Assembly: GCA_963816145.1 (NCBI GenBank)
Contig: CAWFJP010000031.1
Span: forward strand, 256,001 to 320,000
Length of the DNA stretch: 64,000 nt
Direction of reading: 5' to 3'
From: an uncultured delta proteobacterium
Lineage (GTDB): Bacteria > Desulfobacterota > Binatia > UBA9968
Shown here: positions 1 through 64,000 of the stretch, piece by piece
How positions within the stretch are numbered: the stretch's first letter is position 1
Layout of the letters: each line of letters opens with the position of its first letter
Made by a program: the position numbers and the translations under genes
The notes under the pieces: generated by a model
The model's input: only the letters and a program-made list of their open reading frames with translations
What the model was told of the DNA's origin: nothing
Database searches by the model: none

Positions 1-405
1 CTGATGCCGAATATGCTGCGTCATCCCGGTTCGCTGCACTTTCGCGTTCCCATCGATGACACGCATACACAGATTTACCGCATTATCCGACTGCTCGACG
101 GCAAGAAGACCGCCGGGGATCTCGACGCCGACTTCGTCACCTACAAGAACGACGAAGAAGAGTTTCACATGGAAACCTTTCCGAGCCAGGACGCCATGGC
201 TTGGGAAACCCAAGGGGCGATCACCGATCGAACCCAAGAAACCCTCGGCGACTCGGACCGCGGCATTACGATCTTTCGCAAGCTCCTGCGCGAGCAGATC
301 GAGCTGGTCGCAAGCGGAGGCGAGCCGATGGCGCTGGTGCGCGACCCGGCAGTGAATCGGGTGATCAACTTCGTCACCACCGAATGGAAGGGCACCGAGG
401 ACTAA
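1..405 (+). CDS. Rieske non-heme iron oxygenase alpha subunit, C-terminal part (phthalate dioxygenase/LigX-like); 5' end outside the window
   Basis: RVPIDDTHT and QDAMAWETQG..DR..E.LG.SDRGI..FR motifs; frame is open from base 1. Confidence 0.8.
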   Translation: MMPNMLRHPGSLHFRVPIDDTHTQIYRIIRLLDGKKTAGDLDADFVTYKNDEEEFHMETFPSQDAMAWETQGAITDRTQETLGDSDRGITIFRKLLREQIELVASGGEPMALVRDPAVNRVINFVTTEWKGTED

Positions 406-441
406 GCGCGCGCCACGCCACAAGAGAAGGGCAGGAAGCAC

Positions 442-1566
442 ATGATCTTCATCGACAACCAAACCGTCGCGAAAGTCCTAACCATGCAGGACACGCTTCG
501 GGTAATCGAAAACGGCCATCAGGAATTGGCGCGTGGCGAGCTTGCCGGCAGGCCGCGGGTGGATGTCTATACGGAGACCCGGCGGCCGGAGGCGTTCCAC
601 CGCTGGGGCACCATGGAGGGGTCGAGCAAAAGCTTGCAACGATTCGCGATCCGCATGAAGTCCGACGTGGTCAGCTGGCCGGTCAAACATGGCGTCAAGG
701 TCGAAGATAAATATTGTGTCAAGCCCGGGCTTTATTGCGGCTTGATTATGCTCTTCAGCACCGACAACGGCGAGCCGCTGGCGATCATCAATGACGGCTA
801 TCTGCAGCATCTCCGTGTCGGCGCGCAGTACGGCCTCGGCGCCAAATACTTGGCGCGCCAAGACGCTGCGGTGGTCGGCATGTTGGGTTCGGGTGGCATG
901 GCGCACAGCCATCTGTTGGCGTTCGCCGCGGTGCGCAAAATTCACAAAGTGAAAATCTTCAGCCCGAACCGCGAGCATCGCGAACGCTTCGCGCGCGACA
1001 TGGAGCAGCAGCTCGACGCCGAGATGATTCCCTGCAATAGCGCCGAAGAGGCCGCCAAAGATGTCGATATCCTGGCCACCTGCACCAACGCCAAAGAGCC
1101 CACGGTGCATGCACGGATGCTCGAACCGGGCATGCACCTGACGCAGGTGTCAGGCGAATTCGCGGCTGACGTTTATGCCAAACTCGATGTCTGCATCGGC
1201 GGCGGTCCGGCGAGCCAGGTGGTCGAAGGCATTGGGATTGACGACGCCAGGGGATTTCCCACCTATCTCGCCGGCAGCGGTGCTGCGCTTGAGCAAGCCA
1301 AGGGGCGCGCGCGGCCGCGCGCCGGCAAGAAACAAGACTTCTCCGGCCGGCTGGTCTCCCTAGCGCACCTGATCACGGGCGAAACGGCGGGGCGGTTAAA
1401 CGACCAGGAAATCTCTGCGTCGAGCGGCGTGAAGGTCGGCGGCGAGGACAGCGTGAAGGGATTGCAGTTTGTTACCGTCGGCTCGCTGGTTTACGATCGC
1501 GCCAAAGCCGCTGGACTTGGACGAGAGCTGCCGACCGAATGGTTCTTGCAGGATATTCGCGATTAG
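442..1566 (+). CDS. Ornithine cyclodeaminase/mu-crystallin family protein
   Basis: LQHLRVGA, GMLGSGGMA Rossmann motif, DILATCTN, G+QFVTVG C-terminus. Confidence 0.85.
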   Translation: MIFIDNQTVAKVLTMQDTLRVIENGHQELARGELAGRPRVDVYTETRRPEAFHRWGTMEGSSKSLQRFAIRMKSDVVSWPVKHGVKVEDKYCVKPGLYCGLIMLFSTDNGEPLAIINDGYLQHLRVGAQYGLGAKYLARQDAAVVGMLGSGGMAHSHLLAFAAVRKIHKVKIFSPNREHRERFARDMEQQLDAEMIPCNSAEEAAKDVDILATCTNAKEPTVHARMLEPGMHLTQVSGEFAADVYAKLDVCIGGGPASQVVEGIGIDDARGFPTYLAGSGAALEQAKGRARPRAGKKQDFSGRLVSLAHLITGETAGRLNDQEISASSGVKVGGEDSVKGLQFVTVGSLVYDRAKAAGLGRELPTEWFLQDIRD

Positions 1567-1602
1567 GCGCGAACGTAGATAAGAATGGCCGCAAAGAACT
1601 TA

Positions 1603-1703
1603 GCGCAGCAGAGCCGCAACCAAAGCAGAAACTGGGATTTCACCGCGGAGGCGCGGAGCTCACAGAGTTCGGATTGGCATTTCAATAAATATTCTTAGCT
1701 CCG
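1603..1703. repeat. Truncated copy (left arm) of the dispersed palindromic repeat family
   Basis: GCAGCAGAGCCGCAACCAAA matches the outer arm of the 21747-21917 element; TTTCACCGCGGAGGCGCGGAGCTCACAGAGTTCGGA resembles its inner arm. Confidence 0.65.
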
Positions 1704-1850
1704 GGAAGCGAAGGACTAGGGTGCCGGGTCAGACTTTATAGCTTAACGGGAAAGCCCCAGCATCAGCTCTAAGGTCGTCGCAAAAACAAGACGGTCGCCA
1801 TTACAAGCGATATTCCCTGCTCGGATCACCGGCATCCAGTTAAAGAGTAT

Positions 1851-2261
1851 TCAGGACGGCAACTTGCAGGGAACCGTCTGCCGGCTGTGGCGGCGATAAA
1901 TGCGGAAATCCGAGTCGGTGGTGAGGATTATCGGATCCGGGAACGTTTCGCTCATGCGCACAAGGCAGGCGTCGGCGAGGCTCATAGGAACGTCTGAATA
2001 TTTCTGAAGAAGCTTTGTTACTGATTCCACGTCATTGTCCAGATCAAAAGCCGCGACCAGCGCCCGGCGACGAAGCAGCTCGCTGAGTCCAGGGGCTCCG
2101 CGCGGGCCGAGAAGATAGAAGGCTTCGGATAATACGGCTTCGCAAGTGCGCCAGGGCGGAGCGTAGTCGGGCGCGATCGTCGCCGCCCACTCGTGCTGGG
2201 AGTCACGGCGACTTAGCAGCGCCACTAAGAAGCCCGCGTCAACCAGAACGCTTCTGGCCAT
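1851..2261 (-). CDS. vapC: PIN-domain toxin (VapC family)
   Basis: VLVDAGFLVA, EAVLSEA, SLADACL and TTDSDF acidic PIN motifs; overlaps the upstream antitoxin. Confidence 0.9.
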   Translation of the reverse strand: MARSVLVDAGFLVALLSRRDSQHEWAATIAPDYAPPWRTCEAVLSEAFYLLGPRGAPGLSELLRRRALVAAFDLDNDVESVTKLLQKYSDVPMSLADACLVRMSETFPDPIILTTDSDFRIYRRHSRQTVPCKLPS

Positions 2262-2496
2262 ACCCGGTGGCTTTCAGGTAGCGCTTCTTTCGCGAGCTCA
2301 GATCAACTGGCAAACCATCGACGGAACCAATGAGATCGGCAATGGCGTCCAGCGGCGTGGATTGACCTCTGGTTGGTCGAGCGGCGCGTTGCAAGCGCTG
2401 GCGAACGACGTCGGATTTCGAACACTTGCGGCCACGCGACTCCCGCTCGATCTCGGCGACGAGCGGCTCCGGCAAGCGTACCGTCAAAGTTTTCAT
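2239..2496 (-). CDS. Ribbon-helix-helix (CopG-like) antitoxin
   Basis: MKTLTVRLPE..SKSDVVR RHH pattern; upstream of and overlapping the PIN gene. Confidence 0.8.
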   Translation of the reverse strand: MKTLTVRLPEPLVAEIERESRGRKCSKSDVVRQRLQRAARPTRGQSTPLDAIADLIGSVDGLPVDLSSRKKRYLKATGYGQKRSG

Positions 2497-2598
2497 AGCA
2501 TGAGAGTATTACAGTCCTGCCGGGTATGCAAGACATTTTGTAGCGGGCGCAGGGTTAGGATGTCTTCGAAGTTTGACAGGGGAAATCCTGTATCTGAT

Positions 2599-3261
2599 TC
2601 ACCCGGTGCATTTCGCTGCGAAATGATCCCAGGCGCGTTCCACCGACGTTGGTTTGAAAGTCCGTTTGGCGATCTTCTCGGCCTCGTCGCGCTCCATGAA
2701 CATCGGGGCGCCCAACCGCATAGCTTCGGTTTGCAGCCGTGCCGACTCTTCCAAGAAAAGCCCCAGCATGCAGACTTCACGGATCGACTGGCCGACGACT
2801 ACCGCACCATGGCCGCGCAGCATAAGTGCCTTGGCATCGCCCAAGAGCTTGGCCATTTCCCCGGCTCGCGCCGGCGACTCGACCTGGCCGGTGCCGGTGT
2901 AGAGCGGCACGCCTTGGTAGAAGATCGCGCTGTAGTTGTGCATCGGCCGGATGGTTTGGCCGACCACGCTCAGGAGCACCACCGCCGGCGAATGAAAGTG
3001 AAAAACTGCCTTGACGTCGGGACGGGCTTTGTAAATCGCCTGATGCAAGGCGGACTGCGGCACCGGTCTGTCGAAGTCGACGAAGAACAACTCGTCCTTC
3101 TGCACCAGCGCCGGGCTCTTGCGCGGCATGAACATCATTTCGTTGCCGTCATGGCTGCGCGCGCTCAAATGGGCAAAGGCGTCGCTCAACCCTTCACGAT
3201 AGATAATCCGCAGCGCCGTGATGAAATCGCTTTTTACCGGAGTGTAGGTATCTTCAATCAT
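2599..3261 (-). CDS. Class II aldolase/adducin family protein
   Basis: HLSAR, LHQAIYKARPDVKAVFHFHSP, LMLRGHGAVVVG. Confidence 0.9.
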   Translation of the reverse strand: MIEDTYTPVKSDFITALRIIYREGLSDAFAHLSARSHDGNEMMFMPRKSPALVQKDELFFVDFDRPVPQSALHQAIYKARPDVKAVFHFHSPAVVLLSVVGQTIRPMHNYSAIFYQGVPLYTGTGQVESPARAGEMAKLLGDAKALMLRGHGAVVVGQSIREVCMLGLFLEESARLQTEAMRLGAPMFMERDEAEKIAKRTFKPTSVERAWDHFAAKCTG

Positions 3262-3535
3262 GCTTCACTTTCCTTTTTGGCTGGACGAGTCATGAGTCAC
3301 ACCTCAAGGGTTCAATTGCCCAATTGGCGCGTAGTCAACGAGCGGCTTTCGCATCGCCTTAAGTTTATTCTCTCCCAGCATCAAAGATCAACCGCGGCAG
3401 TGGCAACGGCAAGATGCAAGACAGGATGGCGCCGGTAAACGGTTTTCATAGGCGGACGGCTGGCTACCTTTAAACGGGGTTTTTGGGATATGTCTAGGGG
3501 CAAGATCTTCGCATATAAAAAAGGAGGACTCATCC

Positions 3536-3928
3536 ATGGCAAAGACGACGCTCAATCCGGACGGACTTGCGGTGCCGCGTGGGAGTTATTCGTTGGTCAA
3601 TATCGCCCAACCTGGCCGTATGGTATTCATCGCCGGACAAACGGCTTCGGATCATGAAGGCAAAGTCGTCGGCGACGGCGATCCGCGCGCGCAGACGCGC
3701 GCTGTGCTCGGCAAGATCAAGCTGGCGGTGGAAGCCGCCGGCGGCGCGATGGCGGACATCGTGGCGATGAATGTGTTCACCACGGATGTGCGTTATCACC
3801 GCGACATTAACGAGACCCGCCGTGAAGTGTTGGGCGCAAACTTCCCGACCAGCACGATGGTCCAAGTGGTGGCGCTGGCGCGGCCCGAATTGTTGTTGGA
3901 GATCAACGCCATCGCGGTGATCCCTTGA
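3536..3928 (+). CDS. RidA/YjgF/UK114 family protein
   Basis: YS, VFIAGQ, PTSTMVQVVALARPELLLEI; AGGAGG RBS. Confidence 0.9.
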   Translation: MAKTTLNPDGLAVPRGSYSLVNIAQPGRMVFIAGQTASDHEGKVVGDGDPRAQTRAVLGKIKLAVEAAGGAMADIVAMNVFTTDVRYHRDINETRREVLGANFPTSTMVQVVALARPELLLEINAIAVIP

Positions 3929-4075
3929 AGCGCCGCAATCGCGGCGCCGGCAGACCCGCTCAGGTCATGCAATGCCATAATTCGCGAACTCGGCGCGTCG
4001 AGCGCCAGGTCCATGCATTGACTGAATGGTTATCTAGTAGCCTGGCTAATCTCGGGTCAATCTCGCTCGCGGATT

Positions 4076-4645
4076 TCAGCACTTCCGGCAGATGAGATCG
4101 CCCTTGGGAAACGGTAATAAAACCGCGTCGACGCGCGGATCGTTGTAGGCGCGTTTGATGAACTCGCTCTGCATGCGCGGCGAGGTGACGTTATCGACCA
4201 CCAGCCAGCCGCCGGGCACCAGGCGCGGCACGACGAGTTCATAAATTTTGGCGTTGTTCTCCGGCGGTTCGATGTCGGAGAAGCAAAACGCTAGCGGTTC
4301 CGGCTGATTCGCGAAGTCGAAGGCGTTGCCCTGGTGAACTTGTACTGAACCGTCCGCGCCGGCTTTGGCGATATTGGCCCGGGCCAAGGCGACCTTCTTT
4401 TCATCGAGATCGACCGTGGTCAGGGTGACGCCTTTGGCGCGCGCCGCCAGCGAGAGCCAGATACTGGAATAGCCGCCGCTGCTGCCGAGCTCGAGAAAGG
4501 CGCCCGGCGGCGCCGACATAGCTAGCAGCGAGAGCACCCGCGCGACATCGGTGTCGACGCTGCGCAGCGACCGTTGATCGCGCGCCAGTTGCTCTTCCAT
4601 GGTCTGCATCACCTCCCGCATGCCGGCGGAAATGTCATGAAACAT
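4076..4645 (-). CDS. Class I SAM-dependent O-methyltransferase (YrrM/COMT-like)
   Basis: LELGSSGGYSSIWL, LVPGGWLVVDNV; ATG at 4645 overlaps the end of the radical SAM gene. Confidence 0.85.
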   Translation of the reverse strand: MFHDISAGMREVMQTMEEQLARDQRSLRSVDTDVARVLSLLAMSAPPGAFLELGSSGGYSSIWLSLAARAKGVTLTTVDLDEKKVALARANIAKAGADGSVQVHQGNAFDFANQPEPLAFCFSDIEPPENNAKIYELVVPRLVPGGWLVVDNVTSPRMQSEFIKRAYNDPRVDAVLLPFPKGDLICRKC

Positions 4646-6053
4646 GAGCGCCCTCCGCGATGTTCTCCCATGGCACGCTGCGCCGGTCGATCTGCGCTTG
4701 GACATCGGCCGGGAATAAATTTTCCTTCAACATCACATAGTCGCCGTAACAGCCATGCACCGGACCGAGCAGATTGCGCTCGGCCAGGAGGCCCCCCTTG
4801 CGTGTGCCGAACTTCGGCAGCTTGTCGCGATATTTCTGGTACAGCTCGTACCAAGTGCGCGTCATCAGAATGTAATAGTCCAACGGCACCGGCGGCTGCT
4901 CGGCTTCCTTGCACAGTGCCGTGGACGGCTCGCGGCGCCACTGCTGCGGCCGCGGGAAAATGCCGCGTGACATCAAGTATTCGAATCCGGAAGTCGTCGA
5001 CTTGACCGCTTCCTCGACGGTCTTGAAGCCATGGGGCCGCGCCATTTCGATGCCCGAGACGAAGCTCGGCTGGACCATGCCATTGCCGAACACTTCCACC
5101 GCGTCTTCCATCCAGCGCACCCAGTTGTCCCAGCCGACCCGCTCGGCCTTGCCGGGATTGATCCAGGGAAAGAGATCTTTGTCCCAGATTTCCATGTTGA
5201 AGTGGATATGGTCGGCGCCGGCGTCTTTGTAGCGCTGCACTTCGTCGCGCGGCCGGGCGTTGACTTCGAAAGTGATGCGCGGTTTGGTCGGGATGTTTTT
5301 GATCGCGCGGATATACTCTTCGTAAAAATCGACTTCGCTTTTGCCGTGCAGCGTCTTGGTGATGCTGCCGCCGCTGAGCACGAAGCCTTGCCCCGCGCCG
5401 ATCTTTTGCGCGTCGCCGGCGACATGCTCGCATACCGTGACCACGTCGGCCACCGATTTCACCGGCGCGTTGAGCGTGAAATCGCGCGACAGCTTCATCT
5501 GGCGCGCGTTCTCGTTGATATCGCAGAACTTGCATTCTTCCTTGGCGCCCCAGTACTGGCAATTGCGAAAGATCGTGATGAACGAACCGAAGGCGACGAT
5601 CTCGTGATAGGGTGTGCCGTCGGGCAGGCTCTTGAAATAGTAATCCGGCGTTTTGGGAATCCGCACATGAGATACGACTTGCCCGTCGACGGTCAAAACC
5701 AGCCGCCCGTCGACGACGTCGACCAGATACGGTGAATCGGGCGATAGCGATGTTTGGATCGCCACCGGCCGCATGTCGTAGGGGCCATTGAGCAAAACAA
5801 AATGCTCCGGCACGCGCCGATGCTCGTTCCTTTTAAAATACGACATCGGCACCAGGTCGTACGAGAACAAGCGATAGGATTTGACCAGCGCTCCTTCCGA
5901 GGCATCCAATGCTGCATCGCTGAACCAGTGGCCGAGGCTCAACATATGCTGCTTGAGAATCGTCTCCTTCGGAACATCGGGGTACTTGTTGAAATAGCCC
6001 TCGAGGATTTCGAGATTGGACTTGGCTGTCGTCGCGTTCTTAACCATATGCAC
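4635..6053 (-). CDS. Radical SAM enzyme with variant CX8CX2C motif
   Basis: CQYWGAKEECKFC cluster motif, LSGG, NMEIWD..LF....PGK. Confidence 0.85.
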   Translation of the reverse strand: MHMVKNATTAKSNLEILEGYFNKYPDVPKETILKQHMLSLGHWFSDAALDASEGALVKSYRLFSYDLVPMSYFKRNEHRRVPEHFVLLNGPYDMRPVAIQTSLSPDSPYLVDVVDGRLVLTVDGQVVSHVRIPKTPDYYFKSLPDGTPYHEIVAFGSFITIFRNCQYWGAKEECKFCDINENARQMKLSRDFTLNAPVKSVADVVTVCEHVAGDAQKIGAGQGFVLSGGSITKTLHGKSEVDFYEEYIRAIKNIPTKPRITFEVNARPRDEVQRYKDAGADHIHFNMEIWDKDLFPWINPGKAERVGWDNWVRWMEDAVEVFGNGMVQPSFVSGIEMARPHGFKTVEEAVKSTTSGFEYLMSRGIFPRPQQWRREPSTALCKEAEQPPVPLDYYILMTRTWYELYQKYRDKLPKFGTRKGGLLAERNLLGPVHGCYGDYVMLKENLFPADVQAQIDRRSVPWENIAEGAHVS

Positions 6054-6108
6054 GGACCCTTTCGTTGCCGGCTTCGTGAATAGTTTTAACCCGGCGCCTT
6101 CGTTCTGT

Positions 6109-7239
6109 CTACTTTAGCAGCGCATGCGCCGCCTTCAACGCCGGTTTGCGCACCTTATCGAATTTTTCTTCCGACTGATTCTCGACTTGCCAAAACTCAT
6201 CCGCCGACATCACATCTTTGGCCGCGATGGTGCCGGTTTCTCGCAACCAGCGGGTATCGACATCGTTGCGCCGCGTCGCTTGCGCCAGGCCGCGGGAGAA
6301 AACCTCTTGGCCGTCGCGGCTGAGCAGCCAATTGACGAATACCTTGGTGCTGTTCGGATGGGCCGGCGCTTTGATGATCGCCAGATTACCGCTGCCGCCG
6401 GTGCCAAACGTGCCTTCTTTCAGAGTCGGCAGCGGCTTCACCGGCAATCCGGCTTTCACGAACGGGAGAAAAGAATAGTAGGTGTTGCCGATCAACAAAG
6501 CGACGCGCCCCTTGGCCAGACCTTCCGAGAGCACCCGCTGATCGCGGCCGATATATAAATCCTGCGCCGCGAGACTCTTGAGATACTCCTCGCCTTTGAC
6601 CTGCCACATGTAGGACCAGTTGGCGTCGCCGCCGCCGGGCGTGCGCGGATCGAGAATGCCGATCTTGCCTTTCCACTTCGGGTTGAGGAAATCGTCGAAC
6701 GAACGAAGCTCATTCAGCTTGACCAGATCGGTGTTGTACCAAATACTCTCCGGCAGATAGGCTTGGAACATGTAAACAAAACGCTTGGCAGCATCAACCC
6801 ACAGATGGCCGCCCCACCACTGTTTGGGATCTCTAACTTCGGGCAGCACGAGCCAGGGATCGATTGCATCGATAATGCCTTCGTCGAGCATGCCGGAGAT
6901 GATCGAAGAAGAACCGCCGATATGGAGATCGAAATAGCGCACACCGGCTTTGAATTCGTCCGCCATCCGGCGCACGCCGGTGCTGCCGCGCGCCGTGAAG
7001 ACCTCCACTTCGATACCGTAGCGTTTCTTGAATTGCTCCTCGATTTGTCGTTTCAACTCGGCGCTGGCCGGGAGCGATACCGTGACCTTGCCCTCTTTGC
7101 GCGCGGCATCGACCAACTTGTCCCATTCCGGCGCGCTTGCGGCTTTGCTTGGTTGGCCGTAAACCGCGGGAGCCAAAATTAGGGCGCCGAAAAGCGCGAC
7201 TGCTAACACACTTCTCGCGATGATGATCGGGACTGGCAT
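6109..7239 (-). CDS. ABC transporter extracellular solute-binding protein (Fe3+/thiamine-type family)
   Basis: Signal peptide, AARKEGKVTV, NPKWKGKI, APAHPNSTKVFVNWLLSRDGQ. Confidence 0.85.
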   Translation of the reverse strand: MPVPIIIARSVLAVALFGALILAPAVYGQPSKAASAPEWDKLVDAARKEGKVTVSLPASAELKRQIEEQFKKRYGIEVEVFTARGSTGVRRMADEFKAGVRYFDLHIGGSSSIISGMLDEGIIDAIDPWLVLPEVRDPKQWWGGHLWVDAAKRFVYMFQAYLPESIWYNTDLVKLNELRSFDDFLNPKWKGKIGILDPRTPGGGDANWSYMWQVKGEEYLKSLAAQDLYIGRDQRVLSEGLAKGRVALLIGNTYYSFLPFVKAGLPVKPLPTLKEGTFGTGGSGNLAIIKAPAHPNSTKVFVNWLLSRDGQEVFSRGLAQATRRNDVDTRWLRETGTIAAKDVMSADEFWQVENQSEEKFDKVRKPALKAAHALLK

Positions 7240-7457
7240 CCTGCGATCTCCACTACGCCAAAAAAATTACGCGCGCGCTAAGTGAATACATCTGTGGAAG
7301 CTTTTTGCTTGACGGAGTATTAGTTCTTTTAATGGAATCTATTGATATGTCAAGGATATTTGCGATGGACGTCAATGTCTTTGGGTGACGATGTGGCAAC
7401 CTCGAATAAATCGAAGTTGCACCGTTGTCGAGGCAGAATGAATGGCCGCAAGCAGTA

Positions 7458-8033
7458 TCATTTGCCGAACTTCATCGCCTTCGGACGGGCCAGGAGTCGA
7501 TCGACATAGGCCTCGAGCGCCGGCCGGCCTGGGGGCGCGCCGAAGATGCGCTTCCAAATGAACATGGAGCCGATCATGACGTCGGCGGCGGTGAACCAGT
7601 CGCCGAATAAATAGGGCCCCTTGCCGAGCTCCCCCTCGACAACGTCCTGCGCCGTCGCGAAATCAGTCCAGCCGCGTTGGGGCAAGTGTTCCACTTTCAA
7701 CAACGCGTCGCCCATCGCCGGTTCGAGTTGGGAGGTCGAGTAGACCATCAACGACAGATAGCGGCCGCGCTCGGGCGCGCCGATTGCGGGTGCCAGGTTG
7801 GCGTGGGAGAATTTGTCGCCAAGATACAAGCAGATCGCCGCCCCCTCGAAGATTTTCGCATCGCCGTCTTCGAGTGCGGGCAGCTTGCCGGCCGGGTTGA
7901 TCTTGAGAAACTCCGGCGTCTTGTGCTCGCGCTTGGTAAAATCGATGGGCACGATGTCATATTGCGCATCGCACTCGTCGAGCATCCACTTGGCGATCAC
8001 GGCGCGGCTTTGCGGATTGTAGTAGAGCTTCAT
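7458..8033 (-). CDS. Glutathione S-transferase family protein
   Basis: INPAGKLPAL, EGAAICLYL, YLFGDWFTAADV. Confidence 0.92.
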   Translation of the reverse strand: MKLYYNPQSRAVIAKWMLDECDAQYDIVPIDFTKREHKTPEFLKINPAGKLPALEDGDAKIFEGAAICLYLGDKFSHANLAPAIGAPERGRYLSLMVYSTSQLEPAMGDALLKVEHLPQRGWTDFATAQDVVEGELGKGPYLFGDWFTAADVMIGSMFIWKRIFGAPPGRPALEAYVDRLLARPKAMKFGK

Positions 8034-8182
8034 GGCATCACCTTTCATTCGAATTTACGGTTCGATGTTCTTCATAAAGTTTCTAAAGTAAGCGGTGTGA
8101 AATCAACCCGGCTCGGGAAATTTTGACTTTAGACGATCTGCTCAAGCGCCGTCGCTGCATGAGGATAATCCGCGGACCATGT

Positions 8183-8728
8183 TCAATGTTTGCGAAATTG
8201 TCGCCGCAAGCTGTTTGGGGCGTTAGCGCAGTTGCCGCTTCTGCGGCAACGCACGACAAGCCAACAATAGACAATCAGCAAAGCGGCGTAATTGGCGGCC
8301 ATGAGCCACGGCGTAGTCCACGGGACGCCGTCGACGAACGGTGTCGGCAATGGCCAGAGAAAAGGCGTCGGGAAGTAGCGCGTAACATGGGTGGGAATAT
8401 CGCAAACGATATGCAGCAGCCATGCAGCGAGCAGCCATGGAGGTTTCTTGATCAGCGCCCACAGCAACATGAAAGCGGCCGCCCAAACGATCAGACTGTG
8501 CGTCATATTATACGCGTGAAAGACGTACGGCGGCAGCGTCGACAGGGCCGGCGGTCCGGAGATATTTCCCAGTAAACGTTCGGTGATCCACCCGGGATGG
8601 GCGACGTGGAAAACCCCAAACGATAATAGGTCCGGCGCCATGCCGAGCGTGGCGCCCGCTAGGAACTGCTTGCGCCCCTGCGAATAAAATAGCGCGCCGC
8701 CCCACAGTCCATGTGCAACGACGTCCAT
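8183..8728 (-). CDS. Membrane-bound metal-dependent hydrolase (YdjM-like)
   Basis: MD..AH, PDL, THSL and HIVCD motifs with hydrophobic segments. Confidence 0.65.
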   Translation of the reverse strand: MDVVAHGLWGGALFYSQGRKQFLAGATLGMAPDLLSFGVFHVAHPGWITERLLGNISGPPALSTLPPYVFHAYNMTHSLIVWAAAFMLLWALIKKPPWLLAAWLLHIVCDIPTHVTRYFPTPFLWPLPTPFVDGVPWTTPWLMAANYAALLIVYCWLVVRCRRSGNCANAPNSLRRQFRKH

Positions 8729-8965
8729 ACGAGTTAACGATAGCGTGGTTTGCCGGTGATCGCAGAAGAGTTTTGAAATCGAGGCATGGGGCGAGAACGT
8801 TGTTTACGTTCGTTTCACTGTAATCAGAAAAGCGTTGGTGTGAAAGAGCCGGAGTTCCGGCGATGGGGGTGAAGAGTGACGGGATGTTACCGGAGCAAAA
8901 TAATCTCGCGTACCAAGAGGACCAGCGGCGCGCGGCCGGAACCAGCGCGCAGCAAATTGCGCAGT

Positions 8966-9000
8966 AGCGGCAAGGGAGGCGTTTTGTCTCCCTTGCCGCT
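8966..9000. terminator. Strong hairpin just downstream of hsp20, probable terminator
   Basis: AGCGGCAAGGGAGGC / GTCTCCCTTGCCGCT stem. Confidence 0.5.
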
Positions 9001-9019
9001 TTGCGTTACAAGCAGCTAA

Positions 9020-9460
9020 TTAATGCACGCTAATGGCGATTTGTCGCGGTTTGGCCTCTTCAGCTTTGGGTACGCGGATCTCCAGTATGCCATCTTTGTA
9101 GGTAGCTTCGATGCCGTCGGCTTTCGCGGTCTCGGGCAGTGAGAACGAGCGCCAAAACTTTGCTGCGACCCGTTCGACATGGCGGTATTCAACGCCGTCA
9201 GCCGGTTTCTCGGATTTGGTTTCGCCGCTGAGCACCAGCTTGCCGTCCTTAACCTCAACTTTTATCTCATCCCGTTTCATTCCCGGCAGCTCGGCGCGAA
9301 TCAAATATGCGTCCTTACTTTCCAGCACATCCACCGCGGGATGCCAGTGGCGCACACTTGGCCGGGCTGACGAGCGCCCTAAATTCTCATCGAACAAATC
9401 GTTAAACAACGAACGATAGTTACCAACGTGAGCAAACGGTTCAAATCTTACTAGTTCCAT
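9020..9460 (-). CDS. Hsp20/alpha-crystallin small heat shock protein
   Basis: PAVDVLE, AELPGMK, F.RSFSLP, ATYKDGILEI.VPK; AAGGAGG RBS. Confidence 0.95.
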   Translation of the reverse strand: MELVRFEPFAHVGNYRSLFNDLFDENLGRSSARPSVRHWHPAVDVLESKDAYLIRAELPGMKRDEIKVEVKDGKLVLSGETKSEKPADGVEYRHVERVAAKFWRSFSLPETAKADGIEATYKDGILEIRVPKAEEAKPRQIAISVH

Positions 9461-9638
9461 AAATCGGTGACCTCCTTGTGATGAGCAGAAAAGTAAGCAT
9501 GGGCCGCTGGGGCGTCAAGCGGCTTGACAAATAGCGATGTCGTGCTTATTGGCGCGCTCTCGATAAATCGGTGCTTGAGGAAAAAATGATGGCGACTTGA
9601 ACCGGTGTGCGGGATTCAGCCGGTCTATCGAGCCGGAA

Positions 9639-11990
9639 TCAATCTCGGAATGAATCGAGGTCCCGTTCGGGACGCGCCGGCGCGGGCGCCGGTGCGCTGT
9701 TTTCGCCGAGGCCCCAATCTTTAAGTATGCCGCCCAACCATTCCTTGGCGGTGTCGAGAACCGGGTCCCAGATACTTGGATAGGGCCGCTCATAAGGGAA
9801 GCGGGCGGCGCTGGCGATAAATTGCGCGTCGAGAGCGTGCTGAAAAAAATCGCCCACCAACAGCAAGGCAGTATGCGCTCCCTGGCCCCAGTAGTCGCTG
9901 CGCATGGTAATGCGCGAGTCGTTGAAGCCGACCCATGCGCCGGCGACAAGCCGGGAATGCATCAAGATAAACCAGCCGTCGGTGTTTTCTTGAGTCGTGC
10001 CGGTTTTTCCGGCGACATCGGCGCGCACGCCGAACTGGGCGCGCACCGCTTGGCCGGTGCCCAGGTCGACCGCGTCGCGCAGCATGTTGATCAGATCTCC
10101 AGCGCTCTTGTCGGAAAGGACGCGCTGCGGTTCGGTGACGAAGCTGGCCAGCACTGCGCCATTCTTATCGGTGATGCGGGTAATGAAAATAGGCGGCCGG
10201 TATTGACCGCCGGCGGCAAGGGTGCCGTAAGCGGAAACCATTTCCAGCAGGGTGACCGGGCTGGTACCGAGCGCCAACGCCGGTACCTCATCGAGCTTAC
10301 TGAGCGTAATTCCCATCAGGCGCGCCAGTTCGGCGGTTTTGCGCGGGCCGACTTCCTGCATGACCTGGGCGGTAATGGTGTTTTTCGAATAGATCAGTCC
10401 TTCGCGCGCCGTCATCGATCGGCCAGTGGGCGCAGTTCCATCGGTGGGGCGCCAGACCTTGCCGCCGGGCAGGGAAATCTCCACGGCGCGGTCGACGAAG
10501 CGTTTGTCGGGCGACATACCTTGCTCGAGCGCGGCGCCATAAACGAACGGTTTGAAGGTCGAACCTGGTTGACGCCGCGCTTGCACAACATGATCGAATT
10601 GATCGATCCTGAAGTCGCGGCTGCCGACCCAGGCCTTCACGTGGCCGTTGGCCGGATCGACGGCGACGAATCCCGCCTGCAAGCGGGTTTTGTCGGCGCG
10701 CAACTTGGTGAGAAATTCTTTGTTACTCTTCAATTGAGCGAGCGCCGCCGCCGGGGTCGCGCCGGCCTCGACCGCGGTGTGATAAGCCGGCGACTCGCGG
10801 ATCAGCACGTCGAGCAAGGCAGACTGAGTTTTCCAAAAATAGCCAAACGGCTGCACGCGCCGGCGCTGCTCGATGTAGGCGTAGGGGCTGGTCGATAGCA
10901 GCCGCCCCGAGCTCATGCCCCACTCGACATCCGCGACCGCCTGCAAAGTCTCCATCTGGCGGTTTACCGATTGATTGGCAAGCGCCTGCAAACGCGAGTC
11001 GATGGTGGTGTGGACGATCAAGCCGTCAGTGTAAATATTTTTGTCGTTGCGGTCGGCCCAATCGATCAACCATTTGCGAATCTGCGCAGCGAGATGAGGC
11101 GCGGGGCCGACCAGCTCTAGACGGGGTTCGAAATCGAGCCGTATGGGCCGGCGCCTTTGCCGATCGAATTCGGCCTGGGTCAACACGCCGCGCTTGACCA
11201 TTTGCGCCAGCACGACATTGCGCCGCGTGAGCGCGCGTTCGGGATTGAGCACCGGATTGTAATAGGCGGTGCCTTTCAGCATGGCGATCAGCGTCGCGCT
11301 CTCGGCGACATCGAGTTTGCGCGCCGGTTTGTCGAAGTATGTGCGCGCGGCCATTTCGATGCCGAAGGCGTTGTAAAGAAACGGCATGGTGTTGAGATAG
11401 GTCTCGAGGATCTCTTTTTTGCTGTAGGCATGCTCGATCTTTAACGCGGTGATCGTTTCCTTGATCTTGCGCAACAGTGTGCGCCGCCGGCCGATTTCCC
11501 GCGGGTAGAGATTGCGCGCCAGCTGCTGGGTGAGCGTGGAACCTCCCTGCGGGTCGCCGATCAGCGCGCCCAGCATGCCGCTTACGGTGCGCCGCCAGTC
11601 GATGCCGAAGTGATCGTAAAAACGGTGGTCTTCAGTGGCGATCAGGGCGTTGATGACATGCGGCGAGACTTGATTCAGCCGGACCCATTCGCGGTTCATC
11701 GGCTTGAGCGTCGCCAATTGCCTTCCATCCGCGGACAACAGCACGCTCGGGTGGTCAATTTTTGCCTTTAGTAGATCGGCAATGCTCGGTGTGAAGGGGA
11801 TCAAAACAATGCCGTACACCAACACGAGCGCGAGCCCCAACGCGGCGAGAAGCGCCAGTGCCTTGGCGGCATGGACCATCCGGACGCGCCGGCTCACGTC
11901 CGGATCGATCGCTGCCCTGAAGATCGCCAACAGCCGACGGTATAAGCGTTCCCACCTTCCCTCGGGGCGAGCGGCTTCAGCCACGATCAT
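9639..11990 (-). CDS. Class A penicillin-binding protein (PBP1A family)
   Basis: EDHRFYDHFGID and GGSTLTQQL transglycosylase motifs; STFK, SKN and KTGT transpeptidase motifs. Confidence 0.95.
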   Translation of the reverse strand: MIVAEAARPEGRWERLYRRLLAIFRAAIDPDVSRRVRMVHAAKALALLAALGLALVLVYGIVLIPFTPSIADLLKAKIDHPSVLLSADGRQLATLKPMNREWVRLNQVSPHVINALIATEDHRFYDHFGIDWRRTVSGMLGALIGDPQGGSTLTQQLARNLYPREIGRRRTLLRKIKETITALKIEHAYSKKEILETYLNTMPFLYNAFGIEMAARTYFDKPARKLDVAESATLIAMLKGTAYYNPVLNPERALTRRNVVLAQMVKRGVLTQAEFDRQRRRPIRLDFEPRLELVGPAPHLAAQIRKWLIDWADRNDKNIYTDGLIVHTTIDSRLQALANQSVNRQMETLQAVADVEWGMSSGRLLSTSPYAYIEQRRRVQPFGYFWKTQSALLDVLIRESPAYHTAVEAGATPAAALAQLKSNKEFLTKLRADKTRLQAGFVAVDPANGHVKAWVGSRDFRIDQFDHVVQARRQPGSTFKPFVYGAALEQGMSPDKRFVDRAVEISLPGGKVWRPTDGTAPTGRSMTAREGLIYSKNTITAQVMQEVGPRKTAELARLMGITLSKLDEVPALALGTSPVTLLEMVSAYGTLAAGGQYRPPIFITRITDKNGAVLASFVTEPQRVLSDKSAGDLINMLRDAVDLGTGQAVRAQFGVRADVAGKTGTTQENTDGWFILMHSRLVAGAWVGFNDSRITMRSDYWGQGAHTALLLVGDFFQHALDAQFIASAARFPYERPYPSIWDPVLDTAKEWLGGILKDWGLGENSAPAPAPARPERDLDSFRD

Positions 11991-12292
11991 TCCTTTGTGT
12001 TCTTGCCATGGTGTCGCAGTTCCTGCGCGGCAATCTCCTTAGACGAACGGACCGTCACCTAAGTTAATGTTCCCACAACTTATTGTATGTGATGGTGCGC
12101 AGAACTAAAGAGCACGGACGCTTTCGGGCCCAAACGCGGGAGCGCTCGTCAGCAGCAGCGGAAAAACCTGCCGATCATCGGCATAGTCGCTGCAAAATGC
12201 TTCGAAGCTCTTCATCTCAATCCCTAGGAATGGGATAATCGGCTGTCGACCGTGATACGCGGTTGCTGTGAACGAGTCCTGTCTGGATACCC

Positions 12293-13573
12293 ATGCAATT
12301 GAAATTAACCAGTTCATCGCCGCTTTGGCGTTCGCTGCGCCATCGCAATTACCGTTTGTATATCACCGGCCAATTGGTCTCGGTCTGCGGCACCTGGATG
12401 CAACAGGTGGCGCTAAGCTGGTTGGTCTACCGCCTGACTAAATCCGCCACTCTGCTCGGCGTGGTCGGTTTCGCATCGCAGATTCCGATCCTCGGTTTGG
12501 GCCCCATCGGCGGCGTCATCAGCGACCGCTACTCGTGTCATCGGGTTGCGGTCTGGACCCAATGCGCGGCCCTGGTCCAAGCAGTTCTGTTGGCGTCGTT
12601 GACGTTGATGGGTTGGATTCAGCCCTTGCATATTATTCTGCTGGGCGCCGCGCTCGGGGTGGTCTACGCCTTCGACATGCCGGCGCGCCAAGCGTTGGTG
12701 CACGAGTTGGTTGACACCGAGGACTTGGCCAACGCAGTGGCTCTCAATTCCTCGATGATCAACGCGGCGCGCATCGTCGGACCCGCGCTCGCCGGTCTGG
12801 TCGTCGCCAAATTCGGCGAAGGGGTTTGTTTCGTAATCAATGCCGTCAGCTACATCGCGACGATTACAGCGTTGCTGATGATGAAGCTCGCCGCGCGCCC
12901 ACCGCGCGAGACGGCGCCCTTTTCCATCAGGCGGTCATTGCTCGAAGGTTACCGCTACACGCTGGCAACCACGCCGATACGGGATCTGCTGATACTACTG
13001 GGCGTGGTCGGCGTCATGGGAATGCCCTACATGACCTTGATGCCCGTGTTTGCATCTCAAGTGCATCGCAGCGGCGCCGATACCCTAGGATTGATGTTCG
13101 GCGCCGTCGGCTTGGGCGCGCTCGTCGGCGCGCTGTTTCTCGCCCAACGCAAAAACATTATCGGCCTGGGCCGGGTGATCGTTTTCGCCGCCTTGGGATT
13201 CGGCGCGGGACTCATCTTGTTTACATTTGCACGGCTGTTTTGGCTTTCGTTATTGCTGCTTGTCGGCGTCGGCTGCGGTTGGATGGTGCTGATCGCGGCG
13301 AGCAATACGGCGCTGCAGACCCTGGCCGACGATAACATGCGCGGCCGGGTGATGAGCCTTTTCTCGATGATGCTGGTCGGCATGGCGCCGTTCGGCAGTT
13401 TGCTGGCAGGTTGGGCCGCCGATCAAGTAGGCGCTCCGTTGGTGGTGGCGATCGGCGGTGGCTTTTGCGCTCTTGCCGGGATCGTTTTCGCCCGCCAGCT
13501 GCCCCGGCTGCGCGAGGCGGCCAAGCCGATCTTGGCCGCACGCGGAATCATTCTGGAAAGCGACGTGAAGTAG
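12293..13573 (+). CDS. MFS transporter (DUF894/H+ antiporter-like)
   Basis: RSLRHRNYRLY..GQLVS..GTWMQ, FDMPARQA, about 12 hydrophobic helices. Confidence 0.9.
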   Translation: MQLKLTSSSPLWRSLRHRNYRLYITGQLVSVCGTWMQQVALSWLVYRLTKSATLLGVVGFASQIPILGLGPIGGVISDRYSCHRVAVWTQCAALVQAVLLASLTLMGWIQPLHIILLGAALGVVYAFDMPARQALVHELVDTEDLANAVALNSSMINAARIVGPALAGLVVAKFGEGVCFVINAVSYIATITALLMMKLAARPPRETAPFSIRRSLLEGYRYTLATTPIRDLLILLGVVGVMGMPYMTLMPVFASQVHRSGADTLGLMFGAVGLGALVGALFLAQRKNIIGLGRVIVFAALGFGAGLILFTFARLFWLSLLLLVGVGCGWMVLIAASNTALQTLADDNMRGRVMSLFSMMLVGMAPFGSLLAGWAADQVGAPLVVAIGGGFCALAGIVFARQLPRLREAAKPILAARGIILESDVK

Positions 13574-13717
13574 GGAAACCCGTCAAGCTGAAAGCGAAAC
13601 ACTGATGATGGCGGCGAGCGGCTGTGACATAACCTGGCTAAAATGAAATCGCCCAACCGTCGGCGGAGCGAATGGAGGCTTGGGCAGATCTCATTCCGCC
13701 GATCTAGCCAGCGCAGG

Positions 13718-15007
13718 TCATTTTATCGGTGGCCGGAGGCAAAGGCTGAGCACGGCCGAGGTGAACAGCATGCCTATGAAGATGCTGAAGGAGAGGTAGT
13801 AACTCTGCGTGTAGTCGAAGAGCAGGCCGAAGAACGGCGGACCGCAGGCGGAGAAGATGCTGGTCACGAGCGAGCCCATGCCGCGGATTTTTCCCAGCGA
13901 GATGCGGCCGAAAAAATCGGCCCAAATAGTTTCCGCCAAGACCGCCGTGCCGCCCATGCCGATGCCGTAGATAAAAAAGCCAATATAGAGCGGCGCCATT
14001 CCGGGCAGTAACAGCGCCACTAACAGGCCGGCGCCTTGGAACGCGCATTTGGCCATATTGAGAATGCCGTTATCCATGCGGTCGGCGAGCGTGCCCCAGA
14101 CGATCGGCGTGCTGAGCTGCATGACTGCGATGATGCTCATCACCGAAGCGGCCACCAGGGTTGGATGGCCTTGATCGGTGACGTAGGAAAACACATGGAG
14201 ATTGAGCCCGGTGACGCCGATCTGAGCGACGCCGAAGGTGCTGGCGATGAGCCAGAAGACCGGTGTGCGCAGCGCTTCGCGCCGGCTCCACTCGACATTG
14301 TCGGCGCCGGTGCGCTTGGCGTGGCGGGTTTTTTTTGGGGTTGCGACTTCCGCTTTCACCGGCACCGGTCCGCCGTCGGGTAGCAATCCCATTTCTTCCG
14401 GGGCGCGCCGCATGAATAGCAAGGCCGGCGCGACCACCAACAATAAGGCGAACACGCCGAAGACCACCCACGCGCCACGCCAGCCGACGTACAGCATCAA
14501 GGTCGCCGCCGCAACCGGCATACAAACTTTGGCCAGGCCATGGCCCATGCCGGCGATGGCCAGGGCGCGGCCGCGCATGCGCACGAACCAGCGCGAGATC
14601 GACACATTCACTACCATGGAGCCCATGAGCGAATCGCCCGGACTGATGAGCAGCCAACGCACCAGCATGAACTGTATGAAACCCTGCGCTTGACCGAGGC
14701 AGATAAAGCCGGCGCCGGAAATCAATCCACCGGCCGCCATCAGCCAGCGTCCGCCGTAGCGGTCCATCAACGTGCCGACCACGGGCGCTGCCGCCGCGCC
14801 GATGAGGATCTCGCCGGAACGGATGAGCGAGAACATACCGCGGGAAATGCCCAAGTCGCTCGACAACGGTTTGAGAAATACGCTGAGCGTGCTCGAGATC
14901 GAAAATGCCGAAGCGATGTGGGCGAGAAAGCCGACGATGACGATAACCCAGCCGTAATAGATCGCTGCCTTTTTTACCGGTTGCTCGACCAAGGGTGAAA
15001 TGGACAT
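13718..15007 (-). CDS. MFS transporter
   Basis: YYGWVIV, G.LMDRYGGR, SRWFVRMRGRA, multiple hydrophobic helices. Confidence 0.9.
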   Translation of the reverse strand: MSISPLVEQPVKKAAIYYGWVIVIVGFLAHIASAFSISSTLSVFLKPLSSDLGISRGMFSLIRSGEILIGAAAAPVVGTLMDRYGGRWLMAAGGLISGAGFICLGQAQGFIQFMLVRWLLISPGDSLMGSMVVNVSISRWFVRMRGRALAIAGMGHGLAKVCMPVAAATLMLYVGWRGAWVVFGVFALLLVVAPALLFMRRAPEEMGLLPDGGPVPVKAEVATPKKTRHAKRTGADNVEWSRREALRTPVFWLIASTFGVAQIGVTGLNLHVFSYVTDQGHPTLVAASVMSIIAVMQLSTPIVWGTLADRMDNGILNMAKCAFQGAGLLVALLLPGMAPLYIGFFIYGIGMGGTAVLAETIWADFFGRISLGKIRGMGSLVTSIFSACGPPFFGLLFDYTQSYYLSFSIFIGMLFTSAVLSLCLRPPIK

Positions 15008-15258
15008 TCCTAGCTTGTAACAAGGTTCGCGGCAAAACTACAAGGCAACGCGGCACATGGTAAGACCGCACAAGGCGCATCTAAAGCTGTTAGTACTTGG
15101 GATATTCAATGCAAGGTCTCTGCCCCACTAGAACAACCGAATGGTCAAAGCCTACACCCAGGCCGTTGCCACTGCAGGCCGAGCACAAATAGGTTGACAG
15201 CTGCACCGTCGGTTGATACTTCTGCGGTCGACTCAGCGATTCATGCCACGATAGCACT

Positions 15259-16032
15259 ATGGAAAACCTCGGCGATAGATTCACTCTTTTCACTCAGCCC
15301 GGTTGAAGCAGTTGCCTAAGAGCGAAAGAGTTTCTTTCGAAAAAAGGCATCGACTTCATCGCGCTCGATATCTTGAACGATCCAACGGCGCTAGAGCGAT
15401 TGGGCAGGCTTGGCGTGCGCACCGTACCGGTTTTGGCCAGCGGTGATCAATACATCTTTTGCCAGAACCTGGAAGATGTCGCCGAGTTCGTCGGCTTGCA
15501 AGGCAGTGGGCATACAGCGCTCCCGCCAACTGTATTGATGACGAAATGGACCACGGTGCTACGCGCGGCGCAGCGCTATATTCGTCAACTCCCCAGCGAC
15601 CGGCTGGCCGAGCGCGCGATCGAAAATCGTGATCGCTCGCTTCGACTCTTGAGCCACCACATCTTTCGCGTCGCCGAAGCCTTCCTCGAAACCGCCATTG
15701 ACGGTGTCGAATACCGGACCAACAATGCCAACATCCCACCCGAAGACGGAACCTGCACCACCGGCGAGGAAATTGCAGCCTACGGTGACGGCATTGTTGC
15801 GCGGCTTGAGAAGTGGTGGAGCCAACTTGAGGACCGATCCTGCCAGCGACCGGTGAAAACCTTCTATGGCACGCCGCCGATGCATCAGCTTTTCGAGCGC
15901 TCCACCTGGCACTCGGCGCAGCACACGCGCCAGTTGATGGCCGTTCTCGAGCGCTTCGCTATCGAGCCCCGGGGGCGGCTCACGGCCGAAGATCTAGCCG
16001 GGCTGCCTCTGCCGGAAGGCCTGTGGGAATGA
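15259..16032 (+). CDS. Probable selenoprotein: glutaredoxin/NrdH-like domain (UxxC) fused to a DinB-like domain
   Basis: ATG 15259 is in frame with ORF 15373-16032; reads FTQPG-TGA(15304)-SSCLRAKEFLSKKGIDF...RTVPV; C-terminal LSHHIF and WHSAQHTRQL His motifs. Confidence 0.82.
15313..15349 (+). promoter_or_regulatory. Putative bacterial SECIS hairpin
   Basis: TGCCT..CGAAAGA-GTT-TCTTTCG..AGGCA just 3' of the in-frame TGA; G at the start of the apical loop. Confidence 0.65.
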
Positions 16033-16046
16033 CCAGAAGAAAAACG

Positions 16047-16088
16047 CGTTCCAGTCGTTCCAAACGTTCAAGCTGTTCAAATCGTTAA
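16047..16088. repeat. Degenerate 9-nt tandem repeat (CGTTCMARN, about 5 units)
   Basis: cgttccagt cgttccaaa cgttcaagc tgttcaaat cgttaa. Confidence 0.6.
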
Positions 16089-16274
16089 CCGAAGAAGATT
16101 GGCAATCGCCGCCTTAACCGCAAGGCGCCAAGGCAATTGATTTTGTGCCAACGCGGGAGACGGCCATTTTATGCCCAATTATCCTCTTGAACTTGATCGT
16201 TCGCCGGTGCGGGGTTGCGCGAAAGCGGCACGGTAAAACGTTTTCTCCAAGAGAGTAACCGCCGGGAGGGTCGG

Positions 16275-17741
16275 ATGGGACTGACGCAAGAAGTTGCCCA
16301 CTTTGTCGCGCGGACACGCTACCGGGATATTCCCAAAGAGGTTGTCCAACTGGCGCGCGGATTCATCCTGGACGGACTCGGCGTCGCCTTAGCTGGTTCC
16401 ACTGACGAGTGCTCGCGCATCGTTCAAGCGCAAATCCGCCAAATGAACGGCAAGGGCGAGTCGTCGATTGTCGGCACCGGGCTCGCAGCGCCGGCAGCGA
16501 AAGCGGCTCTGGCCAACGGCGTGGCCGGCCATGCGATGGATTACGACGACACCCAGCTGTCAACTTCCAAGGAAGCAGTTTACGGTCTCTTGACGCATCC
16601 GACCACGCCTGTGCTCGCCGCCGTGTTGGCGATCGCTGAGAAAGAAAAAATCTGCGGCGAGGAACTGGTTTTGGCCTATCTCTTGGGCGTCGAAGTCGAG
16701 TGCCGCATCGCCGATGCGATCAACCCACGCCACTATCAAGAGGGTTTTCACTCCACTGCGACCATGGGCGGCATCGGCGCCGCCATGGCGGTGGGCAAAA
16801 TGCTCCGGCTCAAGGAAGAGGAGCTGATTCGCACCTTGGGCATTGCCGCCAGCATGGCGTCCGGCTTGCGCGAAAACTTCGGCACCATGACCAAGCCGCT
16901 GCACGCCGGACGCGCTGCTGAGAACGGCGTGACCGCCGCCGTGTTGGCGCGCGACGGCTTCACGGCGGCGGCGAATATTCTCGAAGCCCGCCGCGGCTTT
17001 TTCAACGCCATGGCCGGCGGTTGCGATGAGAGCAAGATCACCGGGCGGCTCGGTTCGCCTTACTTCATGAAGGAGCCGGGAATTTCCATCAAGCCGTATC
17101 CGTCCGGCTCACTCTCGCACCCGGCGCAAGATTTGATTCTCGACCTGGTCAAACAGCATGATCTTGGCGCGGACGATATCGATCACATCGACGTCGGCAC
17201 CAATTCCAACGTGCCCAATGCGCTGATCTATCCGGTGCCCAAGACCGCCTTGGAAGGAAAGTTCAGCATTCCGTTCTGCATGGCGATCGCTGTCTTGGAG
17301 CGCAAGGCCGGCATCGCGCAGTTCCAAGACCTCAAGGTGCGCGACAAGAAGGTCGTCGAATTGATGAAGCGGGTGACGCTCTACGTCGACGATGAACTTG
17401 AAAAGCTCGGCTACGATCAGGTGCGTTCGCGGATTCGCATCAGACTCAAAAATGGCCAGGTGATCGAAGGGCGCTATGATGTCGCGCGTGGACACCCGGA
17501 GAAACCGATGAGTTGGGCCGAACTGGAAGACAAATTTCGCGACTGCGCCGGGCTCGTGCTGGCGGACAAGGACGCGGAAACGGCGATCCAATTGGTCGCC
17601 CGCATCGAAGAACTGAAAAGCTTAAGCCCCCTGTTCCGTGCTCTGACCAGCGCGCGCGCCAAGAGTGGTAAAAAAAATAAATCTTCTGGGATACCCGTGA
17701 AGGCGTATTCACCACCAAGGACACGACGAGCACGAAGTTAG
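16275..17741 (+). CDS. MmgE/PrpD family protein
   Basis: NGVAGHAMDYDD, THPT, GFHST, TMTKPLHAG, IKPYPSG..SHP, KFSIPF. Confidence 0.93.
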   Translation: MGLTQEVAHFVARTRYRDIPKEVVQLARGFILDGLGVALAGSTDECSRIVQAQIRQMNGKGESSIVGTGLAAPAAKAALANGVAGHAMDYDDTQLSTSKEAVYGLLTHPTTPVLAAVLAIAEKEKICGEELVLAYLLGVEVECRIADAINPRHYQEGFHSTATMGGIGAAMAVGKMLRLKEEELIRTLGIAASMASGLRENFGTMTKPLHAGRAAENGVTAAVLARDGFTAAANILEARRGFFNAMAGGCDESKITGRLGSPYFMKEPGISIKPYPSGSLSHPAQDLILDLVKQHDLGADDIDHIDVGTNSNVPNALIYPVPKTALEGKFSIPFCMAIAVLERKAGIAQFQDLKVRDKKVVELMKRVTLYVDDELEKLGYDQVRSRIRIRLKNGQVIEGRYDVARGHPEKPMSWAELEDKFRDCAGLVLADKDAETAIQLVARIEELKSLSPLFRALTSARAKSGKKNKSSGIPVKAYSPPRTRRARS

Positions 17742-17793
17742 GAGCATTGATTATCCGAAACCTTCATGTCCTTCGTCATCTTCGTGGTGAGAT
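17707..17793. repeat. Palindromic repeat with 9-nt internal period (CACGAAGRR)
   Basis: Near reverse complement of the inner part of 21747-21917; overlaps the last codons of the MmgE/PrpD gene. Confidence 0.8.
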
Positions 17794-17800
17794 ATTCATA

Positions 17801-17828
17801 TTGACTGAAAGACTAATTCCGCGATAAT
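17801..17828 (+). promoter_or_regulatory. Putative sigma70 promoter of the ABC operon
   Basis: TTGACT-N16-GATAAT, 60 bp upstream of ATG 17889. Confidence 0.4.
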
Positions 17829-17888
17829 GGCCCGGCCCGGAAGTAACTTAGACACGAGAGGATCTAACTGAAGGACTAGGAGGCAATC

Positions 17889-18911
17889 ATGAAAAAGATT
17901 GGCATTTACTTCGTCATTCTCACCGGGATTTTCGCCCTAGCGTCGCTGGCTGCGGCGCAAGATGCCGCGCTATTCCAGGCGGCCAGAAAAGAAGGATCGG
18001 TGGTTTGGTATACGTCTTTGGCGTTACCATCCTCGACGGCAATTTCACATGCCTTCAAGCAAAAATATACCGGAATCGACGTCGAGCTTCATCGCACGGG
18101 CTCGCAGCGGGTCCTGCAAAGATTCATGCAGGAAGCGGCGTCGGGAATTAAGAATGGCGATATCGTGCATACCTCGGATGCTGGCAATTTCGAGCTTTTG
18201 AAGGACAAAGGGATGCTGCTGAAATTTACGCCCCAGGGCGTATCCACATTCCCCGACGGCTTTAAGGACAAGGCCGGTTTTTACTATGGCATGCGGGCGA
18301 CGCTTTCCGTGATCGCTTACAATCCGAAGATCGTCGCGGACAAAGACGCACCTAAAACCTGGAAGGAACTTCTAAATTCCAAATGGAACGGCAAGATGGT
18401 TACCGCCCATCCGGGCTACAGCGGCATCATCATGACCCATGTGCTGGCGCTGGTGAATCTCTACGGTTGGGACTACTTTCGCGATCTGGCGAAAAACAAA
18501 TTGCATATCGTGCAGTCGGCCAATGATCCGGCCGGTGTCGTCGCGTCGGGAGAACGACCGGTAGGCGTGAACGGCGCGGAATATTTCTATTACAAAACCC
18601 AAAAACAGGGTAATCCGGTCAAGATCATCTATCCCAAAGAGGGCGTACCGCTCGTCGTCTCGCCAGTGGCGATTGCCAAGGACGCGCCCCATCCCAACGC
18701 GGCGAAACTCTTCACCGAGTTCATTTTTTCCAAAGAGTCGCAGCAGTTGCTGGCGGACAAAGAAGGTCTTTATACCGGCCACCCTGACGTCACCTATCCG
18801 GCGGACAAGCCGAAACTCAAAGACCTCAAGTTATTGGCGCCGAACGCCGACGAGCTCGAAAAACGCAACGCCGAGATTAAGAAACGCTTCACTGAATTCT
18901 TCGGCGCGTAG
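17889..18911 (+). CDS. ABC transporter substrate-binding protein (AfuA/FbpA-like family)
   Basis: Signal peptide, AARKEGSVVWYTS, APHPNAAKLF; first gene of the ABC trio. Confidence 0.9.
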   Translation: MKKIGIYFVILTGIFALASLAAAQDAALFQAARKEGSVVWYTSLALPSSTAISHAFKQKYTGIDVELHRTGSQRVLQRFMQEAASGIKNGDIVHTSDAGNFELLKDKGMLLKFTPQGVSTFPDGFKDKAGFYYGMRATLSVIAYNPKIVADKDAPKTWKELLNSKWNGKMVTAHPGYSGIIMTHVLALVNLYGWDYFRDLAKNKLHIVQSANDPAGVVASGERPVGVNGAEYFYYKTQKQGNPVKIIYPKEGVPLVVSPVAIAKDAPHPNAAKLFTEFIFSKESQQLLADKEGLYTGHPDVTYPADKPKLKDLKLLAPNADELEKRNAEIKKRFTEFFGA

Positions 18912-18925
18912 TAGGGGAAACATTC

Positions 18926-20653
18926 ATGCCCGCTGCTCAAACCCGGACGCTCAATCGGGCCGGCCATACTGGTCGGTCTGCTTTTCGCTTCCGAGATCCG
19001 ACTTTTCCCGTGTGGATCGGCGCGGCGCTTCTTCTAGTTTTCCTCATGCTGTTCCCGCTGGGTGCGATTTTCCGCGCCAGTCTGTGGGGCGACAACGGCA
19101 TCACGCTCAACCGATATCTTGAAGTCTTTACCAACGAACAATTTCTCAAGGCGATCTGGAACACCTTGATCATTTCCACTTGGGTGGGAGCGATCGCGGT
19201 GATCATCGGCGGGCTGCTCGCCTGGTTGGTGGCGCGCACCGACCTACCCTGGAAAAAAACCATCCGCGCGCTGGTGATGGCGTCGTTCGTAACGCCGCCG
19301 TTCCTGGGCGCGTTTGCCTGGACGCTGCTTGCCGGACCCAATGCCGGGGCGCTGAACAAGCTTTACCGAGCCGTGACCGGCTCGGAAAATGCGCTGTTCA
19401 ACATCTTCTCGATGCCCGGGCTGATTTTCGTCATGGCGCTCTACAGCTTCCCCTACGTCTTTTCGATGATCGCCAACGTCTGCGAGCTGATCTCGTCGGA
19501 TCTCGAAGACGCCGCGGAGATACTCGGCGCGAACAAGTGGTGGACCGCGTGGACCGTCACGCTGCCCCTGGCGCTGCCGGCCCTGCTCGGCGGCTTCATC
19601 CTGGCTTTTCTGCAATCGCTGTCGCTCTTCGGCGCGCCGGCGATTCTCGGCCTGCCGGCGGGCCTGCACACGATCACGACGCAGATCTGGGCGCTCTTTC
19701 AGTACCCGCCGCGGTTGGATATGGCCGCGGCCTTTTCCGTGCCGCTCCTGCTCGCGACCATGGCGCTGATTGCCGTGCAAAAAAAAATCCTCGGTCGCAA
19801 AGGCTACAGCACGGTCGGCGGTAAAGGCGGACAGAAACGATTGATCCGGCTCGGCTGGGGCCGGGTTCCGGTGTTGCTTCTGGTGCTCGGCATTCTATCG
19901 CTTTCGGTGTTCTTGCCATACTGGATTCTGCTGAAGGCGGCGCTCTCCAAAGCCTGGGCAGTGCCTTTAACCTGGGATAATTTCACGCTGAAAAACTTTT
20001 CGTTCACTTTTCTGGAGTATGGCGATACCCAGCGGGCGATCTACAATACTTTCAAATTGGGCCTGCTAACGGCGACGCTCGGCACGCTGTTAGCGACTCT
20101 CATCGCCTACATTACCAATCGCGATCTGTTCCGCGGCGCGCGCTATCTGACTTTCTTCGCCCTGGCTCCTCTGGTTATTCCCGGCATCGTCTTGGCGGTT
20201 GGCTTGTTCATCGCTTACTCGCGGCCGCCTTTAGTGCTCTATGGCACAATCTGGATTCTCTTCGTGGCTTTTTTAACCAAAGAGATGCCGATCGGGTTTT
20301 CCCAGGCGGAGTCCACCTTCAAGAGCATTCACCTAGAGCTCGAAGACGCCAGTCGGATTATCGGCGCCAACCGGCTTATGTCCCTCAAAGATATAACCGC
20401 GCCGCTGGCGCGCTCGGGACTGATCGCCGCCTGGTCCTTTATCTTCATCGGCGTCCTCCGCGAGCTCAGCGCCGCCATCCTGTTATTTGCGCCGAGCTCA
20501 AAAGTGGTGTCTGTAGTCATTTTCGATCTTAAAGAAGAAGGCCAGGTGGGAGTCATCGCGGTTTTAGGAATTCTTCTACTGGTGGTTTCTTTCGCGGTCA
20601 TACTTGCGGTCCAGGGGCTCGCTGGACGTGATCCAGTGGCGGCTCGGGAGTAG
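18926..20653 (+). CDS. ABC transporter permease with two TM domains (AfuB/FbpB-like)
   Basis: Two EAA-like loops (LEDAAEILGA, LEDASRIIGA). Confidence 0.92.
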   Translation: MPAAQTRTLNRAGHTGRSAFRFRDPTFPVWIGAALLLVFLMLFPLGAIFRASLWGDNGITLNRYLEVFTNEQFLKAIWNTLIISTWVGAIAVIIGGLLAWLVARTDLPWKKTIRALVMASFVTPPFLGAFAWTLLAGPNAGALNKLYRAVTGSENALFNIFSMPGLIFVMALYSFPYVFSMIANVCELISSDLEDAAEILGANKWWTAWTVTLPLALPALLGGFILAFLQSLSLFGAPAILGLPAGLHTITTQIWALFQYPPRLDMAAAFSVPLLLATMALIAVQKKILGRKGYSTVGGKGGQKRLIRLGWGRVPVLLLVLGILSLSVFLPYWILLKAALSKAWAVPLTWDNFTLKNFSFTFLEYGDTQRAIYNTFKLGLLTATLGTLLATLIAYITNRDLFRGARYLTFFALAPLVIPGIVLAVGLFIAYSRPPLVLYGTIWILFVAFLTKEMPIGFSQAESTFKSIHLELEDASRIIGANRLMSLKDITAPLARSGLIAAWSFIFIGVLRELSAAILLFAPSSKVVSVVIFDLKEEGQVGVIAVLGILLLVVSFAVILAVQGLAGRDPVAARE

Positions 20654-20656
20654 CCC

Positions 20657-21745
20657 ATGGCGATCGTTTCAATCCGGGGACTGACAAAAAAGTTCGCCGA
20701 CGCCGCTGCGGTCGACGATCTCCATTTGGAAATCGGCGACGGTGAATTCGTGTCACTGCTCGGCCCATCCGGTTGCGGTAAAACTACCACGCTGCGTTTG
20801 CTCGCAGGCTTCTTGCAGCCAGACGGCGGGGAGATTCGCGTCGGTGGCGCAGTTGTTTCATCGCCGTCCCTTGTTGTGCCGCCCGAGCGGCGCAATATGT
20901 CGATGATCTTTCAAAGTTATGCTGTCTGGCCGCACATGACAGTGTTTCAGAACGTCGCCTACGGACTAAAATTCAAGAAACTAACCAAACCAGAAATCTC
21001 GGCGAAGGTTACCACGCTGCTCGGCGTCGTGCGCTTGGCGGATTTGCAAGATCGCTATTCGGCGGAGCTGTCGGGCGGGCAGCAGCAGAGGGTGGCCCTG
21101 GCGCGCGCGCTGGTGGTAGAGCCGCAGATTCTCTTAATGGATGAGCCGCTGAGCAACCTCGACGCCAATCTGCGCGAAGAGATGCGCTTCGAGATCCGCC
21201 GGCTGCATGAAGAATTCAAGATCACCACAGTCTACGTTACCCACGATCAGGCGGAGGCGATGGCGACCTCGGACCGGATCGCCGTGCTCAATCGCGGCCG
21301 TCTGGTTCAGGTCGGACCCCCTGCGGAGATTTTTGACCGGCCGAAAACCCGGTTCGTCGCTGAGTTTGTCGGCAAAGCGAATATCTTGAGCGGGCGCCTT
21401 GACGGCGATGGTCGGTCAATGCTTTCCGACGGCGTAAAGATTCGCCTGGCTGACGGCGGCGCCATCGCGCCGTCAAGCGAGGTGTCGGTGTGCTTGCGTC
21501 CGCATAATATCAAGCTGGTCGGCGGACAAGAGGCAGCGCGGCAGCTGACTGATCAAGGCTGCAATGTTTTCTCCGGCGTCATTCGCCGCTCCATTTATTT
21601 CGGCGACGCGGTCGATTACACGGTCGGGCTTGCTTCGGGGAGAGTTTTACACGTCATAGCGCCGCCATCCCAACGATTCGAGCCCGGCCAATCGATCTGT
21701 GCGGCAGCCCATCCCGAACATTGCGTCGTCGTGCGTGAAGATTGA
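20657..21745 (+). CDS. ABC transporter ATP-binding protein (PotA/FbpC-like)
   Basis: GPSGCGKT, LSGGQQQR, DEPLSNLD. Confidence 0.95.
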   Translation: MAIVSIRGLTKKFADAAAVDDLHLEIGDGEFVSLLGPSGCGKTTTLRLLAGFLQPDGGEIRVGGAVVSSPSLVVPPERRNMSMIFQSYAVWPHMTVFQNVAYGLKFKKLTKPEISAKVTTLLGVVRLADLQDRYSAELSGGQQQRVALARALVVEPQILLMDEPLSNLDANLREEMRFEIRRLHEEFKITTVYVTHDQAEAMATSDRIAVLNRGRLVQVGPPAEIFDRPKTRFVAEFVGKANILSGRLDGDGRSMLSDGVKIRLADGGAIAPSSEVSVCLRPHNIKLVGGQEAARQLTDQGCNVFSGVIRRSIYFGDAVDYTVGLASGRVLHVIAPPSQRFEPGQSICAAAHPEHCVVVRED

Positions 21746-21746
21746 C

Positions 21747-21917
21747 GCGGCACAGTCGCAACCGAAGAGAATTAGGATTTTCACCACGAAGGCACGAAGG
21801 ACACGAAGGGTTCGGATAATTAATTTTCCGAACTTCGTGCTCTTCGTGTCCTTCGTGGTGAAAATCTCTTTCCCATTTGGTTGCGGCTCTGCCGCACTGG
21901 GTCCTTCGTGGTGAGAT
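21747..21917. repeat. Nested palindromic element (outer and inner inverted repeats), REP/MITE-like
   Basis: Outer GCGGCACAGTCGCAACC / GGTTGCGGCTCTGCCGC; inner ATTTTCACCACGAAGG.. / ..CCTTCGTGGTGAAAAT; extra half unit at 21901-21917. Confidence 0.85.
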
Positions 21918-21976
21918 GAGATCTCCTCATTAAGCGCAAAGTACACGGAGGGTGAAGACAAACGGAAAGGTAAGAT

Positions 21977-23050
21977 ATGGCATTGGATTTTGTTACCAAC
22001 CAAGAGATCATCATGGCGGCGCGGCGCAATCTTAGCGATAATGTTTGGCACTATTTGACCGGCGGGGCCGAGTCTGAAACCACCATGCGGCGCAACCGAT
22101 TCGGCCTGGATGGTCTCGCGTTTCGCCCGAGGGTGCTCGTCGATGTATCCGTGATCGATCCCTCGACAACTTTTCTCGGACATAAACTTGCCATGCCCGT
22201 CATGCTCGCGCCGATCGGCTCGCTGCAGTCGATCACGCCCGAAGGCGGAGTCGCCGTCGCCAAAGCCGCCGAAGAATTCGGCACCGTCAACTTTGTCAGC
22301 TCGGTAACTCAACCCAGCCTGGAAGAGATCGCCGCGGCCAGCCGCAACCCAAAAATCTTTCAGCTTTACGTGCAAGGCGACTTGAACTGGGTCGGCCAGC
22401 TTCTGACCCGCGTCAAGCAGGCCGGCTACTCGGCACTCTGTCTTACTGTCGACACCGCGCACTATGGCCACCGCGAGCGTCAGATGATGGACCGCTGGTT
22501 GCCGCCGAGCCGCCGCGGTGTCGGTTACGAATACCGAGCCGGCCTTACCTGGGCGACCCTGGACGCGATCAAGGAGATGGCCGGGCTGCCGTTGATTTTA
22601 AAGGGCGTGGCGACAGCCGAAGACGCCACCCTCGCCGTGGCCCATGGCGTCGGGACGATTTACGTATCCAATCATGGCGGGCGCCAGCTCGACCATGGGC
22701 GGGCGACCATCGACATGCTGCCGGAAATCGTCGCTGCGGTCGGCGACAAAGCGGAAATCTTGCTCGACGGCGGCATCGTGCGCGGCAGCGACGTACTCAA
22801 GGCTATCGCCCTGGGGGCGCGCGCTGTAGCTATCGGCAAGCTCCAAGGCTGGGGACTCGCCGCCGCCGGTCAGGCCGGCTTGGTACGGGTGCTCGAAATA
22901 CTCAAAAGCGAGATCGTCACCACCATGGGATTGCTCGGCATCACGCGGCTCGATCAACTCACCAGGGCTTACTTGGACAATGTTCAACCGTTAGCTCCGG
23001 CCCATGAAATGAGCGCCTTTCCACATATGCCCGGCGGCCAGTTGCTGTGA
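21977..23050 (+). CDS. FMN-dependent alpha-hydroxy acid oxidase/dehydrogenase
   Basis: YLTGGAESE, LTVD, SNHGGRQLD, DGGIVRGSDVLKAIALGA. Confidence 0.93.
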   Translation: MALDFVTNQEIIMAARRNLSDNVWHYLTGGAESETTMRRNRFGLDGLAFRPRVLVDVSVIDPSTTFLGHKLAMPVMLAPIGSLQSITPEGGVAVAKAAEEFGTVNFVSSVTQPSLEEIAAASRNPKIFQLYVQGDLNWVGQLLTRVKQAGYSALCLTVDTAHYGHRERQMMDRWLPPSRRGVGYEYRAGLTWATLDAIKEMAGLPLILKGVATAEDATLAVAHGVGTIYVSNHGGRQLDHGRATIDMLPEIVAAVGDKAEILLDGGIVRGSDVLKAIALGARAVAIGKLQGWGLAAAGQAGLVRVLEILKSEIVTTMGLLGITRLDQLTRAYLDNVQPLAPAHEMSAFPHMPGGQLL

Positions 23051-23277
23051 GTTGGGGGGGATCGGAACGAATTCAATAATAACAAGGCTATCATTTCATA
23101 AATTATGTCGGGTCTGAGTGTTGAACTGTTGCGCACGAACACGCTGATGGTTTGAAACATTTACAGTTCTACGGGTTCAAAACTTGTCATTGATCCACTT
23201 CAACGTATAGCCGGTAAAGTTTTTCCTTGCATTACTCTACTCTGACGCGGGCTTCGCGTGGTTGTTGCCGCCACTGT

Positions 23278-24054
23278 TCAGTTCTTCAACCGGTAGCCGG
23301 TCTTGAAAATCCAGCCGACGACGGCCAGGCAGAGGGCGAAAAATCCCAGGGTCATTGCTAGGCTAATTTCTACGCTCACGTCGGCCGATTCGTAAAAGCT
23401 CCAGCGGAAGCCGCTGATCAGATATACCACAGGATTGAACAGAGTGACGGTGCGCCAGGCCGGCGGCAGCATGTCGATGGAATAAAAAGCGCCGCCGAGA
23501 AAAGTCAGCGGCGTAATGATCAGCATGGGGATGAACTGCAACTGCTCGAAGCTCTTGGCCCAGATGCCGACGATGAAACCGAACAGGCTGAAGGTCGCCG
23601 CGGTGAGCACGAGAAAGACGATCATCCACAGCGGGTGCTGGATGCGCACCGGCACGAACAGGGCGGCGGTGGCGAGAATAATCAGGCCCAGGGCGATGGA
23701 CTTCGATGCGGCGGCACCGACGTAAGCGATGACGATCTCCAAGTACGAGACCGGCGCGGACAAAAGCTCGTAGATCGTGCCGGTGAATTTCGGGAAGTAA
23801 ATGCCGAACGAGGCGTTGGAGATGGACTGGGTAAGGAGCGAGAGCATGATCAGCCCCGGCACGATGAACGCGCCGTAGGCAACGTTGTCGACCTGGGCCA
23901 TGCGCGCGCCAATGGCGGCGCCGAAAACGACGAAATAAAGCGAAGTTGTGATCACCGGCGCAATCACGCTCTGAAACAGCGTGCGCAGCGCCCGCGCCAT
24001 CTCGAATTTGTAGATCGCCCAGACGCTATGCCGGTTGAATGCCAGGTTGCTCAT
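23278..24054 (-). CDS. ABC-2 type permease (YadH-like)
   Basis: [42 protein letters not shown]. Confidence 0.9.
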
Positions 24055-24084
24055 AGTCTTACGTGAGTCTATTCGGAACAGGGA

Positions 24085-24233
24085 ATTTCACCACAAAGAG
24101 CACAGAGACCACAGAGGGTTGGGTAATACTTCGGGTGTTTTGAACCTCAACCACGAGCCACGGGCACGACTCGAAAGAAGGTAAAATCTCCAGCCAAGTT
24201 TCCTACTCTGTGATCTCTGTGTGCTCTGTGGTG
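24085..24233. repeat. Palindromic repeat variant (CACAGAG units) between the ABC ATPase and permease genes
   Basis: CACCACAAAGAGCACAGAGACCACAGAG ... CTCTGTGATCTCTGTGTGCTCTGTGGTG. Confidence 0.75.
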
Positions 24234-24266
24234 CATCCTTCCGGTCTTTCGCGTGCCGCCTTGACC

Positions 24267-25193
24267 TTAATTACGATCGCTGACCAGGCTGACGAAGATA
24301 TCTTCAAGCGAGCTTTGGCGCGTGTTCAAATCCTTGAAGCGGATGCCGAGGTCGCTCATGCGTTGCAAGAGTGCCGGGATGCCGGCTCGTTCATCGGCGG
24401 CGTCGAAGGTATATTCCAATTCTGTTCCGCCGGCGTTGAGCGCCAAGTGCCAGTCGCGGAGCTCCGGCGGGACCACTGCCAGTGGCTCGAGGAGATTGAG
24501 CGTCAATTGTTTCTTGCCGAGCTTCTTCATCAGCTTGGTTTTTTCTTCCACCAGGATCAGTTCGCCTTTGTTGATCACGCCGATGCGGTCGGCCATCTCC
24601 TCGGCTTCGTCGATGTAGTGTGTGGTCAAGATGATCGTCACGCCGTTGTCTCGCAGGCGGCGCACCAGGCCCCACATGTCCCGGCGCAGTTCGACGTCGA
24701 CGCCGGCGGTGGGTTCGTCAAGAAATAGAATCTGCGGCTCATGGGCGAGCGCCTTGGCGATCATCACGCGCCGCTTCATGCCACCGGAGAGCGTCATGAT
24801 CATATTTTTGCGTTTATCCCAAAGCGACAGCTCGCGCAGCACCTGCTCGATGTAGGCTGGCCTGGGCGGGTGGCCGAACAACCCGCGGCTGAAGCTCACC
24901 GTTGCCCACACGGATTCGAAAGCATCGGTGCTGAGCTCTTGCGGCACCAGTCCAATTTTGGCGCGCGCGGCCCGATAGTCGCGCTGGATATCGTGGCCGG
25001 CGGCAATGATGGTGCCCTCGGTGGGTGTGACGATGCCGCAGACGATGCCGATCAGTGTGGTCTTGCCGGCGCCGTTGGGGCCCAGGAGGGCGAAGATCTC
25101 GCCTTTATGGATCGCCAGATCGACGCGCTTGAGTGCCTGGTGGCCGGAAGCGTAGGTCTTGGTCAAGTTCGAAATCGCAATGATTGGCGCCAT
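24267..25193 (-). CDS. ABC transporter ATP-binding protein (YadG-like)
   Basis: [24 protein letters not shown]. Confidence 0.93.
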
Positions 25194-25343
25194 CGCGTGA
25201 TCTTAGCGTAATCGTGCGACCTCTTTAAGCGCTGCGTGAAACTGTTTGAGTATTGCGCGGGAGTTCTTCATGCGATTAAGCCACGCTGGTCAATGGATCG
25301 CCGCAGCACGGGCGTTTGCCGCGAAAAAATAATTCTCCACTAT

Positions 25344-25359
25344 TGTCTATTATTAGACA
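25344..25359 (+). promoter_or_regulatory. Crp/Fnr-type palindrome, site 1
   Basis: TGTCTATTATTAGACA; -10 TAGCAT at 25381. Confidence 0.75.
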
Positions 25360-25674
25360 GAAACCGCTGTCGACTCCGTTTAGCATGGCAGAGAATGCAT
25401 AGGTTCGAGTTGTCGCGCGGAACGCGGCGGGCAAGAGCCAAGATAATAATTCTGGTGCAATTTCTATCGAAGCCGATGAAAAAACAATGATTGAGGCAAA
25501 AGTTGCGGATGATCCAACGACCGCCGTCAAATGCGAGTCCTGCGGACATCGATATTGCTCGGTTTGCGAGGAGTGCTCGCTGTCGCAACGTTACTCGGAC
25601 TACTGGATTTGCCACAGCTGTGCATCGCTAACTCTATGGATTCCCGGTGTGGTTTAAAATAACGGAGGTGTTTT

Positions 25675-26025
25675 ATGGATTGGGACAAAGTTAAGCTCGG
25701 TGGCTGGAGCGCCGCCGGCGGCGCGGTACTGGCGATGATCGTCGGTTTTAACTGGGGTGGCTGGGTGACCGGCGGCACTGCCGATGTGTTGGCCAAAGAG
25801 ATTGCCGAAAATGCCGTGGCCAAACGTTTCACGCCGAGCTGTGTGGCTCGCTTCAACCAGGACGCGAAGAAAGAAGAGAAGCTCAAGGAGATCAAGGCCA
25901 AGGATGCTTGGGACGGACAAAAGTTCGTCGAAGAGCAGGGGTGGGCGACGCTGCCCGGAGAAGAAAGACCTGACAGCAAGGTCGCCGAAGGTTGTGCCAA
26001 AAGTCTCATGGAAGTTAAGTCGTAA
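25675..26025 (+). CDS. Membrane-anchored hypothetical protein with a Cys pair
   Basis: GGAGG RBS; N-terminal hydrophobic GGAVLAMIVGFNWGGW; CVARF and CAK. Confidence 0.75.
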   Translation: MDWDKVKLGGWSAAGGAVLAMIVGFNWGGWVTGGTADVLAKEIAENAVAKRFTPSCVARFNQDAKKEEKLKEIKAKDAWDGQKFVEEQGWATLPGEERPDSKVAEGCAKSLMEVKS

Positions 26026-26094
26026 ATTTTTGCGACCCATTCGGCTCGCAGTCAAAGCGCCGGCCGGATGAACATCGGCGGTAGGAGAATTTAA

Positions 26095-26214
26095 ATGGGC
26101 GACAAAAGCAAAAAGGATAAAGACAAGCACCAGAAGCAGAAGCAAATCCAGCAGCAAACCGCGGCAAAAACTGCGCTGGCGAAGCAAACGGCACCGGTCC
26201 CCAAAACCAAGTAG
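26095..26214 (+). CDS. Small Lys/Gln-rich protein (39 aa, not in the ORF track)
   Basis: AGGAG RBS then MGDKSKKDKDKHQKQKQIQQQTAAKTALAKQTAPVPKTK*. Confidence 0.6.
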   Translation: MGDKSKKDKDKHQKQKQIQQQTAAKTALAKQTAPVPKTK

Positions 26215-26310
26215 GGGCTATCTTTATCATCCTCATCTGCTACAATCATAGATACGATTACTGACCTGACGTTCAAATAGAACAAACTCGGTTTATTTCC
26301 CCCGAGTCTC

Positions 26311-26342
26311 GAAGAGGCGGTACCTAGGGTAACCGCCTCTTC
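26311..26342. other. Hairpin upstream of the glycosyltransferase gene
   Basis: GAAGAGGCGGT / ACCGCCTCTTC stem. Confidence 0.5.
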
Positions 26343-26360
26343 GTGTTTGTGGGCCGGAGC

Positions 26361-28694
26361 ATGACCGAGAACCGCAAGGCATCACCGCCAGCTAGGAGCG
26401 CTTTTCCGTTGACACAGGGTCTAAAAAATACCGCGATCAATCGCATCGCCTTTGTCGGCAACTACTTGCCGCGGCAATGCGGCATCGCCACCTTTACCAC
26501 TGACCTGTGTGAAGCGATCGCCGCCGAGCATAGCGACACGACCTGTATCGCGGTGCCGGTCAACGATATCGAAGGCGGTTACGCTTATCCGTCGCGGGTG
26601 CGCTTCGAACTGACGGAAAAAGACCTCGAGTCGTACCGCCGCGGCGCCGATTTTTTGAATATCAATAGTGTCGACCTTGTCTGCCTGCAATTCGAATACG
26701 GCATTTTTGGCGGCCGGGCCGGCAGCCACATCTTGACGCTGCTGCGCGACCTGCGCATGCCGATCGTCACGACGCTGCACACGATCCTGCGCGAACCCGA
26801 TGCGCAGCAACGGCGCGTGTTGACTGAAGTCGCAGGCCTGTCGGACCGTTTGGTCGTGATGAGCAAGCGCAGCGCGGAGTTCTTACAAGAGATTTATCAG
26901 GTTGCGCCGGAGAAGATCGATCTCATTCCCCATGGCATTCCCGATCTGCCGTTCGTCGATCCGAGTTTTCACAAAGATCTGTTCGGCGTTGAAGGCAAGA
27001 TCGTGCTTCTCAGCTTCGGCCTGCTGTCGGCGAACAAGGGGATCGAAACTGTCATCTCGGCCCTGCCGGCAATCCTGGCCAAGCATCCCAACGTGGTCTA
27101 CTTCATCGTCGGCGCGACCCATCCGCATGTGCTGCGCCACGACGGCGAAAGCTATCGCTTATCGCTGCAATGGTTGGCGCAAGAAAAGGGCGTCGAAGGC
27201 CAGGTGATCTTTTACAACCGCTTTGTCAGCTTGGAAGAACTCGTCGAGTTCATTGGCGCGGCGGACATTTACATCACACCTTATTTGAACGCGGCGCAGG
27301 CGGTCTCGGGCACGCTGGCCTACACGGTCGGCGCGGGCAAGGCGGTCATTTCAACGCCCTATTGGCATGCCGAAGAGATGCTCGCCGAAGAACGCGGCGC
27401 GCTCGTGCCATTTCGCGATCCGGCGGCGCTCGCCGAACAGGTCATCGATTTGCTCGACAACGAGGCCAAGCGTCATAGTATGCGCAAGCGCGCCTACCTT
27501 TATGGGCGGGAAATGGTCTGGCCGCAGGTGGCACGCCGCTATATGGAGAGTTTTCAGCGCGCGCGCGCCGAACGGCGCCACTTTACGCCGCCCGATTTTG
27601 TCGTCAAGCCACTGGACAAGCGGCCGGCCGAGCTGCCGCCGCTCAAGCTCGATCACTTGCGCCGCATGACCGACGATACCGGCATGTTTCAACATGCGAT
27701 CTTCACCGTGCCCAATTACCACGAGGGTTACACCATCGATGATAATGCGCGGGCGCTCACCGTCAGCGCGCTTTTGGAAGAACTCGGCAATGAAGAGACC
27801 GCCGATCTCATGTCGCGTTACTTCGCGTTTGTCTGGTACGCCTTCAATGCCAAGACCGGCCGCTTCCGCAACTTCATGAGCTATCAGCGCGACTGGCTGG
27901 AGGAGATCGGTTCCGATGACAGTCATGGCCGCGCCCTCTGGGCGCTCGGTACGGTGTTGGGCCGTTCCAACACGCCGGCACTCCAGAACATGGCCGGCTG
28001 GGTCTTCGAGAAGTCGTTGCCGGCGGTGCTCGATACGACTAGTCCGCGGGCGTGGGCCTTCGCGCTGATCGGTATCAACGAATACTTGCAGCGATTTGCC
28101 GGCGACCGAACCATCACTCAAGCGCGCGAAGTTTTGGCCGGGCGGTTGCTCGATCTGTACCGGCAAAATCGCTCGGACCGATGGCGTTGGTACGAATCCT
28201 CGTTAAGTTATTGTAATGCCCTTCTGCCGCACGCCTTGCTCATGTGCGGCCGCGGCATACCCAATAGCGACATGACCGACGCCGGACTGGAGTCGCTCAC
28301 CTGGCTGGCCGACTTGCAGCGCGCCGAGGTGCCCGGCGGCCATTTCGTGCCGATCGGCTCCAATGGTTTTTATCGCCGTGACGGCGAACGCGCGCGCTTC
28401 GATCAGCAGCCCGTGGAAGCGCAGGCGATGGTGTCGGCTTGTCTCGAAGCGAAGCGGATTACCGGCGACAAGGGCTGGTCCAAAGAAGCGCGACGGGCGT
28501 TCGATTGGTTCCTCGGTCACAATGATTTAAACCTGCCGATCTACGATCCGACCACCGGCGGCTGCCGCGATGGTTTGCATCCCGACCGTACGAATGAAAA
28601 TCAAGGCGCGGAATCTTCGCTCGCGTTTCTCCAGGCGATGCTGGAGCTGCGCTTGGCTGAAACCGCATTGGCATCCGTAACCACAGGAGTTTGA
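26361..28694 (+). CDS. GT4 glycosyltransferase fused to a C-terminal helical glycoside-hydrolase-like domain
   Basis: YLPRQCGIATF, SGTLAY..GAGKAVISTPY; C-terminal GYTIDDNARA, FDQQPVEA, NQGAES. Confidence 0.88.
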   Translation: MTENRKASPPARSAFPLTQGLKNTAINRIAFVGNYLPRQCGIATFTTDLCEAIAAEHSDTTCIAVPVNDIEGGYAYPSRVRFELTEKDLESYRRGADFLNINSVDLVCLQFEYGIFGGRAGSHILTLLRDLRMPIVTTLHTILREPDAQQRRVLTEVAGLSDRLVVMSKRSAEFLQEIYQVAPEKIDLIPHGIPDLPFVDPSFHKDLFGVEGKIVLLSFGLLSANKGIETVISALPAILAKHPNVVYFIVGATHPHVLRHDGESYRLSLQWLAQEKGVEGQVIFYNRFVSLEELVEFIGAADIYITPYLNAAQAVSGTLAYTVGAGKAVISTPYWHAEEMLAEERGALVPFRDPAALAEQVIDLLDNEAKRHSMRKRAYLYGREMVWPQVARRYMESFQRARAERRHFTPPDFVVKPLDKRPAELPPLKLDHLRRMTDDTGMFQHAIFTVPNYHEGYTIDDNARALTVSALLEELGNEETADLMSRYFAFVWYAFNAKTGRFRNFMSYQRDWLEEIGSDDSHGRALWALGTVLGRSNTPALQNMAGWVFEKSLPAVLDTTSPRAWAFALIGINEYLQRFAGDRTITQAREVLAGRLLDLYRQNRSDRWRWYESSLSYCNALLPHALLMCGRGIPNSDMTDAGLESLTWLADLQRAEVPGGHFVPIGSNGFYRRDGERARFDQQPVEAQAMVSACLEAKRITGDKGWSKEARRAFDWFLGHNDLNLPIYDPTTGGCRDGLHPDRTNENQGAESSLAFLQAMLELRLAETALASVTTGV

Positions 28695-29662
28695 TGAACA
28701 ATCAGCACCCCGAACTGTTTCGCCGTAACAAACTCAATCCGATATTGAGCGCGGCCGATTGGCCCTATCCGGTCAATAGCGTTTTCAACGCCGGCGCGAC
28801 GCGCTTGGCGGACGGCACGACGTTGCTGCTGTGCCGCGTCGAGGATCGCCGCGGCCATTCGCATTTTACCGTCGCCCGTTCCGACAACGGTGTGGACAAC
28901 TGGCGCATCGAATGCCGGCCGACGCTGCAGGCCAATGCGGAAAATTTTCCCGAAGAAATATGGGGCATTGAAGACCCGCGTATCACGTATCTCCCGGAGT
29001 TAAGCAAGTATGCGGTTATTTATACCGCTTTCTCACGCGATGGACCGGGCGTATCTTTAGCGCTCACGGAAGACTTCCACAGCTACGAGCGCTACGGCGT
29101 CATCATGGCGCCGGAAGATAAAGACGCGGCACTGCTTCCGCGCCGTATCGGCGGGCAGTGGGCGTTAATTCATCGGCCGGTCAGCGCGCCGCGGGCGCAT
29201 ATGTGGATGTCGTTTTCTCCGGACTTGCGTCATTGGGGCAATCACAAGCTGATGCTGGAAGCGCGTAAGGGCTCGTGGTGGGACGCGAACAAGATAGGTC
29301 TTTCGCCCCCGCCCATCGAAACCGCGCAGGGCTGGTTGGTGATTTATCATGGCGTGCGGCAAACCGCAGCCGGATCGATTTATCGACTGGGGCTGGCCCT
29401 CTTTGACTTGCAGGCACCGGAGTCCTGTATTAGGCGGGGCGATGAATGGATTTTCGGCCCGCAAGAGGTTTACGAACAACGCGGGGATGTAGACAACGTA
29501 GTGTTCCCTTGCGGTTACACGATTGCGCCGGACGGCGATACGGTTCATCTCTATTACGGGGCGGCGGATACTAGCATCGGTTTGGCGACGGGGAGCATTC
29601 ACGCCATGCTCGAATGGCTTGGACGCCACGGCGACCAAGCGACGACAACTCTAAGTGACTGA
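28694..29662 (+). CDS. GH130 family glycosidase/phosphorylase
   Basis: NPIL, VFNAGA, GIEDPRIT, DKDAALLP, NVVFPCG, YYGAAD; TGATG coupling to the GT4 gene. Confidence 0.9.
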   Translation: MNNQHPELFRRNKLNPILSAADWPYPVNSVFNAGATRLADGTTLLLCRVEDRRGHSHFTVARSDNGVDNWRIECRPTLQANAENFPEEIWGIEDPRITYLPELSKYAVIYTAFSRDGPGVSLALTEDFHSYERYGVIMAPEDKDAALLPRRIGGQWALIHRPVSAPRAHMWMSFSPDLRHWGNHKLMLEARKGSWWDANKIGLSPPPIETAQGWLVIYHGVRQTAAGSIYRLGLALFDLQAPESCIRRGDEWIFGPQEVYEQRGDVDNVVFPCGYTIAPDGDTVHLYYGAADTSIGLATGSIHAMLEWLGRHGDQATTTLSD

Positions 29663-29673
29663 AAGGAGCAGTT

Positions 29674-29874
29674 ATGGGTACTGAGACATTTCAAAAACGG
29701 CAAAAGGAAAATGCTCGGAAAGAAAAACATAAGCTGAAATTAGCCCGGCGGCTCGAACGCAAGAATGAAAAAGTGCCGGGCGAAAACAGCTTGGATGTGG
29801 ATATCTTGGAGCTCGAGCGGGCTGCCGAGAAGTCGGCGGACCAATCTTCGGGGCAGGCCGGACCCACGAACTGA
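29674..29874 (+). CDS. Small basic hypothetical protein
   Basis: AAGGAG RBS; TFQKRQKE.ARKEK highly charged helix. Confidence 0.65.
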   Translation: MGTETFQKRQKENARKEKHKLKLARRLERKNEKVPGENSLDVDILELERAAEKSADQSSGQAGPTN

Positions 29875-30055
29875 TAAAACTCCGAGTTGCAAAAGAATCT
29901 AAATTTCGATCGGGGCGGCCATTTTAGACATTCGGTAAATCGGCCGCTGACGGAAATGTAGTGCAGCGCCGCGAGTTCACGGCTGTTCTTGAAGAATATC
30001 TATGAAGCGTCCGACCATTAAGTCGCGCGGCGCGCAGTTAAAAGAGGAGAATCGC

Positions 30056-30568
30056 ATGACATTGAGTATTGGTGAAAAAGTCAGTCTTCCGAGTCACGGA
30101 CCATGTGTGATCGGTGCGGTGGTCAACAAGTTGGTTGGCGGCACGTCAACGGCTTTCTACCGGTTGGCGCCCCTCGAAGATAATGGCGGGGAACTGTTCA
30201 TTCCGGTCGACAAGATCACCGGATTGGGCATCCGGCAGTTGTTGCAAAAATCGGAGATTCCCAAGCTGCTCGGCCGGTTGAGCCAGCCGGGCAAACCAAT
30301 ACCACCGCCGTCCACGGCGCGCAATTGGAAACAGCGCGCCCTCGATAACGGCAAGCTGTTGTCTTCCGGGTCGGCGTCGGATCTGGTGCAGATCGTCGAG
30401 TCGCTCACCGACTTGAACGAGACCAAAACGCTGGCACCGCACGAGCGCCAGACTTTGGAGCGGGCGAAGAAGCTGCTGGTTTGCGAGATCACCGAAGTGT
30501 TGGGTGAATCTCGGAGTGCGGTGGCGGAACAGCTCGAAAAGGCGCTGCAAGCACGCAAAGTCGGTTGA
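30056..30568 (+). CDS. CarD family transcriptional regulator
   Basis: IGEKV..PSHGPCVI, IPV....LGIRQL, NWKQR, ERAKKLLVCEI. Confidence 0.88.
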   Translation: MTLSIGEKVSLPSHGPCVIGAVVNKLVGGTSTAFYRLAPLEDNGGELFIPVDKITGLGIRQLLQKSEIPKLLGRLSQPGKPIPPPSTARNWKQRALDNGKLLSSGSASDLVQIVESLTDLNETKTLAPHERQTLERAKKLLVCEITEVLGESRSAVAEQLEKALQARKVG

Positions 30569-30888
30569 AACGATTAAAGCGAGGAAAACGAGTCCGGATG
30601 ATTGTCAGATCTGTGACAATTCACTGCTGAGATTTCTGGTGCGATGGGCAATGGCGCTTGATAAACGTTCAGTCCCCAGTTCAAACGGGTCGGCCAAAGC
30701 ACAGTGCGTTTACCAGCTTTATCTTCCCGGCATCGTCTAAATATAAGACCGCGAATAAAACGCAGCGTACCGCAGTTCGAGTGCCATCGAGGAGGAATCG
30801 ATTATTAAAGCTATTCATCCGACAATTTTCGTCGTCCTAAGGCTAATCATCATGTTCGTTGTCCAGTTCGGCGATGGGGAGGTGATCG

Positions 30889-31923
30889 ATGTCCGCTGAT
30901 ATTAGTGCCGTCGCAATGACCATGACTAAAAGTGCTTGGTATCAGTCGACCAGTGCGTATGTACGGCCATGTCTGGGCAAATCGGTCTGGCAGTTGGTCA
31001 ATACCTTCGTGCCCTATTTCCTACTCTGGGCGCTGATGATTTTCACCGTGCGGCGGAATTATCCCTACTGGACTACTCTGCTGTTGGCGTTGGCGGCAGG
31101 CGGTTTGCTGATTCGCATATTTATTCTTTTCCATGATTGTTGTCATGGATCGTTCTTCGCGTCGCGCCGGGCCAATACTGTGCTCGGCTATGTCACCGGC
31201 GTGCTGACGTTCACGGCTTTTGAAGACTGGCGGTTGGCGCATAATCGCCATCATGCGACGGCGGGCGATCTAGATCGCCGAGGGGCGGGCGACATTTGGA
31301 CGATGACGACGGACGAATATCGGTCAGCGTCTTTTTGGCGGCGCTTCGGCTACCGGGTTTACCGCAATCCTTTTATTCTCTTCGGTCCGGGAGCGGCGCT
31401 GCTGTTTTTATGCTTCCACCGTTTCGGCACCAGAGGCGCCGGGCGGCTGGAACGGCGCAGCGTGTTGCGCACGAACCTGGCGCTGTTAATTGTGGCGGTT
31501 GTGGCGACTTGGAGCATCGGATGGAAAACCTATTTGCTGATTCAGCTGCCGATCATTGTCATTGCCGGCGGGCTAGGTGTGTGGTTGTTCTACGTCCAGC
31601 ACCAGTTCGATAACGCCTATTGGGTGCGCCATGACTCTTGGGACCCGCTGAACGTCGCGCTGGAGGGCAGCTCTTACTTCAGGCTACCGAAACTCTTCCA
31701 ATGGCTGACCGGTAACATCGGTCTGCATCACATTCATCATGTGCGGCCGAATATTCCCAACTACAATTTGCAGCAATGCCAAAATGAAGTGCCGGCGTTT
31801 CAAATCGTCAAGGCGATGACGTTTGCCGCGAGTCTGCGCTCGCTGCGACTCAGTCTGTTCGATGAGAAGTTGGGAAAACCAGTGGGGTTTCGTTCGTTGA
31901 CGGCGCTTGGTGCGGGGAAATGA
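30889..31923 (+). CDS. Membrane fatty acid desaturase (Des-like)
   Basis: Three His boxes: HDCCH, HNRHH, HHIHH. Confidence 0.92.
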   Translation: MSADISAVAMTMTKSAWYQSTSAYVRPCLGKSVWQLVNTFVPYFLLWALMIFTVRRNYPYWTTLLLALAAGGLLIRIFILFHDCCHGSFFASRRANTVLGYVTGVLTFTAFEDWRLAHNRHHATAGDLDRRGAGDIWTMTTDEYRSASFWRRFGYRVYRNPFILFGPGAALLFLCFHRFGTRGAGRLERRSVLRTNLALLIVAVVATWSIGWKTYLLIQLPIIVIAGGLGVWLFYVQHQFDNAYWVRHDSWDPLNVALEGSSYFRLPKLFQWLTGNIGLHHIHHVRPNIPNYNLQQCQNEVPAFQIVKAMTFAASLRSLRLSLFDEKLGKPVGFRSLTALGAGK

Positions 31924-32292
31924 TGCGACGTTGGTAGGATTTCCCGGTCTATTAAGGTTTCGCTCGGGAATCGCAGAAATTACTCGTTTCTTCGAACTTT
32001 CAGTCAGCCTCAGGACTTTAAGATTACGGTTCAAACGAAGAGAAGTTTTGTCATGACTGCTCTACGCGGTTACTGACAATAAAATCCGGCCGATAGCCAC
32101 GGTCGATCTATTCAAATGTCGAGAGCGCCGGCCGGGACCGGAATGGCCTAAGAAAGAGTCGCCTTGCTATCATGGCTTATATCTCCTAGGCTTGAAGGGT
32201 ATCTCTACAGTCGTAGGGTTCTCCGCCGCGGTTATTTGAAATCCGTCAAATAAGCCTTCTGCTCCTCCGACCTTCACGCGAGGCTAGCGTAA

Positions 32293-32589
32293 ATGAAGTC
32301 CGACATTTCCTACAAGAACTATCGCATCCGTGGGGAATCGTTTCAGCCGACGCAAAGCAGCGGTTGGATTCCGCGCTATGTTTTACAGCGCGCCAATCCT
32401 AGCGCCGGCGATTCGCCGTTTAGCCACGACCGCCTCGACAAATCCTTCGGCAGCAAATCCGAGGCCGATGACTATGCTGTGCGAGATGCCAAGAGTTGGA
32501 TCGATAACTTTGGATCGGCAACCGTTGAGGTTGCATCGCCGGCAACGATAACTGGAGGTGTTTATGTCGTTAATAAACCAACTGCCTGA
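32293..32589 (+). CDS. Hypothetical protein
   Basis: 98-aa ORF, YKNYRI...F.SKSEAD.YA..AKSWID; its tail overlaps the nuoB start. Confidence 0.5.
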
Positions 32590-33064
32590 GACGGTGTTTA
32601 CGACCAAGGTGGATGAGCTGCTCAACTGGGGGCGCGCTTCGTCGCAGTGGTACATGCTGTTCGGTCTGGCCTGTTGCGCCATTGAGCTGATGCAGACCGG
32701 CGGCCCGCGCGCCGATGTCGATCGCTTCGGCGCGGTGCCGCGAGCGACGCCGCGGCAGTCCGATCTTATGATCGTCGCGGGCACTCTGACATACAAAATG
32801 GCCAAGCGGACCAAGCTCCTTTATGATCAGATGCCCGACCCGAAGTATGTGATCTCGATGGGCAGCTGCTCCAATTGCGGCGGGCTTTTTCAGCTCGCCT
32901 ATTCGGTCTGTAAAGGCGTGGACAAAATTATTCCGGTTGACGTTTACGTGCCCGGCTGTCCACCCCGTCCGGAGGCCCTAACCGAGGGGCTTTTGCGAAT
33001 TCAGGACAAGATTATGCGGGAGAAATGGCTGGTCAAAGACACGCCGGTGCCAGTTCCGGTCTAG
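32564..33064 (+). CDS. nuoB: NADH-quinone oxidoreductase subunit B, orphan copy
   Basis: [40 protein letters not shown]. Confidence 0.93.
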
Positions 33065-33110
33065 GGAGTAACGCCGCCAACGTCGGCGCGTCGTCGCTGC
33101 GCTCCCAACG

Positions 33111-33353
33111 ATGATCGTATTTGTGAATACCAAACCGCTAATCCATGCCGGTATCGCTTTAATCCTTCTCGGCGTCGTGGCTTTTACTTACCAAGGGAGC
33201 GATGGCCCAGTCCAAGATCCTGCACTTGCGATTGGTTCACTGCCCGCACGCTTCGCGATCAACCGGATCATGCCGTTACCGCCGCTGGTCGCGGGTCTGG
33301 TGCTGCTAAGTGGAATCTTATTGATGGTGGTCGGCATTAAAAAATCGTCGTAG
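33111..33353 (+). CDS. Small two-TM membrane protein (DUF3185-like)
   Basis: GIALILLGVVAF.YQG ... PLPPLVAGLVLLSGILL. Confidence 0.6.
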   Translation: MIVFVNTKPLIHAGIALILLGVVAFTYQGSDGPVQDPALAIGSLPARFAINRIMPLPPLVAGLVLLSGILLMVVGIKKSS

Positions 33354-33769
33354 TCGTGTGCGAAGGGGTACATCAAGGCGGCAAATCCTGGATTGTTTCC
33401 GAGCACAGCGCCAGCGTTTTTCTCGGGCAAATTGGTTCAAAATTGAACTGCGCGTTTTCCGAGCCGGATGTAGCCTCTCGTCAAATAAGAGAGAGCTATC
33501 ATGAGCTTGAAATTTTTAACTCCACAGACCCTGTTTCTCAACGCATTCCGGCGCCGGCTTGGTGCGCATGCTGAAAGAAAAACAATCCGCGGGTTAACCC
33601 ACCTTGGGGGCATGGTCATGCGCCATATCGTTATCAGGTTCGGTGGATGACGGAGAAAGTTCTATTATCTATGAAATTATCGATTGAGAAATTCACAAGC
33701 CGAATTGTGCCAGCTCAATCCGACCGGCAATTTGCCCAAACTCCGGGCGATGCGGAGCCAGGAAAACGG

Positions 33770-35770
33770 ATGGCGGATTTCTTCGCCGACCTTCGTGTCC
33801 GTTACCATGAGAAGAAACAGAAGGAGTCGCCGAATGATAAAAAAATCCGCTTGGCGCCGATTTGGTATTTTCTTGCCTTGATGGCAATTGTAGTGGTGAT
33901 GCAACACCTGTTTGTCGGTGCCCATATCGAGATGATCAGCTATAGCCAATTCAAATCCCTGGTCAAAAATGACTTGGTCAACGATCTGGTTATTCATGAA
34001 ACGGTCATCGAGGGAAATCTAAAGGGAGCGGCGCTCAAGGTGATTCTTACGCCGGACAAACTGAAGGAGATATCTCCCGAAGTTCTTGCCGGCAAAACCC
34101 TCGTTCCCTTTGAAACGGTAAGAGTCGCGGACCCCGGTCTGACCGCTGAACTCGAAGCGGCGAAGGTTCCTTTCAAAGGGGAAGTTACCAGTAGTTGGCT
34201 ACCGACCCTTTTGTCGTGGATTGTTCCCGCGGCACTGTTCTTTCTGATCTGGAGCTATCTCGGCAAAAAGATGGGTTCGGCGAGCGGCGGCTTGATGCAG
34301 ATCGGTAAAAGCAAGGCGAAAGTCTACATCGAAAAAAAGACCGGTGTTACCTTTGCCGACGTTGCCGGCATCGACGAAGCTGAAGAAGAAGTCGCTGAAG
34401 TTGTCGGATTTCTAAAGGACCCGACCAAATATCAAAGATTGGGTGGACATATTCCCAAGGGTGTTTTGATCGTCGGCCCGCCAGGGACGGGGAAAACTTT
34501 GCTCGCCCGCGCCGTCGCCGGCGAAGCTGGGGTGCCGTTCTTTAGTTTGACGGGTTCTGACTTTGTCGAGATGTTTGTCGGCGTTGGCGCGGCACGGGTG
34601 AGAGATCTGTTTGCTCAAGCGGTGAAGAATGCGCCGAGCATCATATTCATCGATGAGCTCGACGCCATCGGTAAAGCTCGCGGCGTGAGCATGCTCACGG
34701 GCAATGACGAGCGCGAGCAAACCCTCAATCAGCTCTTGGCCGAAATGGACGGCTTCGATCCCAATCAAGGCGTCATCATCATGGCCGCCACCAACCGGCC
34801 GGAAATCCTCGATGCCGCGCTGCTCCGTCCCGGCCGCTTCGACCGGCAAATTCTGGTGGATCGTCCCGACATCAAAGGACGGACCAAGATTCTCGAACTT
34901 CACGCTAAAAAGGTGAAGCTCTCAGCGGCTATCGATCTCGCGATCGTCGCGGCTAAGACCCCTGGTTTTGTTGGCGCCGATCTCGCCAACATCGTCAACG
35001 AGGCGGCGTTACTAGCGGCGCGCCAGGATAAACAGTCGATCGACATGACGGAGTTCGACGAGGCGATCGAACGGGTGGTTGCAGGATTACAAAAGAAGAG
35101 CCATGTCATCAATCCGAAAGAGAAGAAAATCGTCGCCTATCATGAATCCGGCCACGCCCTGATGGCCGAGCTTGTCCCAGGTGCGGACCCCCTCGGCAAG
35201 ATCTCGATTATCCCGAGAGGCATCGCCGCGCTGGGTTACACAACCCAACTGCCGACCGAAGACCGTTACTTGATGACCCGTTCCGAGTTGCTCGCGCGGA
35301 TCAATGTTCTTTTGGGCGGCAGAGTCGCCGAGGAGATCGTTTTCGGCGATGTGTCGACCGGGGCGCAGAACGACTTACAGCGCGCCACAGAAATTGCCCG
35401 CACGATGATTACCCAATTCGGCATGAATGAAAAACTTGGCCTTGCTGCTCTCGAAGGGCCGCGTCACGCAACGTTCCTTCTGGTTCCGACGCAGAGTGCC
35501 AGAGAGTATAGCGAAGAAACCGCCCGGCAGATCGATGAAGAGGTGAAGCAGATCTTAGCAGATGCCCATGGCAAAGCACGGGATATCCTGGTTGCCTACC
35601 GCCCGGCGCTGGAGGAACTGGCCAAGCTGCTGTTGGAAAAAGAAGTCGTCGACCGGCCGGCGTTGCAGGCGATACTAAAGGTGCGGAGCATTGACAGTTT
35701 GAAAGACAAGAAGCGCGCGGTGGACACCGTGGGACCTGAGGGCAACCGATTCAACACCGACTGGGAATAA
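33770..35770 (+). CDS. ftsH: ATP-dependent zinc metalloprotease FtsH (frame open from 33647; start uncertain)
   Basis: Two TM segments, [28 protein letters not shown]. Confidence 0.95.
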
Positions 35771-35821
35771 CCGACGGTGCCAGCCAGGTGAACGAGGCGA
35801 GGCATCGATTAGGACTGCGAT

Positions 35822-36172
35822 ATGAAAAATGAAACCAAGCGTCCGGGCGAAAGTCCCGAGTTCGACGAGCGGGCCAATGAAGACGGTTATTTTGCCAACA
35901 AAGAACATGAACTGATCGAAGATATGCGGCTCAAGTTTCAAAAAGCCAAAGCGGCGCGGCGTGATGCGAAGATGGCGACTTGCCCGAAATGTTCGGGAAA
36001 GTTCCAAAAGTACCCGCTCCTGGGGTGCATCGTAGAGCGCTGTGAAACCTGCGAAGGCATTTGGCTTAATAAGGGCGAGCTTGACGCCATATTGCGCCAG
36101 CAGGCGCGCGGTCCACTGGCGCTTTTCCTCGATCGCTGTTTTGGCAAAAATCAAACACCGAAGACCCACTAA
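35822..36172 (+). CDS. zf-TFIIB-like zinc ribbon protein
   Basis: EDGYF..KEHELIE, then CPKC...CETCEGIWL.KGEL. Confidence 0.8.
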   Translation: MKNETKRPGESPEFDERANEDGYFANKEHELIEDMRLKFQKAKAARRDAKMATCPKCSGKFQKYPLLGCIVERCETCEGIWLNKGELDAILRQQARGPLALFLDRCFGKNQTPKTH

Positions 36173-36265
36173 AAAGGGACGCTAACATTTCAGTAAGCGC
36201 AAGCGCGAATCCCGCTGTCTAAGTTCATGCTGGCCTCAACTCCAATTCTTCATTAAAATAACCGG

Positions 36266-37978
36266 ATGAGCGAATTTATTACTCCCTCGGCTGCGTTTCT
36301 CAATTACGCGCCAGTTCCCTTGGCCTTCGGCACCAGCGGCTTGCGCGGCCTAGTGAAGGACATCACCGATCTCGAAGCTTATATCAATGTCAAAGGCGCC
36401 CTCGGTTACTTGATGAGCGGCGGCGATATTCGCGCCAACAGCACCGTGGTCATCGCCGGCGACCTGCGGCCGAGCACCGACCGGATTATGCGGGCATGTG
36501 CGCAAGCGATCCTAGACTCGGGCTGCCGGGTGGAAAACGCCGGCAAGATTCCCACGCCGGCGTTGATCGCGCACGCGATCGCGAAACGCAGCGCCGGAGT
36601 GATGGTGACCGGCAGCCATATTCCCTTCGACCGCAACGGCATCAAGATGAATAAAAGCGTTGGCGAAGTGTTGAAATCCGACGAGGCTGGTATCTTCCGC
36701 GATGTCGAACGGGTGCGCGCCGAAGAGTACAGCCGAAGCGCCGCCATATCGCCGTTCGATGCTTGCGGCATGCTCAAGCGCGCGCCGGAGTTGCCGCCGC
36801 TCGATGGCGCCGCTGAACAAGCCTACTTGCGCCGCTACGTGGATAGCTTCGCCCGTGGCGGCCTTTCCGGCCTACGGATTCTCGTCTACCAGCATTCCGC
36901 CGTCGGCCGCGATCTACTGCCGCGTATTTTGCGCGAGATGGGCGCCGAAGTCGTCACCGCGGGACGCAGCGAGACGTTCCTTCCTATCGATACTGAAAAT
37001 ATTACTGATGAACAGTTAAAGTGCTTGGAAGAGTTGGCCGTCGCCGCCGAAACCGGCGGCCCGCCGATTTCAGCTATCGTTTCCACTGACGGCGATTCCG
37101 ACCGGCCGTTGGTGACCGCTGTGCTGCCGGCTGCCGAAGTTGCGCCGGGGGCGCGGCGCGTGCGCTTCTTGCCCGGCGATCTGCTTGGAGTTGTGGTTGC
37201 CGAGTACCTGCGCGCCGATGCGGCGGCGGTGCCGATCAGCGCCAACGATGCTGTTGAACGCCGCTTGGGTGAACGCAGGATCATGTTGGCCAAGACCCAA
37301 ATCGGTTCGCCGTACGTGGTCGCCGCGCTCGATGATTTGCGCGCCACCGCCAAGCGCCAGCGCATTGTCGGCTGGGAAGCCAACGGCGGATTTTTGACCG
37401 GCAGCGATATCGAATTGAACGGCGCCACCTTGGCGGCGCTGCCGACCCGCGACGCGCTGCTGCCGATCCTGGCAAATTTATTCGCCTCGGTGGAGCAGGG
37501 TGTGAGTTTGGCGGCGCTGTGGGAGCGTCTGCCGGCGCGCTTTGGCCGGGCCGGTTTGCTCGATGATTTCCCGGTGGCGGCTAGCCAAGCGATTCTCGCT
37601 AAATTCATTCCACCTGGTGATGCCATCGAAGTCGAGTTCGATTTTGCAGATGGAGTTTTCGATCGCAGCCGCGCCGATGGCAGTCGCACGCCGCTTGCCG
37701 GATCGGCAGCCAACGATTGGCAGCGTTGCCAAGCAACGTTATCACGCTTCTTCACGCCGGACCTTGGCTTCGACGCCATCGCCAGAGTCAACGTGCTTGA
37801 CGGTGTGCGCATCTATTTCCGCAACGGCGATATCGCGCATATCCGGCCGTCGGGAAATGCGCCGCAGCTGCGCATCTATGCGGTCAGCGCGTCGCAGGCG
37901 CGCACGGATCGCATCGTCGAGTTAGCCCTTGACGAGCCCGACGGGATCTTGCGCCGGCTCGAACGCGCCTTTACATAA
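36266..37978 (+). CDS. Phosphomannomutase (phosphohexomutase family)
   Basis: FGTSGLRG, TGSHIP, DGDSDRP, GWEANGG, HIRPSGNAP. Confidence 0.92.
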   Translation: MSEFITPSAAFLNYAPVPLAFGTSGLRGLVKDITDLEAYINVKGALGYLMSGGDIRANSTVVIAGDLRPSTDRIMRACAQAILDSGCRVENAGKIPTPALIAHAIAKRSAGVMVTGSHIPFDRNGIKMNKSVGEVLKSDEAGIFRDVERVRAEEYSRSAAISPFDACGMLKRAPELPPLDGAAEQAYLRRYVDSFARGGLSGLRILVYQHSAVGRDLLPRILREMGAEVVTAGRSETFLPIDTENITDEQLKCLEELAVAAETGGPPISAIVSTDGDSDRPLVTAVLPAAEVAPGARRVRFLPGDLLGVVVAEYLRADAAAVPISANDAVERRLGERRIMLAKTQIGSPYVVAALDDLRATAKRQRIVGWEANGGFLTGSDIELNGATLAALPTRDALLPILANLFASVEQGVSLAALWERLPARFGRAGLLDDFPVAASQAILAKFIPPGDAIEVEFDFADGVFDRSRADGSRTPLAGSAANDWQRCQATLSRFFTPDLGFDAIARVNVLDGVRIYFRNGDIAHIRPSGNAPQLRIYAVSASQARTDRIVELALDEPDGILRRLERAFT

Positions 37979-38012
37979 ACAGTGGTGCGCCGCGGCAAAA
38001 ATTTTTGCGATG

Positions 38013-38028
38013 CGTCTAATATTAGACA
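38013..38028 (+). promoter_or_regulatory. Crp/Fnr-type palindrome, site 2
   Basis: CGTCTAATATTAGACA; -10 TAAGCT at 38050. Confidence 0.8.
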
Positions 38029-38161
38029 TTAATCCATCACCAGTCCGTGTAAGCTCATCAGTTCCAGTTAAGCCAGTATCGGCCATCGGCGTTTACCTGA
38101 AATTCTTCAAGTAAGCCTGCTTTTGTATTTTCTTTTAACCGGTCCAACCGAGGAGGTTCCA

Positions 38162-38482
38162 ATGTTTAGCCGAAACGTGAGTTACAAGCTCAAGGCCAAA
38201 AGTGCGGCGGAGTTTACCCGCATTGTCGAAGGAGAAGTCATTCCCTTGCTGCGGCGGCAAAAAGGATTCGACGATGCAATCAGTTTCATCGCGCCGGAGC
38301 GCAATGAAGCGATCACGATCAGCCTGTGGGACAAAAAAGAAGACGCGGAGGCCCATATCGCGAAGACCTATCCGGAGATATTAAGGGCTCTTTCGAGCGT
38401 AGTCGAAGGCTCTCCTAAGGTGGAGTCCTTCGAGATCAGCAACTCGACCTCGCACCAGATCGCCGCCAGCCCGGTCAATTAG
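38162..38482 (+). CDS. Antibiotic biosynthesis monooxygenase (ABM)-like protein
   Basis: IPLLRRQKGF, ISLWDKKEDAEA; GAGGAGG RBS. Confidence 0.75.
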   Translation: MFSRNVSYKLKAKSAAEFTRIVEGEVIPLLRRQKGFDDAISFIAPERNEAITISLWDKKEDAEAHIAKTYPEILRALSSVVEGSPKVESFEISNSTSHQIAASPVN

Positions 38483-38645
38483 ACTGTGATGGCGGTTCGG
38501 CGATGGGGCGACTCCCTTGCCGGACCGCCATGACTTTCGGTGTGGCGCGCTGCTGATCGCGCGTTGCGCTGTCCTGCAGCTCTGTTCGCGCCGATGATGT
38601 CACGCTACCTGGACTTAGCACGCACCAAGAGGTACTGTCACGACG

Positions 38646-38681
38646 CATGGGGGGGGCGCGAGTGTCTCGCGCTCCCCCATG
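38646..38681. other. GC-rich hairpin upstream of the Crp/Fnr gene
   Basis: CATGGGGGGGGCGCGAG-TGT-CTCGCGCTCCCCCATG. Confidence 0.55.
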
Positions 38682-38750
38682 ACTGACTGACCAAGCCCTT
38701 GGTTAAATCGACTGTTACCTTAGCATCGTGGGCTTCGAAATGGAGACACG

Positions 38751-39434
38751 ATGGCGATTCAACAAACACCCCAATCAGACCTGTTCAAGCAACAACTGCG
38801 CGAATCCTTGCATCGCGAGACGGCAAATAGTCGTGCCATCAAGATTGCCCGGCACGCCAACGTTTACACCTGCGGCGATCGCGACGAGATGGTGTATTTC
38901 GTCGAGAGCGGCCAGGTCAAACTGCTCATGTTGTCTTCCGAGGGGAGGGAGTGCCTCCTGGCGATTCATAGCGCGGGCGATATCTTCGGCGAGCTTTGTC
39001 TTTCCGGTTTAGGCGCGCGTTTGGAAACCGCTACGGCGATGAAGGCGACGACGCTCAAACAGATTCCCTGCTCGCAGTTCTTCGTGCGTCTTAGCCGCGA
39101 CTTGCTGTTCGAGGGGTTTGTGCGCTACTTGGCGGTGCGGATCGCCGACCAGCAGCAGATCATCGCCAATCTTGTGACCGTGGATAGCGAGCAGCGGCTG
39201 GGCCAGACGTTGTTGCAGTTGGCTCGCACCATGGGCAAGAAAGATCCGCGCAGCATCCGAATCGAGCTCAAGATCACCCATGAAGAACTCTCCGAGATGG
39301 TCGGCACGACGCGGCCGCGCATTAGCCTGTTCATGCAACGATTTCACAATCTGGGTCTGATCGAGACCAACAAGGACCGCTTTTTCATCATCAAAGAAAA
39401 GAAACTCACCGACTACCTGGAGCAGATTGCCTAG
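38751..39434 (+). CDS. Crp/Fnr family transcriptional regulator with a variant recognition helix
   Basis: VYFVESGQVKL, GDIFGELCL...R..TA; HTH ITHEELSEMVGTTRPRIS. Confidence 0.93.
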   Translation: MAIQQTPQSDLFKQQLRESLHRETANSRAIKIARHANVYTCGDRDEMVYFVESGQVKLLMLSSEGRECLLAIHSAGDIFGELCLSGLGARLETATAMKATTLKQIPCSQFFVRLSRDLLFEGFVRYLAVRIADQQQIIANLVTVDSEQRLGQTLLQLARTMGKKDPRSIRIELKITHEELSEMVGTTRPRISLFMQRFHNLGLIETNKDRFFIIKEKKLTDYLEQIA

Positions 39435-39582
39435 AATTTTTCGGCGGTTTGACTCGACTTGCCACCGGGCGAATAGGCGCGGATCATGCATTCGCTCGCT
39501 TTGCATTGAGTTCGTTAAAGGAAAACTTTCAGGTTAGCCAGCTACTGCATGTAGCAAGGCCCGACGCGGGATGCTGCTAGCC

Positions 39583-39756
39583 CTATGACTGTGGATCTTT
39601 TTGTCGGGTTGCCGTCACTCCATGGACGATCGCTATGCCGACCAAACAGAGAATGGCCACGCCGATCCACTGCATCGGCACGTTGAGTATATTGGCTCCG
39701 ATCGCCAGGCCGGCGATCAGTATGATGTATCCGACAAGATAGATTCCAAATGACAT
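39583..39756 (-). CDS. Small two-TM membrane protein (57 aa, not in the ORF track)
   Basis: AAGGAG RBS; MSFGIYLVGYIILIAGLAIGANILNVPMQWIGVAILCLVGIAIVHGVTATRQKDPQS*. Confidence 0.8.
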   Translation of the reverse strand: MSFGIYLVGYIILIAGLAIGANILNVPMQWIGVAILCLVGIAIVHGVTATRQKDPQS

Positions 39757-39845
39757 CGCAATTTCTCCTTGGTTCTTACTTCTGACTTGTCCCCGAAAAT
39801 GTGATTTTCAGGATTATGAGCATATAAAGGCCCGCTAAGCCTTGA

Positions 39846-39861
39846 TGTTCACTATGAGACA
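39846..39861 (-). promoter_or_regulatory. Crp/Fnr-type palindrome, site 3
   Basis: TGTCTCATAGTGAACA on the minus strand; -10 TATGCT at 39824-39819. Confidence 0.7.
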
Positions 39862-39918
39862 ATTCGAAAAGAAATAACCCGCCGCACGCGGCAGGATGCT
39901 TCGGCGGGGAAGGGGAGG

Positions 39919-40551
39919 CTAAGTTTTCCCCTGCTTCTCGAAGGTCTGCAAAGTCTCTACGATCTCGCGGCTCAGCTCCCCGACGGTTTCGCTCAAGGCC
40001 TTGACGAAGTCTTCAGTGGCTAGTGACGCGGCACGCCGATGCAGTTGCGATCTTTGGCCGACCATAATCTTTTTGTTTCTATCGATCACGGTCCAGCGCG
40101 CCGTCAGCAAAGCCTCCTGATTACTGCTGGCCTCGAATTGGAGCACCTCGATTTTCACCTGATAATCCGGCGCGTCATGACTCTGCCAGGGGAATTGGAT
40201 GACTCGCGCGGGGTTAAGAAGATGGGAAATGTTTTGCTCTAAAACGCGACTGAAGCTTTCGCTCAGCGGCGCGGCCCAACGGTCGTTCTCGGAATAGCTT
40301 AATCGATTCGTCGACGTGCGTGTGGCGATCTGTTGGCGGTCGAGATAACCGGGCAATTCAATGGGGCCAAGGCCTACGGAAAAATGAGCTTTGATGCCGA
40401 CTGTGTTCTTGTCTGCCGCCAACTCCGCCTCGGGGAGAGCCCCGAGGATATAGAAACTTGACGGATCGGCTCTCGGCGCAAAGGTGGCACAACTTTCAAA
40501 CGAAACCCAGGTGGCGACGATCGCCAGAATCTTGCTCACCCGCCCGCTCAT
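39919..40551 (-). CDS. PqiC-like ABC auxiliary lipoprotein
   Basis: GLGPIELPGYLDRQQI, DRWAAPL, ARWTV. Confidence 0.85.
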   Translation of the reverse strand: MSGRVSKILAIVATWVSFESCATFAPRADPSSFYILGALPEAELAADKNTVGIKAHFSVGLGPIELPGYLDRQQIATRTSTNRLSYSENDRWAAPLSESFSRVLEQNISHLLNPARVIQFPWQSHDAPDYQVKIEVLQFEASSNQEALLTARWTVIDRNKKIMVGQRSQLHRRAASLATEDFVKALSETVGELSREIVETLQTFEKQGKT

Positions 40552-41555
40552 GGTTTTTTCTCGCTTTCCGGCCTACCGAACAACAGTGCCCGAGGATCTC
40601 GTTCAAGAAAATCGGCCATCAACCGGAGCGACCGCGCTGCCCCGGAAAGCTCTTTCAAAGCTTTGGTCAATTCATAAGCGGTCGGCGAGTTGGGATCGAC
40701 GAAGCCGTCCACGTTTGCCACGGTGACCTGGATCTGCTTGACCGCATCGCGAACGCCAGTCAGCGTCTCTTTCAAATCGGTCGAGAGCGTGGCCACGCTG
40801 CGATCGAGACTGCCGGCAACCTTTTGCACGCCGTCCGCGGCTTGGCTAATTCGCCGCACGGTTTCATCAAGTGATCGGACGGCCGCATGCAACTCGGGCT
40901 TATTGACCAAATGATTGACCCCGGCAATGGCTTCCCGCAGATCTTTGTTATTCGCCAGCCCCTCAAAATTCTTCACGGCGTCAGCAACGGAGGTAAGCAG
41001 CGCTTTGAAATCAATTTCATCGAGCTTGGTAATCAGCTGTCCGAGGATGTCCTGGGCTTTTTGAAGTGTTGTCGGGATGGTCGGGATTTCCTGGTACCGC
41101 GAGCCCGGCGGCTGAACGAACTTTGCCGGGCTGTCAGGAACGAGATCGAGCGCGACGAACAGCACGCCCGTAACGATACTTTCCGTCTGCAATTGAGCGC
41201 GTAGGCCTCGGTCAATTGCGGCTTTGAGCCCGGCCGCGTGTGTCAGACTACCGCCGACTCCTCTGCTGCCGCTGATCTTGGCGGCATCTAGGTCAATGAT
41301 CACGGGAATTCGGTTGACCTCCGCACCGTCATCGAGCTGCAATAGGATATTGGTAATGGTGCCGATTTCGACACCCTTGTATTTCACTGGCGCGCCTTCT
41401 CTTAGGCCGCTTACTGAGCCTTCGAAATAGAGTACGAACTCGTAGGTTTTGCGGAACAGCCGCCCCGAGCCGATGATCGTAACCGCGCCAATAAGCAAAA
41501 CGATAGCGCCGACCACGAAGGCGCCGATGAGCGTAGGATTGGCTTTTTTACTCAC
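40548..41555 (-). CDS. MCE/MlaD family protein (PqiB-like)
   Basis: KANPTLIGAFV, FEGSVSGLREGAPVKYKGVEIG, ERDPRALLFGR. Confidence 0.9.
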   Translation of the reverse strand: MSKKANPTLIGAFVVGAIVLLIGAVTIIGSGRLFRKTYEFVLYFEGSVSGLREGAPVKYKGVEIGTITNILLQLDDGAEVNRIPVIIDLDAAKISGSRGVGGSLTHAAGLKAAIDRGLRAQLQTESIVTGVLFVALDLVPDSPAKFVQPPGSRYQEIPTIPTTLQKAQDILGQLITKLDEIDFKALLTSVADAVKNFEGLANNKDLREAIAGVNHLVNKPELHAAVRSLDETVRRISQAADGVQKVAGSLDRSVATLSTDLKETLTGVRDAVKQIQVTVANVDGFVDPNSPTAYELTKALKELSGAARSLRLMADFLERDPRALLFGRPESEKKP

Positions 41556-42336
41556 CAGGCCGCCCTTCTCCGCGGGTGAGAAATTCTCGCACCTTGGGGT
41601 TCTGACTGTGGGCTAGGAGATCCTTGGGGTCGCCGCCGGCAATCGCCGTCTTAGTTTCAGCATCGAGAAAAATACTGTTATTACCGATGGCAAAAATACT
41701 CGGCAACTCGTGCGTGACCGCAACCACCGTCGCCCCCAAGCTATCACGCAATGCCAAGATCAGATCGTCGAGCCGGCGCGAATTGATGGGATCGAGCCCT
41801 GCCGAAGGTTCATCAATGAAAAGCACCTCCGGGTCGAGCGCGATGGCGCGCGCCAATCCCAAGCGCTTTTGCATGCCGCCGCTGATCTGCGAAGGATAAT
41901 AGTCTTCAAAGCCATTAAGGCCGACCAGCGCGAGCTTGAAAGTCGCGATCTCGCGGATCTCGGCCGGGCCGAGATCGGTGTATTCTTCGAGCGGCAGTGC
42001 GACGTTTTCAGCAAGAGTCATGGAACTCCAAAGGCCGCCGCTCTGATACAGGACGCCGAAGCGGCGAAAAAAACTCCGCCGCTCTTCGGCACTCGAGCGG
42101 GTAAAATTTGCTTTTTCGTAGAATACTTCCCCGTCGCTCGGTTCGATGAGACCGATCATGTTGCGCAGCAACGTGCTTTTGCCACAGCCACTGCCGCCCA
42201 TGATGATAAACACGTCACCGCGCTTGACCGTAAAGTTGAGATCGCGCATCAAGACGATGGAGCCGTAACCAAGAGTAAGGTTGCGCACGGTAATTTTCGC
42301 ATCGGCGGCAATCTCGTTTGAAGTTTCACTGTTCAT
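41548..42336 (-). CDS. MlaF-like ABC ATP-binding protein
   Basis: GGSGCGKS, ISGGMQKR, DEPSAGLDP. Confidence 0.92.
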   Translation of the reverse strand: MNSETSNEIAADAKITVRNLTLGYGSIVLMRDLNFTVKRGDVFIIMGGSGCGKSTLLRNMIGLIEPSDGEVFYEKANFTRSSAEERRSFFRRFGVLYQSGGLWSSMTLAENVALPLEEYTDLGPAEIREIATFKLALVGLNGFEDYYPSQISGGMQKRLGLARAIALDPEVLFIDEPSAGLDPINSRRLDDLILALRDSLGATVVAVTHELPSIFAIGNNSIFLDAETKTAIAGGDPKDLLAHSQNPKVREFLTRGEGRPGE

Positions 42337-42342
42337 CTCACA

Positions 42343-43530
42343 TCACACTCCAATTATGTAGAAGACCACGGACAAGGCGCCGCAAGCCGTGACGATAAAC
42401 ACGATGCTTGTGACCACGGCAGAAGTCGCAGCCTCGCCAACGGCCGAGGCGCTGCTTCCACACTGCATGCCGCGCAGACATCCCGAAAGGGCGATGAGGA
42501 CACCATAAATCACGCCTTTAAAGACACCGCCGAACAGGGCGGTCAAAGTGATCGCATTGATCGTCTGGTGGTAATAAGTGGTCCAGGAAAGGTCGAGCAT
42601 CCACAAACCCACTACAGCCCCACCCAAAATGCCCATCAGGTTCGCGTACAGACACAACAAGGGCATCATCAGGCAAAGGGCGATCATGCGCGGCAGCACC
42701 AAAAATTCCAGCGGCGAGAATCCCAGCGTGCTCAATGCGTCGATTTCCTGAGTCACCTTCATCGTGCCGAGCTGTGCGGCGAATGCGGCGCCGGTCCGGC
42801 CCGCCATGATGATCCCTGTCATCATGGCGCCCATATCGCGAACGACGGCGATGGCGACGAGGTCCGCCACATAGATCTGGGCGCCGAATTGGCGGAGCTG
42901 AACCGCGCCGACAAACGCCAAAATAGTACCCATGCCAAAACTGATGAGTGTGACGATGGCCAGTGCTTGCGGACCACATTCTTCGACAATAAGAAACAGA
43001 TCGGCGGTGCGGTAGCGCGCGCGCATCTTGGCCAGCTTGAGGAAGGTCAACGTCACATCGCCGAGAAAGTGCAGCATCTCTGAAAAACTGGCAAAAAAAC
43101 CCGTCGAGGTCGTACCGACCCGTGCCAAAAAGGAGGGTGCAGCGGTCGTCGGCTTGGCTGCTTCTTGCTCCGGCACTATCTCAGCGAGTTCGAGGAGACG
43201 GCGAATCCCGTCCGGCAGTCCTTCGCGGTCCGTGACAATCTCCTGCTGGTGGCAGAGCTCGGTCACTTTCATCAAGAACATAAGGACGCTGCTGTCCCAA
43301 GAGGAGAGAGCTTTGGCATCGAAGCGAACGCAGCGAACATGGTAAGCCTCGAGCGCTTTTAGCACCGGGATGGCAGAGACAGCGTTTTTTTGTGTTCGCC
43401 AGGCACCGGAAAGTTGCACGACGAGCGTATCGGCGCCAGCAGTTTCCAATGAAACGTTTGGCTTACTGTCGCTTTCAGTCTGTCCTTCCATCACCGGAAT
43501 GATCTCGTTTGTTCCACGTACCGACGCCAA
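42343..43530 (-). CDS. MlaE family permease with an N-terminal STAS-like domain (start may be 43491)
   Basis: AGRTGAAFAAQLGTMKVTQEIDAL, VGEAATSAVV. Confidence 0.92.
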   Translation of the reverse strand: MASVRGTNEIIPVMEGQTESDSKPNVSLETAGADTLVVQLSGAWRTQKNAVSAIPVLKALEAYHVRCVRFDAKALSSWDSSVLMFLMKVTELCHQQEIVTDREGLPDGIRRLLELAEIVPEQEAAKPTTAAPSFLARVGTTSTGFFASFSEMLHFLGDVTLTFLKLAKMRARYRTADLFLIVEECGPQALAIVTLISFGMGTILAFVGAVQLRQFGAQIYVADLVAIAVVRDMGAMMTGIIMAGRTGAAFAAQLGTMKVTQEIDALSTLGFSPLEFLVLPRMIALCLMMPLLCLYANLMGILGGAVVGLWMLDLSWTTYYHQTINAITLTALFGGVFKGVIYGVLIALSGCLRGMQCGSSASAVGEAATSAVVTSIVFIVTACGALSVVFYIIGV

Positions 43531-43721
43531 CTTTCGTGGCTTTTTTGCACCTGTGCGACTTCTAAGATCTGATCGGCCTCAACCACCGTCCAGAGCCCTT
43601 AACCCTTCAGTTACGACAGAATCGCGGGCGATCTAGAATATCGCAAAACACTCCATGTCACCGGACTGAAACTTATGCCGGGGATTAATTCTAAATTATG
43701 CCGGTTATGCGCGGGGATTAC

Positions 43722-43737
43722 TGTCCAATAGTAGACC
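43722..43737 (-). promoter_or_regulatory. Crp/Fnr-type palindrome, site 4
   Basis: TGTCCAATAGTAGACC on the plus strand; minus-strand -10 CATAAT at 43700-43695, facing the mla-like operon. Confidence 0.7.
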
Positions 43738-43975
43738 AGCGGGCCGGAAGCGATTGCGCCGAACACGGAATCGCGACCCCGGTCTGATGGCTAGAAACGA
43801 CGACACCGCGGGGTAGAGAACACCTTAGGCCTCTTGCGCATTGGCCGGCTCCGGCTCCATGATCTGGCCGAGACGGTGCAGTTGAAAGCCGCTCATCGAC
43901 GATCTTCCTCACTTACTTTGGTGCCGTCGACGCCATATCAAACAAGCGTCGATTGCATCAATCACGGCTATCGCT

Positions 43976-44635
43976 TCATTGAGATATTTGCCCGGCTAAG
44001 GACACCTTCTCATGCAGTACGGTGCCTTGGTATTTGTTTTCAGGCTTGTTACGGAAGCACACCTTGGTTCGAGCTCCGCTGTTCGCAGTCGCTGGCAGCA
44101 AGAGAATCTCTGGGTCAAATGAGCCATTACTTACGCCCCGGTGTGGCAGCACAACTTTCATTATCTCCAGACTGATCAATGGAAGAGCGCTCAGGGCAAG
44201 AAGTACGAAGCAATCGGCAAGCGGCATATAGGACGTCTTCAGGAAGTTGCCGAGAATCGCGTTGTGTTGGCTCCCCACCTGGAGGCCGAAAGAAATGGCA
44301 ACCACAATGACGAGGTTGAAGTTGGTGAATAGCGAGATGCGCCAGACCGGCTTGGTCTCACTGCGGGCACCGAAGGAGCGCAAGAGTTCGGCAAAAACCA
44401 ACACGGTGAAGGCGGAAGTGCGGGCCATTGCCAGGGTTCCCGTCTGCAAGACATAAAGGTAAACCGCGAACGCGACGCCCGCCGTCAGCAAGCCGGTGAA
44501 AAACATCGCGCGGAGAAAGCTGGCGTCAGCGATGCTCTCCGAACGCTGGCGCGGGCGGAGTTTCATCACATCGGGATCGATGGGGTCGGTGGCGAGGCAG
44601 AGTGCCGGTAGACCGTCGGTGACAAGATTAATCCA
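43976..44635 (-). pseudogene. 3' fragment of a cation-transporting P-type ATPase (Ca2+-type C-terminal TM domain)
   Basis: [39 protein letters not shown]; no phosphorylation or nucleotide-binding domains. Confidence 0.85.
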
Positions 44636-44844
44636 TGGGCATAGATGAAGTTCAGCCCCGGTGTCGTGCTCCAATGGCCGAGCAGGCGTGGTTTGATGTG
44701 TGCCAGCTTGAGCGGTTTCTTCAACAGCAGATTGTCGTAGAGATAAATCTGTCCAACGGAAAGATAGTTCGCCGCGCGCCAATAGGCGTTTGTCTTACGC
44801 AGCGATTCTGCACTGAGTGTCCTAGAGTCGAGGTTTGTTTTCAT
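44636..44844 (-). pseudogene. xfp: 5' fragment (about 70 codons) of phosphoketolase
   Basis: [23 protein letters not shown]...[21 protein letters not shown], then an abrupt switch to ATPase sequence. Confidence 0.9.
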
Positions 44845-44856
44845 GGCAGTTTTCGT

Positions 44857-45204
44857 TCAGGCTCGAATCATCGTCAGAATCATTTTGAAGCGCTTGAGCG
44901 CCTTGAGGGCATGGGGTTGATTCGCGGGCATGAGAATTATTTCACCGCCTCGCAACTGGTGCGGCTGGCCAGCGATGCTGATCTCCGCGTCGCCTTCGAG
45001 AACATACACCAGGGCGTCGAACTGGACCACGTGCTCACTCAGGCCTTGTCCTTCATCAAACGCGAAGAATGTCACGTTCCCAGTTGGCGCCTTGATTACT
45101 TCGCGGCTGACAATGGCGCCCTCCTGGTAGTTCACCAGCGCGGCGGCCGTCGCGACTTTGGCGCCGGGAAGGCCTTTGGTCTTGGATGGGGTTTCTGATT
45201 GCAT
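44857..45204 (-). CDS. Cupin domain protein
   Basis: FAFDEGQGLSEH...DALV.VLEG, MPANQPHALKA. Confidence 0.88.
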   Translation of the reverse strand: MQSETPSKTKGLPGAKVATAAALVNYQEGAIVSREVIKAPTGNVTFFAFDEGQGLSEHVVQFDALVYVLEGDAEISIAGQPHQLRGGEIILMPANQPHALKALKRFKMILTMIRA

Positions 45205-45436
45205 AATTCTTCCTTTCCATAGGTTCATTAGGTGACGGTCGCCGGCTCTTTCATTCTGGAATAGTGGCTGAGCCACTCAGGTTTCCGGCGCTCACTTCGC
45301 TGCGGATTGGATTCTCAGGGATTGCATTGTGTCTAGATGTTTTCCTCTGACGCAGGACGCACCTGCCGGCTTTCTGTTAACCGCTGATGTTTATTATGAG
45401 GTGGCACACCAGGCACGGTTTTTTCCAATAAGCGCT

Positions 45437-46132
45437 TTACACAACCGTTCCAAACAGTGCTCCGATGCCTGCGGTTATTGCCATGGCCAATGCTCCCCAG
45501 AATGTAACGCGCACCGTTCCGATTAGGATGCGCGCACCGCCGGTATGAGCCGCCAGGGCACCTAGAAGTGCGAGAAATAATAGAGAATTTCCGGCAACAA
45601 GGAGCACGAGGCCGCTTGCAGGCGCGACGACAGCCACTAGTAAAGGCAGCGCGGCACCCACTGCAAACGTGACGGCGGAAGTAAGTGCTGCCTGAACCGG
45701 CCGGGCACTGATGGTTTCCGAGATGCCGAGCTCGTCGCGGGCATGTGCGGCAAGCGCGTCTTTAGCCATCAGTTGTTCTGCGACTTGGTTTGCCAGAGTC
45801 GGATCGAGCCCCCGTTTGACGTAGATCGCCGCAAGCTCTCTCCTCTCGTTGGATGCGTTGGCGGCGAGTTCCGTGCGTTCGCGTCCGATGTCCGCTTGCT
45901 CGGTATCTGACTGAGAGCTGACCGAAACATACTCACCCGCAGCCATGGACATGGCTCCCGCAACCAAGCCTGCGACACCTGCCACCAGCACCGCCGTATG
46001 TGTGGCATTTGACGCGGCCACGCCAACAACCAGACTAGCGGTCGAGACGATACCGTCGTTTGCGCCCAGAACGGCGGCGCGGAGCCAGCCTATATGCTGT
46101 GTACGGTGCCGCTCACGATGGACTATGGCCAT
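45437..46132 (-). CDS. VIT1/CCC1 family Fe/Mn transporter
   Basis: WLRAAVLGANDGIVS, SMAAGEYVSVSSQ. Confidence 0.93.
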   Translation of the reverse strand: MAIVHRERHRTQHIGWLRAAVLGANDGIVSTASLVVGVAASNATHTAVLVAGVAGLVAGAMSMAAGEYVSVSSQSDTEQADIGRERTELAANASNERRELAAIYVKRGLDPTLANQVAEQLMAKDALAAHARDELGISETISARPVQAALTSAVTFAVGAALPLLVAVVAPASGLVLLVAGNSLLFLALLGALAAHTGGARILIGTVRVTFWGALAMAITAGIGALFGTVV

Positions 46133-47045
46133 GCTATTTTCCTTTCCGTATATTGTTGCCGAAAAAATACGCTGCGGGCCACCTGCCGATTACTCAACTC
46201 CTAATAACAGCTTTGCTTGATGTGAGGTAGCGGAGTCATACGGCGAGATATAGCCCAGCCGATAATTTCTTCAGCAGTGCCTCGCACTGCTTTTCCGTCG
46301 GGCTTTGCGGCAGTCTCGACAAGTCACGGTGAATCAACAAGTCCAATTTCACGACGCCGCCGGAACTAAGTTCCACCGACGCGCCAAGCGGCGCAGCTAG
46401 TCGGTTCCGTCCGCCCGGCAGCGTGCCCGCGAATCACAAGGTTCTAATTTTGAATTGCAGATTGTCACGGTGGCTCATGTCGGTAGGAATCGCCACCTCC
46501 AAGTGCTTGCCTACTACTGCTGTCATAGCGTGTCCGAGCGGGTCATACCCAGGGCGATCGCAGTGATCCCAGTCCTGACAAACCAATAGCTATTCGAGAA
46601 GTACCATGTCGCAAGTGATGCATTTAAAGCTGTGCATCTACCTCACTCAAACAACATGCTCGCGATTGAAGTCGTTAGTGCTAAGTGTTCATGTCGACCG
46701 GCGATTTCCGTTGGCTTTGAAATAAGCTCCAGACTGGAGGTACTGCCAACTCAGAACCCCCGTATGCTTACCTTGTCGCCACCCTCGGCATGTTCGCATC
46801 GCCGCTCATATCCTGGGTCGGCTCCACCGATGCCTCGCGCGCCGCCAAAACTCGCAACTGCCCGACTTGCTTCACGTAGGTTTTTGCCAGCCAAACGTTG
46901 GCGGTGAAATGATTCATTTTATAAGCAGTATCGACCAGTCCATACTAGTACCGCTGCGCCGGCGGCCCAGGCCAACTTTTCTTGTACAGTCGTATCGTGC
47001 ATTTCCTAGTCGTCCTGCTTTGATTTTGATGATCGCCTGAAACCC

Positions 47046-47393
47046 TTAATACTCTTCGCGTTCTCTTCTCAGCCGTTCGAGCTCACTTTGCTGACGATCT
47101 ATTTCCTGCTGGTTTTGCTGGATCTGCGAGTTTTGCGTGGAGCTCTGGTTTTCCTGGCCCTGCATTTGGTCGCCAATTAAAGCACCCGCGCCCAAGCCCA
47201 AACCACCGCCGATCGCCGCTCCAGCGCCTGGGTGGCCAACGGCGGCGCCAATGAGCCCGCCCGCAACGGCGCCACCGACAACACCGATCCCGGCGCCCTT
47301 TTCCCGGGTCGTGAGTGGTCCTCCAGAGCAACCGGCAATCATAAGCGTGCCGGCCAGTAAAAGCATCGGCGATTTGTTCATTGAATGATCCAA
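47046..47393 (-). CDS. Glycine-zipper outer membrane lipoprotein
   Basis: Lipobox IAGC; GAGIG..GGAVAGGLIG...GAAIGGGLG; Gln-rich coiled tail. Confidence 0.85.
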   Translation of the reverse strand: MDHSMNKSPMLLLAGTLMIAGCSGGPLTTREKGAGIGVVGGAVAGGLIGAAVGHPGAGAAIGGGLGLGAGALIGDQMQGQENQSSTQNSQIQQNQQEIDRQQSELERLRREREEY

Positions 47394-47454
47394 CCATATT
47401 TGTTATCTCCTCGTTTGCTGTTTGCTGATTTTATTTCTTACGTCATTTATCTAG

Positions 47455-47470
47455 AGCACTATCGATGCCG
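47455..47470 (-). promoter_or_regulatory. Putative sigma54 -24/-12 promoter
   Basis: CGGCATCGATAGTGCT (GG-N10-GC), 73 bp downstream of the tandem enhancer. Confidence 0.65.
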
Positions 47471-47543
47471 CTCTCGAACAGGCGCGAAAGCGCCGTTTGC
47501 CGTTAGATTACTGGCGCATGATAATGAACACGGAGAGAACGCT

Positions 47544-47578
47544 CGACCAAATCGTCGCGCTTTTCGACCAATTAGTAA
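47544..47578 (-). promoter_or_regulatory. Tandem enhancer (UAS), CGAC-N6-GTCG x2
   Basis: TTACTAATTGGTCG-N7-CGACGATTTGGTCG on the minus strand. Confidence 0.65.
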
Positions 47579-47722
47579 GGATCTGACTTGGGCGAACGGC
47601 AAAATAAAGCTTGAGATGTTTTAACCCGACTGAGTCGTTCTCGGCAGGATGGATCGTCAGCTGTGATAATGGCTCAAAACTATCGCCCGACGGCAAGCTG
47701 CATTAGTGAATCGCGAAGGACA

Positions 47723-47869
47723 TCAGAGACGACGCTCTTGCAAGACATCGATCGCCAGCGTCATCAGCGCAAAAAACAGCGGAAGATGAATGAATCCGCC
47801 AAGAGCGGGTAACGTCGCCAACCCCAAAGCCCAGCTGACCATGAGAATTAAAAAGACAGTCCACAGCAT
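47723..47869 (-). CDS. lmo0937 family (DUF5670) small membrane protein
   Basis: MLWTVFLILMVSWALGL....LGGFIHL. Confidence 0.8.
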   Translation of the reverse strand: MLWTVFLILMVSWALGLATLPALGGFIHLPLFFALMTLAIDVLQERRL

Positions 47870-47971
47870 TTTCGGCTCCTTTCCGAACAATTGCCCGCCT
47901 ATTTCTTGTCGCTCCGAGCATATTACTGAACTGTGACTGAAGTCAGGATACGCGTTGCCCACGGGATTTGC

Positions 47972-47987
47972 TGTGCAAAAGTAGACA
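47972..47987 (-). promoter_or_regulatory. Crp/Fnr-type palindrome, site 5
   Basis: TGTCTACTTTTGCACA on the minus strand; -10 TATCCT at 47950-47945. Confidence 0.7.
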
Positions 47988-48121
47988 ACGGAGCAAGTAA
48001 TGACGGCAGTATCGATTACTTGGATGAATGAGGCTTGCTAGCATCGAATCATCTCATCGCCGCGGAGGCAATTTTTCAAATTCCAGTTCTAGTCGATACC
48101 GAGCCAGTGCGGCAAGGGCGG

Positions 48122-48137
48122 TGTCTAATATTGGACG
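48122..48137 (+). promoter_or_regulatory. Crp/Fnr-type palindrome, site 6
   Basis: TGTCTAATATTGGACG; -10 TATTCT at 48159, upstream of hsp20-lon. Confidence 0.8.
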
Positions 48138-48200
48138 GTCTTCAGAGACTTTTTGGCGTATTCTGAAACATGTGAATTTGCCGGAGGAGGTTCAGATTTT

Positions 48201-48632
48201 ATGTCAGCGCAAGATTGGGATGTCATGGTCTGGCGGCGAGCTAACGAATTGCTCCAGCAGGCGGAGCGCATCCACCGGAATTTTTTACAAATCGCCGCTA
48301 CATCCCAATACCGGGCACCGCATGGCCGAGCACCGAGCTGGCAACCTCCGGTTAGTGTCGTCGAGACGGACGAAAACCTGTGGGTGATTTTAGGCCTCGC
48401 TGGGGTTGCGGTTGACGGCGTCGACGTACGGCTGGAGGGCAGCGATTTGGTGATCGCCGGCGAACGACGGCTACCCCAATGCTTCAATGAAGGGGAACTT
48501 AAGCTATGGGAGATCCCATTCGGTCGTTTTGACCGGCGACTCAGGTTGGTTGGTTGGGAGAATCCTCTCTCAGTGGGAGAGATTTCGTTTCAGGATGGGT
48601 TACTCACCATTCAGATTAGGAAGCAATCATGA
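48201..48632 (+). CDS. Hsp20 family protein (Lon-associated type)
   Basis: WQPPV.VVET, L.I.GERRLP, EIPFGRF.R, DGLLTI; overlaps the lon start. Confidence 0.85.
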   Translation: MSAQDWDVMVWRRANELLQQAERIHRNFLQIAATSQYRAPHGRAPSWQPPVSVVETDENLWVILGLAGVAVDGVDVRLEGSDLVIAGERRLPQCFNEGELKLWEIPFGRFDRRLRLVGWENPLSVGEISFQDGLLTIQIRKQS

Positions 48633-51037
48633 GCGCGGAAGAACTGCCGCTGTCAAAGTCGAAACCTCGTTTCCATATTCCCGAGGGCGCATTGATAATC
48701 ATACCGATGCGCAACCGGGTGCTTTATCCGTCCATGGTCATGCCGCTGATGGTCGACCGCCCGGCGCGGCTCCAAGCTGTCGAAGAAGCCGTGCGCCAAC
48801 AACTACCCATCGGTTTTATCGTGCAACGCGATCCACATATGGAAGCTCCTCAACCCAAAGAGCTATACGGCATCGGCACTGCCGCGGATGTCTTGCGCAT
48901 GTTTACCCTGCCGGACGGCCGGCGGCAGGTGATCGTGCAAGGCCGGCGCCGATTCGTGATCGACGAATTCATCGAAACCGATCCCGTGCTGATTGCGCGG
49001 GTCACCATGGTGGAAGAACCGGTACCACAGACCAAGGAGTTCGCGGCGCGCATCTTGCATTTGCGTCAAGAAGCCGCTCGGGCATTGTCACTATTCCCTG
49101 AACCCATGAACGAACTGCGAGCGATGATCGAAAGGATGGAAGATCCTTTGTCGGTCATCGATGTGATCGCCTCCACCCTGGACCTGCCGACCGCGGAGAA
49201 GCAAGAGGTCTTGGCGATCCTCGACCCAGAGACGCGTGCCCAAAAAGTTTCGGAAAAGTTGGCGCGTCAGATCGAATTGCTCGAGCTGAGCCGGAAGATC
49301 GGCGACGAAACCAAGGTCTCCATGGACAAGTCGCAGCGCCAATATTTTCTGCGCGAGCAATTGAAGGCTATTCAAAAAGAACTCGGTGAGGAAGACGGCA
49401 AGGGCGTCGAAGTTGAAGAGCTGCGCAAAAGATTTTTCGAGGCCAAGATGCCGCCCGATGTTGAGAAGGAAGCGTTCAAAGAACTCAATCGGTTCGAGCG
49501 TATTCCCGAGATGGCCCCTGAACATTCGTTGTTGAGAACCTATTTCGACTGGTTGGCCGATCTGCCTTGGAGCGTTGTCACCAAGGAAGAGATCGACCTG
49601 CCCAAAGCCCGTGAAATTCTCGACGCCGACCATTACGGCCTGGAAAAAGTGAAAAAGCGCATCATCGAGTTTCTCGCCGTTCGCAAACTGAAACCGGAAG
49701 GGAAAAGTCCGATCCTGTGCTTGGTCGGTCCGCCGGGCGTTGGCAAGACATCCCTGGGTCAAAGTATCGCCAGGGCGATGAATCGTAAGTTCGTGCGCCA
49801 AAGTCTCGGCGGCGTCCATGATGAGGCAGATATCCGCGGCCACCGGCGGACTTACGTCGGGGCGCTCCCTGGTAACATTATTCAGGCCATCCGCAAGGCC
49901 GGTAGTAGAAATCCCGTCTTCATGTTGGATGAGGTTGACAAGCTCGGCGCTAGTTTCCATGGCAACCCTTCCGCGGCATTGCTGGAGGTTCTCGATCCGG
50001 CTCAAAATGCTACTTTTCAAGACCATTACCTAGCGGTCCCTTTCGATTTAACTCAGGTATTGTTTATCGCCACGGCGAACCTGCTCGATAACGTGCCAGG
50101 TCCGCTCCGCGATCGTATGGAAATTTTGGAATTGCCGGGCTACATCGAAGACGAGAAGCTGGCGATTGCCAAGGGATACTTGGTTCCTCGGCAGATTAGT
50201 GAAAATGGACTCAAACCCAGGGATATTGACTTTACCGACGATGGCATTCGGGAAACAATTCGCTCATATACCCGTGAGGCCGGTGTCCGGCAACTTGAGC
50301 GGCAATTGGCCGCGATCTGCCGCAGTGTGGCAATGCGCGTTGCCGAAGGAATGACGCAAACCATAACAGTCACTGCGGAATCTCTCCATGACTACTTGGG
50401 ACCGCAAAAGTTTTTCAATGAGATCGCCCTGCGCACCAGCTTGCCGGGAGTGGCAACCGGCCTGGCCTGGACGCCGTTCGGCGGCGATATATTGTTTGTC
50501 GAAGCGACCAAGATGCCTGGAGACGGCAAGTTGATTTTAACCGGCCAGTTGGGCGAGGTCATGAAAGAAAGCGCGCAAGCGGCTTTGAGTCTGGTCAAAT
50601 CTCGCGCCGACACACTCGGCATCGATGCCGACATCTTCAAGAAAAACGACCTGCACATTCATCTTCCGGCGGGCGCTATTCCCAAGGATGGCCCCAGCGC
50701 TGGGATCACACTGTTCGTCGCGCTCGTATCGCTTTTAACCGGACGGCACATCAGCAAAGATATCGCCATGACCGGTGAGATCAGCCTGCGCGGTTTGGTG
50801 CTGCCGGTAGGCGGGATCAAAGAAAAAATGCTGGCAGCAAAACGGGCGGGGATTACTTGTGTCCTGTTACCCGAGCTAAATCGCAGAGACTTGGAAGAAA
50901 TTCCTATCACGGGCCGCAGCGGCATCCGCTTTGAGTTTTTGAAAACCGCCGACGAGGCTTTGGGGCTAGCCCTGGAACCGAAAACACCCAGTGGTTTTTT
51001 TGCCAGTGAGGGTCTCGCCGCTCGGTCTGTCTGCTGA
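48629..51037 (+). CDS. lon: ATP-dependent Lon protease
   Basis: GPPGVGKT, RGHRRTYVGA, PKDGPSAG, GGIKEK. Confidence 0.96.
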   Translation: MSAEELPLSKSKPRFHIPEGALIIIPMRNRVLYPSMVMPLMVDRPARLQAVEEAVRQQLPIGFIVQRDPHMEAPQPKELYGIGTAADVLRMFTLPDGRRQVIVQGRRRFVIDEFIETDPVLIARVTMVEEPVPQTKEFAARILHLRQEAARALSLFPEPMNELRAMIERMEDPLSVIDVIASTLDLPTAEKQEVLAILDPETRAQKVSEKLARQIELLELSRKIGDETKVSMDKSQRQYFLREQLKAIQKELGEEDGKGVEVEELRKRFFEAKMPPDVEKEAFKELNRFERIPEMAPEHSLLRTYFDWLADLPWSVVTKEEIDLPKAREILDADHYGLEKVKKRIIEFLAVRKLKPEGKSPILCLVGPPGVGKTSLGQSIARAMNRKFVRQSLGGVHDEADIRGHRRTYVGALPGNIIQAIRKAGSRNPVFMLDEVDKLGASFHGNPSAALLEVLDPAQNATFQDHYLAVPFDLTQVLFIATANLLDNVPGPLRDRMEILELPGYIEDEKLAIAKGYLVPRQISENGLKPRDIDFTDDGIRETIRSYTREAGVRQLERQLAAICRSVAMRVAEGMTQTITVTAESLHDYLGPQKFFNEIALRTSLPGVATGLAWTPFGGDILFVEATKMPGDGKLILTGQLGEVMKESAQAALSLVKSRADTLGIDADIFKKNDLHIHLPAGAIPKDGPSAGITLFVALVSLLTGRHISKDIAMTGEISLRGLVLPVGGIKEKMLAAKRAGITCVLLPELNRRDLEEIPITGRSGIRFEFLKTADEALGLALEPKTPSGFFASEGLAARSVC

Positions 51038-51137
51038 CAAATAAATCAGCGAATCGACCCAGCGGTTCTTCCTCACGGGGAAATGAAAATGGACAGTTGA
51101 ATCGATCGAGCTGGGATTGATCACAAGGAGGTACGTC

Positions 51138-51611
51138 ATGCTCAAACGGATTATCGGCCGGGATACTCAAGAGATTTCAGCGTCGGACCAGCATTGGTTG
51201 AACGTGGATGCTTTGGCGCAAGTGGAGGTAACCTCGGAGGACGCGGCGCATCCGATCGAGTCCGGATTGCTACCGGGGACCGCATCCGGTTGGCGCGCTG
51301 CGCACCCCGGACCGCAGACCGTGCGTCTGGTGTTTGACCAGCCGCAGCGAATCAAGCGTATCCATTTAGAGTTCCACGAAGATGAGTTGGCGCGTACTCA
51401 GCAATTTGTCCTGCGCTGGTCGTCAAACCGCGGGCAGTCCTATGGGGAAATCGTCCGTCAGCAGTACAATTTCAGCCCGCCCGCCACGACCCGCGAGTGC
51501 GAGGATTACTCCGTAGATCTCGACGGCGTGACCACACTCGAACTGAGCATCGTTCCAGAGATCAGCGGCGGGCCTGCCCGCGCATCGCTCGCCCAGTTAC
51601 GAGTTGCATGA
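51138..51611 (+). CDS. Galactose-binding/discoidin-like fold protein
   Basis: VEVTSED.AHPIE..L, GWRAA.PGPQ.VRL.FD, EIVRQQYNFSP. Confidence 0.65.
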   Translation: MLKRIIGRDTQEISASDQHWLNVDALAQVEVTSEDAAHPIESGLLPGTASGWRAAHPGPQTVRLVFDQPQRIKRIHLEFHEDELARTQQFVLRWSSNRGQSYGEIVRQQYNFSPPATTRECEDYSVDLDGVTTLELSIVPEISGGPARASLAQLRVA

Positions 51612-51668
51612 GTGCCGAGAAACTCTGTCAAAGTGCGGTTGGCGCACAAGAGGGAAGGTTACAAACCT

Positions 51669-52019
51669 ATGTTGGTATTACTGGTTGCAGTGATTTCCGG
51701 GATCGCGATTGCTTATTTTGGCATGCAAAACATTAGCCCCGTCACGATCCGGCTTAACGAATATGTCTGGAACGATGTGCCCTTGTATCTGGTCATCGTC
51801 GGTTCGTTGTTTGTTGGCTTGTTCATCGCGTGGATTCTCTATTTTGCCAGGTCGGTGTCTTCGACCTTGACCATATTTGGAAAAGATCGCGCGATGAAAA
51901 AAGCCAAACATACGGTCGCCGGCCTAGAGCAGAGGGTTCGGGAACTTGAAGCAGAGACGGCTCGACTCAAAGCCATGGACTTGCTTCCGTCTGAAATGCC
52001 GCACCGCAAGTTGTCGTAG
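51669..52019 (+). CDS. LapA (DUF1049)-like membrane protein
   Basis: F.MQN..PV, VPLYLVIVGSLFVG, C-terminal coiled coil. Confidence 0.75.
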   Translation: MLVLLVAVISGIAIAYFGMQNISPVTIRLNEYVWNDVPLYLVIVGSLFVGLFIAWILYFARSVSSTLTIFGKDRAMKKAKHTVAGLEQRVRELEAETARLKAMDLLPSEMPHRKLS

Positions 52020-52087
52020 TCGCGAGGCTCGCACAGACTGCGCGCCCAGCGGCGGTGGTCCATGCGCGTGGGTCGGTTGCAAGTGCC

Positions 52088-52639
52088 CTAAGGCAGTTCG
52101 AGTCGCACATCGGCGGTGCCCGAATCGATCATCTCCAAAGCTTGTGCCGCGCCCTGCGAGAGATCGATGATCCGATTTCCTGACGACGGTCCACGATCGG
52201 TAATCACTACTTCCACTGATTTTCCGTTGGCGAGATTCGTTACTTTTATCTTGCTACCGAAAGGTAAGCTTGGATGTGCGGCGGTAAATCCCGCTTGATC
52301 AAACGTGGTACCGCTGGCCGTCTGTTTTCCTTGATGGGCTGCTCCATACCATGAAGCTTGCCCAGTCTGTGGCAATTCCACCGGCGCGGTGGGAGTTGCT
52401 TTTGCGGCCGGTTGTGCAGGCACAAGCTGACTCGGCGAAGGTTGGCTGCTGGCTGAAGGTTTGGAAGTGTCAGGTCGCGCCCGCGTTTCGGCCGGTACTG
52501 CTGGTTCCGAAGGCGGTTGCAGCAGGGCACAACCTTGAAAAAGCAGCATCCCTAGACACATTTGAATGAGACGCGGGTGGCTTTGGTGAAACCCGCCGAC
52601 TAAGAATCCGGGCAACGAAACAGAAATTTTATTTGCCAT
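52088..52639 (-). CDS. RlpA family (DPBB) lipoprotein
   Basis: GQASWYG, TASG, TAAHPSLPFGS, DRGP, IIDLS; lipobox-like FQGC. Confidence 0.88.
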   Translation of the reverse strand: MANKISVSLPGFLVGGFHQSHPRLIQMCLGMLLFQGCALLQPPSEPAVPAETRARPDTSKPSASSQPSPSQLVPAQPAAKATPTAPVELPQTGQASWYGAAHQGKQTASGTTFDQAGFTAAHPSLPFGSKIKVTNLANGKSVEVVITDRGPSSGNRIIDLSQGAAQALEMIDSGTADVRLELP

Positions 52640-52909
52640 CAATCGAGACCCTCTCCCGCCGATTCGGATTTGCGCGAACAACGAACAGTAAACTGCCAAT
52701 TGGTAGACTTTTTCGCGGCGCTTAACAAGCGAGCCACTCCGGCGTAACGGATGATTCTTGCTTGACGGCGAACAGGTCAACTCCTGCGAGCTCGAGTAGC
52801 GCCAATTGAACGAGTTTACCCGCTAACGTGGTCGGCTTAACCTTGGCGATCCGTCAGACCTCGGAACGAATCCCGAACGAATCGGCCGGTTCTTCTACTT
52901 TGCTCGGCC

Positions 52910-53122
52910 TTACTGAAAGCGCGGCAACCCGAGTCGTGCCAGGCTCTCCAGCTTATGCACCCGCTCATCATAGCCGATCTGGCGGAAGAGATCGGCGAGG
53001 CAAGCGAACCTTCCGTAGTCCGCTCCAAACGCGCTCTCGAAGGGCACCTGTTCGAGGGCGATATTCTCCGCTACGTAGTTCATATATTCGTGCTCGGCGT
53101 GATCTTCGAAGTAGGCATTCAT
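52910..53122 (-). pseudogene. 3' fragment of an alternative-oxidase-like di-iron carboxylate protein
   Basis: NAYFEDHAEHEY and LADLFRQIGYDERVH (last ExxH helix pair); N-terminal part absent. Confidence 0.65.
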
Positions 53123-53159
53123 CTGCGCCCGTGACCCGGCGCGCGAATATTATGAACAT

Positions 53160-53175
53160 CGTCCAGTATTAGACA
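53160..53175 (+). promoter_or_regulatory. Crp/Fnr-type palindrome, site 7
   Basis: CGTCCAGTATTAGACA; -10 CATGAT at 53197. Confidence 0.8.
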
Positions 53176-53234
53176 GCAATCCCGCCCCAGGCGGCGCATG
53201 ATCAACATCAAATGACTTGGTTAGGGAGGTACAG

Positions 53235-53819
53235 ATGGAAACGTTAGACACACAAACATGGATTATACTCGCAGTGGTTATAGTCTTGGCATCGGTTGCA
53301 GTTGGGGCCTGGTACTTCTACCAAAAAAAGCGCTCCCAAAAGCTCCAAGATCACTTCGGGCCAGAATACGACCGAACTGTCACCGAACTCGGTAGTCGAG
53401 CTAAAGGCGAATCCGAACTCAAGGCGCGCGAAAAGCGCGTCGAGCGGCTCGAGCTTATACCATTGGCCGCGCCTGAAGCCGTCAGATTCAGCGAGGCTTG
53501 GCAAGCACTACAGAGCCGATTCGTCGATAACCCCAAGGGCGTAGTCGTCCAAGCCGAACAGTTGGTTCGCGAATTGATGGTAAAGCGCGGTTACCCCATG
53601 GGTGATTTTGAGCAACGCGCGGGCGATATCTCGGTTGACCACCCCGATGTTGTCGCCAATTACCGGGCGGCGCAAGCCATCGCCGTGCGCGATCAGCGGG
53701 GCTCGGCGGACACCGAGGAGCTGCGTAAAGCGGTAGTGCATTACCGCGCCCTGTTCGATGAACTGCTCGAGGTAAGAGCGCCCAAGGAAGAGATCGCCGC
53801 AGAGAAGCGTGTCGCATAG
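53235..53819 (+). CDS. Single-TM helical hypothetical protein
   Basis: N-terminal TM, FGPEYDR, Q.RFVD.P, RGYP, TEELR.A.VHYRALF.ELL; GGAGG RBS. Confidence 0.8.
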   Translation: METLDTQTWIILAVVIVLASVAVGAWYFYQKKRSQKLQDHFGPEYDRTVTELGSRAKGESELKAREKRVERLELIPLAAPEAVRFSEAWQALQSRFVDNPKGVVVQAEQLVRELMVKRGYPMGDFEQRAGDISVDHPDVVANYRAAQAIAVRDQRGSADTEELRKAVVHYRALFDELLEVRAPKEEIAAEKRVA

Positions 53820-53854
53820 CGCTAATCAAACAAAGATACAAGAAGGAACTGAAT

Positions 53855-54070
53855 ATGGAACGAACATACAAGAAAATTGAAATCGTCGGCAGCTCTGAGA
53901 CCAGCTTTGGCGATGCCACGCAAAATGCCGTGGCCAAGGCCTGCCAGTCACTACGCCATGTCGATTGGTTCGAAGTGACGGAAATGCGCGGCTTAGTTGA
54001 AAACAACAAAGTGAAAGAGTTCCAGGTCACCGTCAAGATCGGCTTTCGACTCGAAGATCAGCCGGCCTGA
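53855..54070 (+). CDS. Dodecin (flavin-binding protein)
   Basis: YKKIEIVGSS, WFEV.EMRG, FQVTVKIGFRLE. Confidence 0.95.
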   Translation: MERTYKKIEIVGSSETSFGDATQNAVAKACQSLRHVDWFEVTEMRGLVENNKVKEFQVTVKIGFRLEDQPA

Positions 54071-54119
54071 ACGCGATGATTATACCCGCGAGCAATCTCA
54101 CGTTCGTCAATCGTCGCAC

Positions 54120-54154
54120 CGACCTTTTGGTCGAAGTCTCCGACGCTTTCGCCG
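54120..54154 (+). promoter_or_regulatory. Tandem enhancer (UAS), CGAC-N6-GTCG x2
   Basis: CGACCTTTTGGTCG-N7-CGACGCTTTCGCCG. Confidence 0.7.
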
Positions 54155-54227
54155 TGCCTGCTCTCGGATTCACCGCCATACAGCTCGGAATGGTTGAGTA
54201 TTATCACATTCGTCTGGCGCCAAGGGG

Positions 54228-54243
54228 CGGCACAACAGTTGCG
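54228..54243 (+). promoter_or_regulatory. Sigma54 -24/-12 promoter
   Basis: CGGCACAACAGTTGCG, close to the TGGCAC-N5-TTGC consensus; 73 bp after the UAS. Confidence 0.75.
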
Positions 54244-54289
54244 CTAGAGGAGATGTAGATAAAAATTTTCAGTGGAGGATAAAAAAGTT

Positions 54290-55180
54290 ATGAAGAGATT
54301 ACGATCAGTTCTATCGCCGATGGTTACGACAGCGGGGATCTTGGCCTTGTCGGGTGCGGTTTTAGCTCAATCACCCAGCGAGTCCCACCGTGCTGCGAGC
54401 GCGCGGGCGCATGAAATTATGTCCAGTGCGCCTTGTCCGTTGCCCAGAGTTACCAAGGAAAAGATCACCGAAGACGAGGGGCGGGATTTAGCCCAAGCCT
54501 TTGCCGACAAAAACATGAACGGCTTTAGAGTCGTGCGGCCGTTGGGTTACGGCGGCGGTTACACGACGATGTGTTACCAGACCGCCAACGGCGCTCCGAC
54601 ACGGCCGCTGGTGTTATACTCTGTGGAGTATTCCATGGATCTAAAAAACCCAGCAGGTGAAACGCGCAATCTGTGCGTCGATCAATACGGCACGGTGAGC
54701 GAGTTCTGCAGCGATTTCGGCTTCGCGGGCGCAACCGGCCCGGCTGGTCCGATCGGCCCCATGGGCGCACAAGGTCCGGCGGGACCAATGGGCCCTCAGG
54801 CGACGGCTGCTGCTGAGGTAAGGAAATGGTCCTCGTTCAACAACATTCTGTTCGATTTCGACATGTCGGTCATTCGGTCCGACGAGACGAGCAAGGTAAC
54901 CGATATCGCGGCCTACTTGAAGCAGAATCCGACCGCCCGCGTGGGCATCGACGGCCACACCGATCCGCGCGGCACCGACGCTTACAACCAGGGCCTGAGC
55001 GAACGCCGTGTCAACGCCATTAGTGAGGCGCTGGTGACAGCCGGCGTGGCGACTGGCAAGATCCACACAGGCGCTTTCGGTGAGTCACAGCTCAAATGCC
55101 ATGAATCCACCGAGGCTTGCTGGCAGAGCGACCGTCGAGTCGAAGTGTTGATCGGCAACGCCGACATCGCCAGCCGATAA
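54290..55180 (+). CDS. Exported OmpA-like peptidoglycan-binding protein with a collagen-like linker
   Basis: Signal peptide; about 9 Gly-X-Y triplets; ILFDFD, IDGHTD.RG...YNQGLSERR, DRRVEV. Confidence 0.88.
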   Translation: MKRLRSVLSPMVTTAGILALSGAVLAQSPSESHRAASARAHEIMSSAPCPLPRVTKEKITEDEGRDLAQAFADKNMNGFRVVRPLGYGGGYTTMCYQTANGAPTRPLVLYSVEYSMDLKNPAGETRNLCVDQYGTVSEFCSDFGFAGATGPAGPIGPMGAQGPAGPMGPQATAAAEVRKWSSFNNILFDFDMSVIRSDETSKVTDIAAYLKQNPTARVGIDGHTDPRGTDAYNQGLSERRVNAISEALVTAGVATGKIHTGAFGESQLKCHESTEACWQSDRRVEVLIGNADIASR

Positions 55181-55314
55181 CCGCCAAGATCGATAGCTCT
55201 GGCAGAGCAGGTCTGAACTGCTGGAGCATCAAACTCACGCAACGACCCCTGGGACCAACCGGCTCTGGGGGTTGTTACGTATTAGCGAGCAATCGTGGTT
55301 TAATGCTTTCCTCC

Positions 55315-57045
55315 ATGCGCAAGTCGTTTTTACCGAGCCACTTTGTCGCTTTGGGAATGCTGGTCCTGATTTTGGTATCCCTCTACGGATTCATAGAGGC
55401 TCGCAGACTCAAGCGAGAATTCTTGCGCCAGACCGAAGACAAAGGCGTGGCATTGGCCAGCGCGATGGCGGCTGGCGTTACAAACGCTATCGTCGGCAAT
55501 GTTCCCTTGGAGAAGCAGATCGAGCAGCGCCTTTTGGCGAACGCCCGGTTAATCGACCAACTGCTCCTCACTCGCCGTGTCGATCAAGCGCTGCTCATGG
55601 AGGTCAGCACGCAAAATCGCTTACAAAAAATCGATCTCCTCGATCCGCAGGGCCAACCCAAAGAGATTTCCTCTCTGCAGGCGATGATCGCAAGGAAAGA
55701 CCAAGGCGTTGACCTCCCGCAGGAACGCGAACCGACGTTGATCTATATGTGGGGAAAGCGTTTGCGTTCGCAAGAGGCGAAACCTGCGAACCCGGTTATC
55801 AATCTACCGACCCGAATCACGGCAAATGAGTTTTGGAAAGGCAGCGCAATTGGCGTCGCTGTCGTCGCCCGCAGTTTTCCCGGGATCATCGCGGTCCACG
55901 CCAACGCTGACTATATTTTGAACTTCGACAAAGAAATCGGTTTGCAAAATCGAATCCAGGAGTTGGGCAGCGCAGCGGAGGCTGAGTTTGTCGCGCTTCT
56001 CGATAGCAACTTCAATGTCGTTGCTCATACGGACATGAGCCGGATCGGACAACGGGAAAAAGACACCCTTGTTTTGTCCGCCAACGGCGATCGTCAACTT
56101 TTGAGCCAAATCGTCGAGAGCAGCGGAGGGAAAGAGTACTTGGAAGTGGTCAAACCCGTTGCGTTGTATCAATCCAATATGGGATTCCTGAAAGTTGGGA
56201 TTTCCCTGGGGTCGATGGAGATCGCTTGGCGCAACAGCTTGCGTGCGATTCTCATTCTGGGAATAGCGATCTTCGCCGTGGGCATGCTCGGAATGGCGGC
56301 GATTTTCCATAATCAGAACTCCCATCTGCGACATGTCAAAGGTTTGGAAATCGAAGTGTTACATCGAGAACGCCTTTCAGCAATGGGCGATGTGGCTGCG
56401 GCGGTCGCTCATGAGGTGAGAAATCCGCTCAATGCCATCTCCATGGGTCTGCAGCGTCTGAAAATGGAATTTAAGCCCAGCGATGACCAGGAGGACTACT
56501 CTCGTCTCACCGGTTTAATGCTGGGTGAAGTGCACCGTCTGAACTCGATCGTCGAGCAGTTCCTCGCGCTGGCGCACCCTGTTGAGATCAAACCTGAGCC
56601 CTTGCCGTTGCCGGAAGTCCTGAAAGAGCTAGCAGCGTTACAAGACGGCACCGCGAGAGATTCGAATGTGCGCATCCAAGTAATAGCGGCGCCCAATACG
56701 CCGCCGCTCATGGCCGATCCCGCTCATCTAACCCAAGTGCTGATGAACCTCATGCTCAACGGTTTGCAAGCGATGCCCGACGGTGGAACCTTGACACTGG
56801 AGGCGAAAGCTTTGAACGGCAAATGTCGCATCGCGGTGGCGGATACCGGAGCCGGGATCGCGCCGGAAAACCAGCGGCGAATTTTTGAACCTTACTTCAC
56901 GACTAAGGTAAAGGGCACCGGGCTGGGTCTGGCGATCTCGCGCAGGATTATCGAAGCCCACGGCGGAACGCTCACTGTTACCAGTAAGGTGGGTCAAGGA
57001 TCCCGCTTCGAGATTTCATTGCCGCTCAACCGTGCGGAGGTGTAA
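55315..57045 (+). CDS. Sensor histidine kinase with two TM segments and a periplasmic domain
   Basis: AHEVRNPL, NLMLNGLQA, DTGAGI, FEPYFTTK..GTGLGL. Confidence 0.93.
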   Translation: MRKSFLPSHFVALGMLVLILVSLYGFIEARRLKREFLRQTEDKGVALASAMAAGVTNAIVGNVPLEKQIEQRLLANARLIDQLLLTRRVDQALLMEVSTQNRLQKIDLLDPQGQPKEISSLQAMIARKDQGVDLPQEREPTLIYMWGKRLRSQEAKPANPVINLPTRITANEFWKGSAIGVAVVARSFPGIIAVHANADYILNFDKEIGLQNRIQELGSAAEAEFVALLDSNFNVVAHTDMSRIGQREKDTLVLSANGDRQLLSQIVESSGGKEYLEVVKPVALYQSNMGFLKVGISLGSMEIAWRNSLRAILILGIAIFAVGMLGMAAIFHNQNSHLRHVKGLEIEVLHRERLSAMGDVAAAVAHEVRNPLNAISMGLQRLKMEFKPSDDQEDYSRLTGLMLGEVHRLNSIVEQFLALAHPVEIKPEPLPLPEVLKELAALQDGTARDSNVRIQVIAAPNTPPLMADPAHLTQVLMNLMLNGLQAMPDGGTLTLEAKALNGKCRIAVADTGAGIAPENQRRIFEPYFTTKVKGTGLGLAISRRIIEAHGGTLTVTSKVGQGSRFEISLPLNRAEV

Positions 57046-58470
57046 ATGCCAAATCGTTTTCACATTCTGGTCGTCGATGACGAACCGGCGCAGCGCGAGG
57101 TGATCTCGGGCTTTCTGCGCAAGCAAGGCTTTGAAGTGGTAACGGCCGATAGCGGGGAGCGCGCCTTGGAACTCTTTCGTCAGGACGCCTTTGATCTGAT
57201 TCTGACCGATCAAAAGATGGCTGGCATGACTGGCTTGGATCTGATGCAAGCGGTGCACACCATTAATTCGGACACGCCGGTCATCTTAATTACCGCTTTC
57301 GGCACCATCGCAGCCGCCGTGGCTGCCCTTAAAAAAGGCGCCATCGATTATCTGACCAAACCGTTAAATTTGGAAGAACTGTTGCACCGCATTCGACTAG
57401 TCAGCGACCGCTACCGAATTCTCACCGAGAACCGCGAGTTGCGGGAAGCGTTAGGGGAGCGACATCGTATCGAGGGCATCATCGGCGAGAGCGGGCCGAT
57501 GCTTGAAGTTCTTTCTATGGTGCGCCGGGTCGCGCCGAGTGAAGCGACGGTATTGATCCGGGGTGAGAGTGGCACGGGGAAAGAGCTGATTGCCCAGGCC
57601 ATTCACCATGGTAGCCCAAGAGCGCGCGGCCCCCTGATCAAGGTTAACTGCGCGGCGCTGCCTGAAGCGCTACTCGAATCGGAATTGTTCGGCCACGAGA
57701 AAGGTGCATTTACCGGGGCGACAGCGTCGCGCCAAGGACGTTTTGAGCTGGCCAACGGCGGGACGATCTTTCTCGATGAAATCGGCGACCTGCCGTTGCA
57801 TTTGCAGGCGAAGCTCCTGCGCGTGCTGCAAGAGAGGGAATACGAGAAGGTTGGCTCCAGCCGTCCAGTCAAGGTCAACGTCCGAATCCTCGCCGCCAGC
57901 CATCGGCCGCTGGAAGCGCTCATCAAAGCGGGACAATGGCGCGAGGATCTTTACTACCGGCTCAACGTTGTGACGATTCTTCTTCCGCCACTGCGCGAGC
58001 GGCGCTCCGATCTATCGCTGCTGATCGACCACTTCGTGCGCCACTTTGCCGAGAAGAACGGCAAGAAGATCGCCGGTCTGACGGACGCAGGTCGAGATAT
58101 TCTTTTGCGCTATGACTATCCGGGAAATGTCCGGGAGCTGGAAAATATTATTGAGCGCGCCGTAGTTCTCACCAGGGACGATGTGATTGGCCGCGGCGAT
58201 CTGCCGATCACGGTTCAAGAACTTGAAGCCATAGACGACGACGACGAACCCAACCTTGCCATCGCAGTTGAACGGGTGGAGCGCCGGATGATCCGGGAAG
58301 CGCTGGCGCGCTTCGAAGGGGTCCAAACCCGCGCCGCAGAGCGGCTTGGAATCAGTGAACGGGCGTTGCGCTATAAACTGATCAAATACGGCTTTCGTGA
58401 AGAAGCCTCAGATGTCGATGCCGATCCGCAAGCTAAATCTCCGCAAGAAAGTTCTGACCCGCAGGATTAA
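57046..58470 (+). CDS. Sigma54-dependent response regulator (NtrC/ZraR/AtoC-like)
   Basis: Receiver domain, GESGTGKE, GAFTGA, C-terminal Fis-type HTH. Confidence 0.95.
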   Translation: MPNRFHILVVDDEPAQREVISGFLRKQGFEVVTADSGERALELFRQDAFDLILTDQKMAGMTGLDLMQAVHTINSDTPVILITAFGTIAAAVAALKKGAIDYLTKPLNLEELLHRIRLVSDRYRILTENRELREALGERHRIEGIIGESGPMLEVLSMVRRVAPSEATVLIRGESGTGKELIAQAIHHGSPRARGPLIKVNCAALPEALLESELFGHEKGAFTGATASRQGRFELANGGTIFLDEIGDLPLHLQAKLLRVLQEREYEKVGSSRPVKVNVRILAASHRPLEALIKAGQWREDLYYRLNVVTILLPPLRERRSDLSLLIDHFVRHFAEKNGKKIAGLTDAGRDILLRYDYPGNVRELENIIERAVVLTRDDVIGRGDLPITVQELEAIDDDDEPNLAIAVERVERRMIREALARFEGVQTRAAERLGISERALRYKLIKYGFREEASDVDADPQAKSPQESSDPQD

Positions 58471-58641
58471 CGGATTTCTTCTGAGGTCGGCACGAAGGCT
58501 TTAACAATCGCGAATTCCACCTCAACGGTCACCCCACACGCCTCTAGGAGCAGGCTCGTCACGTTCACGACTGGATTCTCGGTGGCACGTACGAGAGTAA
58601 CGTACTTCGGTTAGCAATCCAGCCATCTTTCTTGTCGAATT

Positions 58642-58657
58642 CGTCCAGTATTAGACA
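58642..58657 (+). promoter_or_regulatory. Crp/Fnr-type palindrome, site 8
   Basis: CGTCCAGTATTAGACA, identical to site 7; -10 match is weak. Confidence 0.7.
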
Positions 58658-58749
58658 GCGATCCCTGCCGATCCCCGATTAAGTGTATAAACGAAAAAGG
58701 CAGGCTCCGACCCAATCATCACGATTGATAAGGCTTGTTCGGAGGAGAG

Positions 58750-59154
58750 TTGTTGTCAAAGAAAATACTGGTTGTTGAAGATTCTTGTGATCTACGGGAG
58801 CTGCTGGGAAGCGGTCTCGCGTCATTGGGCTGGAACCCCATTCTTGCTGAGAGCGGCCGAGAATCGCTGGCAAAACTTGAGTGTGAAACTCCGAGCGTTA
58901 TTCTCATGGACAAGGGCTTAGGTGATATGAACGGCTTCGAGCTCGCGGCGGTTCTAAAACGGCACCCTGTTTATAAAAGAATCCCGATTCTGGGAACGAC
59001 CGCGTTTCCCGGTTGTCTAGTCCGGCAGCATTGTCTTGCGGCGGGCTGCGATGATTTCATTTCCAAGCCCTTCGGCTTTGCCGCGCTTCATAGGCGACTG
59101 ACGCAGCTAGTATACGGCGAACGATCGAGCACGGCGGTGGCAGCCGGGCTATGA
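58750..59154 (+). CDS. Single-domain response regulator (DivK/CheY-like)
   Basis: ILVVED, ILMD, AAGCDDFISKP; GGAGG RBS. Confidence 0.88.
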   Translation: MLSKKILVVEDSCDLRELLGSGLASLGWNPILAESGRESLAKLECETPSVILMDKGLGDMNGFELAAVLKRHPVYKRIPILGTTAFPGCLVRQHCLAAGCDDFISKPFGFAALHRRLTQLVYGERSSTAVAAGL

Positions 59155-59264
59155 CATTGCCGTCGAATCGCGGACGTAGCTTCAAGGGAATCTGACCGCT
59201 GGTTAAATCGTTATTGACGAGCGTCAGGACCGCGTGGAATCCATCGGCAATTTTTTTTTAAGCT

Positions 59265-59280
59265 CGTTCAATACTAGACA
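59265..59280 (+). promoter_or_regulatory. Crp/Fnr-type palindrome, site 9
   Basis: CGTTCAATACTAGACA; TACACG at the expected -10 position (59302). Confidence 0.7.
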
Positions 59281-59364
59281 GAAACCGTTTGCTACTCAGC
59301 GTACACGTACCGGGCCAGACTCGATAGTCATCATCAGGATGAGTACGTCTGGTTCGGAGGAGAT

Positions 59365-59835
59365 ATGCTGACTTCGAGGAAAATACTGATTGTCGAAGAT
59401 CGCGGTGATCTTCTCGATCTTTTAGGCGAAGCGCTAGGCCTCTTGGGGTGGGAGACCATCCTTGCCGAGAGTGGCCGCGAAGCAATGAACAAACTTGAGG
59501 ACGACTTGCCCAGCGTCGTTTTTTTGGACTTGGGAACGCCTCTGATGAACGGCATCGAGTTGGCAGCCTCTCTCAAAGCGCATCCTGTCTATAAAGATAT
59601 ACCGATTCTTGCGGCGAGTGGCCGTTCCGGCGAACTGATCCGCAAGCTCTGCCTTGCGGCAGGCTGTGACGATTTCATATCTAAGCCGCTCGTGTTTGCC
59701 GAGCTGGAAATGCGTCTTAACAGTCTATGGTTCTTGGAGAGACGAAAAATAATTTGCGCAGGCGAACCGGTGAATTTGGCATCTGATGGCTGGAAACTAA
59801 ATGCGCGCGGCGGCAGTCGTCGCAAAGTCGCTTAG
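59365..59835 (+). CDS. Single-domain response regulator, paralog of 58750-59154
   Basis: ILIVED, VFLD, AAGCDDFISKP. Confidence 0.88.
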   Translation: MLTSRKILIVEDRGDLLDLLGEALGLLGWETILAESGREAMNKLEDDLPSVVFLDLGTPLMNGIELAASLKAHPVYKDIPILAASGRSGELIRKLCLAAGCDDFISKPLVFAELEMRLNSLWFLERRKIICAGEPVNLASDGWKLNARGGSRRKVA

Positions 59836-59903
59836 TTATCGGCGTCAGGCGCGGATGGTAACAGAAACATCATTATGTTTCTGTTCTGAAGGGAGAACGC
59901 GGC

Positions 59904-60098
59904 ATGAAACTCAATCATAACCGTAACCGGATCAATACCACCGTGGGCGATCTCATAGCGGCGATCACCGATGCCGCCTTGGAATGCACCGATAATACCA
60001 AGGATGCCTACCGTCTGGCCAGCGTAGTTCTGGTGGAGATTTTGAAAAACGCTCCCCTCAGCGCCGATATCGTCGATCCGCCTTTCTATTGGCATTGA
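59904..60098 (+). CDS. Small hypothetical protein
   Basis: GGGAG RBS; TTVGDLIAAITDAA....AYRLASVVL. Confidence 0.6.
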   Translation: MKLNHNRNRINTTVGDLIAAITDAALECTDNTKDAYRLASVVLVEILKNAPLSADIVDPPFYWH

Positions 60099-60268
60099 AT
60101 ACGGCTCGAAATGACATCGGGATATCTGGCCGGATGTCGCGCGCCTGGTTGGCTCGTTCTTCTTGTTGTTGCCGTTACTAAGGCTTCGACGGCGGCTGCA
60201 CTCTGCTCTGCGGGCTAAGGTCTTTACGCGATGCGTTCTTATGTATATAGCCATTCCTAGGCCGTGCC

Positions 60269-61318
60269 ATGAGGATCGCTCAGATCACCAGTGTTTACAT
60301 CTCGGTCCCGCCGAAGACGCATGGAGGCACCGAGCGTGTCGTCTATAATCTCTGCCAGCAGCTCAGCCGGCGCGGACATCAGGTGGAACTTTTTGCTTCC
60401 GGGGACTCGAAGGTTGACTGCACCCTCCAGTCTGTTTTGCCGATCGCCTGTCAGGATGATCCCCATTCGACCTTTTATCTCGAAAAGGAGTTTGAGACAC
60501 GCCACACTTATGACCTTTATCGGCAAGCCGAACGCTTCGAATTAATTCATGCTCACTGGCCGACACTGGCTCCGTATTTTTCGGTGTTTACCAAAACCCC
60601 CACACTGGTCACCTATGGTTATATCGAAAAGGAACTGCACGAATATTATCGAACCCACTTTCCGCAATGCCTTCCGGTATGTGTAAGCCAGGCGCAGAGA
60701 AAAATGTTAGGGGACGAATCGATTCCGGTGGTTTATAACGGCATCGATATGGATGAGATCGGGTTTAACGACAAGCCGGAAGATTTCTTCATCATCGTTG
60801 GCCGCATGACGCCAGGCAAAGGTATTGCCGAGGCAATCCGAATTATTAAAAAGGCTGGAGCGAAGCTGCTCATTGTCGGCCATGTCACGACTCACCTGCC
60901 GTGGAGCGAGGAGTATTTTCTCAAGGAGGTTAAGCCTCATATTGACGGAGATAAGATCCGCTACATCGAGCGGTTGCCCTATCACGAAATCGTCCAACTG
61001 ATGAGCCAGGCCAAAGGGTTTCTTTTCCCACTGCAGTGGGATGAGCCTTTCGGCATGGTCGTCGTCGAAGCCATGGCTGCGGGAACGCCGGTAGTGGCGT
61101 ACCCGCGAGGCTCCATGCCGGAGTTGATCAAGCATGGTGAGACCGGCTATTTGCTCGACATCGAGGATGAGATGGTTGATACGCTCGATCGCATCGACAC
61201 GTTGGATCGCGCCCGCTGCCGGAACTGGGTCGAGGAGCGTTTCTCGGTGGAGCGGATGGTCGATGGCTATGAAAGACTTTATCGGATGGCCGCGAGCGAC
61301 GGTCGGGGCGCGACCTAA
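60269..61318 (+). CDS. GT4 glycosyltransferase
   Basis: VPPK.HGGTERVV, LFASGDS, WDEPFGMVVVEAMAAGTPV. Confidence 0.93.
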   Translation: MRIAQITSVYISVPPKTHGGTERVVYNLCQQLSRRGHQVELFASGDSKVDCTLQSVLPIACQDDPHSTFYLEKEFETRHTYDLYRQAERFELIHAHWPTLAPYFSVFTKTPTLVTYGYIEKELHEYYRTHFPQCLPVCVSQAQRKMLGDESIPVVYNGIDMDEIGFNDKPEDFFIIVGRMTPGKGIAEAIRIIKKAGAKLLIVGHVTTHLPWSEEYFLKEVKPHIDGDKIRYIERLPYHEIVQLMSQAKGFLFPLQWDEPFGMVVVEAMAAGTPVVAYPRGSMPELIKHGETGYLLDIEDEMVDTLDRIDTLDRARCRNWVEERFSVERMVDGYERLYRMAASDGRGAT

Positions 61319-61333
61319 GGTCGACGGCAATTA

Positions 61334-62329
61334 ATGGCCGGTGAAAAGTGGAACCTTGAACGACTGCAAAGCGAGAGCAGCTATTGGCGCACGTGCCTGC
61401 TGATCACTGCGGCTCATCTTGATGTGTTCGGTTGGATTGGCAAGTGTGAAAAAACTTCCAGGGCGGCGGCGCGCCATTTCGGTGGGGACTCTGGGGGCTG
61501 GGAGATGTTTCTCAACGCGCTTTGCGGCATGGGCCTGCTGAGAAAACACGGCCAACAATTTGTAAACGCGCGTTTTGCGGCGCGTTACCTTGCCGGGGCC
61601 GAAGCAACTTGCCTTCTGCCCAATTACGATGCTTGGAACAGCTGGGGCGGGCTCGCTTCGGTTCTCACAACCGGAAAAAGACCAAGGATTCAGAAACCAT
61701 TCATTTCGGACCGCGCCCAGGCAAAGCGCTTACTTTGCGCTCTGGATCTCCACGCGCGGCAGATCGCTCCTTATCTGATCGAGAAATTACCTCTGTCCGG
61801 CTGCCGGACTCTGCTGGATGTCGGCGGCGGGCTGGGAACTTTTGCCAGGGCTTTTTGTCGTCATTATCCTCAGCTTCAGGCGACCCTTGTTGAGCATCCC
61901 AATATTTTTCTTCTGGCGCGTCGGGCTATCAGGGACTCGGGTATGGCGAAAAGAGTCCGGGTCATCGGGCTGGATATCTCGCGGGGTGCCCTGCCACGAG
62001 GATTCGATGGCGTATTCGTCTCCAATATCTTACACGCCCATGGGGTCGCGGAAAATCGCGCGCTACTTACTGAACTGCGACACTGTCTAAACCCTGGAGG
62101 GCAGTTGATCCTGCGCGATGTCTTCATGCGTCGGGATCGGACCGCTCCGGAGTGGGCGGCGCTCTTTTCGGTTTCGCTGCTTTTGCACACGCCCAAAGGA
62201 CGTTGTTACACTCTGAAGGAGATTCTCGGATGGTTGAACCAAGCCGGGTTCTCACGTATCAGCAGGCCCTTCCGCAGCAGTCCGCTTCCTTTTGATCCCG
62301 ATTCGATTCTAATAGCGAAGAAGAGCTAG
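61334..62329 (+). CDS. O-methyltransferase family 2 with a dimerisation domain
   Basis: LLDVGGGLG, VSNILH, LNPGGQLILRD. Confidence 0.88.
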   Translation: MAGEKWNLERLQSESSYWRTCLLITAAHLDVFGWIGKCEKTSRAAARHFGGDSGGWEMFLNALCGMGLLRKHGQQFVNARFAARYLAGAEATCLLPNYDAWNSWGGLASVLTTGKRPRIQKPFISDRAQAKRLLCALDLHARQIAPYLIEKLPLSGCRTLLDVGGGLGTFARAFCRHYPQLQATLVEHPNIFLLARRAIRDSGMAKRVRVIGLDISRGALPRGFDGVFVSNILHAHGVAENRALLTELRHCLNPGGQLILRDVFMRRDRTAPEWAALFSVSLLLHTPKGRCYTLKEILGWLNQAGFSRISRPFRSSPLPFDPDSILIAKKS

Positions 62330-62475
62330 AGGCCAGACCGCGGACAGCGCTTACGCGCCTGACAGCATTGCTGAAGATTTTGAACTGAGAAATTCTCAGA
62401 AGTGCAAATGTCGACTGTCACTTTTTCACGATTAAAAACCTGCCTCAAGTTGTTTCAACGCACCGTTGCCGCATC

Positions 62476-62510
62476 TGACTATTTAGTCGAAAGTCTCGAC
62501 GCTTTCGCCG
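62476..62510 (+). promoter_or_regulatory. Tandem enhancer (UAS), CGAC-N6-GTCG x2
   Basis: TGACTATTTAGTCG-N7-CGACGCTTTCGCCG; second unit identical to 54141-54154. Confidence 0.65.
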
Positions 62511-62686
62511 AGCGTTCTTTGATTGGTTTATCTTGACGGTTAAAAAATCTTTCCGAACATCTAGCTTTTTCCTCTGGTCTCTCGGCGGTTTATTGCCACG
62601 GCGGCGAGTTCCAACCACAAATTGGTTTACTATATAAACGGGAACGGCCGTAAGGGCGCCGGTCTTGAAAACAGGGGGGGTGCTTT

Positions 62687-62938
62687 TTGCCTTTGGTTCA
62701 AATCGTATTGGTCCTGATCGTGGTGGGTATTCTCCTCGGGCTGATCAATCGCTACATACCGATGGCGGGATCTATTAAGTCGATGTGGTCAAGTAGTTCC
62801 CAATCAATCGTTGCCTATGGGCAAAGGAAGCAAGTGTTACGCGGCGAAGTACAGAAAGCGTTTGAACGGCTAGGCTACTTTCAGGATCCTGAGCCGAATA
62901 CCGTCGTTGAACTTGGGATTCGAATGAGTCCGAAGTGA
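62687..62938 (+). pseudogene. Chimeric ORF: Thivi_2564-like membrane protein N-terminus fused to a fragment of the 63141 family
   Basis: MPLVQIVLVLIVVGILLGLINRYIPMAGSIKS, then WSSSSQSIVAYGQR matching WSSNPQLIVAYEQR of 63141-63365. Confidence 0.65.
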
Positions 62939-63140
62939 CATTAAGACGGCCCACCGATGAGCGGCTAGTTAACACCATTGGTTTCGACGATTTGGTCGAA
63001 GTGTTCGACGTCGCCGACGAGCATATCGTTTCGGCCCGTTTATCATGCAAATATTGCCTTGCAATCTCCAGCATCTTCCCCGCGTCAAGCTCTGGCACGT
63101 GTTCTGCTCTCTGAATGGATTGGATGCAAAGGAGCTTGTT

Positions 63141-63365
63141 ATGAAGAAAATCATTGAAATCCACGGTCAGCGGGTCGAACTCTACAGCCGAGACGAGGGC
63201 CGCACCTGGTCGAGCAATCCGCAATTAATTGTCGCCTATGAGCAACGCCGGGAGATGTTGCGCTTGGAGATACAACAGAAGTTCGCACGGATAGACGATA
63301 TGCAGGCATCGAAGCGCTACGGCTCCCATGGATTCGAGATGTCAAGCCGAGTGTCTTCATGGTGA
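63141..63365 (+). CDS. Small hypothetical protein
   Basis: AAGGAG RBS; partial paralog at about 62784-62880. Confidence 0.65.
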   Translation: MKKIIEIHGQRVELYSRDEGRTWSSNPQLIVAYEQRREMLRLEIQQKFARIDDMQASKRYGSHGFEMSSRVSSW

Positions 63366-63865
63366 GAAAAAAACGAGAGCGCGTGCCTTCAATGTTTTAA
63401 CCATTGCTATTGTAATTTCGGCGCAACGAGGAATCGGTCACGCAAAGATAAAAGACAACATAATGATCCCTCGGCTATATCGAACGGTGAAATGAGAGTC
63501 GCGAGGTCGTGATCATGAAAATCAATTATTTCAAAATAGCAAACCGTAGTATTGAGGTTCTCGAACAGTCGAACAAGATTAGCTATTGGCAACTCATCGC
63601 TCTTCAGAGCCGAGCTAATGGTTGTTTCTATCAGTTTGATAAACTCCCCCAGATAAGATGGAAGTGGCCGACCGGCACGTGGTTTCAAGAACGGCTGGCC
63701 AAAAATCCCGGGATGCCGTCCTTCCAGCACAGTGACCGAATAGTTACATAGCGCCGAGCAGCGACCATCGTGAAGTGCCGAGCATACGGAATCCTGGAGC
63801 CGGGACTGCGGCATTCATCGACTCGTCGACCGGCGTAGCGGGCAATCGGAAAATATTTTCGCAAT

Positions 63866-63881
63866 TGTCCGCTTTTAGACG
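63866..63881 (+). promoter_or_regulatory. Crp/Fnr-type palindrome, site 10
   Basis: TGTCCGCTTTTAGACG; -10 TATTCT at 63903; AGGAGGA RBS at the window end. Confidence 0.7.
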
Positions 63882-64000
63882 GGAATGCCTCTCGGGCGAG
63901 GCTATTCTCTATTCGAGAGAAACGTTACAGCACCGCCCCGAGAACTCTCGGGCGAAGGCCAAAGCCATTTACTTTACTCGTAGTCACCAAAAAAGGAGGA

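Follow-up and report, generated by a model that had tools for sequence, protein, structure and literature searches.

The locus and its reading frame

The window, a 64,000 nt stretch of DNA from an uncultured delta proteobacterium, contains on its forward strand a gene predicted to encode a glutaredoxin (Grx) domain fused to a DinB-like domain, interrupted near its 5′ end by a single in-frame TGA (Table 1). From the ATG at 15259 the frame is open, apart from that one TGA, up to a TGA stop at 16030–16032, and translation around the interruption gives FTLFTQPG-U-SSC-LRAKEFLS, with RTVPV following later. No Shine–Dalgarno-like sequence is evident by eye in front of the ATG. The source genome is metagenome-assembled, with 6.7 % contamination.

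In the list of ORFs for the window only the downstream part of this gene appears, from a TTG start at 15373. Both this shortened ORF and the extension of its frame back to the ATG had been described in the original prediction, and the coordinates proved correct. The further claim that standard gene callers shorten the gene extends to public databases: the best 120 public gene calls among relatives are all truncated, at 202–238 aa and with no more than 92 % query cover. In the shortened version the Grx fold is without its first strand and first helix, and the redox motif is missing as well.

Table 1. Positions of the Grx–DinB gene and its features within the window
Feature	Position	Strand	Description and basis
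Predicted Grx(UxxC)–DinB selenoprotein CDS	15259..16032	+	257 residues plus TGA stop; orthologues align across residues 1–257
Glutaredoxin domain	15283..15456	+	Residues 9–66 by PF00462; fold extends to about residue 77
In-frame TGA, codon 16	15304..15306	+	Predicted Sec, first position of U-S-S-C; orthologue comparison
TGC codon of Cys19	15313..15315	+	Resolving Cys of UxxC; invariant in alignment A1; Cys in 49/50 distant homologues
SECIS hairpin (predicted)	15313..15349	+	Fold; frozen codons; core confined to TGA forms; fits bSECIS model
Truncated ORF of gene callers	15373..16032	+	TTG start, 219 aa; the only version in the ORF list
DinB/YfiT-like four-helix bundle	15526..15954	+	AlphaFold2 model; Foldseek; DinB_2 in family
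His134 codon	15658..15660	+	First of presumed metal-binding triad; 48/50 distant homologues; invariant in A1
H218-S-A-Q-H222	15910..15924	+	HxxxH of triad, within the ERSTWHSAQHTRQ motif; homologue conservation

Domain organization

PF00462 matches the N-terminal domain at 48.3 bits (cut-off 22.9). The U16-S-S-C19 motif lies at the start of a helix spanning residues 17–28, and RTVPV, which carries the cis-Pro, occupies residues 54–58; its P57 is kept in 49/50 distant homologues. Foldseek matches for the Grx head include 3ic4, 1h75 and 3zit, and the best sequence match in the PDB is 7c10. Among NCBIfam models none matches the Grx–DinB protein above its cut-off, the nearest, YruB and NrdH, also falling below.

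For the C-terminal half, the original prediction of a DinB-type domain with an H...HxxxH pattern is supported by the predicted fold and by Pfam matches in most members of the family. The AlphaFold2 model (mean pLDDT 84.6, pTM 0.81) places four bundle helices at residues 90–110, 128–148, 169–189 and 208–232, and Foldseek aligns it with the DinB/YfiT structure 6iz2 at a probability of 1.00, a TM-score of 0.86 on the target and an rmsd of 2.9 Å, with 1rxq and 2nsf also found. Pfam DinB models return nothing at E 0.1 for the window's own protein; across the family, DinB_2 (PF12867) is matched by 40 of 52 members at E ≤0.01 and DinB by 5. Of the triad codons, H218 is at 15910–15912 and H222 at 15922–15924. 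H218 is retained in 48/50 distant homologues, and H222, R224 and Q225 in all 50; ER, W and RQ are conserved in this set as well as the His triad. On the structural model, then, the C-terminal half is predicted to fold as a DinB/YfiT bundle whose conserved His triad is the presumed metal site.

Conservation of the in-frame TGA

TGA stands at codon 16 in each of 31 distinct full-length orthologous coding sequences, which are 38–92 % identical. At the relatives' loci that were read, the aligned codon is TGA in 16/16, or 17/17 when an unpublished locus (G005) is counted, and among 38 public loci it is TGA in all 32 with a readable codon. The TGA form is distributed over Binatia, Betaproteobacteria, Acidobacteriota and other phyla, in many independent assemblies. 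Genuine frame disruptions do occur in some relatives from other assemblies (L035/L067 and L075).

More distant homologues carry Cys at this position, in 49 of 50 full-length proteins. At least 573 Cys-form loci were found with an 8-row alignment as query; the 80 that were fetched and compared, all from Burkholderiales, have TGC (57) or TGT (23) in place of TGA. The TGA thus occupies the site at which a glutaredoxin CxxC has its first Cys, as had been proposed; both the Cys opposite the TGA in homologues and the retention of TGA or Cys in relatives, put forward as checks on that proposal, were observed.

Upstream of the TGA, residues F8, L10, T12, Q13, P14 and G15 are conserved among the 31 orthologues, each encoded by 2–5 synonymous codons. 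Since these residues are kept despite synonymous variation, the stretch is under selection as protein. Over residues 8–15 and 17–38 as a whole, the same set combines protein conservation with synonymous variation.

In a quick tree the Sec forms fall into two clades, one of 30 rows (support 99) and one of 3 rows (support 92). The tree needs two Sec/Cys changes, only one of which is forced by well-supported branches, and the Sec form may have had one or two origins.

The TGA and the hairpin are also spanned by contigs of relatives in four RNA libraries, one contig bridging 15265–15509, and no alternative letter at 15304–15306 is present among the differences listed. These libraries may contain DNA.

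The hairpin downstream of the TGA

A two-tier hairpin with a loop beginning in G had been predicted immediately 3′ of the TGA, and it is present at 15313–15349. Its lower stem pairs 15313–15317 with 15345–15349, its 7 bp upper stem pairs 15323–15329 with 15333–15339, and the GUU loop (15330–15332) lies 23 nt after the UGA. The free energy is −21 to −23 kcal/mol, the minimum of −23 being obtained for 68 folded nt. As the fold of a single sequence this exceeds chance only modestly (z = −2.53; 3 of 200 shuffles fold equally well). The published bacterial SECIS model allows a loop of 3–9 nt with G within the first two loop positions, an upper stem of 4–16 bp, a spacing of 16–37 nt from the UGA and a free energy of at most −7.5 kcal/mol (PMC13188914). 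When compared by hand with these constraints, the hairpin lies within them. A scan of 15000–16400 against Rfam gave no family matching the hairpin, the only hit being a chance match to ceN70 (E 0.09, 21.5 bits against 65).

The comparative data are considerably stronger. All TGA forms, including those of only 31–39 % protein identity, have the 17 nt core (15323–15339) with at most slight differences. The core is found in none of the 80 Cys-form loci, where the TKEFL residues are encoded by varied codons. Because the core is invariant there are no compensatory base changes to count, and frozen synonymous sites were used instead. Codons 22–27 are each represented by a single codon in 27/27, 31/31, 31/31, 29/30, 31/31 and 31/31 sequences, respectively. 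Only 6 of 135 conserved degenerate columns in the alignment use a single codon, 5 of these 6 lie within hairpin codons 22–27, and clustering of this degree was matched by 1 of 100,000 shuffles. These sequence comparisons place the observation of TGA and hairpin far beyond chance. The lower stem is less constant, having been lost in at least three orthologues (L032–L034).

Sec machinery and genetic code

A search for the machinery of Sec insertion, suggested as a check when the gene was first noticed, recovered all of it in the source genome. Genes for selA (616.5 bits), selB (417.4) and selD (380.1) score above their cut-offs and lie together on one contig (C30), and the selD gene contains a TGA of its own. 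A tRNA-Sec with anticodon TCA scores 74.2 bits, likewise above its cut-off, and is called as tRNA-SeC by ARAGORN. Elsewhere TGA is an ordinary stop, ending 12 of the 32 long frames in the window in addition to the Grx–DinB gene itself.

In the five non-Binatia genomes with the TGA form, selA is above cut-off in every case. At the four betaproteobacterial loci selA lies 1.3–3.1 kb downstream of the orthologue on the same strand, and in the two of these that extend far enough it is followed by selB. Three of five Cys-form genomes also have selA, so the presence of Sec machinery does not force the Sec form.

Alternative readings of the TGA

Several readings without selenocysteine were weighed. 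The TGA could be a true stop, with a DinB-only product made from a downstream start (TTG 15373 or similar) and the upstream 15 codons serving as a leader or regulatory mini-ORF. Gene callers produce this version everywhere, the best 120 relatives being 202–238 aa long, and no strong ribosome-binding site was seen at ATG 15259. However, the Grx domain is matched from residue 9, and a start at 15373 would remove the first strand and helix along with the redox motif, so that Grx residues 39–77 would be left as an orphan half-domain. Residues 8–15 and 17–38 are also conserved as protein in 31 orthologues, and full-length Cys forms identify the N-terminus as part of the protein. Termination at codon 16 is therefore considered very unlikely. 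A nonsense mutation, a pseudogene or an error of sequencing or assembly would be in keeping with the contaminated, metagenome-assembled source and with the real disruptions in L035/L067 and L075, yet would have to recur in all 31 distinct orthologues, which come from several phyla and numerous independent assemblies. Purifying selection is seen on both sides of the TGA, and the nucleotide-frozen hairpin accompanies only the TGA forms; this is the reading to which the least credence is given, its probability being close to negligible.

A changed code, or suppression independent of a SECIS, could also place Trp, Cys or Gly at the UGA. Near-cognate read-through of UGA does take place at a low level in bacteria, which speaks for such decoding. 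Against it, TGA acts as a stop for 12/32 long frames of the window and for the gene itself, the genome encodes a full set of Sec machinery, the site pairs with the Cys of a redox motif in the classic Sec/Cys signature, and the hairpin fits a SelB-type model. Insertion of a standard amino acid is accordingly regarded as scarcely more probable than error or decay. By far the best account of the locus is that 15259–16032 is very probably a genuine selenoprotein gene, in which the hairpin directs Sec to codon 16 to give a predicted Grx–DinB product of 257 residues.

Comparison with known proteins

A close parallel for the N-terminal domain is found in stand-alone selenoprotein glutaredoxins (PF00462, UxxC) such as cGrx1 of Clostridium oremlandii, which natively contains Sec in a U(C)PXC motif and was solved with Sec replaced by Cys (PMC7642778). 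Both proteins combine a Grx fold with Sec, here predicted, as the first residue of a U/CxxC at the start of helix 1. As in selenoprotein Grx, a bacterial SECIS is predicted within the coding region directly 3′ of the UGA. The chain 7c10_A, with the motif CPHC, is matched by the A1 profile at E 4e-15 and by P0001 alone at E 7e-07, with KEFLS common to P0001 and the chain; its assignment to the cGrx1 paper (PMC7642778) is based on the CPHC motif and one occurrence in a search listing. Whereas cGrx1 is a single domain of 84 residues with UPHC, the present protein has USSC and a 170-residue DinB domain.

The DinB/YfiT superfamily comprises metal-dependent thiol transferases in which the metal is held by conserved His residues (PMC10950700). 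A four-helix bundle with an H...HxxxH triad is common to the present protein and to the bacillithiol transferase BstA, the mycothiol S-transferase MST, YfiT (1rxq), DR0053 (6iz2) and the mycothiol-dependent maleylpyruvate isomerase (2nsf). The likeness is one of fold and residues, the metal site and activity being predicted. Among the members described so far there is neither a Grx fusion nor a selenoprotein.

Cys forms from Burkholderiales (Paraburkholderia, Caballeronia, Ramlibacter, Acidovorax and many MAGs) have the same Glutaredoxin + DinB_2 architecture at 24–47 % identity, and Protein Atlas clusters of these forms contain PF00462 together with PF12867. Sec and Cys forms share PGC-x-S-C, KE, the cis-Pro, R, H, ER, WH, H, RQ and GLPxP; the Cys forms differ in having TGC or TGT for TGA and in lacking the hairpin core.

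Two other groups were considered and set aside. The UXX-star and HUGP/GUXX-star families (NF041212, NF041211, NF041114, NF045501) are distant Grx-like selenoproteins whose models match residues 8–64 weakly, at scores below the cut-offs for membership (NF041212, 38.6 against 66; NF041211, 27.8 against 100; NF041114, 17 against 72). In these families, as the name indicates, the Sec is near the C-terminus, with just two residues between it and the stop. Cys-type glutathione transferases (GSTs; Omega, Xi and Lambda) resemble the protein by analogy, not homology, in joining an N-terminal thioredoxin fold that bears the nucleophile to a C-terminal all-helical domain. Many GSTs appear in the Foldseek list for the Grx–DinB model, and GST_N_2 and GST_N_3 match 2/52 and 3/52 family members, respectively. 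Membership was rejected since the whole-chain rmsd is 10–17 Å and the helical domain is a DinB bundle, not the GST C-terminal domain.

The term 'DinB' does not occur in the text of an inventory of 119 selenoprotein families dating from 2026. Judged by titles and abstracts, the literature searched contains no description of a Grx–DinB selenoprotein, although the family may be filed under 'Grx' in the supplementary tables of BSepDB (PMC13326102) and deep-Sep (PMC12013277), and no paper was found on Binatia and selenocysteine.

Gene neighbourhood

No neighbour gene was found to be a consistent partner. MmgE/PrpD was rejected as a functional partner, being kept as a neighbour only in relatives at least 86 % identical. 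Other loci have genes for NMT1-type binding proteins, Amidohydro_2, PEP-mutase-like proteins and GNAT nearby, and there is one candidate PrpD–Grx–DinB fusion of 721 residues (P0181). Cys-form loci often adjoin a divergent LysR regulator and a NitT/TauT-type ABC transporter; GntR, TctC and an NMT1 binding protein with an ABC transporter also occur, and together these neighbourhoods suggest a link to a transporter. Three further recurrent clusters of Cys-form neighbours are without a Pfam match and may be antisense ORF artefacts of GC-rich DNA.

Proposed function

In the favoured selenoprotein reading, SelB with Sec-tRNA(Sec) would be recruited by the hairpin at 15313–15349, directly 3′ of the UGA at 15304–15306, and codon 16 would be read as selenocysteine to yield a two-domain protein of 257 residues. 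The N-terminal domain is of the glutaredoxin type, with U-S-S-C as its redox centre and the cis-Pro of TVP, and the use of Sec in place of Cys would provide a more reactive nucleophile. While the comparisons above demonstrate both folds and the signature of recoding, the redox/thiol-transfer activity and catalytic scheme are inferred by analogy with thiol S-transferases of the DinB superfamily and with Cys-type glutathione transferases. H134, H218 and H222 of the DinB/YfiT bundle may hold a divalent metal, as in the superfamily, and this site could position a thiol or electrophilic substrate. The (seleno)sulfide that results might then be attacked or resolved by the Grx selenolate, Cys19 being the putative resolving residue.

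A more specific proposal, speculative and rather unlikely as a whole, is that Grx–DinB is a self-contained enzyme, in which the DinB metal site receives the protein's own selenolate, or in Cys forms its thiolate, in place of a free low-molecular-weight thiol. Its substrates would be small organic acids or organosulfur compounds brought into the cell by transporters encoded by neighbouring genes. As part of the same proposal, the Sec form may travel in a mobile 'selenium island' with selA–selB and a gene for a UGSC-family selenoprotein. Such an island, if real, would explain why Binatia, Betaproteobacteria, Acidobacteriota and other phyla all have the gene with a SECIS identical at the nucleotide level.

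Significance

Grx–DinB is one more thioredoxin-fold UxxC selenoprotein by prediction, with a domain architecture so far unlisted in the lists examined; the selenoprotein catalogue would thereby gain a Grx fused to a DinB metallo-domain. The family was recognised by standard Sec/Cys logic and leaves the understanding of Sec decoding unchanged. Its consequences for annotation are more immediate: the catalytic residue and the 38 N-terminal residues are absent from every close public gene call examined (the best 120), and with this N-terminus missing, soil and wetland genomes of the Binatia type and of several other lineages carry a meaningless 'DinB-like hypothetical'. The frozen 17 nt core offers a clean natural SECIS for organisms in which the specificity of SelB is uncharacterised, and the function of the family should be approachable through the Cys forms found in Paraburkholderia and Caballeronia in culture.

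Reading frame and annotation

The Grx-DinB gene is very probably a real selenoprotein gene that has been mis-annotated. Its only entry in the ORF list begins in the middle of the Glutaredoxin domain, but the frame runs on upstream through a single TGA to an ATG, and translation agreed with the original prediction on this point. The read-through product has 257 residues and an N-terminal region of MENLGDRFTLFTQPG-U-SSC-LRAKEFLSKKGIDF, with RTVPV later; the query used in searches (P0001) carries one additional terminal residue, as the true stop was translated too. Given the placement of the Pfam Glutaredoxin domain, the TGA occupies exactly the position of the first Cys of the CxxC motif, as had been proposed. 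The expected truncation by gene callers is also evident, as the best 120 public protein records are 202–238 aa long and are unnamed or called 'hypothetical protein' or 'glutaredoxin'.

Features of the Grx-DinB gene, its surroundings and associated loci
Feature	Location	Strand	Remarks
Annotated ORF	15373..16032	+	TTG start, 219 aa; sole ORF list entry for the gene
Full Grx-DinB frame	15259 (ATG)..16032	+	One internal TGA, 15304-15306; stop TGA 16030-16032
Glutaredoxin domain	residues 9-66		Pfam, 48.3 bits (gathering score 22.9)
SECIS lower stem	15313-17 with 15345-49	+	RNA fold
SECIS upper stem	15323-29 with 15333-39	+	RNA fold
SECIS loop GUU	15330-32	+	Begins 23 nt past the UGA
Tandem array	16047-16086		9-base units, 2.6 copies, consensus CGTTCCAAA; directly past the Grx-DinB stop
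MmgE/PrpD-family protein	16215-17741		Downstream neighbour of Grx-DinB
selA-selB-selD	source genome contig C30, 562492-566803
tRNA-Sec	source genome contig C30, 576761-576851		74.2 bits; 10 kb past the sel genes
UGSC-matching ORF	locus L068, 4524-5933	-	Profile positions about 101-171 of 172
UGSC-matching ORF	locus L072, 5884-7284	-	Profile positions about 101-171 of 172

Conservation of the TGA codon and Cys homologues

Within the 40 relatives' genomes searched, every match reaching residue 16 contains the in-frame TGA. Direct reading of codon 16 gave TGA in 16/16 loci, or 17/17 when the locus from one unpublished genome (L030, genome G005) is counted. Among 38 public loci taken from genome records, G-TGA-S-S-C is present in all 32 with a readable site; four of the remaining six lack the N-terminus and two are frame-disrupted or partial. 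The genomes carrying this form are mostly labelled as metagenome-assembled Candidatus Binatia or 'Deltaproteobacteria', some as Betaproteobacteria/Burkholderiales or Acidiferrales, and single genomes bear other labels. The gene is rare in the phylum: of 301 genomes sampled, three have it (E <=1e-20), each with the TGA.

A codon-level set was assembled from 31 distinct full-length coding sequences (38–92 % identity, duplicates removed), leaving out L030, L052, and L035 and L039, which have more than one stop in the extracted sequence (L035 through frame disruption, L039 as an artefact of extraction). TGA stands at codon 16 in all 31 orthologues, so its retention in relatives was confirmed. The conserved residues preceding it (F8, L10, T12, Q13, P14 and G15) are each encoded by 2–5 synonymous codons; the 15 upstream codons are therefore under selection as protein. 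Separately, two orthologues are disrupted near the N-terminus: L035/L067 shows a shifted stretch followed by a second in-frame TGA, and L075 is frame-shifted upstream of residue 20; assembly error or decay is possible.

Cys homologues, likewise anticipated, are abundant. An exhaustive profile-free search returned 1087 representatives (E <=0.001), 51 of which had a best match starting in the first 10 query residues; 50 of these entered the alignment. Cys aligns to U16 in 49 and Ser in one, which also has Ser at position 19. Scanning genome records with an 8-row alignment yielded at least 573 Cys-form loci, mainly from Burkholderiales, with Paraburkholderia, Caballeronia, Ramlibacter and Acidovorax among the cultured carriers. 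All 80 retained loci have a Cys codon at this site (TGC in 57, TGT in 23).

SECIS element

The predicted two-tier hairpin with a G-starting loop (15313-15349) was recovered by folding. Bacterial SECIS elements, in the available text of a 2026 review (PMC13188914), are modelled with a loop of 3–9 nt, an upper stem of 4–16 bp, a spacing of 16–37 nt and a free energy <= -7.5 kcal/mol, with G at loop position 1 or 2 (mostly G then G/U), and the Grx-DinB hairpin lies within all of these bounds on loop, stem, G, spacing and free energy. The region folds at -23 kcal/mol over 68 nt (z = -2.53; 3 of 200 shuffles were as good).

Comparison between orthologues gives far stronger evidence than this fold statistic. 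The 17 nt core CGAAAGAGTTTCTTTCG (15323-15339) is identical in nearly all TGA forms, among them proteins with only 31–39 % identity, one of which has a loop change that leaves a 6 bp stem. At codons 22–27 a single codon is used in 27/27, 31/31, 31/31, 29/30, 31/31 and 31/31 sequences, respectively. Gene-wide, only 6 of 135 conserved degenerate columns are single-codon, 5 of them within codons 22–27, a clustering reached by 1 in 100,000 shuffles. In Cys forms the TKEFL residues are encoded by varied codons, and none of the 80 loci contains the core. Because the core is invariant there are no countable compensatory changes; the lower stem is missing in some orthologues. A scan of 15000-16400 matched no Rfam family to the hairpin.

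Selenocysteine machinery

The source genome carries the full set of genes sought: selA (616.5 bits), selB (417.4 bits) and selD (380.1 bits) are adjacent in one row, and ARAGORN reports a tRNA-SeC with anticodon TCA. The selD gene has its own in-frame TGA (a Sec-containing SelD). Otherwise TGA is an ordinary stop: of the window's 32 long open frames it ends 12, and it also ends the Grx-DinB gene. Outside Binatia, selA scored above cut-off in 5/5 genomes with the TGA form. It was also found in 3/5 Cys-form genomes, so the machinery does not dictate which form is present.

In all four betaproteobacterial loci (L065, L066, L068 and L072) selA lies 1.3–3.1 kb downstream of Grx-DinB on the same strand, followed by selB wherever the locus extends that far; none of the other 56 loci in the same search had selA within its flanks. 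In two of the four, the ORF between Grx-DinB and selA matches UGSC, a known selenoprotein family, and the match is limited to the C-terminal third of the model. This ORF appears to be a further selenoprotein gene, cut short at its own TGA. A TctC-type binding protein adjoins it.

Environmental sequences

Fourteen metagenome runs on soil and wetland samples, drawn from 13 studies, contain near-identical DNA. In four RNA libraries, contigs of relatives include the TGA and hairpin; a single contig spans 15265-15509, and others have loose ends diverging from the window upstream of the TGA. RNA libraries can contain DNA, so these contigs lend weak support, and for transcription only. Contigs from three of the four libraries match just the 40-base tandem array, with both flanks unrelated, which suggests that the array is a short repeat of the dispersed kind.

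Domain architecture and possible function

An AlphaFold2 model built with 14 orthologues (mean pLDDT 84.6, pTM 0.81) places four long helices after a Grx fold. The best solved Foldseek matches are the DinB/YfiT protein DR0053 (6iz2; TM 0.86 on target, rmsd 2.9 Å), YfiT (1rxq) and mycothiol-dependent maleylpyruvate isomerase (2nsf); the head matches small glutaredoxins and NrdH. The window's own protein had no match to DinB Pfam models at E 0.1; over 52 family members, Pfam found DinB_2 in 40 and Glutaredoxin in 51. Among 50 distant homologues, H134 (48), H218 (48) and H222 (50) are conserved, along with E213, R214, W217, R224 and Q225. Fold and family-level Pfam matches support the proposed DinB-like domain, in which the histidines follow an H...HxxxH pattern. 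The DinB superfamily is described, in the accessible part of PMC10950700, as four-helix-bundle metalloenzymes with metal held by conserved His, and as including bacillithiol and mycothiol S-transferases.

Grx-DinB adds a new domain architecture to the known UxxC selenoproteins with a thioredoxin fold. Among solved structures, chain 7c10_A, which has a CPHC motif, is closest to the head by sequence. C. oremlandii Grx1 is reported to contain Sec naturally, in a U(C)PXC motif, and its structure was solved with Cys for Sec (PMC7642778, available portion). The available text of a 2026 inventory of 119 selenoprotein families lists Sec-Grx (PF00462, UxxC) as experimentally verified and has zero occurrences of DinB, PF12867, mycothiol or bacillithiol. 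No NCBIfam model reached cut-off for Grx-DinB, and no published description of a Grx-DinB selenoprotein was found in the literature searched; supplementary tables may file the family under Grx. Searching the genomes with P0001 also returned a small glutaredoxin-like open frame with one TGA elsewhere in the source genome (contig C14, 314299-314520); similar frames of ~70–85 residues occur in nearly every genome searched, and may be UXX-star-type Grx-like selenoproteins.

Gene neighbourhoods give only hints of function. Neighbours in the window encode MFS transporters, an MmgE/PrpD protein, an ABC transporter and an FMN dehydrogenase. One protein representative (P0181, 721 residues) joins an MmgE/PrpD domain to a Cys-form Grx-DinB, which may be a Rosetta-stone link, but as a neighbour the MmgE/PrpD gene is retained only in close relatives (>=86 % identity). 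Other Sec-form loci contain NMT1-type binding proteins and Amidohydro_2 genes, and Cys-form loci contain LysR, GntR, NMT1 with an ABC transporter, and TctC.

Comparisons and the model establish the recoding signature and both folds; the catalytic scheme is a proposal. The layout of Grx-DinB is like that of Cys-type glutathione transferases, but the two are not related by descent (rmsd 10–17 Å, Foldseek). In the proposed scheme, a metal bound at the DinB site would position a thiol or an electrophile, the residue-16 selenolate would attack this partner or resolve a mixed (seleno)sulfide, and Cys19 would close the catalytic cycle.

Follow-up and report, generated by a model that had tools for sequence, protein, structure and literature searches.

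A palindrome of 5-6-5 geometry centred at -41.5 is the class II activation architecture of CRP/FNR proteins, with the half-sites TGTGA for CRP and TTGAT for FNR of Escherichia coli. For Cmr (Rv1675c), the recognition helix of which reads GAQRPSINKI, the available parts of two reports give the SELEX consensus TGTCA-N6-(C/T)GACA (PMC4705688, PMC5758884), and one of them ties a change from Glu to Pro to the loss of 4G/13C (PMC5758884). The lxa locus of Burkholderia cenocepacia, as far as covered by the accessible text of PMC3721108, forms a clustered island in which 17 motif sites lie between genes, and it encodes a CRP-family protein of its own, alpha-crystallin, an ATP-dependent Zn protease and an ABC transporter.

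The window, that is the whole 64-kb stretch of DNA analysed, holds ten 16-bp palindromes (boxes 1 to 10, Table 1) with the consensus YGTCYAATATTRGACR, and all ten 16-mers were found at the coordinates given by a preceding sequence-only reading. Their half-site YGTCY differs, as had been stated there, from those of CRP and FNR, and the centre AATATT is conserved, unlike a free spacer. On a matrix built from the ten boxes, they reach 16.1-26.2 bits while the next-best site of the window scores 11.0; upon leave-one-out every box still ranks in the top 10, and the first 25 kb, said to be free of the motif, indeed hold no site above 11.0 bits. Description of the motif as TGTCT-N6-AGACA was correct with respect to the palindrome, but the N6 spacer is not free and the pattern alone is not enriched (19 matches with at most two mismatches versus 14.1 expected, with 12 of 100 shuffles reaching 19), so that it is the conserved centre which carries the signal.

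This lack of enrichment of the bare pattern might speak for chance or for leftovers of a mobile repeat, as might the proposed genome-wide matrix scan, which did not give enrichment (26 sites of at least 14 bits, inside the span of 3-169 for column-permuted matrices), and the tandem arrays that a similar palindrome makes in integron-like regions. Such an origin is refuted: nine window sites of at least 15 bits face zero or one in each of 30 Markov simulations, the spacing to the -10 element is fixed, the flanks differ except for promoter elements, and the tandem arrays possess neither T tract nor -10. The case is thus one of clustering and position of the boxes and not of their abundance. A matrix derived from relatives additionally found an eleventh, weaker site ahead of ftsH. 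That the motif had been called undescribed agrees with the literature searched, which yielded no published description of the box or the regulon, most subscription journals lying outside its coverage; the available part of PMC3590769 contains neither a TGTC motif nor Acidobacteria.

Table 1. Boxes, -10 elements, downstream genes and candidate regulator in the window.
Feature	Position	Strand	-10 element	Downstream genes and remarks
Box 1	25344..25359	+	TAGCAT 25381-25386	upstream A/T tract; 116-aa protein 25675-26025
CarD-like protein	30056..30568	+		in the island; no own box in the window
Box 11	33434..33449	+	TAGCCT 33471-33476 (21 nt)	ftsH 33647-35770
Box 2	38013..38028	+	TAAGCT 38050-38055	106-aa protein 38162-38482; next gene Crp
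P0001	38751..39434	+		Crp/Fnr-family regulator, 227 aa, candidate binder; recognition helix T-R188-P189-R190-I-S-L
Box 3	39846..39861	-	TATGCT 39819-39824	57-aa membrane protein 39583-39756
Box 4	43722..43737	-	CATAAT 43695-43700	MlaE/ABC ATPase/MlaD/auxiliary lipoprotein operon 39919-43530
Box 5	47972..47987	-	TATCCT 47945-47950	lmo0937-family membrane protein 47723-47869
Box 6	48122..48137	+	TATTCT 48159-48164	hsp20 48201-48632, lon 48629-51037
Box 7	53160..53175	+	CATGAT 53197-53202	194-aa protein 53235-53819, dodecin 53855-54070
Box 7 run, further genes	54272..58470			OmpA-domain protein, histidine kinase, sigma-54 activator (57046-58470); co-directional
Box 8	58642..58657	+	TTAAGT at 21 nt, imperfect	stand-alone receiver protein 58735-59154
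Box 9	59265..59280	+	TACACG at 21 nt, imperfect	strong upstream T tract; second stand-alone receiver 59365-59835
Box 10	63866..63881	+	TATTCT 63903-63908	CsbD gene starting just outside the window (C31:320208)

Eight of the ten boxes show, as had been claimed, a -10-like hexamer 29.5 bp from the box centre (21 nt from the box edge) on the strand of the downstream gene, and with box 11 the arrangement holds for 9 of 11 window sites. Among 135 sites in related loci, TAnnnT stands exactly 21 nt out on 69 of 270 sides, compared with 0-12 at other offsets between 5 and 49, and YAnnnT occupies this place at 29 of 47 sites in further Blastocatellia-class islands and at 23 of 34 in further Binatia islands. 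Only 4 of 136 sites in related loci fall inside ORFs of at least 150 aa, although such ORFs cover 65% of the sequence; both the intergenic placement and the class II geometry are thereby borne out in other genomes. A T tract lies 6-13 bp upstream of the box and G.AA just downstream of it, while a consensus -35 at a 17-nt spacer is absent, the position of its remnant reading CAGnAA versus TTGACA. As box 6 comes without the upstream T tract, its orientation rests on the -10 element and the gene. Taken together, this geometry supports the boxes as heads of putative class II activator-dependent promoters.

The same Crp protein might instead repress, with the box overlapping the -35 and its right half-site TAGACA, identical to TTGACA at five of six positions, being the -35 itself, and an operator that covers the -35 would block polymerase. 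Sigma-70 accepts spacers of 16-18 nt, whereas TAGACA as -35 needs 21 nt; moreover, the half-site is commoner as TGGACA or TGAACA, just nnGnAA is left at the 17-nt spacer, and the spacing is fixed nearly to the base, as expected of activator contact. Repression is accordingly judged highly improbable, and activation is considered in what follows.

The candidate binder P0001, to which the sequence-only reading had not pointed, belongs to the CRP/FNR superfamily, with an N-terminal cNMP-binding barrel (PF00027, 47.8 bits), a long helix C and a C-terminal Crp HTH (PF13545, 53.2 bits), each domain score being above its cut-off. Its AlphaFold model reaches a pLDDT of 93.5 with a 97-sequence alignment (39.9 without alignment) and has MtbCRP and GlxR as best structural matches (Foldseek, TM 0.8). 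P0001 is not CRP proper, the cAMP receptor, as the TGTGA half-site and Glu181 are absent, the helix-C pair is Gln-Gln and the family cut-off is missed (PRK11753, 61.6 bits versus 266), nor is it FNR, as the N-terminal cysteine cluster is absent (no Cys before residue 41), the box is not TTGAT and this cut-off is missed as well (PRK11161, 48.9 versus 228). Across 65 orthologues, P189 is present in 63, and G80, E81 and R90, the phosphate-binding Gly-Glu and Arg, are invariant, as are Q134 and Q135 at the place of the adenine-contacting Thr/Ser(Asn) pair of helix C. Among 270 half-sites in related loci, which were chosen with the matrix of the window and are biased towards it in base frequencies, position 4 is G in four and position 5 is C or T, never A. 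Two paralogues of P0001 (C31:331630, 82%; C1:110346, 76%) are, together with P0001, the sole full Crp-plus-HTH proteins found in the genome. The postulated Crp/Fnr activator is supported, but 'one activator' has to be understood as one family because the two paralogues have the same recognition helix.

Linkage of box and regulator is seen first in the genome itself, where 10 of 18 sites of at least 15 bits fall in a 55-kb island, its borders set after the sites were known, with two of the three paralogues, and two more sites of at least 12 bits are located 5 kb from the third. In related loci, which are centred on the Crp gene so that its sharing is by construction, a site accompanies close homologues in 55 of 63 cases and distant Crp proteins in none of four, and a single-contig chromosome of 9.5 Mb titled Acidobacteriota has four regulator copies, with 7 of its 11 strict sites in the 36 kb around them. 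Eighty Blastocatellia-class genomes gave 117 matches in the 26 with an orthologue (4.5 per genome) and 18 in the 54 without (0.33 per genome), a difference to be read with the reversed-pattern control, which is also higher with the orthologue (2.5 versus 0.87), with the non-independence of kin and with some matches being unrelated tandem arrays. A small protein beside these arrays was considered as binder and rejected, since tblastn gives no counterpart of it in the genome of the window. In five of the 26 orthologue genomes the strict pattern gave nothing; matrix sites close to the gene occur in three of the five, and G094 has one weak site (G099 aside). No box immediately precedes the Crp gene of the window; boxes are found about 75-125 bp upstream of the Crp gene itself in L053, L069, L071 and G086. 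The regulon proposed by the sequence-only reading is accordingly supported in its shared Crp/Fnr activator, but takes the form of an island rather than being genome-wide.

A different regulator could bind the box, with the Crp gene merely co-located, namely the sigma-54 activator downstream of box 7, a distant Crp with the helix 'RQQVT', or CarD. G004 (92% complete) has ten matches with at most one mismatch and a syntenic island, which runs into a contig end and includes the sigma-54 activator (84%) as well as a distant Crp (26%, other helix), while the orthologue was not found in the assembly; G024 and G011 keep full promoters, the orthologue being found in neither, and CarD is common to the window island and the Blastocatellia-class islands (46-52% identity). 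The sigma-54 activator, however, has just 24-33% matches in Blastocatellia-class loci carrying the identical box type, and activators of this kind do not work at sigma-70 -10 elements. A search of the window's genome did not turn up the distant Crp, and G008 possesses it but has a single match without promoter context. CarD, to our knowledge, is not known to read palindromes. Binding by any of these proteins is therefore considered very unlikely, and P0001 with its paralogues is retained as binder. In the tree of the regulator, 19 of 20 Binatia rows form one subclade (96/86) amid Blastocatellia rows, with several titled rows falling across groups, which only suggests transfer between the two. 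With groupings taken as labelled, none of 150 sampled genomes of the 'phylum' gave a match at E 1e-30 and none of 16 genomes from other families of the order has the strict pattern.

The targets fit a predicted regulon made up of an island of general-stress, envelope and protein-quality-control genes. Stress markers under boxes are CsbD (twice), YflT, lmo0937 and Hsp20-Lon, further targets are FtsH and dodecin, and the pairings recur: the homologue of the 116-aa protein is preceded by a box in L077, ftsH in G019, G017 and L042, the 106-aa protein gene in four related loci and lmo0937 at six sites in five loci titled Blastocatellia or Acidobacteriota, while a box takes the equivalent hsp20-lon place in G017 and G019 and stands immediately ahead of lon in G018. 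The label 'ABM protein' for the 106-aa product could not be upheld, as Pfam and NCBIfam gave no family for it at E 1e-4. Genes downstream of box 7 presumably form one operon; a sigma-70 consensus scan of 52900-59400, with no promoter versus 3.7 in shuffles, carries no information on this region. The 14 sigma-70 region 2 matches of the genome all lie outside the island, and the -10 is TAnnnT, although a group 2 sigma encoded elsewhere may take part. Nine RNA runs, all as contigs, share 5-7% of words; in the four runs examined, the contigs that cover hsp20, lon, lmo0937 and one receiver gene represent related strains, and since starts, strand and level are unreadable from contigs they are given no weight here.

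Compatible with the class II mechanism, the signal could be low oxygen or dormancy, as at the lxa locus or with DosR, and not general stress; the organization of lxa as a clustered island and, in the available part of PMC4705688, the overlap of Cmr, with its identical Arg-Pro helix start, with the DosR regulon point in this direction. On the other hand, no Usp protein was found among the 52 and 42 proteins scanned, the box is unlike the TGA-N6-TCA of lxa (PMC3721108, accessible text), P0001 is devoid of cysteines in its N-terminal stretch, and besides the stress markers named above BON and YtxH genes are present in the island, with SOD and SufB as box targets in relatives. The earlier wording 'general stress or dormancy' consequently stands in its first half, while dormancy or hypoxia, lacking marker genes, is rather unlikely.

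We assign a probability of roughly 80% to the reading that the boxes are sites of a Crp/Fnr dimer, of P0001 or either paralogue, which activates class II promoters. By analogy with the E. coli CRP paradigm, the dimer would bind at -41.5, overlapping the -35, and contact the housekeeping sigma and the alpha subunits, with the alpha C-terminal domain placed on the upstream T tract; without the dimer the promoters would be off. C or T instead of G at box position 4 would follow from the replacement of CRP's Glu181 by Pro189. The leading candidate for the trigger, at somewhat less than even odds, is a small ligand that would sit in the conserved phosphate-binding pocket and be read otherwise than cAMP in CRP; control by amount, exerted through a sigma-54 promoter at C31:331347 ahead of the second paralogue and through Lon and FtsH in the own regulon, is a possible though less probable alternative, and a thiol switch at C68/C83 is doubtful. 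More speculatively, and with low odds, the system may be a portable general-stress module shared by abundant, uncultured soil bacteria of two phyla. Its Crp-type activator would sense a non-canonical nucleotide, replace the stress sigma factor and be tied into a positive feedback loop with a sigma-54 two-component system, box 7 driving kinase and activator and the sigma-54 promoter driving the second Crp copy. Streptomycetes would have adopted the subfamily for leinamycin-type clusters; if true, promoters of antibiotic clusters that are silent could be predicted from the grammar of the box.

Eleven stress-island promoters thus share a box that very probably is bound by a Crp-type regulator, itself unstudied, which the island encodes. 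We know of no description of stress regulation in Binatia and Blastocatellia, both mostly uncultured soil groups, for which a candidate regulator, an exactly defined box and start sites predicted 41-42 nt from the box centre are now on offer, and several small proteins of no known family gain a common context. The CRP recognition code can be tested on a natural variant, with Pro at position 181 and with a spacer conserved as it is in neither CRP nor FNR sites, and the question is raised which ligand occupies a pocket with G-E-R but Gln-Gln.

Compared with E. coli CRP and FNR, the fold, the 16-bp palindromic core, the centre at -41.5 and the poor -35 are alike, and P0001 keeps the equivalent of Arg180 as well as the phosphate-binding residues of CRP; half-site, conserved centre and the island of stress genes as targets are different, identity to solved Crp proteins is 25-30%, and relative to CRP Glu181 is changed to Pro, Arg185 to Leu/Val and T127/S128 to Gln-Gln. 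The predicted activation mechanism is accordingly that of the textbook, while box specificity and regulator subfamily appear as new. SigB, RpoS and EcfG general stress regulons share CsbD, YflT, YtxH, BON and lmo0937 with the island, where instead of a sigma gene an activator is predicted at sigma-70-type promoters.

Cmr equally has a recognition helix starting with Arg-Pro and, in the accessible parts of its reports, a 16-bp site that shares 2G, 3T, 14A and 15C and the lack of G at position 4 with the box; the box differs in having C or T at position 5 and a conserved centre. As the 60 best PDB sequence hits of P0001 do not include Cmr, the likeness is probably convergent. MrpC of Myxococcus, compared by motif alone, is a Crp/Fnr protein whose TGTYN8RAC is matched by boxes starting with T; according to the available text (PMC4320627), however, the 8-bp centre of the MrpC motif is free and its sites are dispersed and number in the hundreds. 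Self-containment, many intergenic sites of one palindrome, an internal CRP-family gene, a small heat-shock protein and an ATP-dependent protease are common to lxa, which differs in its motif, in having Anr-like regulators and Usp genes, and in its induction by low oxygen, a proven one, as given in the available text (PMC3721108); motif and Usp genes were both not encountered here.

Nearest among annotated relatives in the plasmid collection are the Crp/Fnr proteins of leinamycin-type clusters, for one of which, in Streptomyces atroolivaceus, we assume the name LnmO from gene position, and LnmO is reportedly a positive regulator. They share the GTTR.R helix, QQ and DSEQRL with P0001, the helix reading R-S-R-V-G versus R-P-R-I-S, and their targets are antibiotic biosynthesis genes. 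Three such clusters hold related intergenic boxes, found after the fact, of the form TGCTCAAT-n-GAGCA with C at position 3 and a -10-like hexamer at 21-22 nt; lrgR2, called a cluster activator with no family named in the accessible part of PMC9396626, was left out of the comparison. The full-length likeness of P0001 to LnmO-type proteins, 43% over 213 residues, is well above that to solved Crp proteins.

All ten 16-bp palindromes (boxes) listed by the sequence-only reading were found where it placed them, and eight of them have, on the next gene's strand, a YAnnnT hexamer beginning at a distance of 21 nt. Under a matrix made from these ten boxes (window matrix), they score 16.1-26.2 bits and the best other site of the window 11.0 bits; when left out one at a time, each box still ranks within the top ten. 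The shorter form TGTCT-N6-AGACA did not hold up as originally given, with 19 occurrences at no more than two mismatches versus 14.1 expected, nor did the genome scan set the matrix apart, as its 26 sites at 14 bits or more fall inside the range of column-permuted controls (3-169). The signal is the full 16-bp consensus YGTCYAATATTRGACR plus its clustering. With a second matrix from sites in related loci (relatives' matrix), whose training sites had themselves been chosen with the window matrix, nine window sites reach at least 15 bits, where each of 30 Markov simulations gave 0-1, and 10 of the 18 genome sites at this threshold lie inside a 55-kb island, which takes in the right part of the window and whose borders were set post hoc, after the sites were known. 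The relatives' matrix also picked out an eleventh site, located at 33434 ahead of ftsH and accompanied by TAGCCT at 21 nt; boxes ahead of ftsH occur in relatives as well. Two more boxes are located beyond the window end. The palindrome observation is real. An isolated box outside the island (C29:156997 of the window's genome, L090:3997) and another at L125:6423 have the same conserved ~90-aa ORF and a solute-binding gene downstream in the two genomes.

The candidate binder of the box is P0001, a Crp/Fnr protein that had been absent from the earlier account. The proposal of a single Crp/Fnr activator gained a gene encoded in the window, but lost its singularity, as three paralogues carry the same helix: P0001 and its two paralogues, the only full-length Crp-plus-HTH proteins detected in the genome by a family profile, have helix GTTRPRISLFM in common. 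Two boxes lie 5 kb away from the paralogue on contig C1. The relatives' matrix found no box directly upstream of the window's Crp gene itself; several Blastocatellia-class Crp copies have one about 75-125 bp upstream, which suggests that these copies may activate themselves. A CarD-like gene inside the island (window 30056-30568) is common to five Blastocatellia-class islands at 46-52% identity.

Positions of the candidate regulator, its paralogues and box-like arrays (L numbers are extracted loci with local coordinates)
Feature	Position	Remark
Crp/Fnr protein P0001	38751-39434	candidate binder
P0001 paralogue, 82%	C31 (contig of the window), 12 kb beyond window	
P0001 paralogue, 76%	contig C1	
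Tandem palindrome arrays	L117:4621-4723, L118:4508-4591, L119:4786-4841, L120:4558-4661, L121:4496-4579	
TGCTCAAT-n-GAGCA-type boxes	L114:28290, L116:28130, L115:14814, 21705, 24993, L164:19509, 25079	-10-like hexamers at 21-22 nt

In 807 kb of DNA from 63 partly redundant and related loci, each holding a close homologue, 136 sites of at least 16 bits stand against 0-12 for 20 permuted matrices, and a site is present in 55 of these loci versus none of four with distant Crp proteins. The class II (-41.5) spacing claimed for the window recurs in these other genomes, TAnnnT occurring with the 21-nt spacer on 69/270 sides and with any other offset from 5 to 49 on 0-12 (12 at 22 nt), and so does the intergenic placement, with 4/136 sites within ORFs of at least 150 aa, though such ORFs make up 65% of the DNA. 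Among the 81 sites orientable by their -10, a T tract lies 6-13 bp upstream of the box, and just downstream comes G.AA (G 75/81, A 70/81, A 63/81), which falls where the -35 would be with a 17-nt spacer. Twenty additional loci provided 47 Blastocatellia-class sites (hexamer at 21 nt in 29, at 22 nt in 6, none in 12) and 34 Binatia sites (at 21 nt in 23, at 20 or 22 nt in 3, none in 8).

Within the window's genus, 17 genomes with an orthologue of P0001 hold 111 strict matches versus 11 in seven without. A second sample comprised 80 genomes from the class to which a complete chromosome titled Acidobacteriota belongs. Those with the orthologue (26) hold 117 matches, or 4.5 each against 2.5 in the reversed control, and the other 54 hold 18, or 0.33 each against 0.87; in both groups, part of the matches are tandem arrays located in integron-like regions and lacking promoter context. 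Two or more matches occur in 19/26 versus 4/54 genomes, counts which treat kin as independent, which kin are not. Of the 11 strict sites on the complete chromosome, seven fall in 36 kb around four Crp copies and one more adjoins a fifth. Five orthologue-bearing genomes have no strict match; of the four inspected, three carry boxes of slightly altered sequence around the gene and one a single weak site.

The main exception is genome G004, with ten matches at no more than one mismatch and a syntenic island with four sites in promoter context, while no orthologue was found in its 92% complete assembly, where a contig end interrupts the island. G004 carries a distant Crp with helix GASRQQVTE that might bind the box instead; G008 has the same protein, yet one match only, without promoter context, which argues against the distant Crp as a candidate binder. 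This second Crp type (L127:10394-11122, L020 and L101, from G004, G008 and G024), whose gene sits within the island in G004, was not found in the window's genome. G024 and G011, both fragmented assemblies, also retain a few box promoters.

The tandem arrays consist of GGTGTCTA-N4-TAGACACC, near-identical to the box, in three or four copies spaced 20 and about 48 bp apart, usually 3' of a conserved ~140-aa gene and 5' of GAATTCATGTT. They have neither T tract nor -10, occur whether or not a genome has the Crp orthologue, and look like an integron attI region. An integrase-like ORF adjoins the L121 array, and two integrase genes of the window's genome (C15:184063-185022 and 202193-203173) are 58% identical to it.

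The predicted model of P0001 has a normal CRP fold (pLDDT 93.5), with MtbCRP and GlxR as best structural matches (TM about 0.8). Alignment to GlxR equates R188 with CRP Arg180 and puts P189 in place of Glu181 and L193 in place of Arg185 (CRP numbering); P189 is present in 63/65 and R190 in 65/65 orthologues. According to two reports on mycobacterial Cmr, CRPMt Glu189 contacts 4G or 13C and Pro there disfavours G and C (PMC5758884), and the Cmr SELEX consensus is TGTCA-N6-(C/T)GACA (PMC4705688). Box position 4 is C in 208, T in 58 and G in 4 of 270 cases, in a site set biased towards the window matrix, and the recognition helix of P0001 fits the box sequence.

As trigger of P0001 a small ligand, at slightly less than even odds, is favoured over control by amount and thiols. 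Residues G80, E81 and R90 do not vary, all 65 orthologues have Gln-Gln as their helix-C pair, and 16 class III cyclase matches were counted in the genome. Control by the amount of regulator is a tentative second reading and a thiol switch the least likely; C68 is present in 64/65 and C83 in 62/65 orthologues, with C41 and C107 less conserved.

Putative targets in the window's genome are Hsp20-Lon, FtsH, the Mla-like operon, lmo0937, dodecin, two receivers, two CsbD proteins, an M48 peptidase region, a YflT-domain protein and several small proteins without assigned family; BON, YtxH-like and SOD genes are also present in the island. In relatives, 97/135 sites gave a first downstream ORF, grouped in 45 clusters, some of whose short ORF calls are likely spurious; they include lmo0937 (6), SufB (4), a PAS-GGDEF protein (4) and Crp itself (4), besides SOD, an ice-binding protein, FtsH and CarD. 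The suggested general stress or dormancy regulon stands in part: judged by sequence, the box-associated genes are of general-stress content (CsbD, YflT, lmo0937, SOD), but the proteins scanned yielded no Usp. The gene run behind box 7 closes with a kinase and a sigma-54 activator (directly so in G004). At C31:331347 (L088:11347), a sigma-54-like TGGCAC-N5-TTGC precedes both a small membrane gene and the second Crp paralogue, so that a regulatory loop between the Crp box 7 run and sigma-54 control of this paralogue is possible. A second sigma-54-like -24/-12 motif (window 63093) precedes a 74-aa ORF at 63141.

Other genes of the window are an ORF with the C-terminal domain alone of a cation ATPase (43976-44782), probably a remnant, an isolated NuoB-like (20-kDa subunit) gene that lacks the remaining complex I operon (32564-33064) and, inside the island, two tiny lysine-rich ORFs with ribosome-binding sites (26095-26214 and 29674-29874). 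Near the C1 paralogue, a glycogen-branching-type enzyme is split between two overlapping ORFs (L089:12465-14256), one for its N-terminal and one for its C-terminal part, which look frameshifted.

The nearest annotated relatives of P0001 in the plasmid collection, 43% identical, lie within leinamycin-type clusters, where they occupy the position of lnmO. These clusters contain related intergenic boxes, e.g. TGCTCAATCCGGAGCA, spotted post hoc without formal control and flanked on either side by a -10-like hexamer at 21 nt, which suggests that the whole subfamily may read inner CAAT and work at -41.5. The TGCTCAAT-n-GAGCA-type boxes, from leinamycin-type clusters of Streptomyces and Kitasatospora plasmids, are candidate sites of LnmO-type activators.

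Class II activation is the textbook mechanism of CRP and FNR, and the proposed promoter mechanism is the same. By the features compared, P0001 is neither CRP nor FNR nor Cmr proper and belongs with the LnmO-type regulators. A literature search, which did not extend to LnmO's own paper, found no published description of the box. The lxa island resembles the box island in layout but differs in its motif (PMC3721108), and the MrpC motif TGTYN8RAC is looser and agrees with the box at the outer bases only (PMC4320627).
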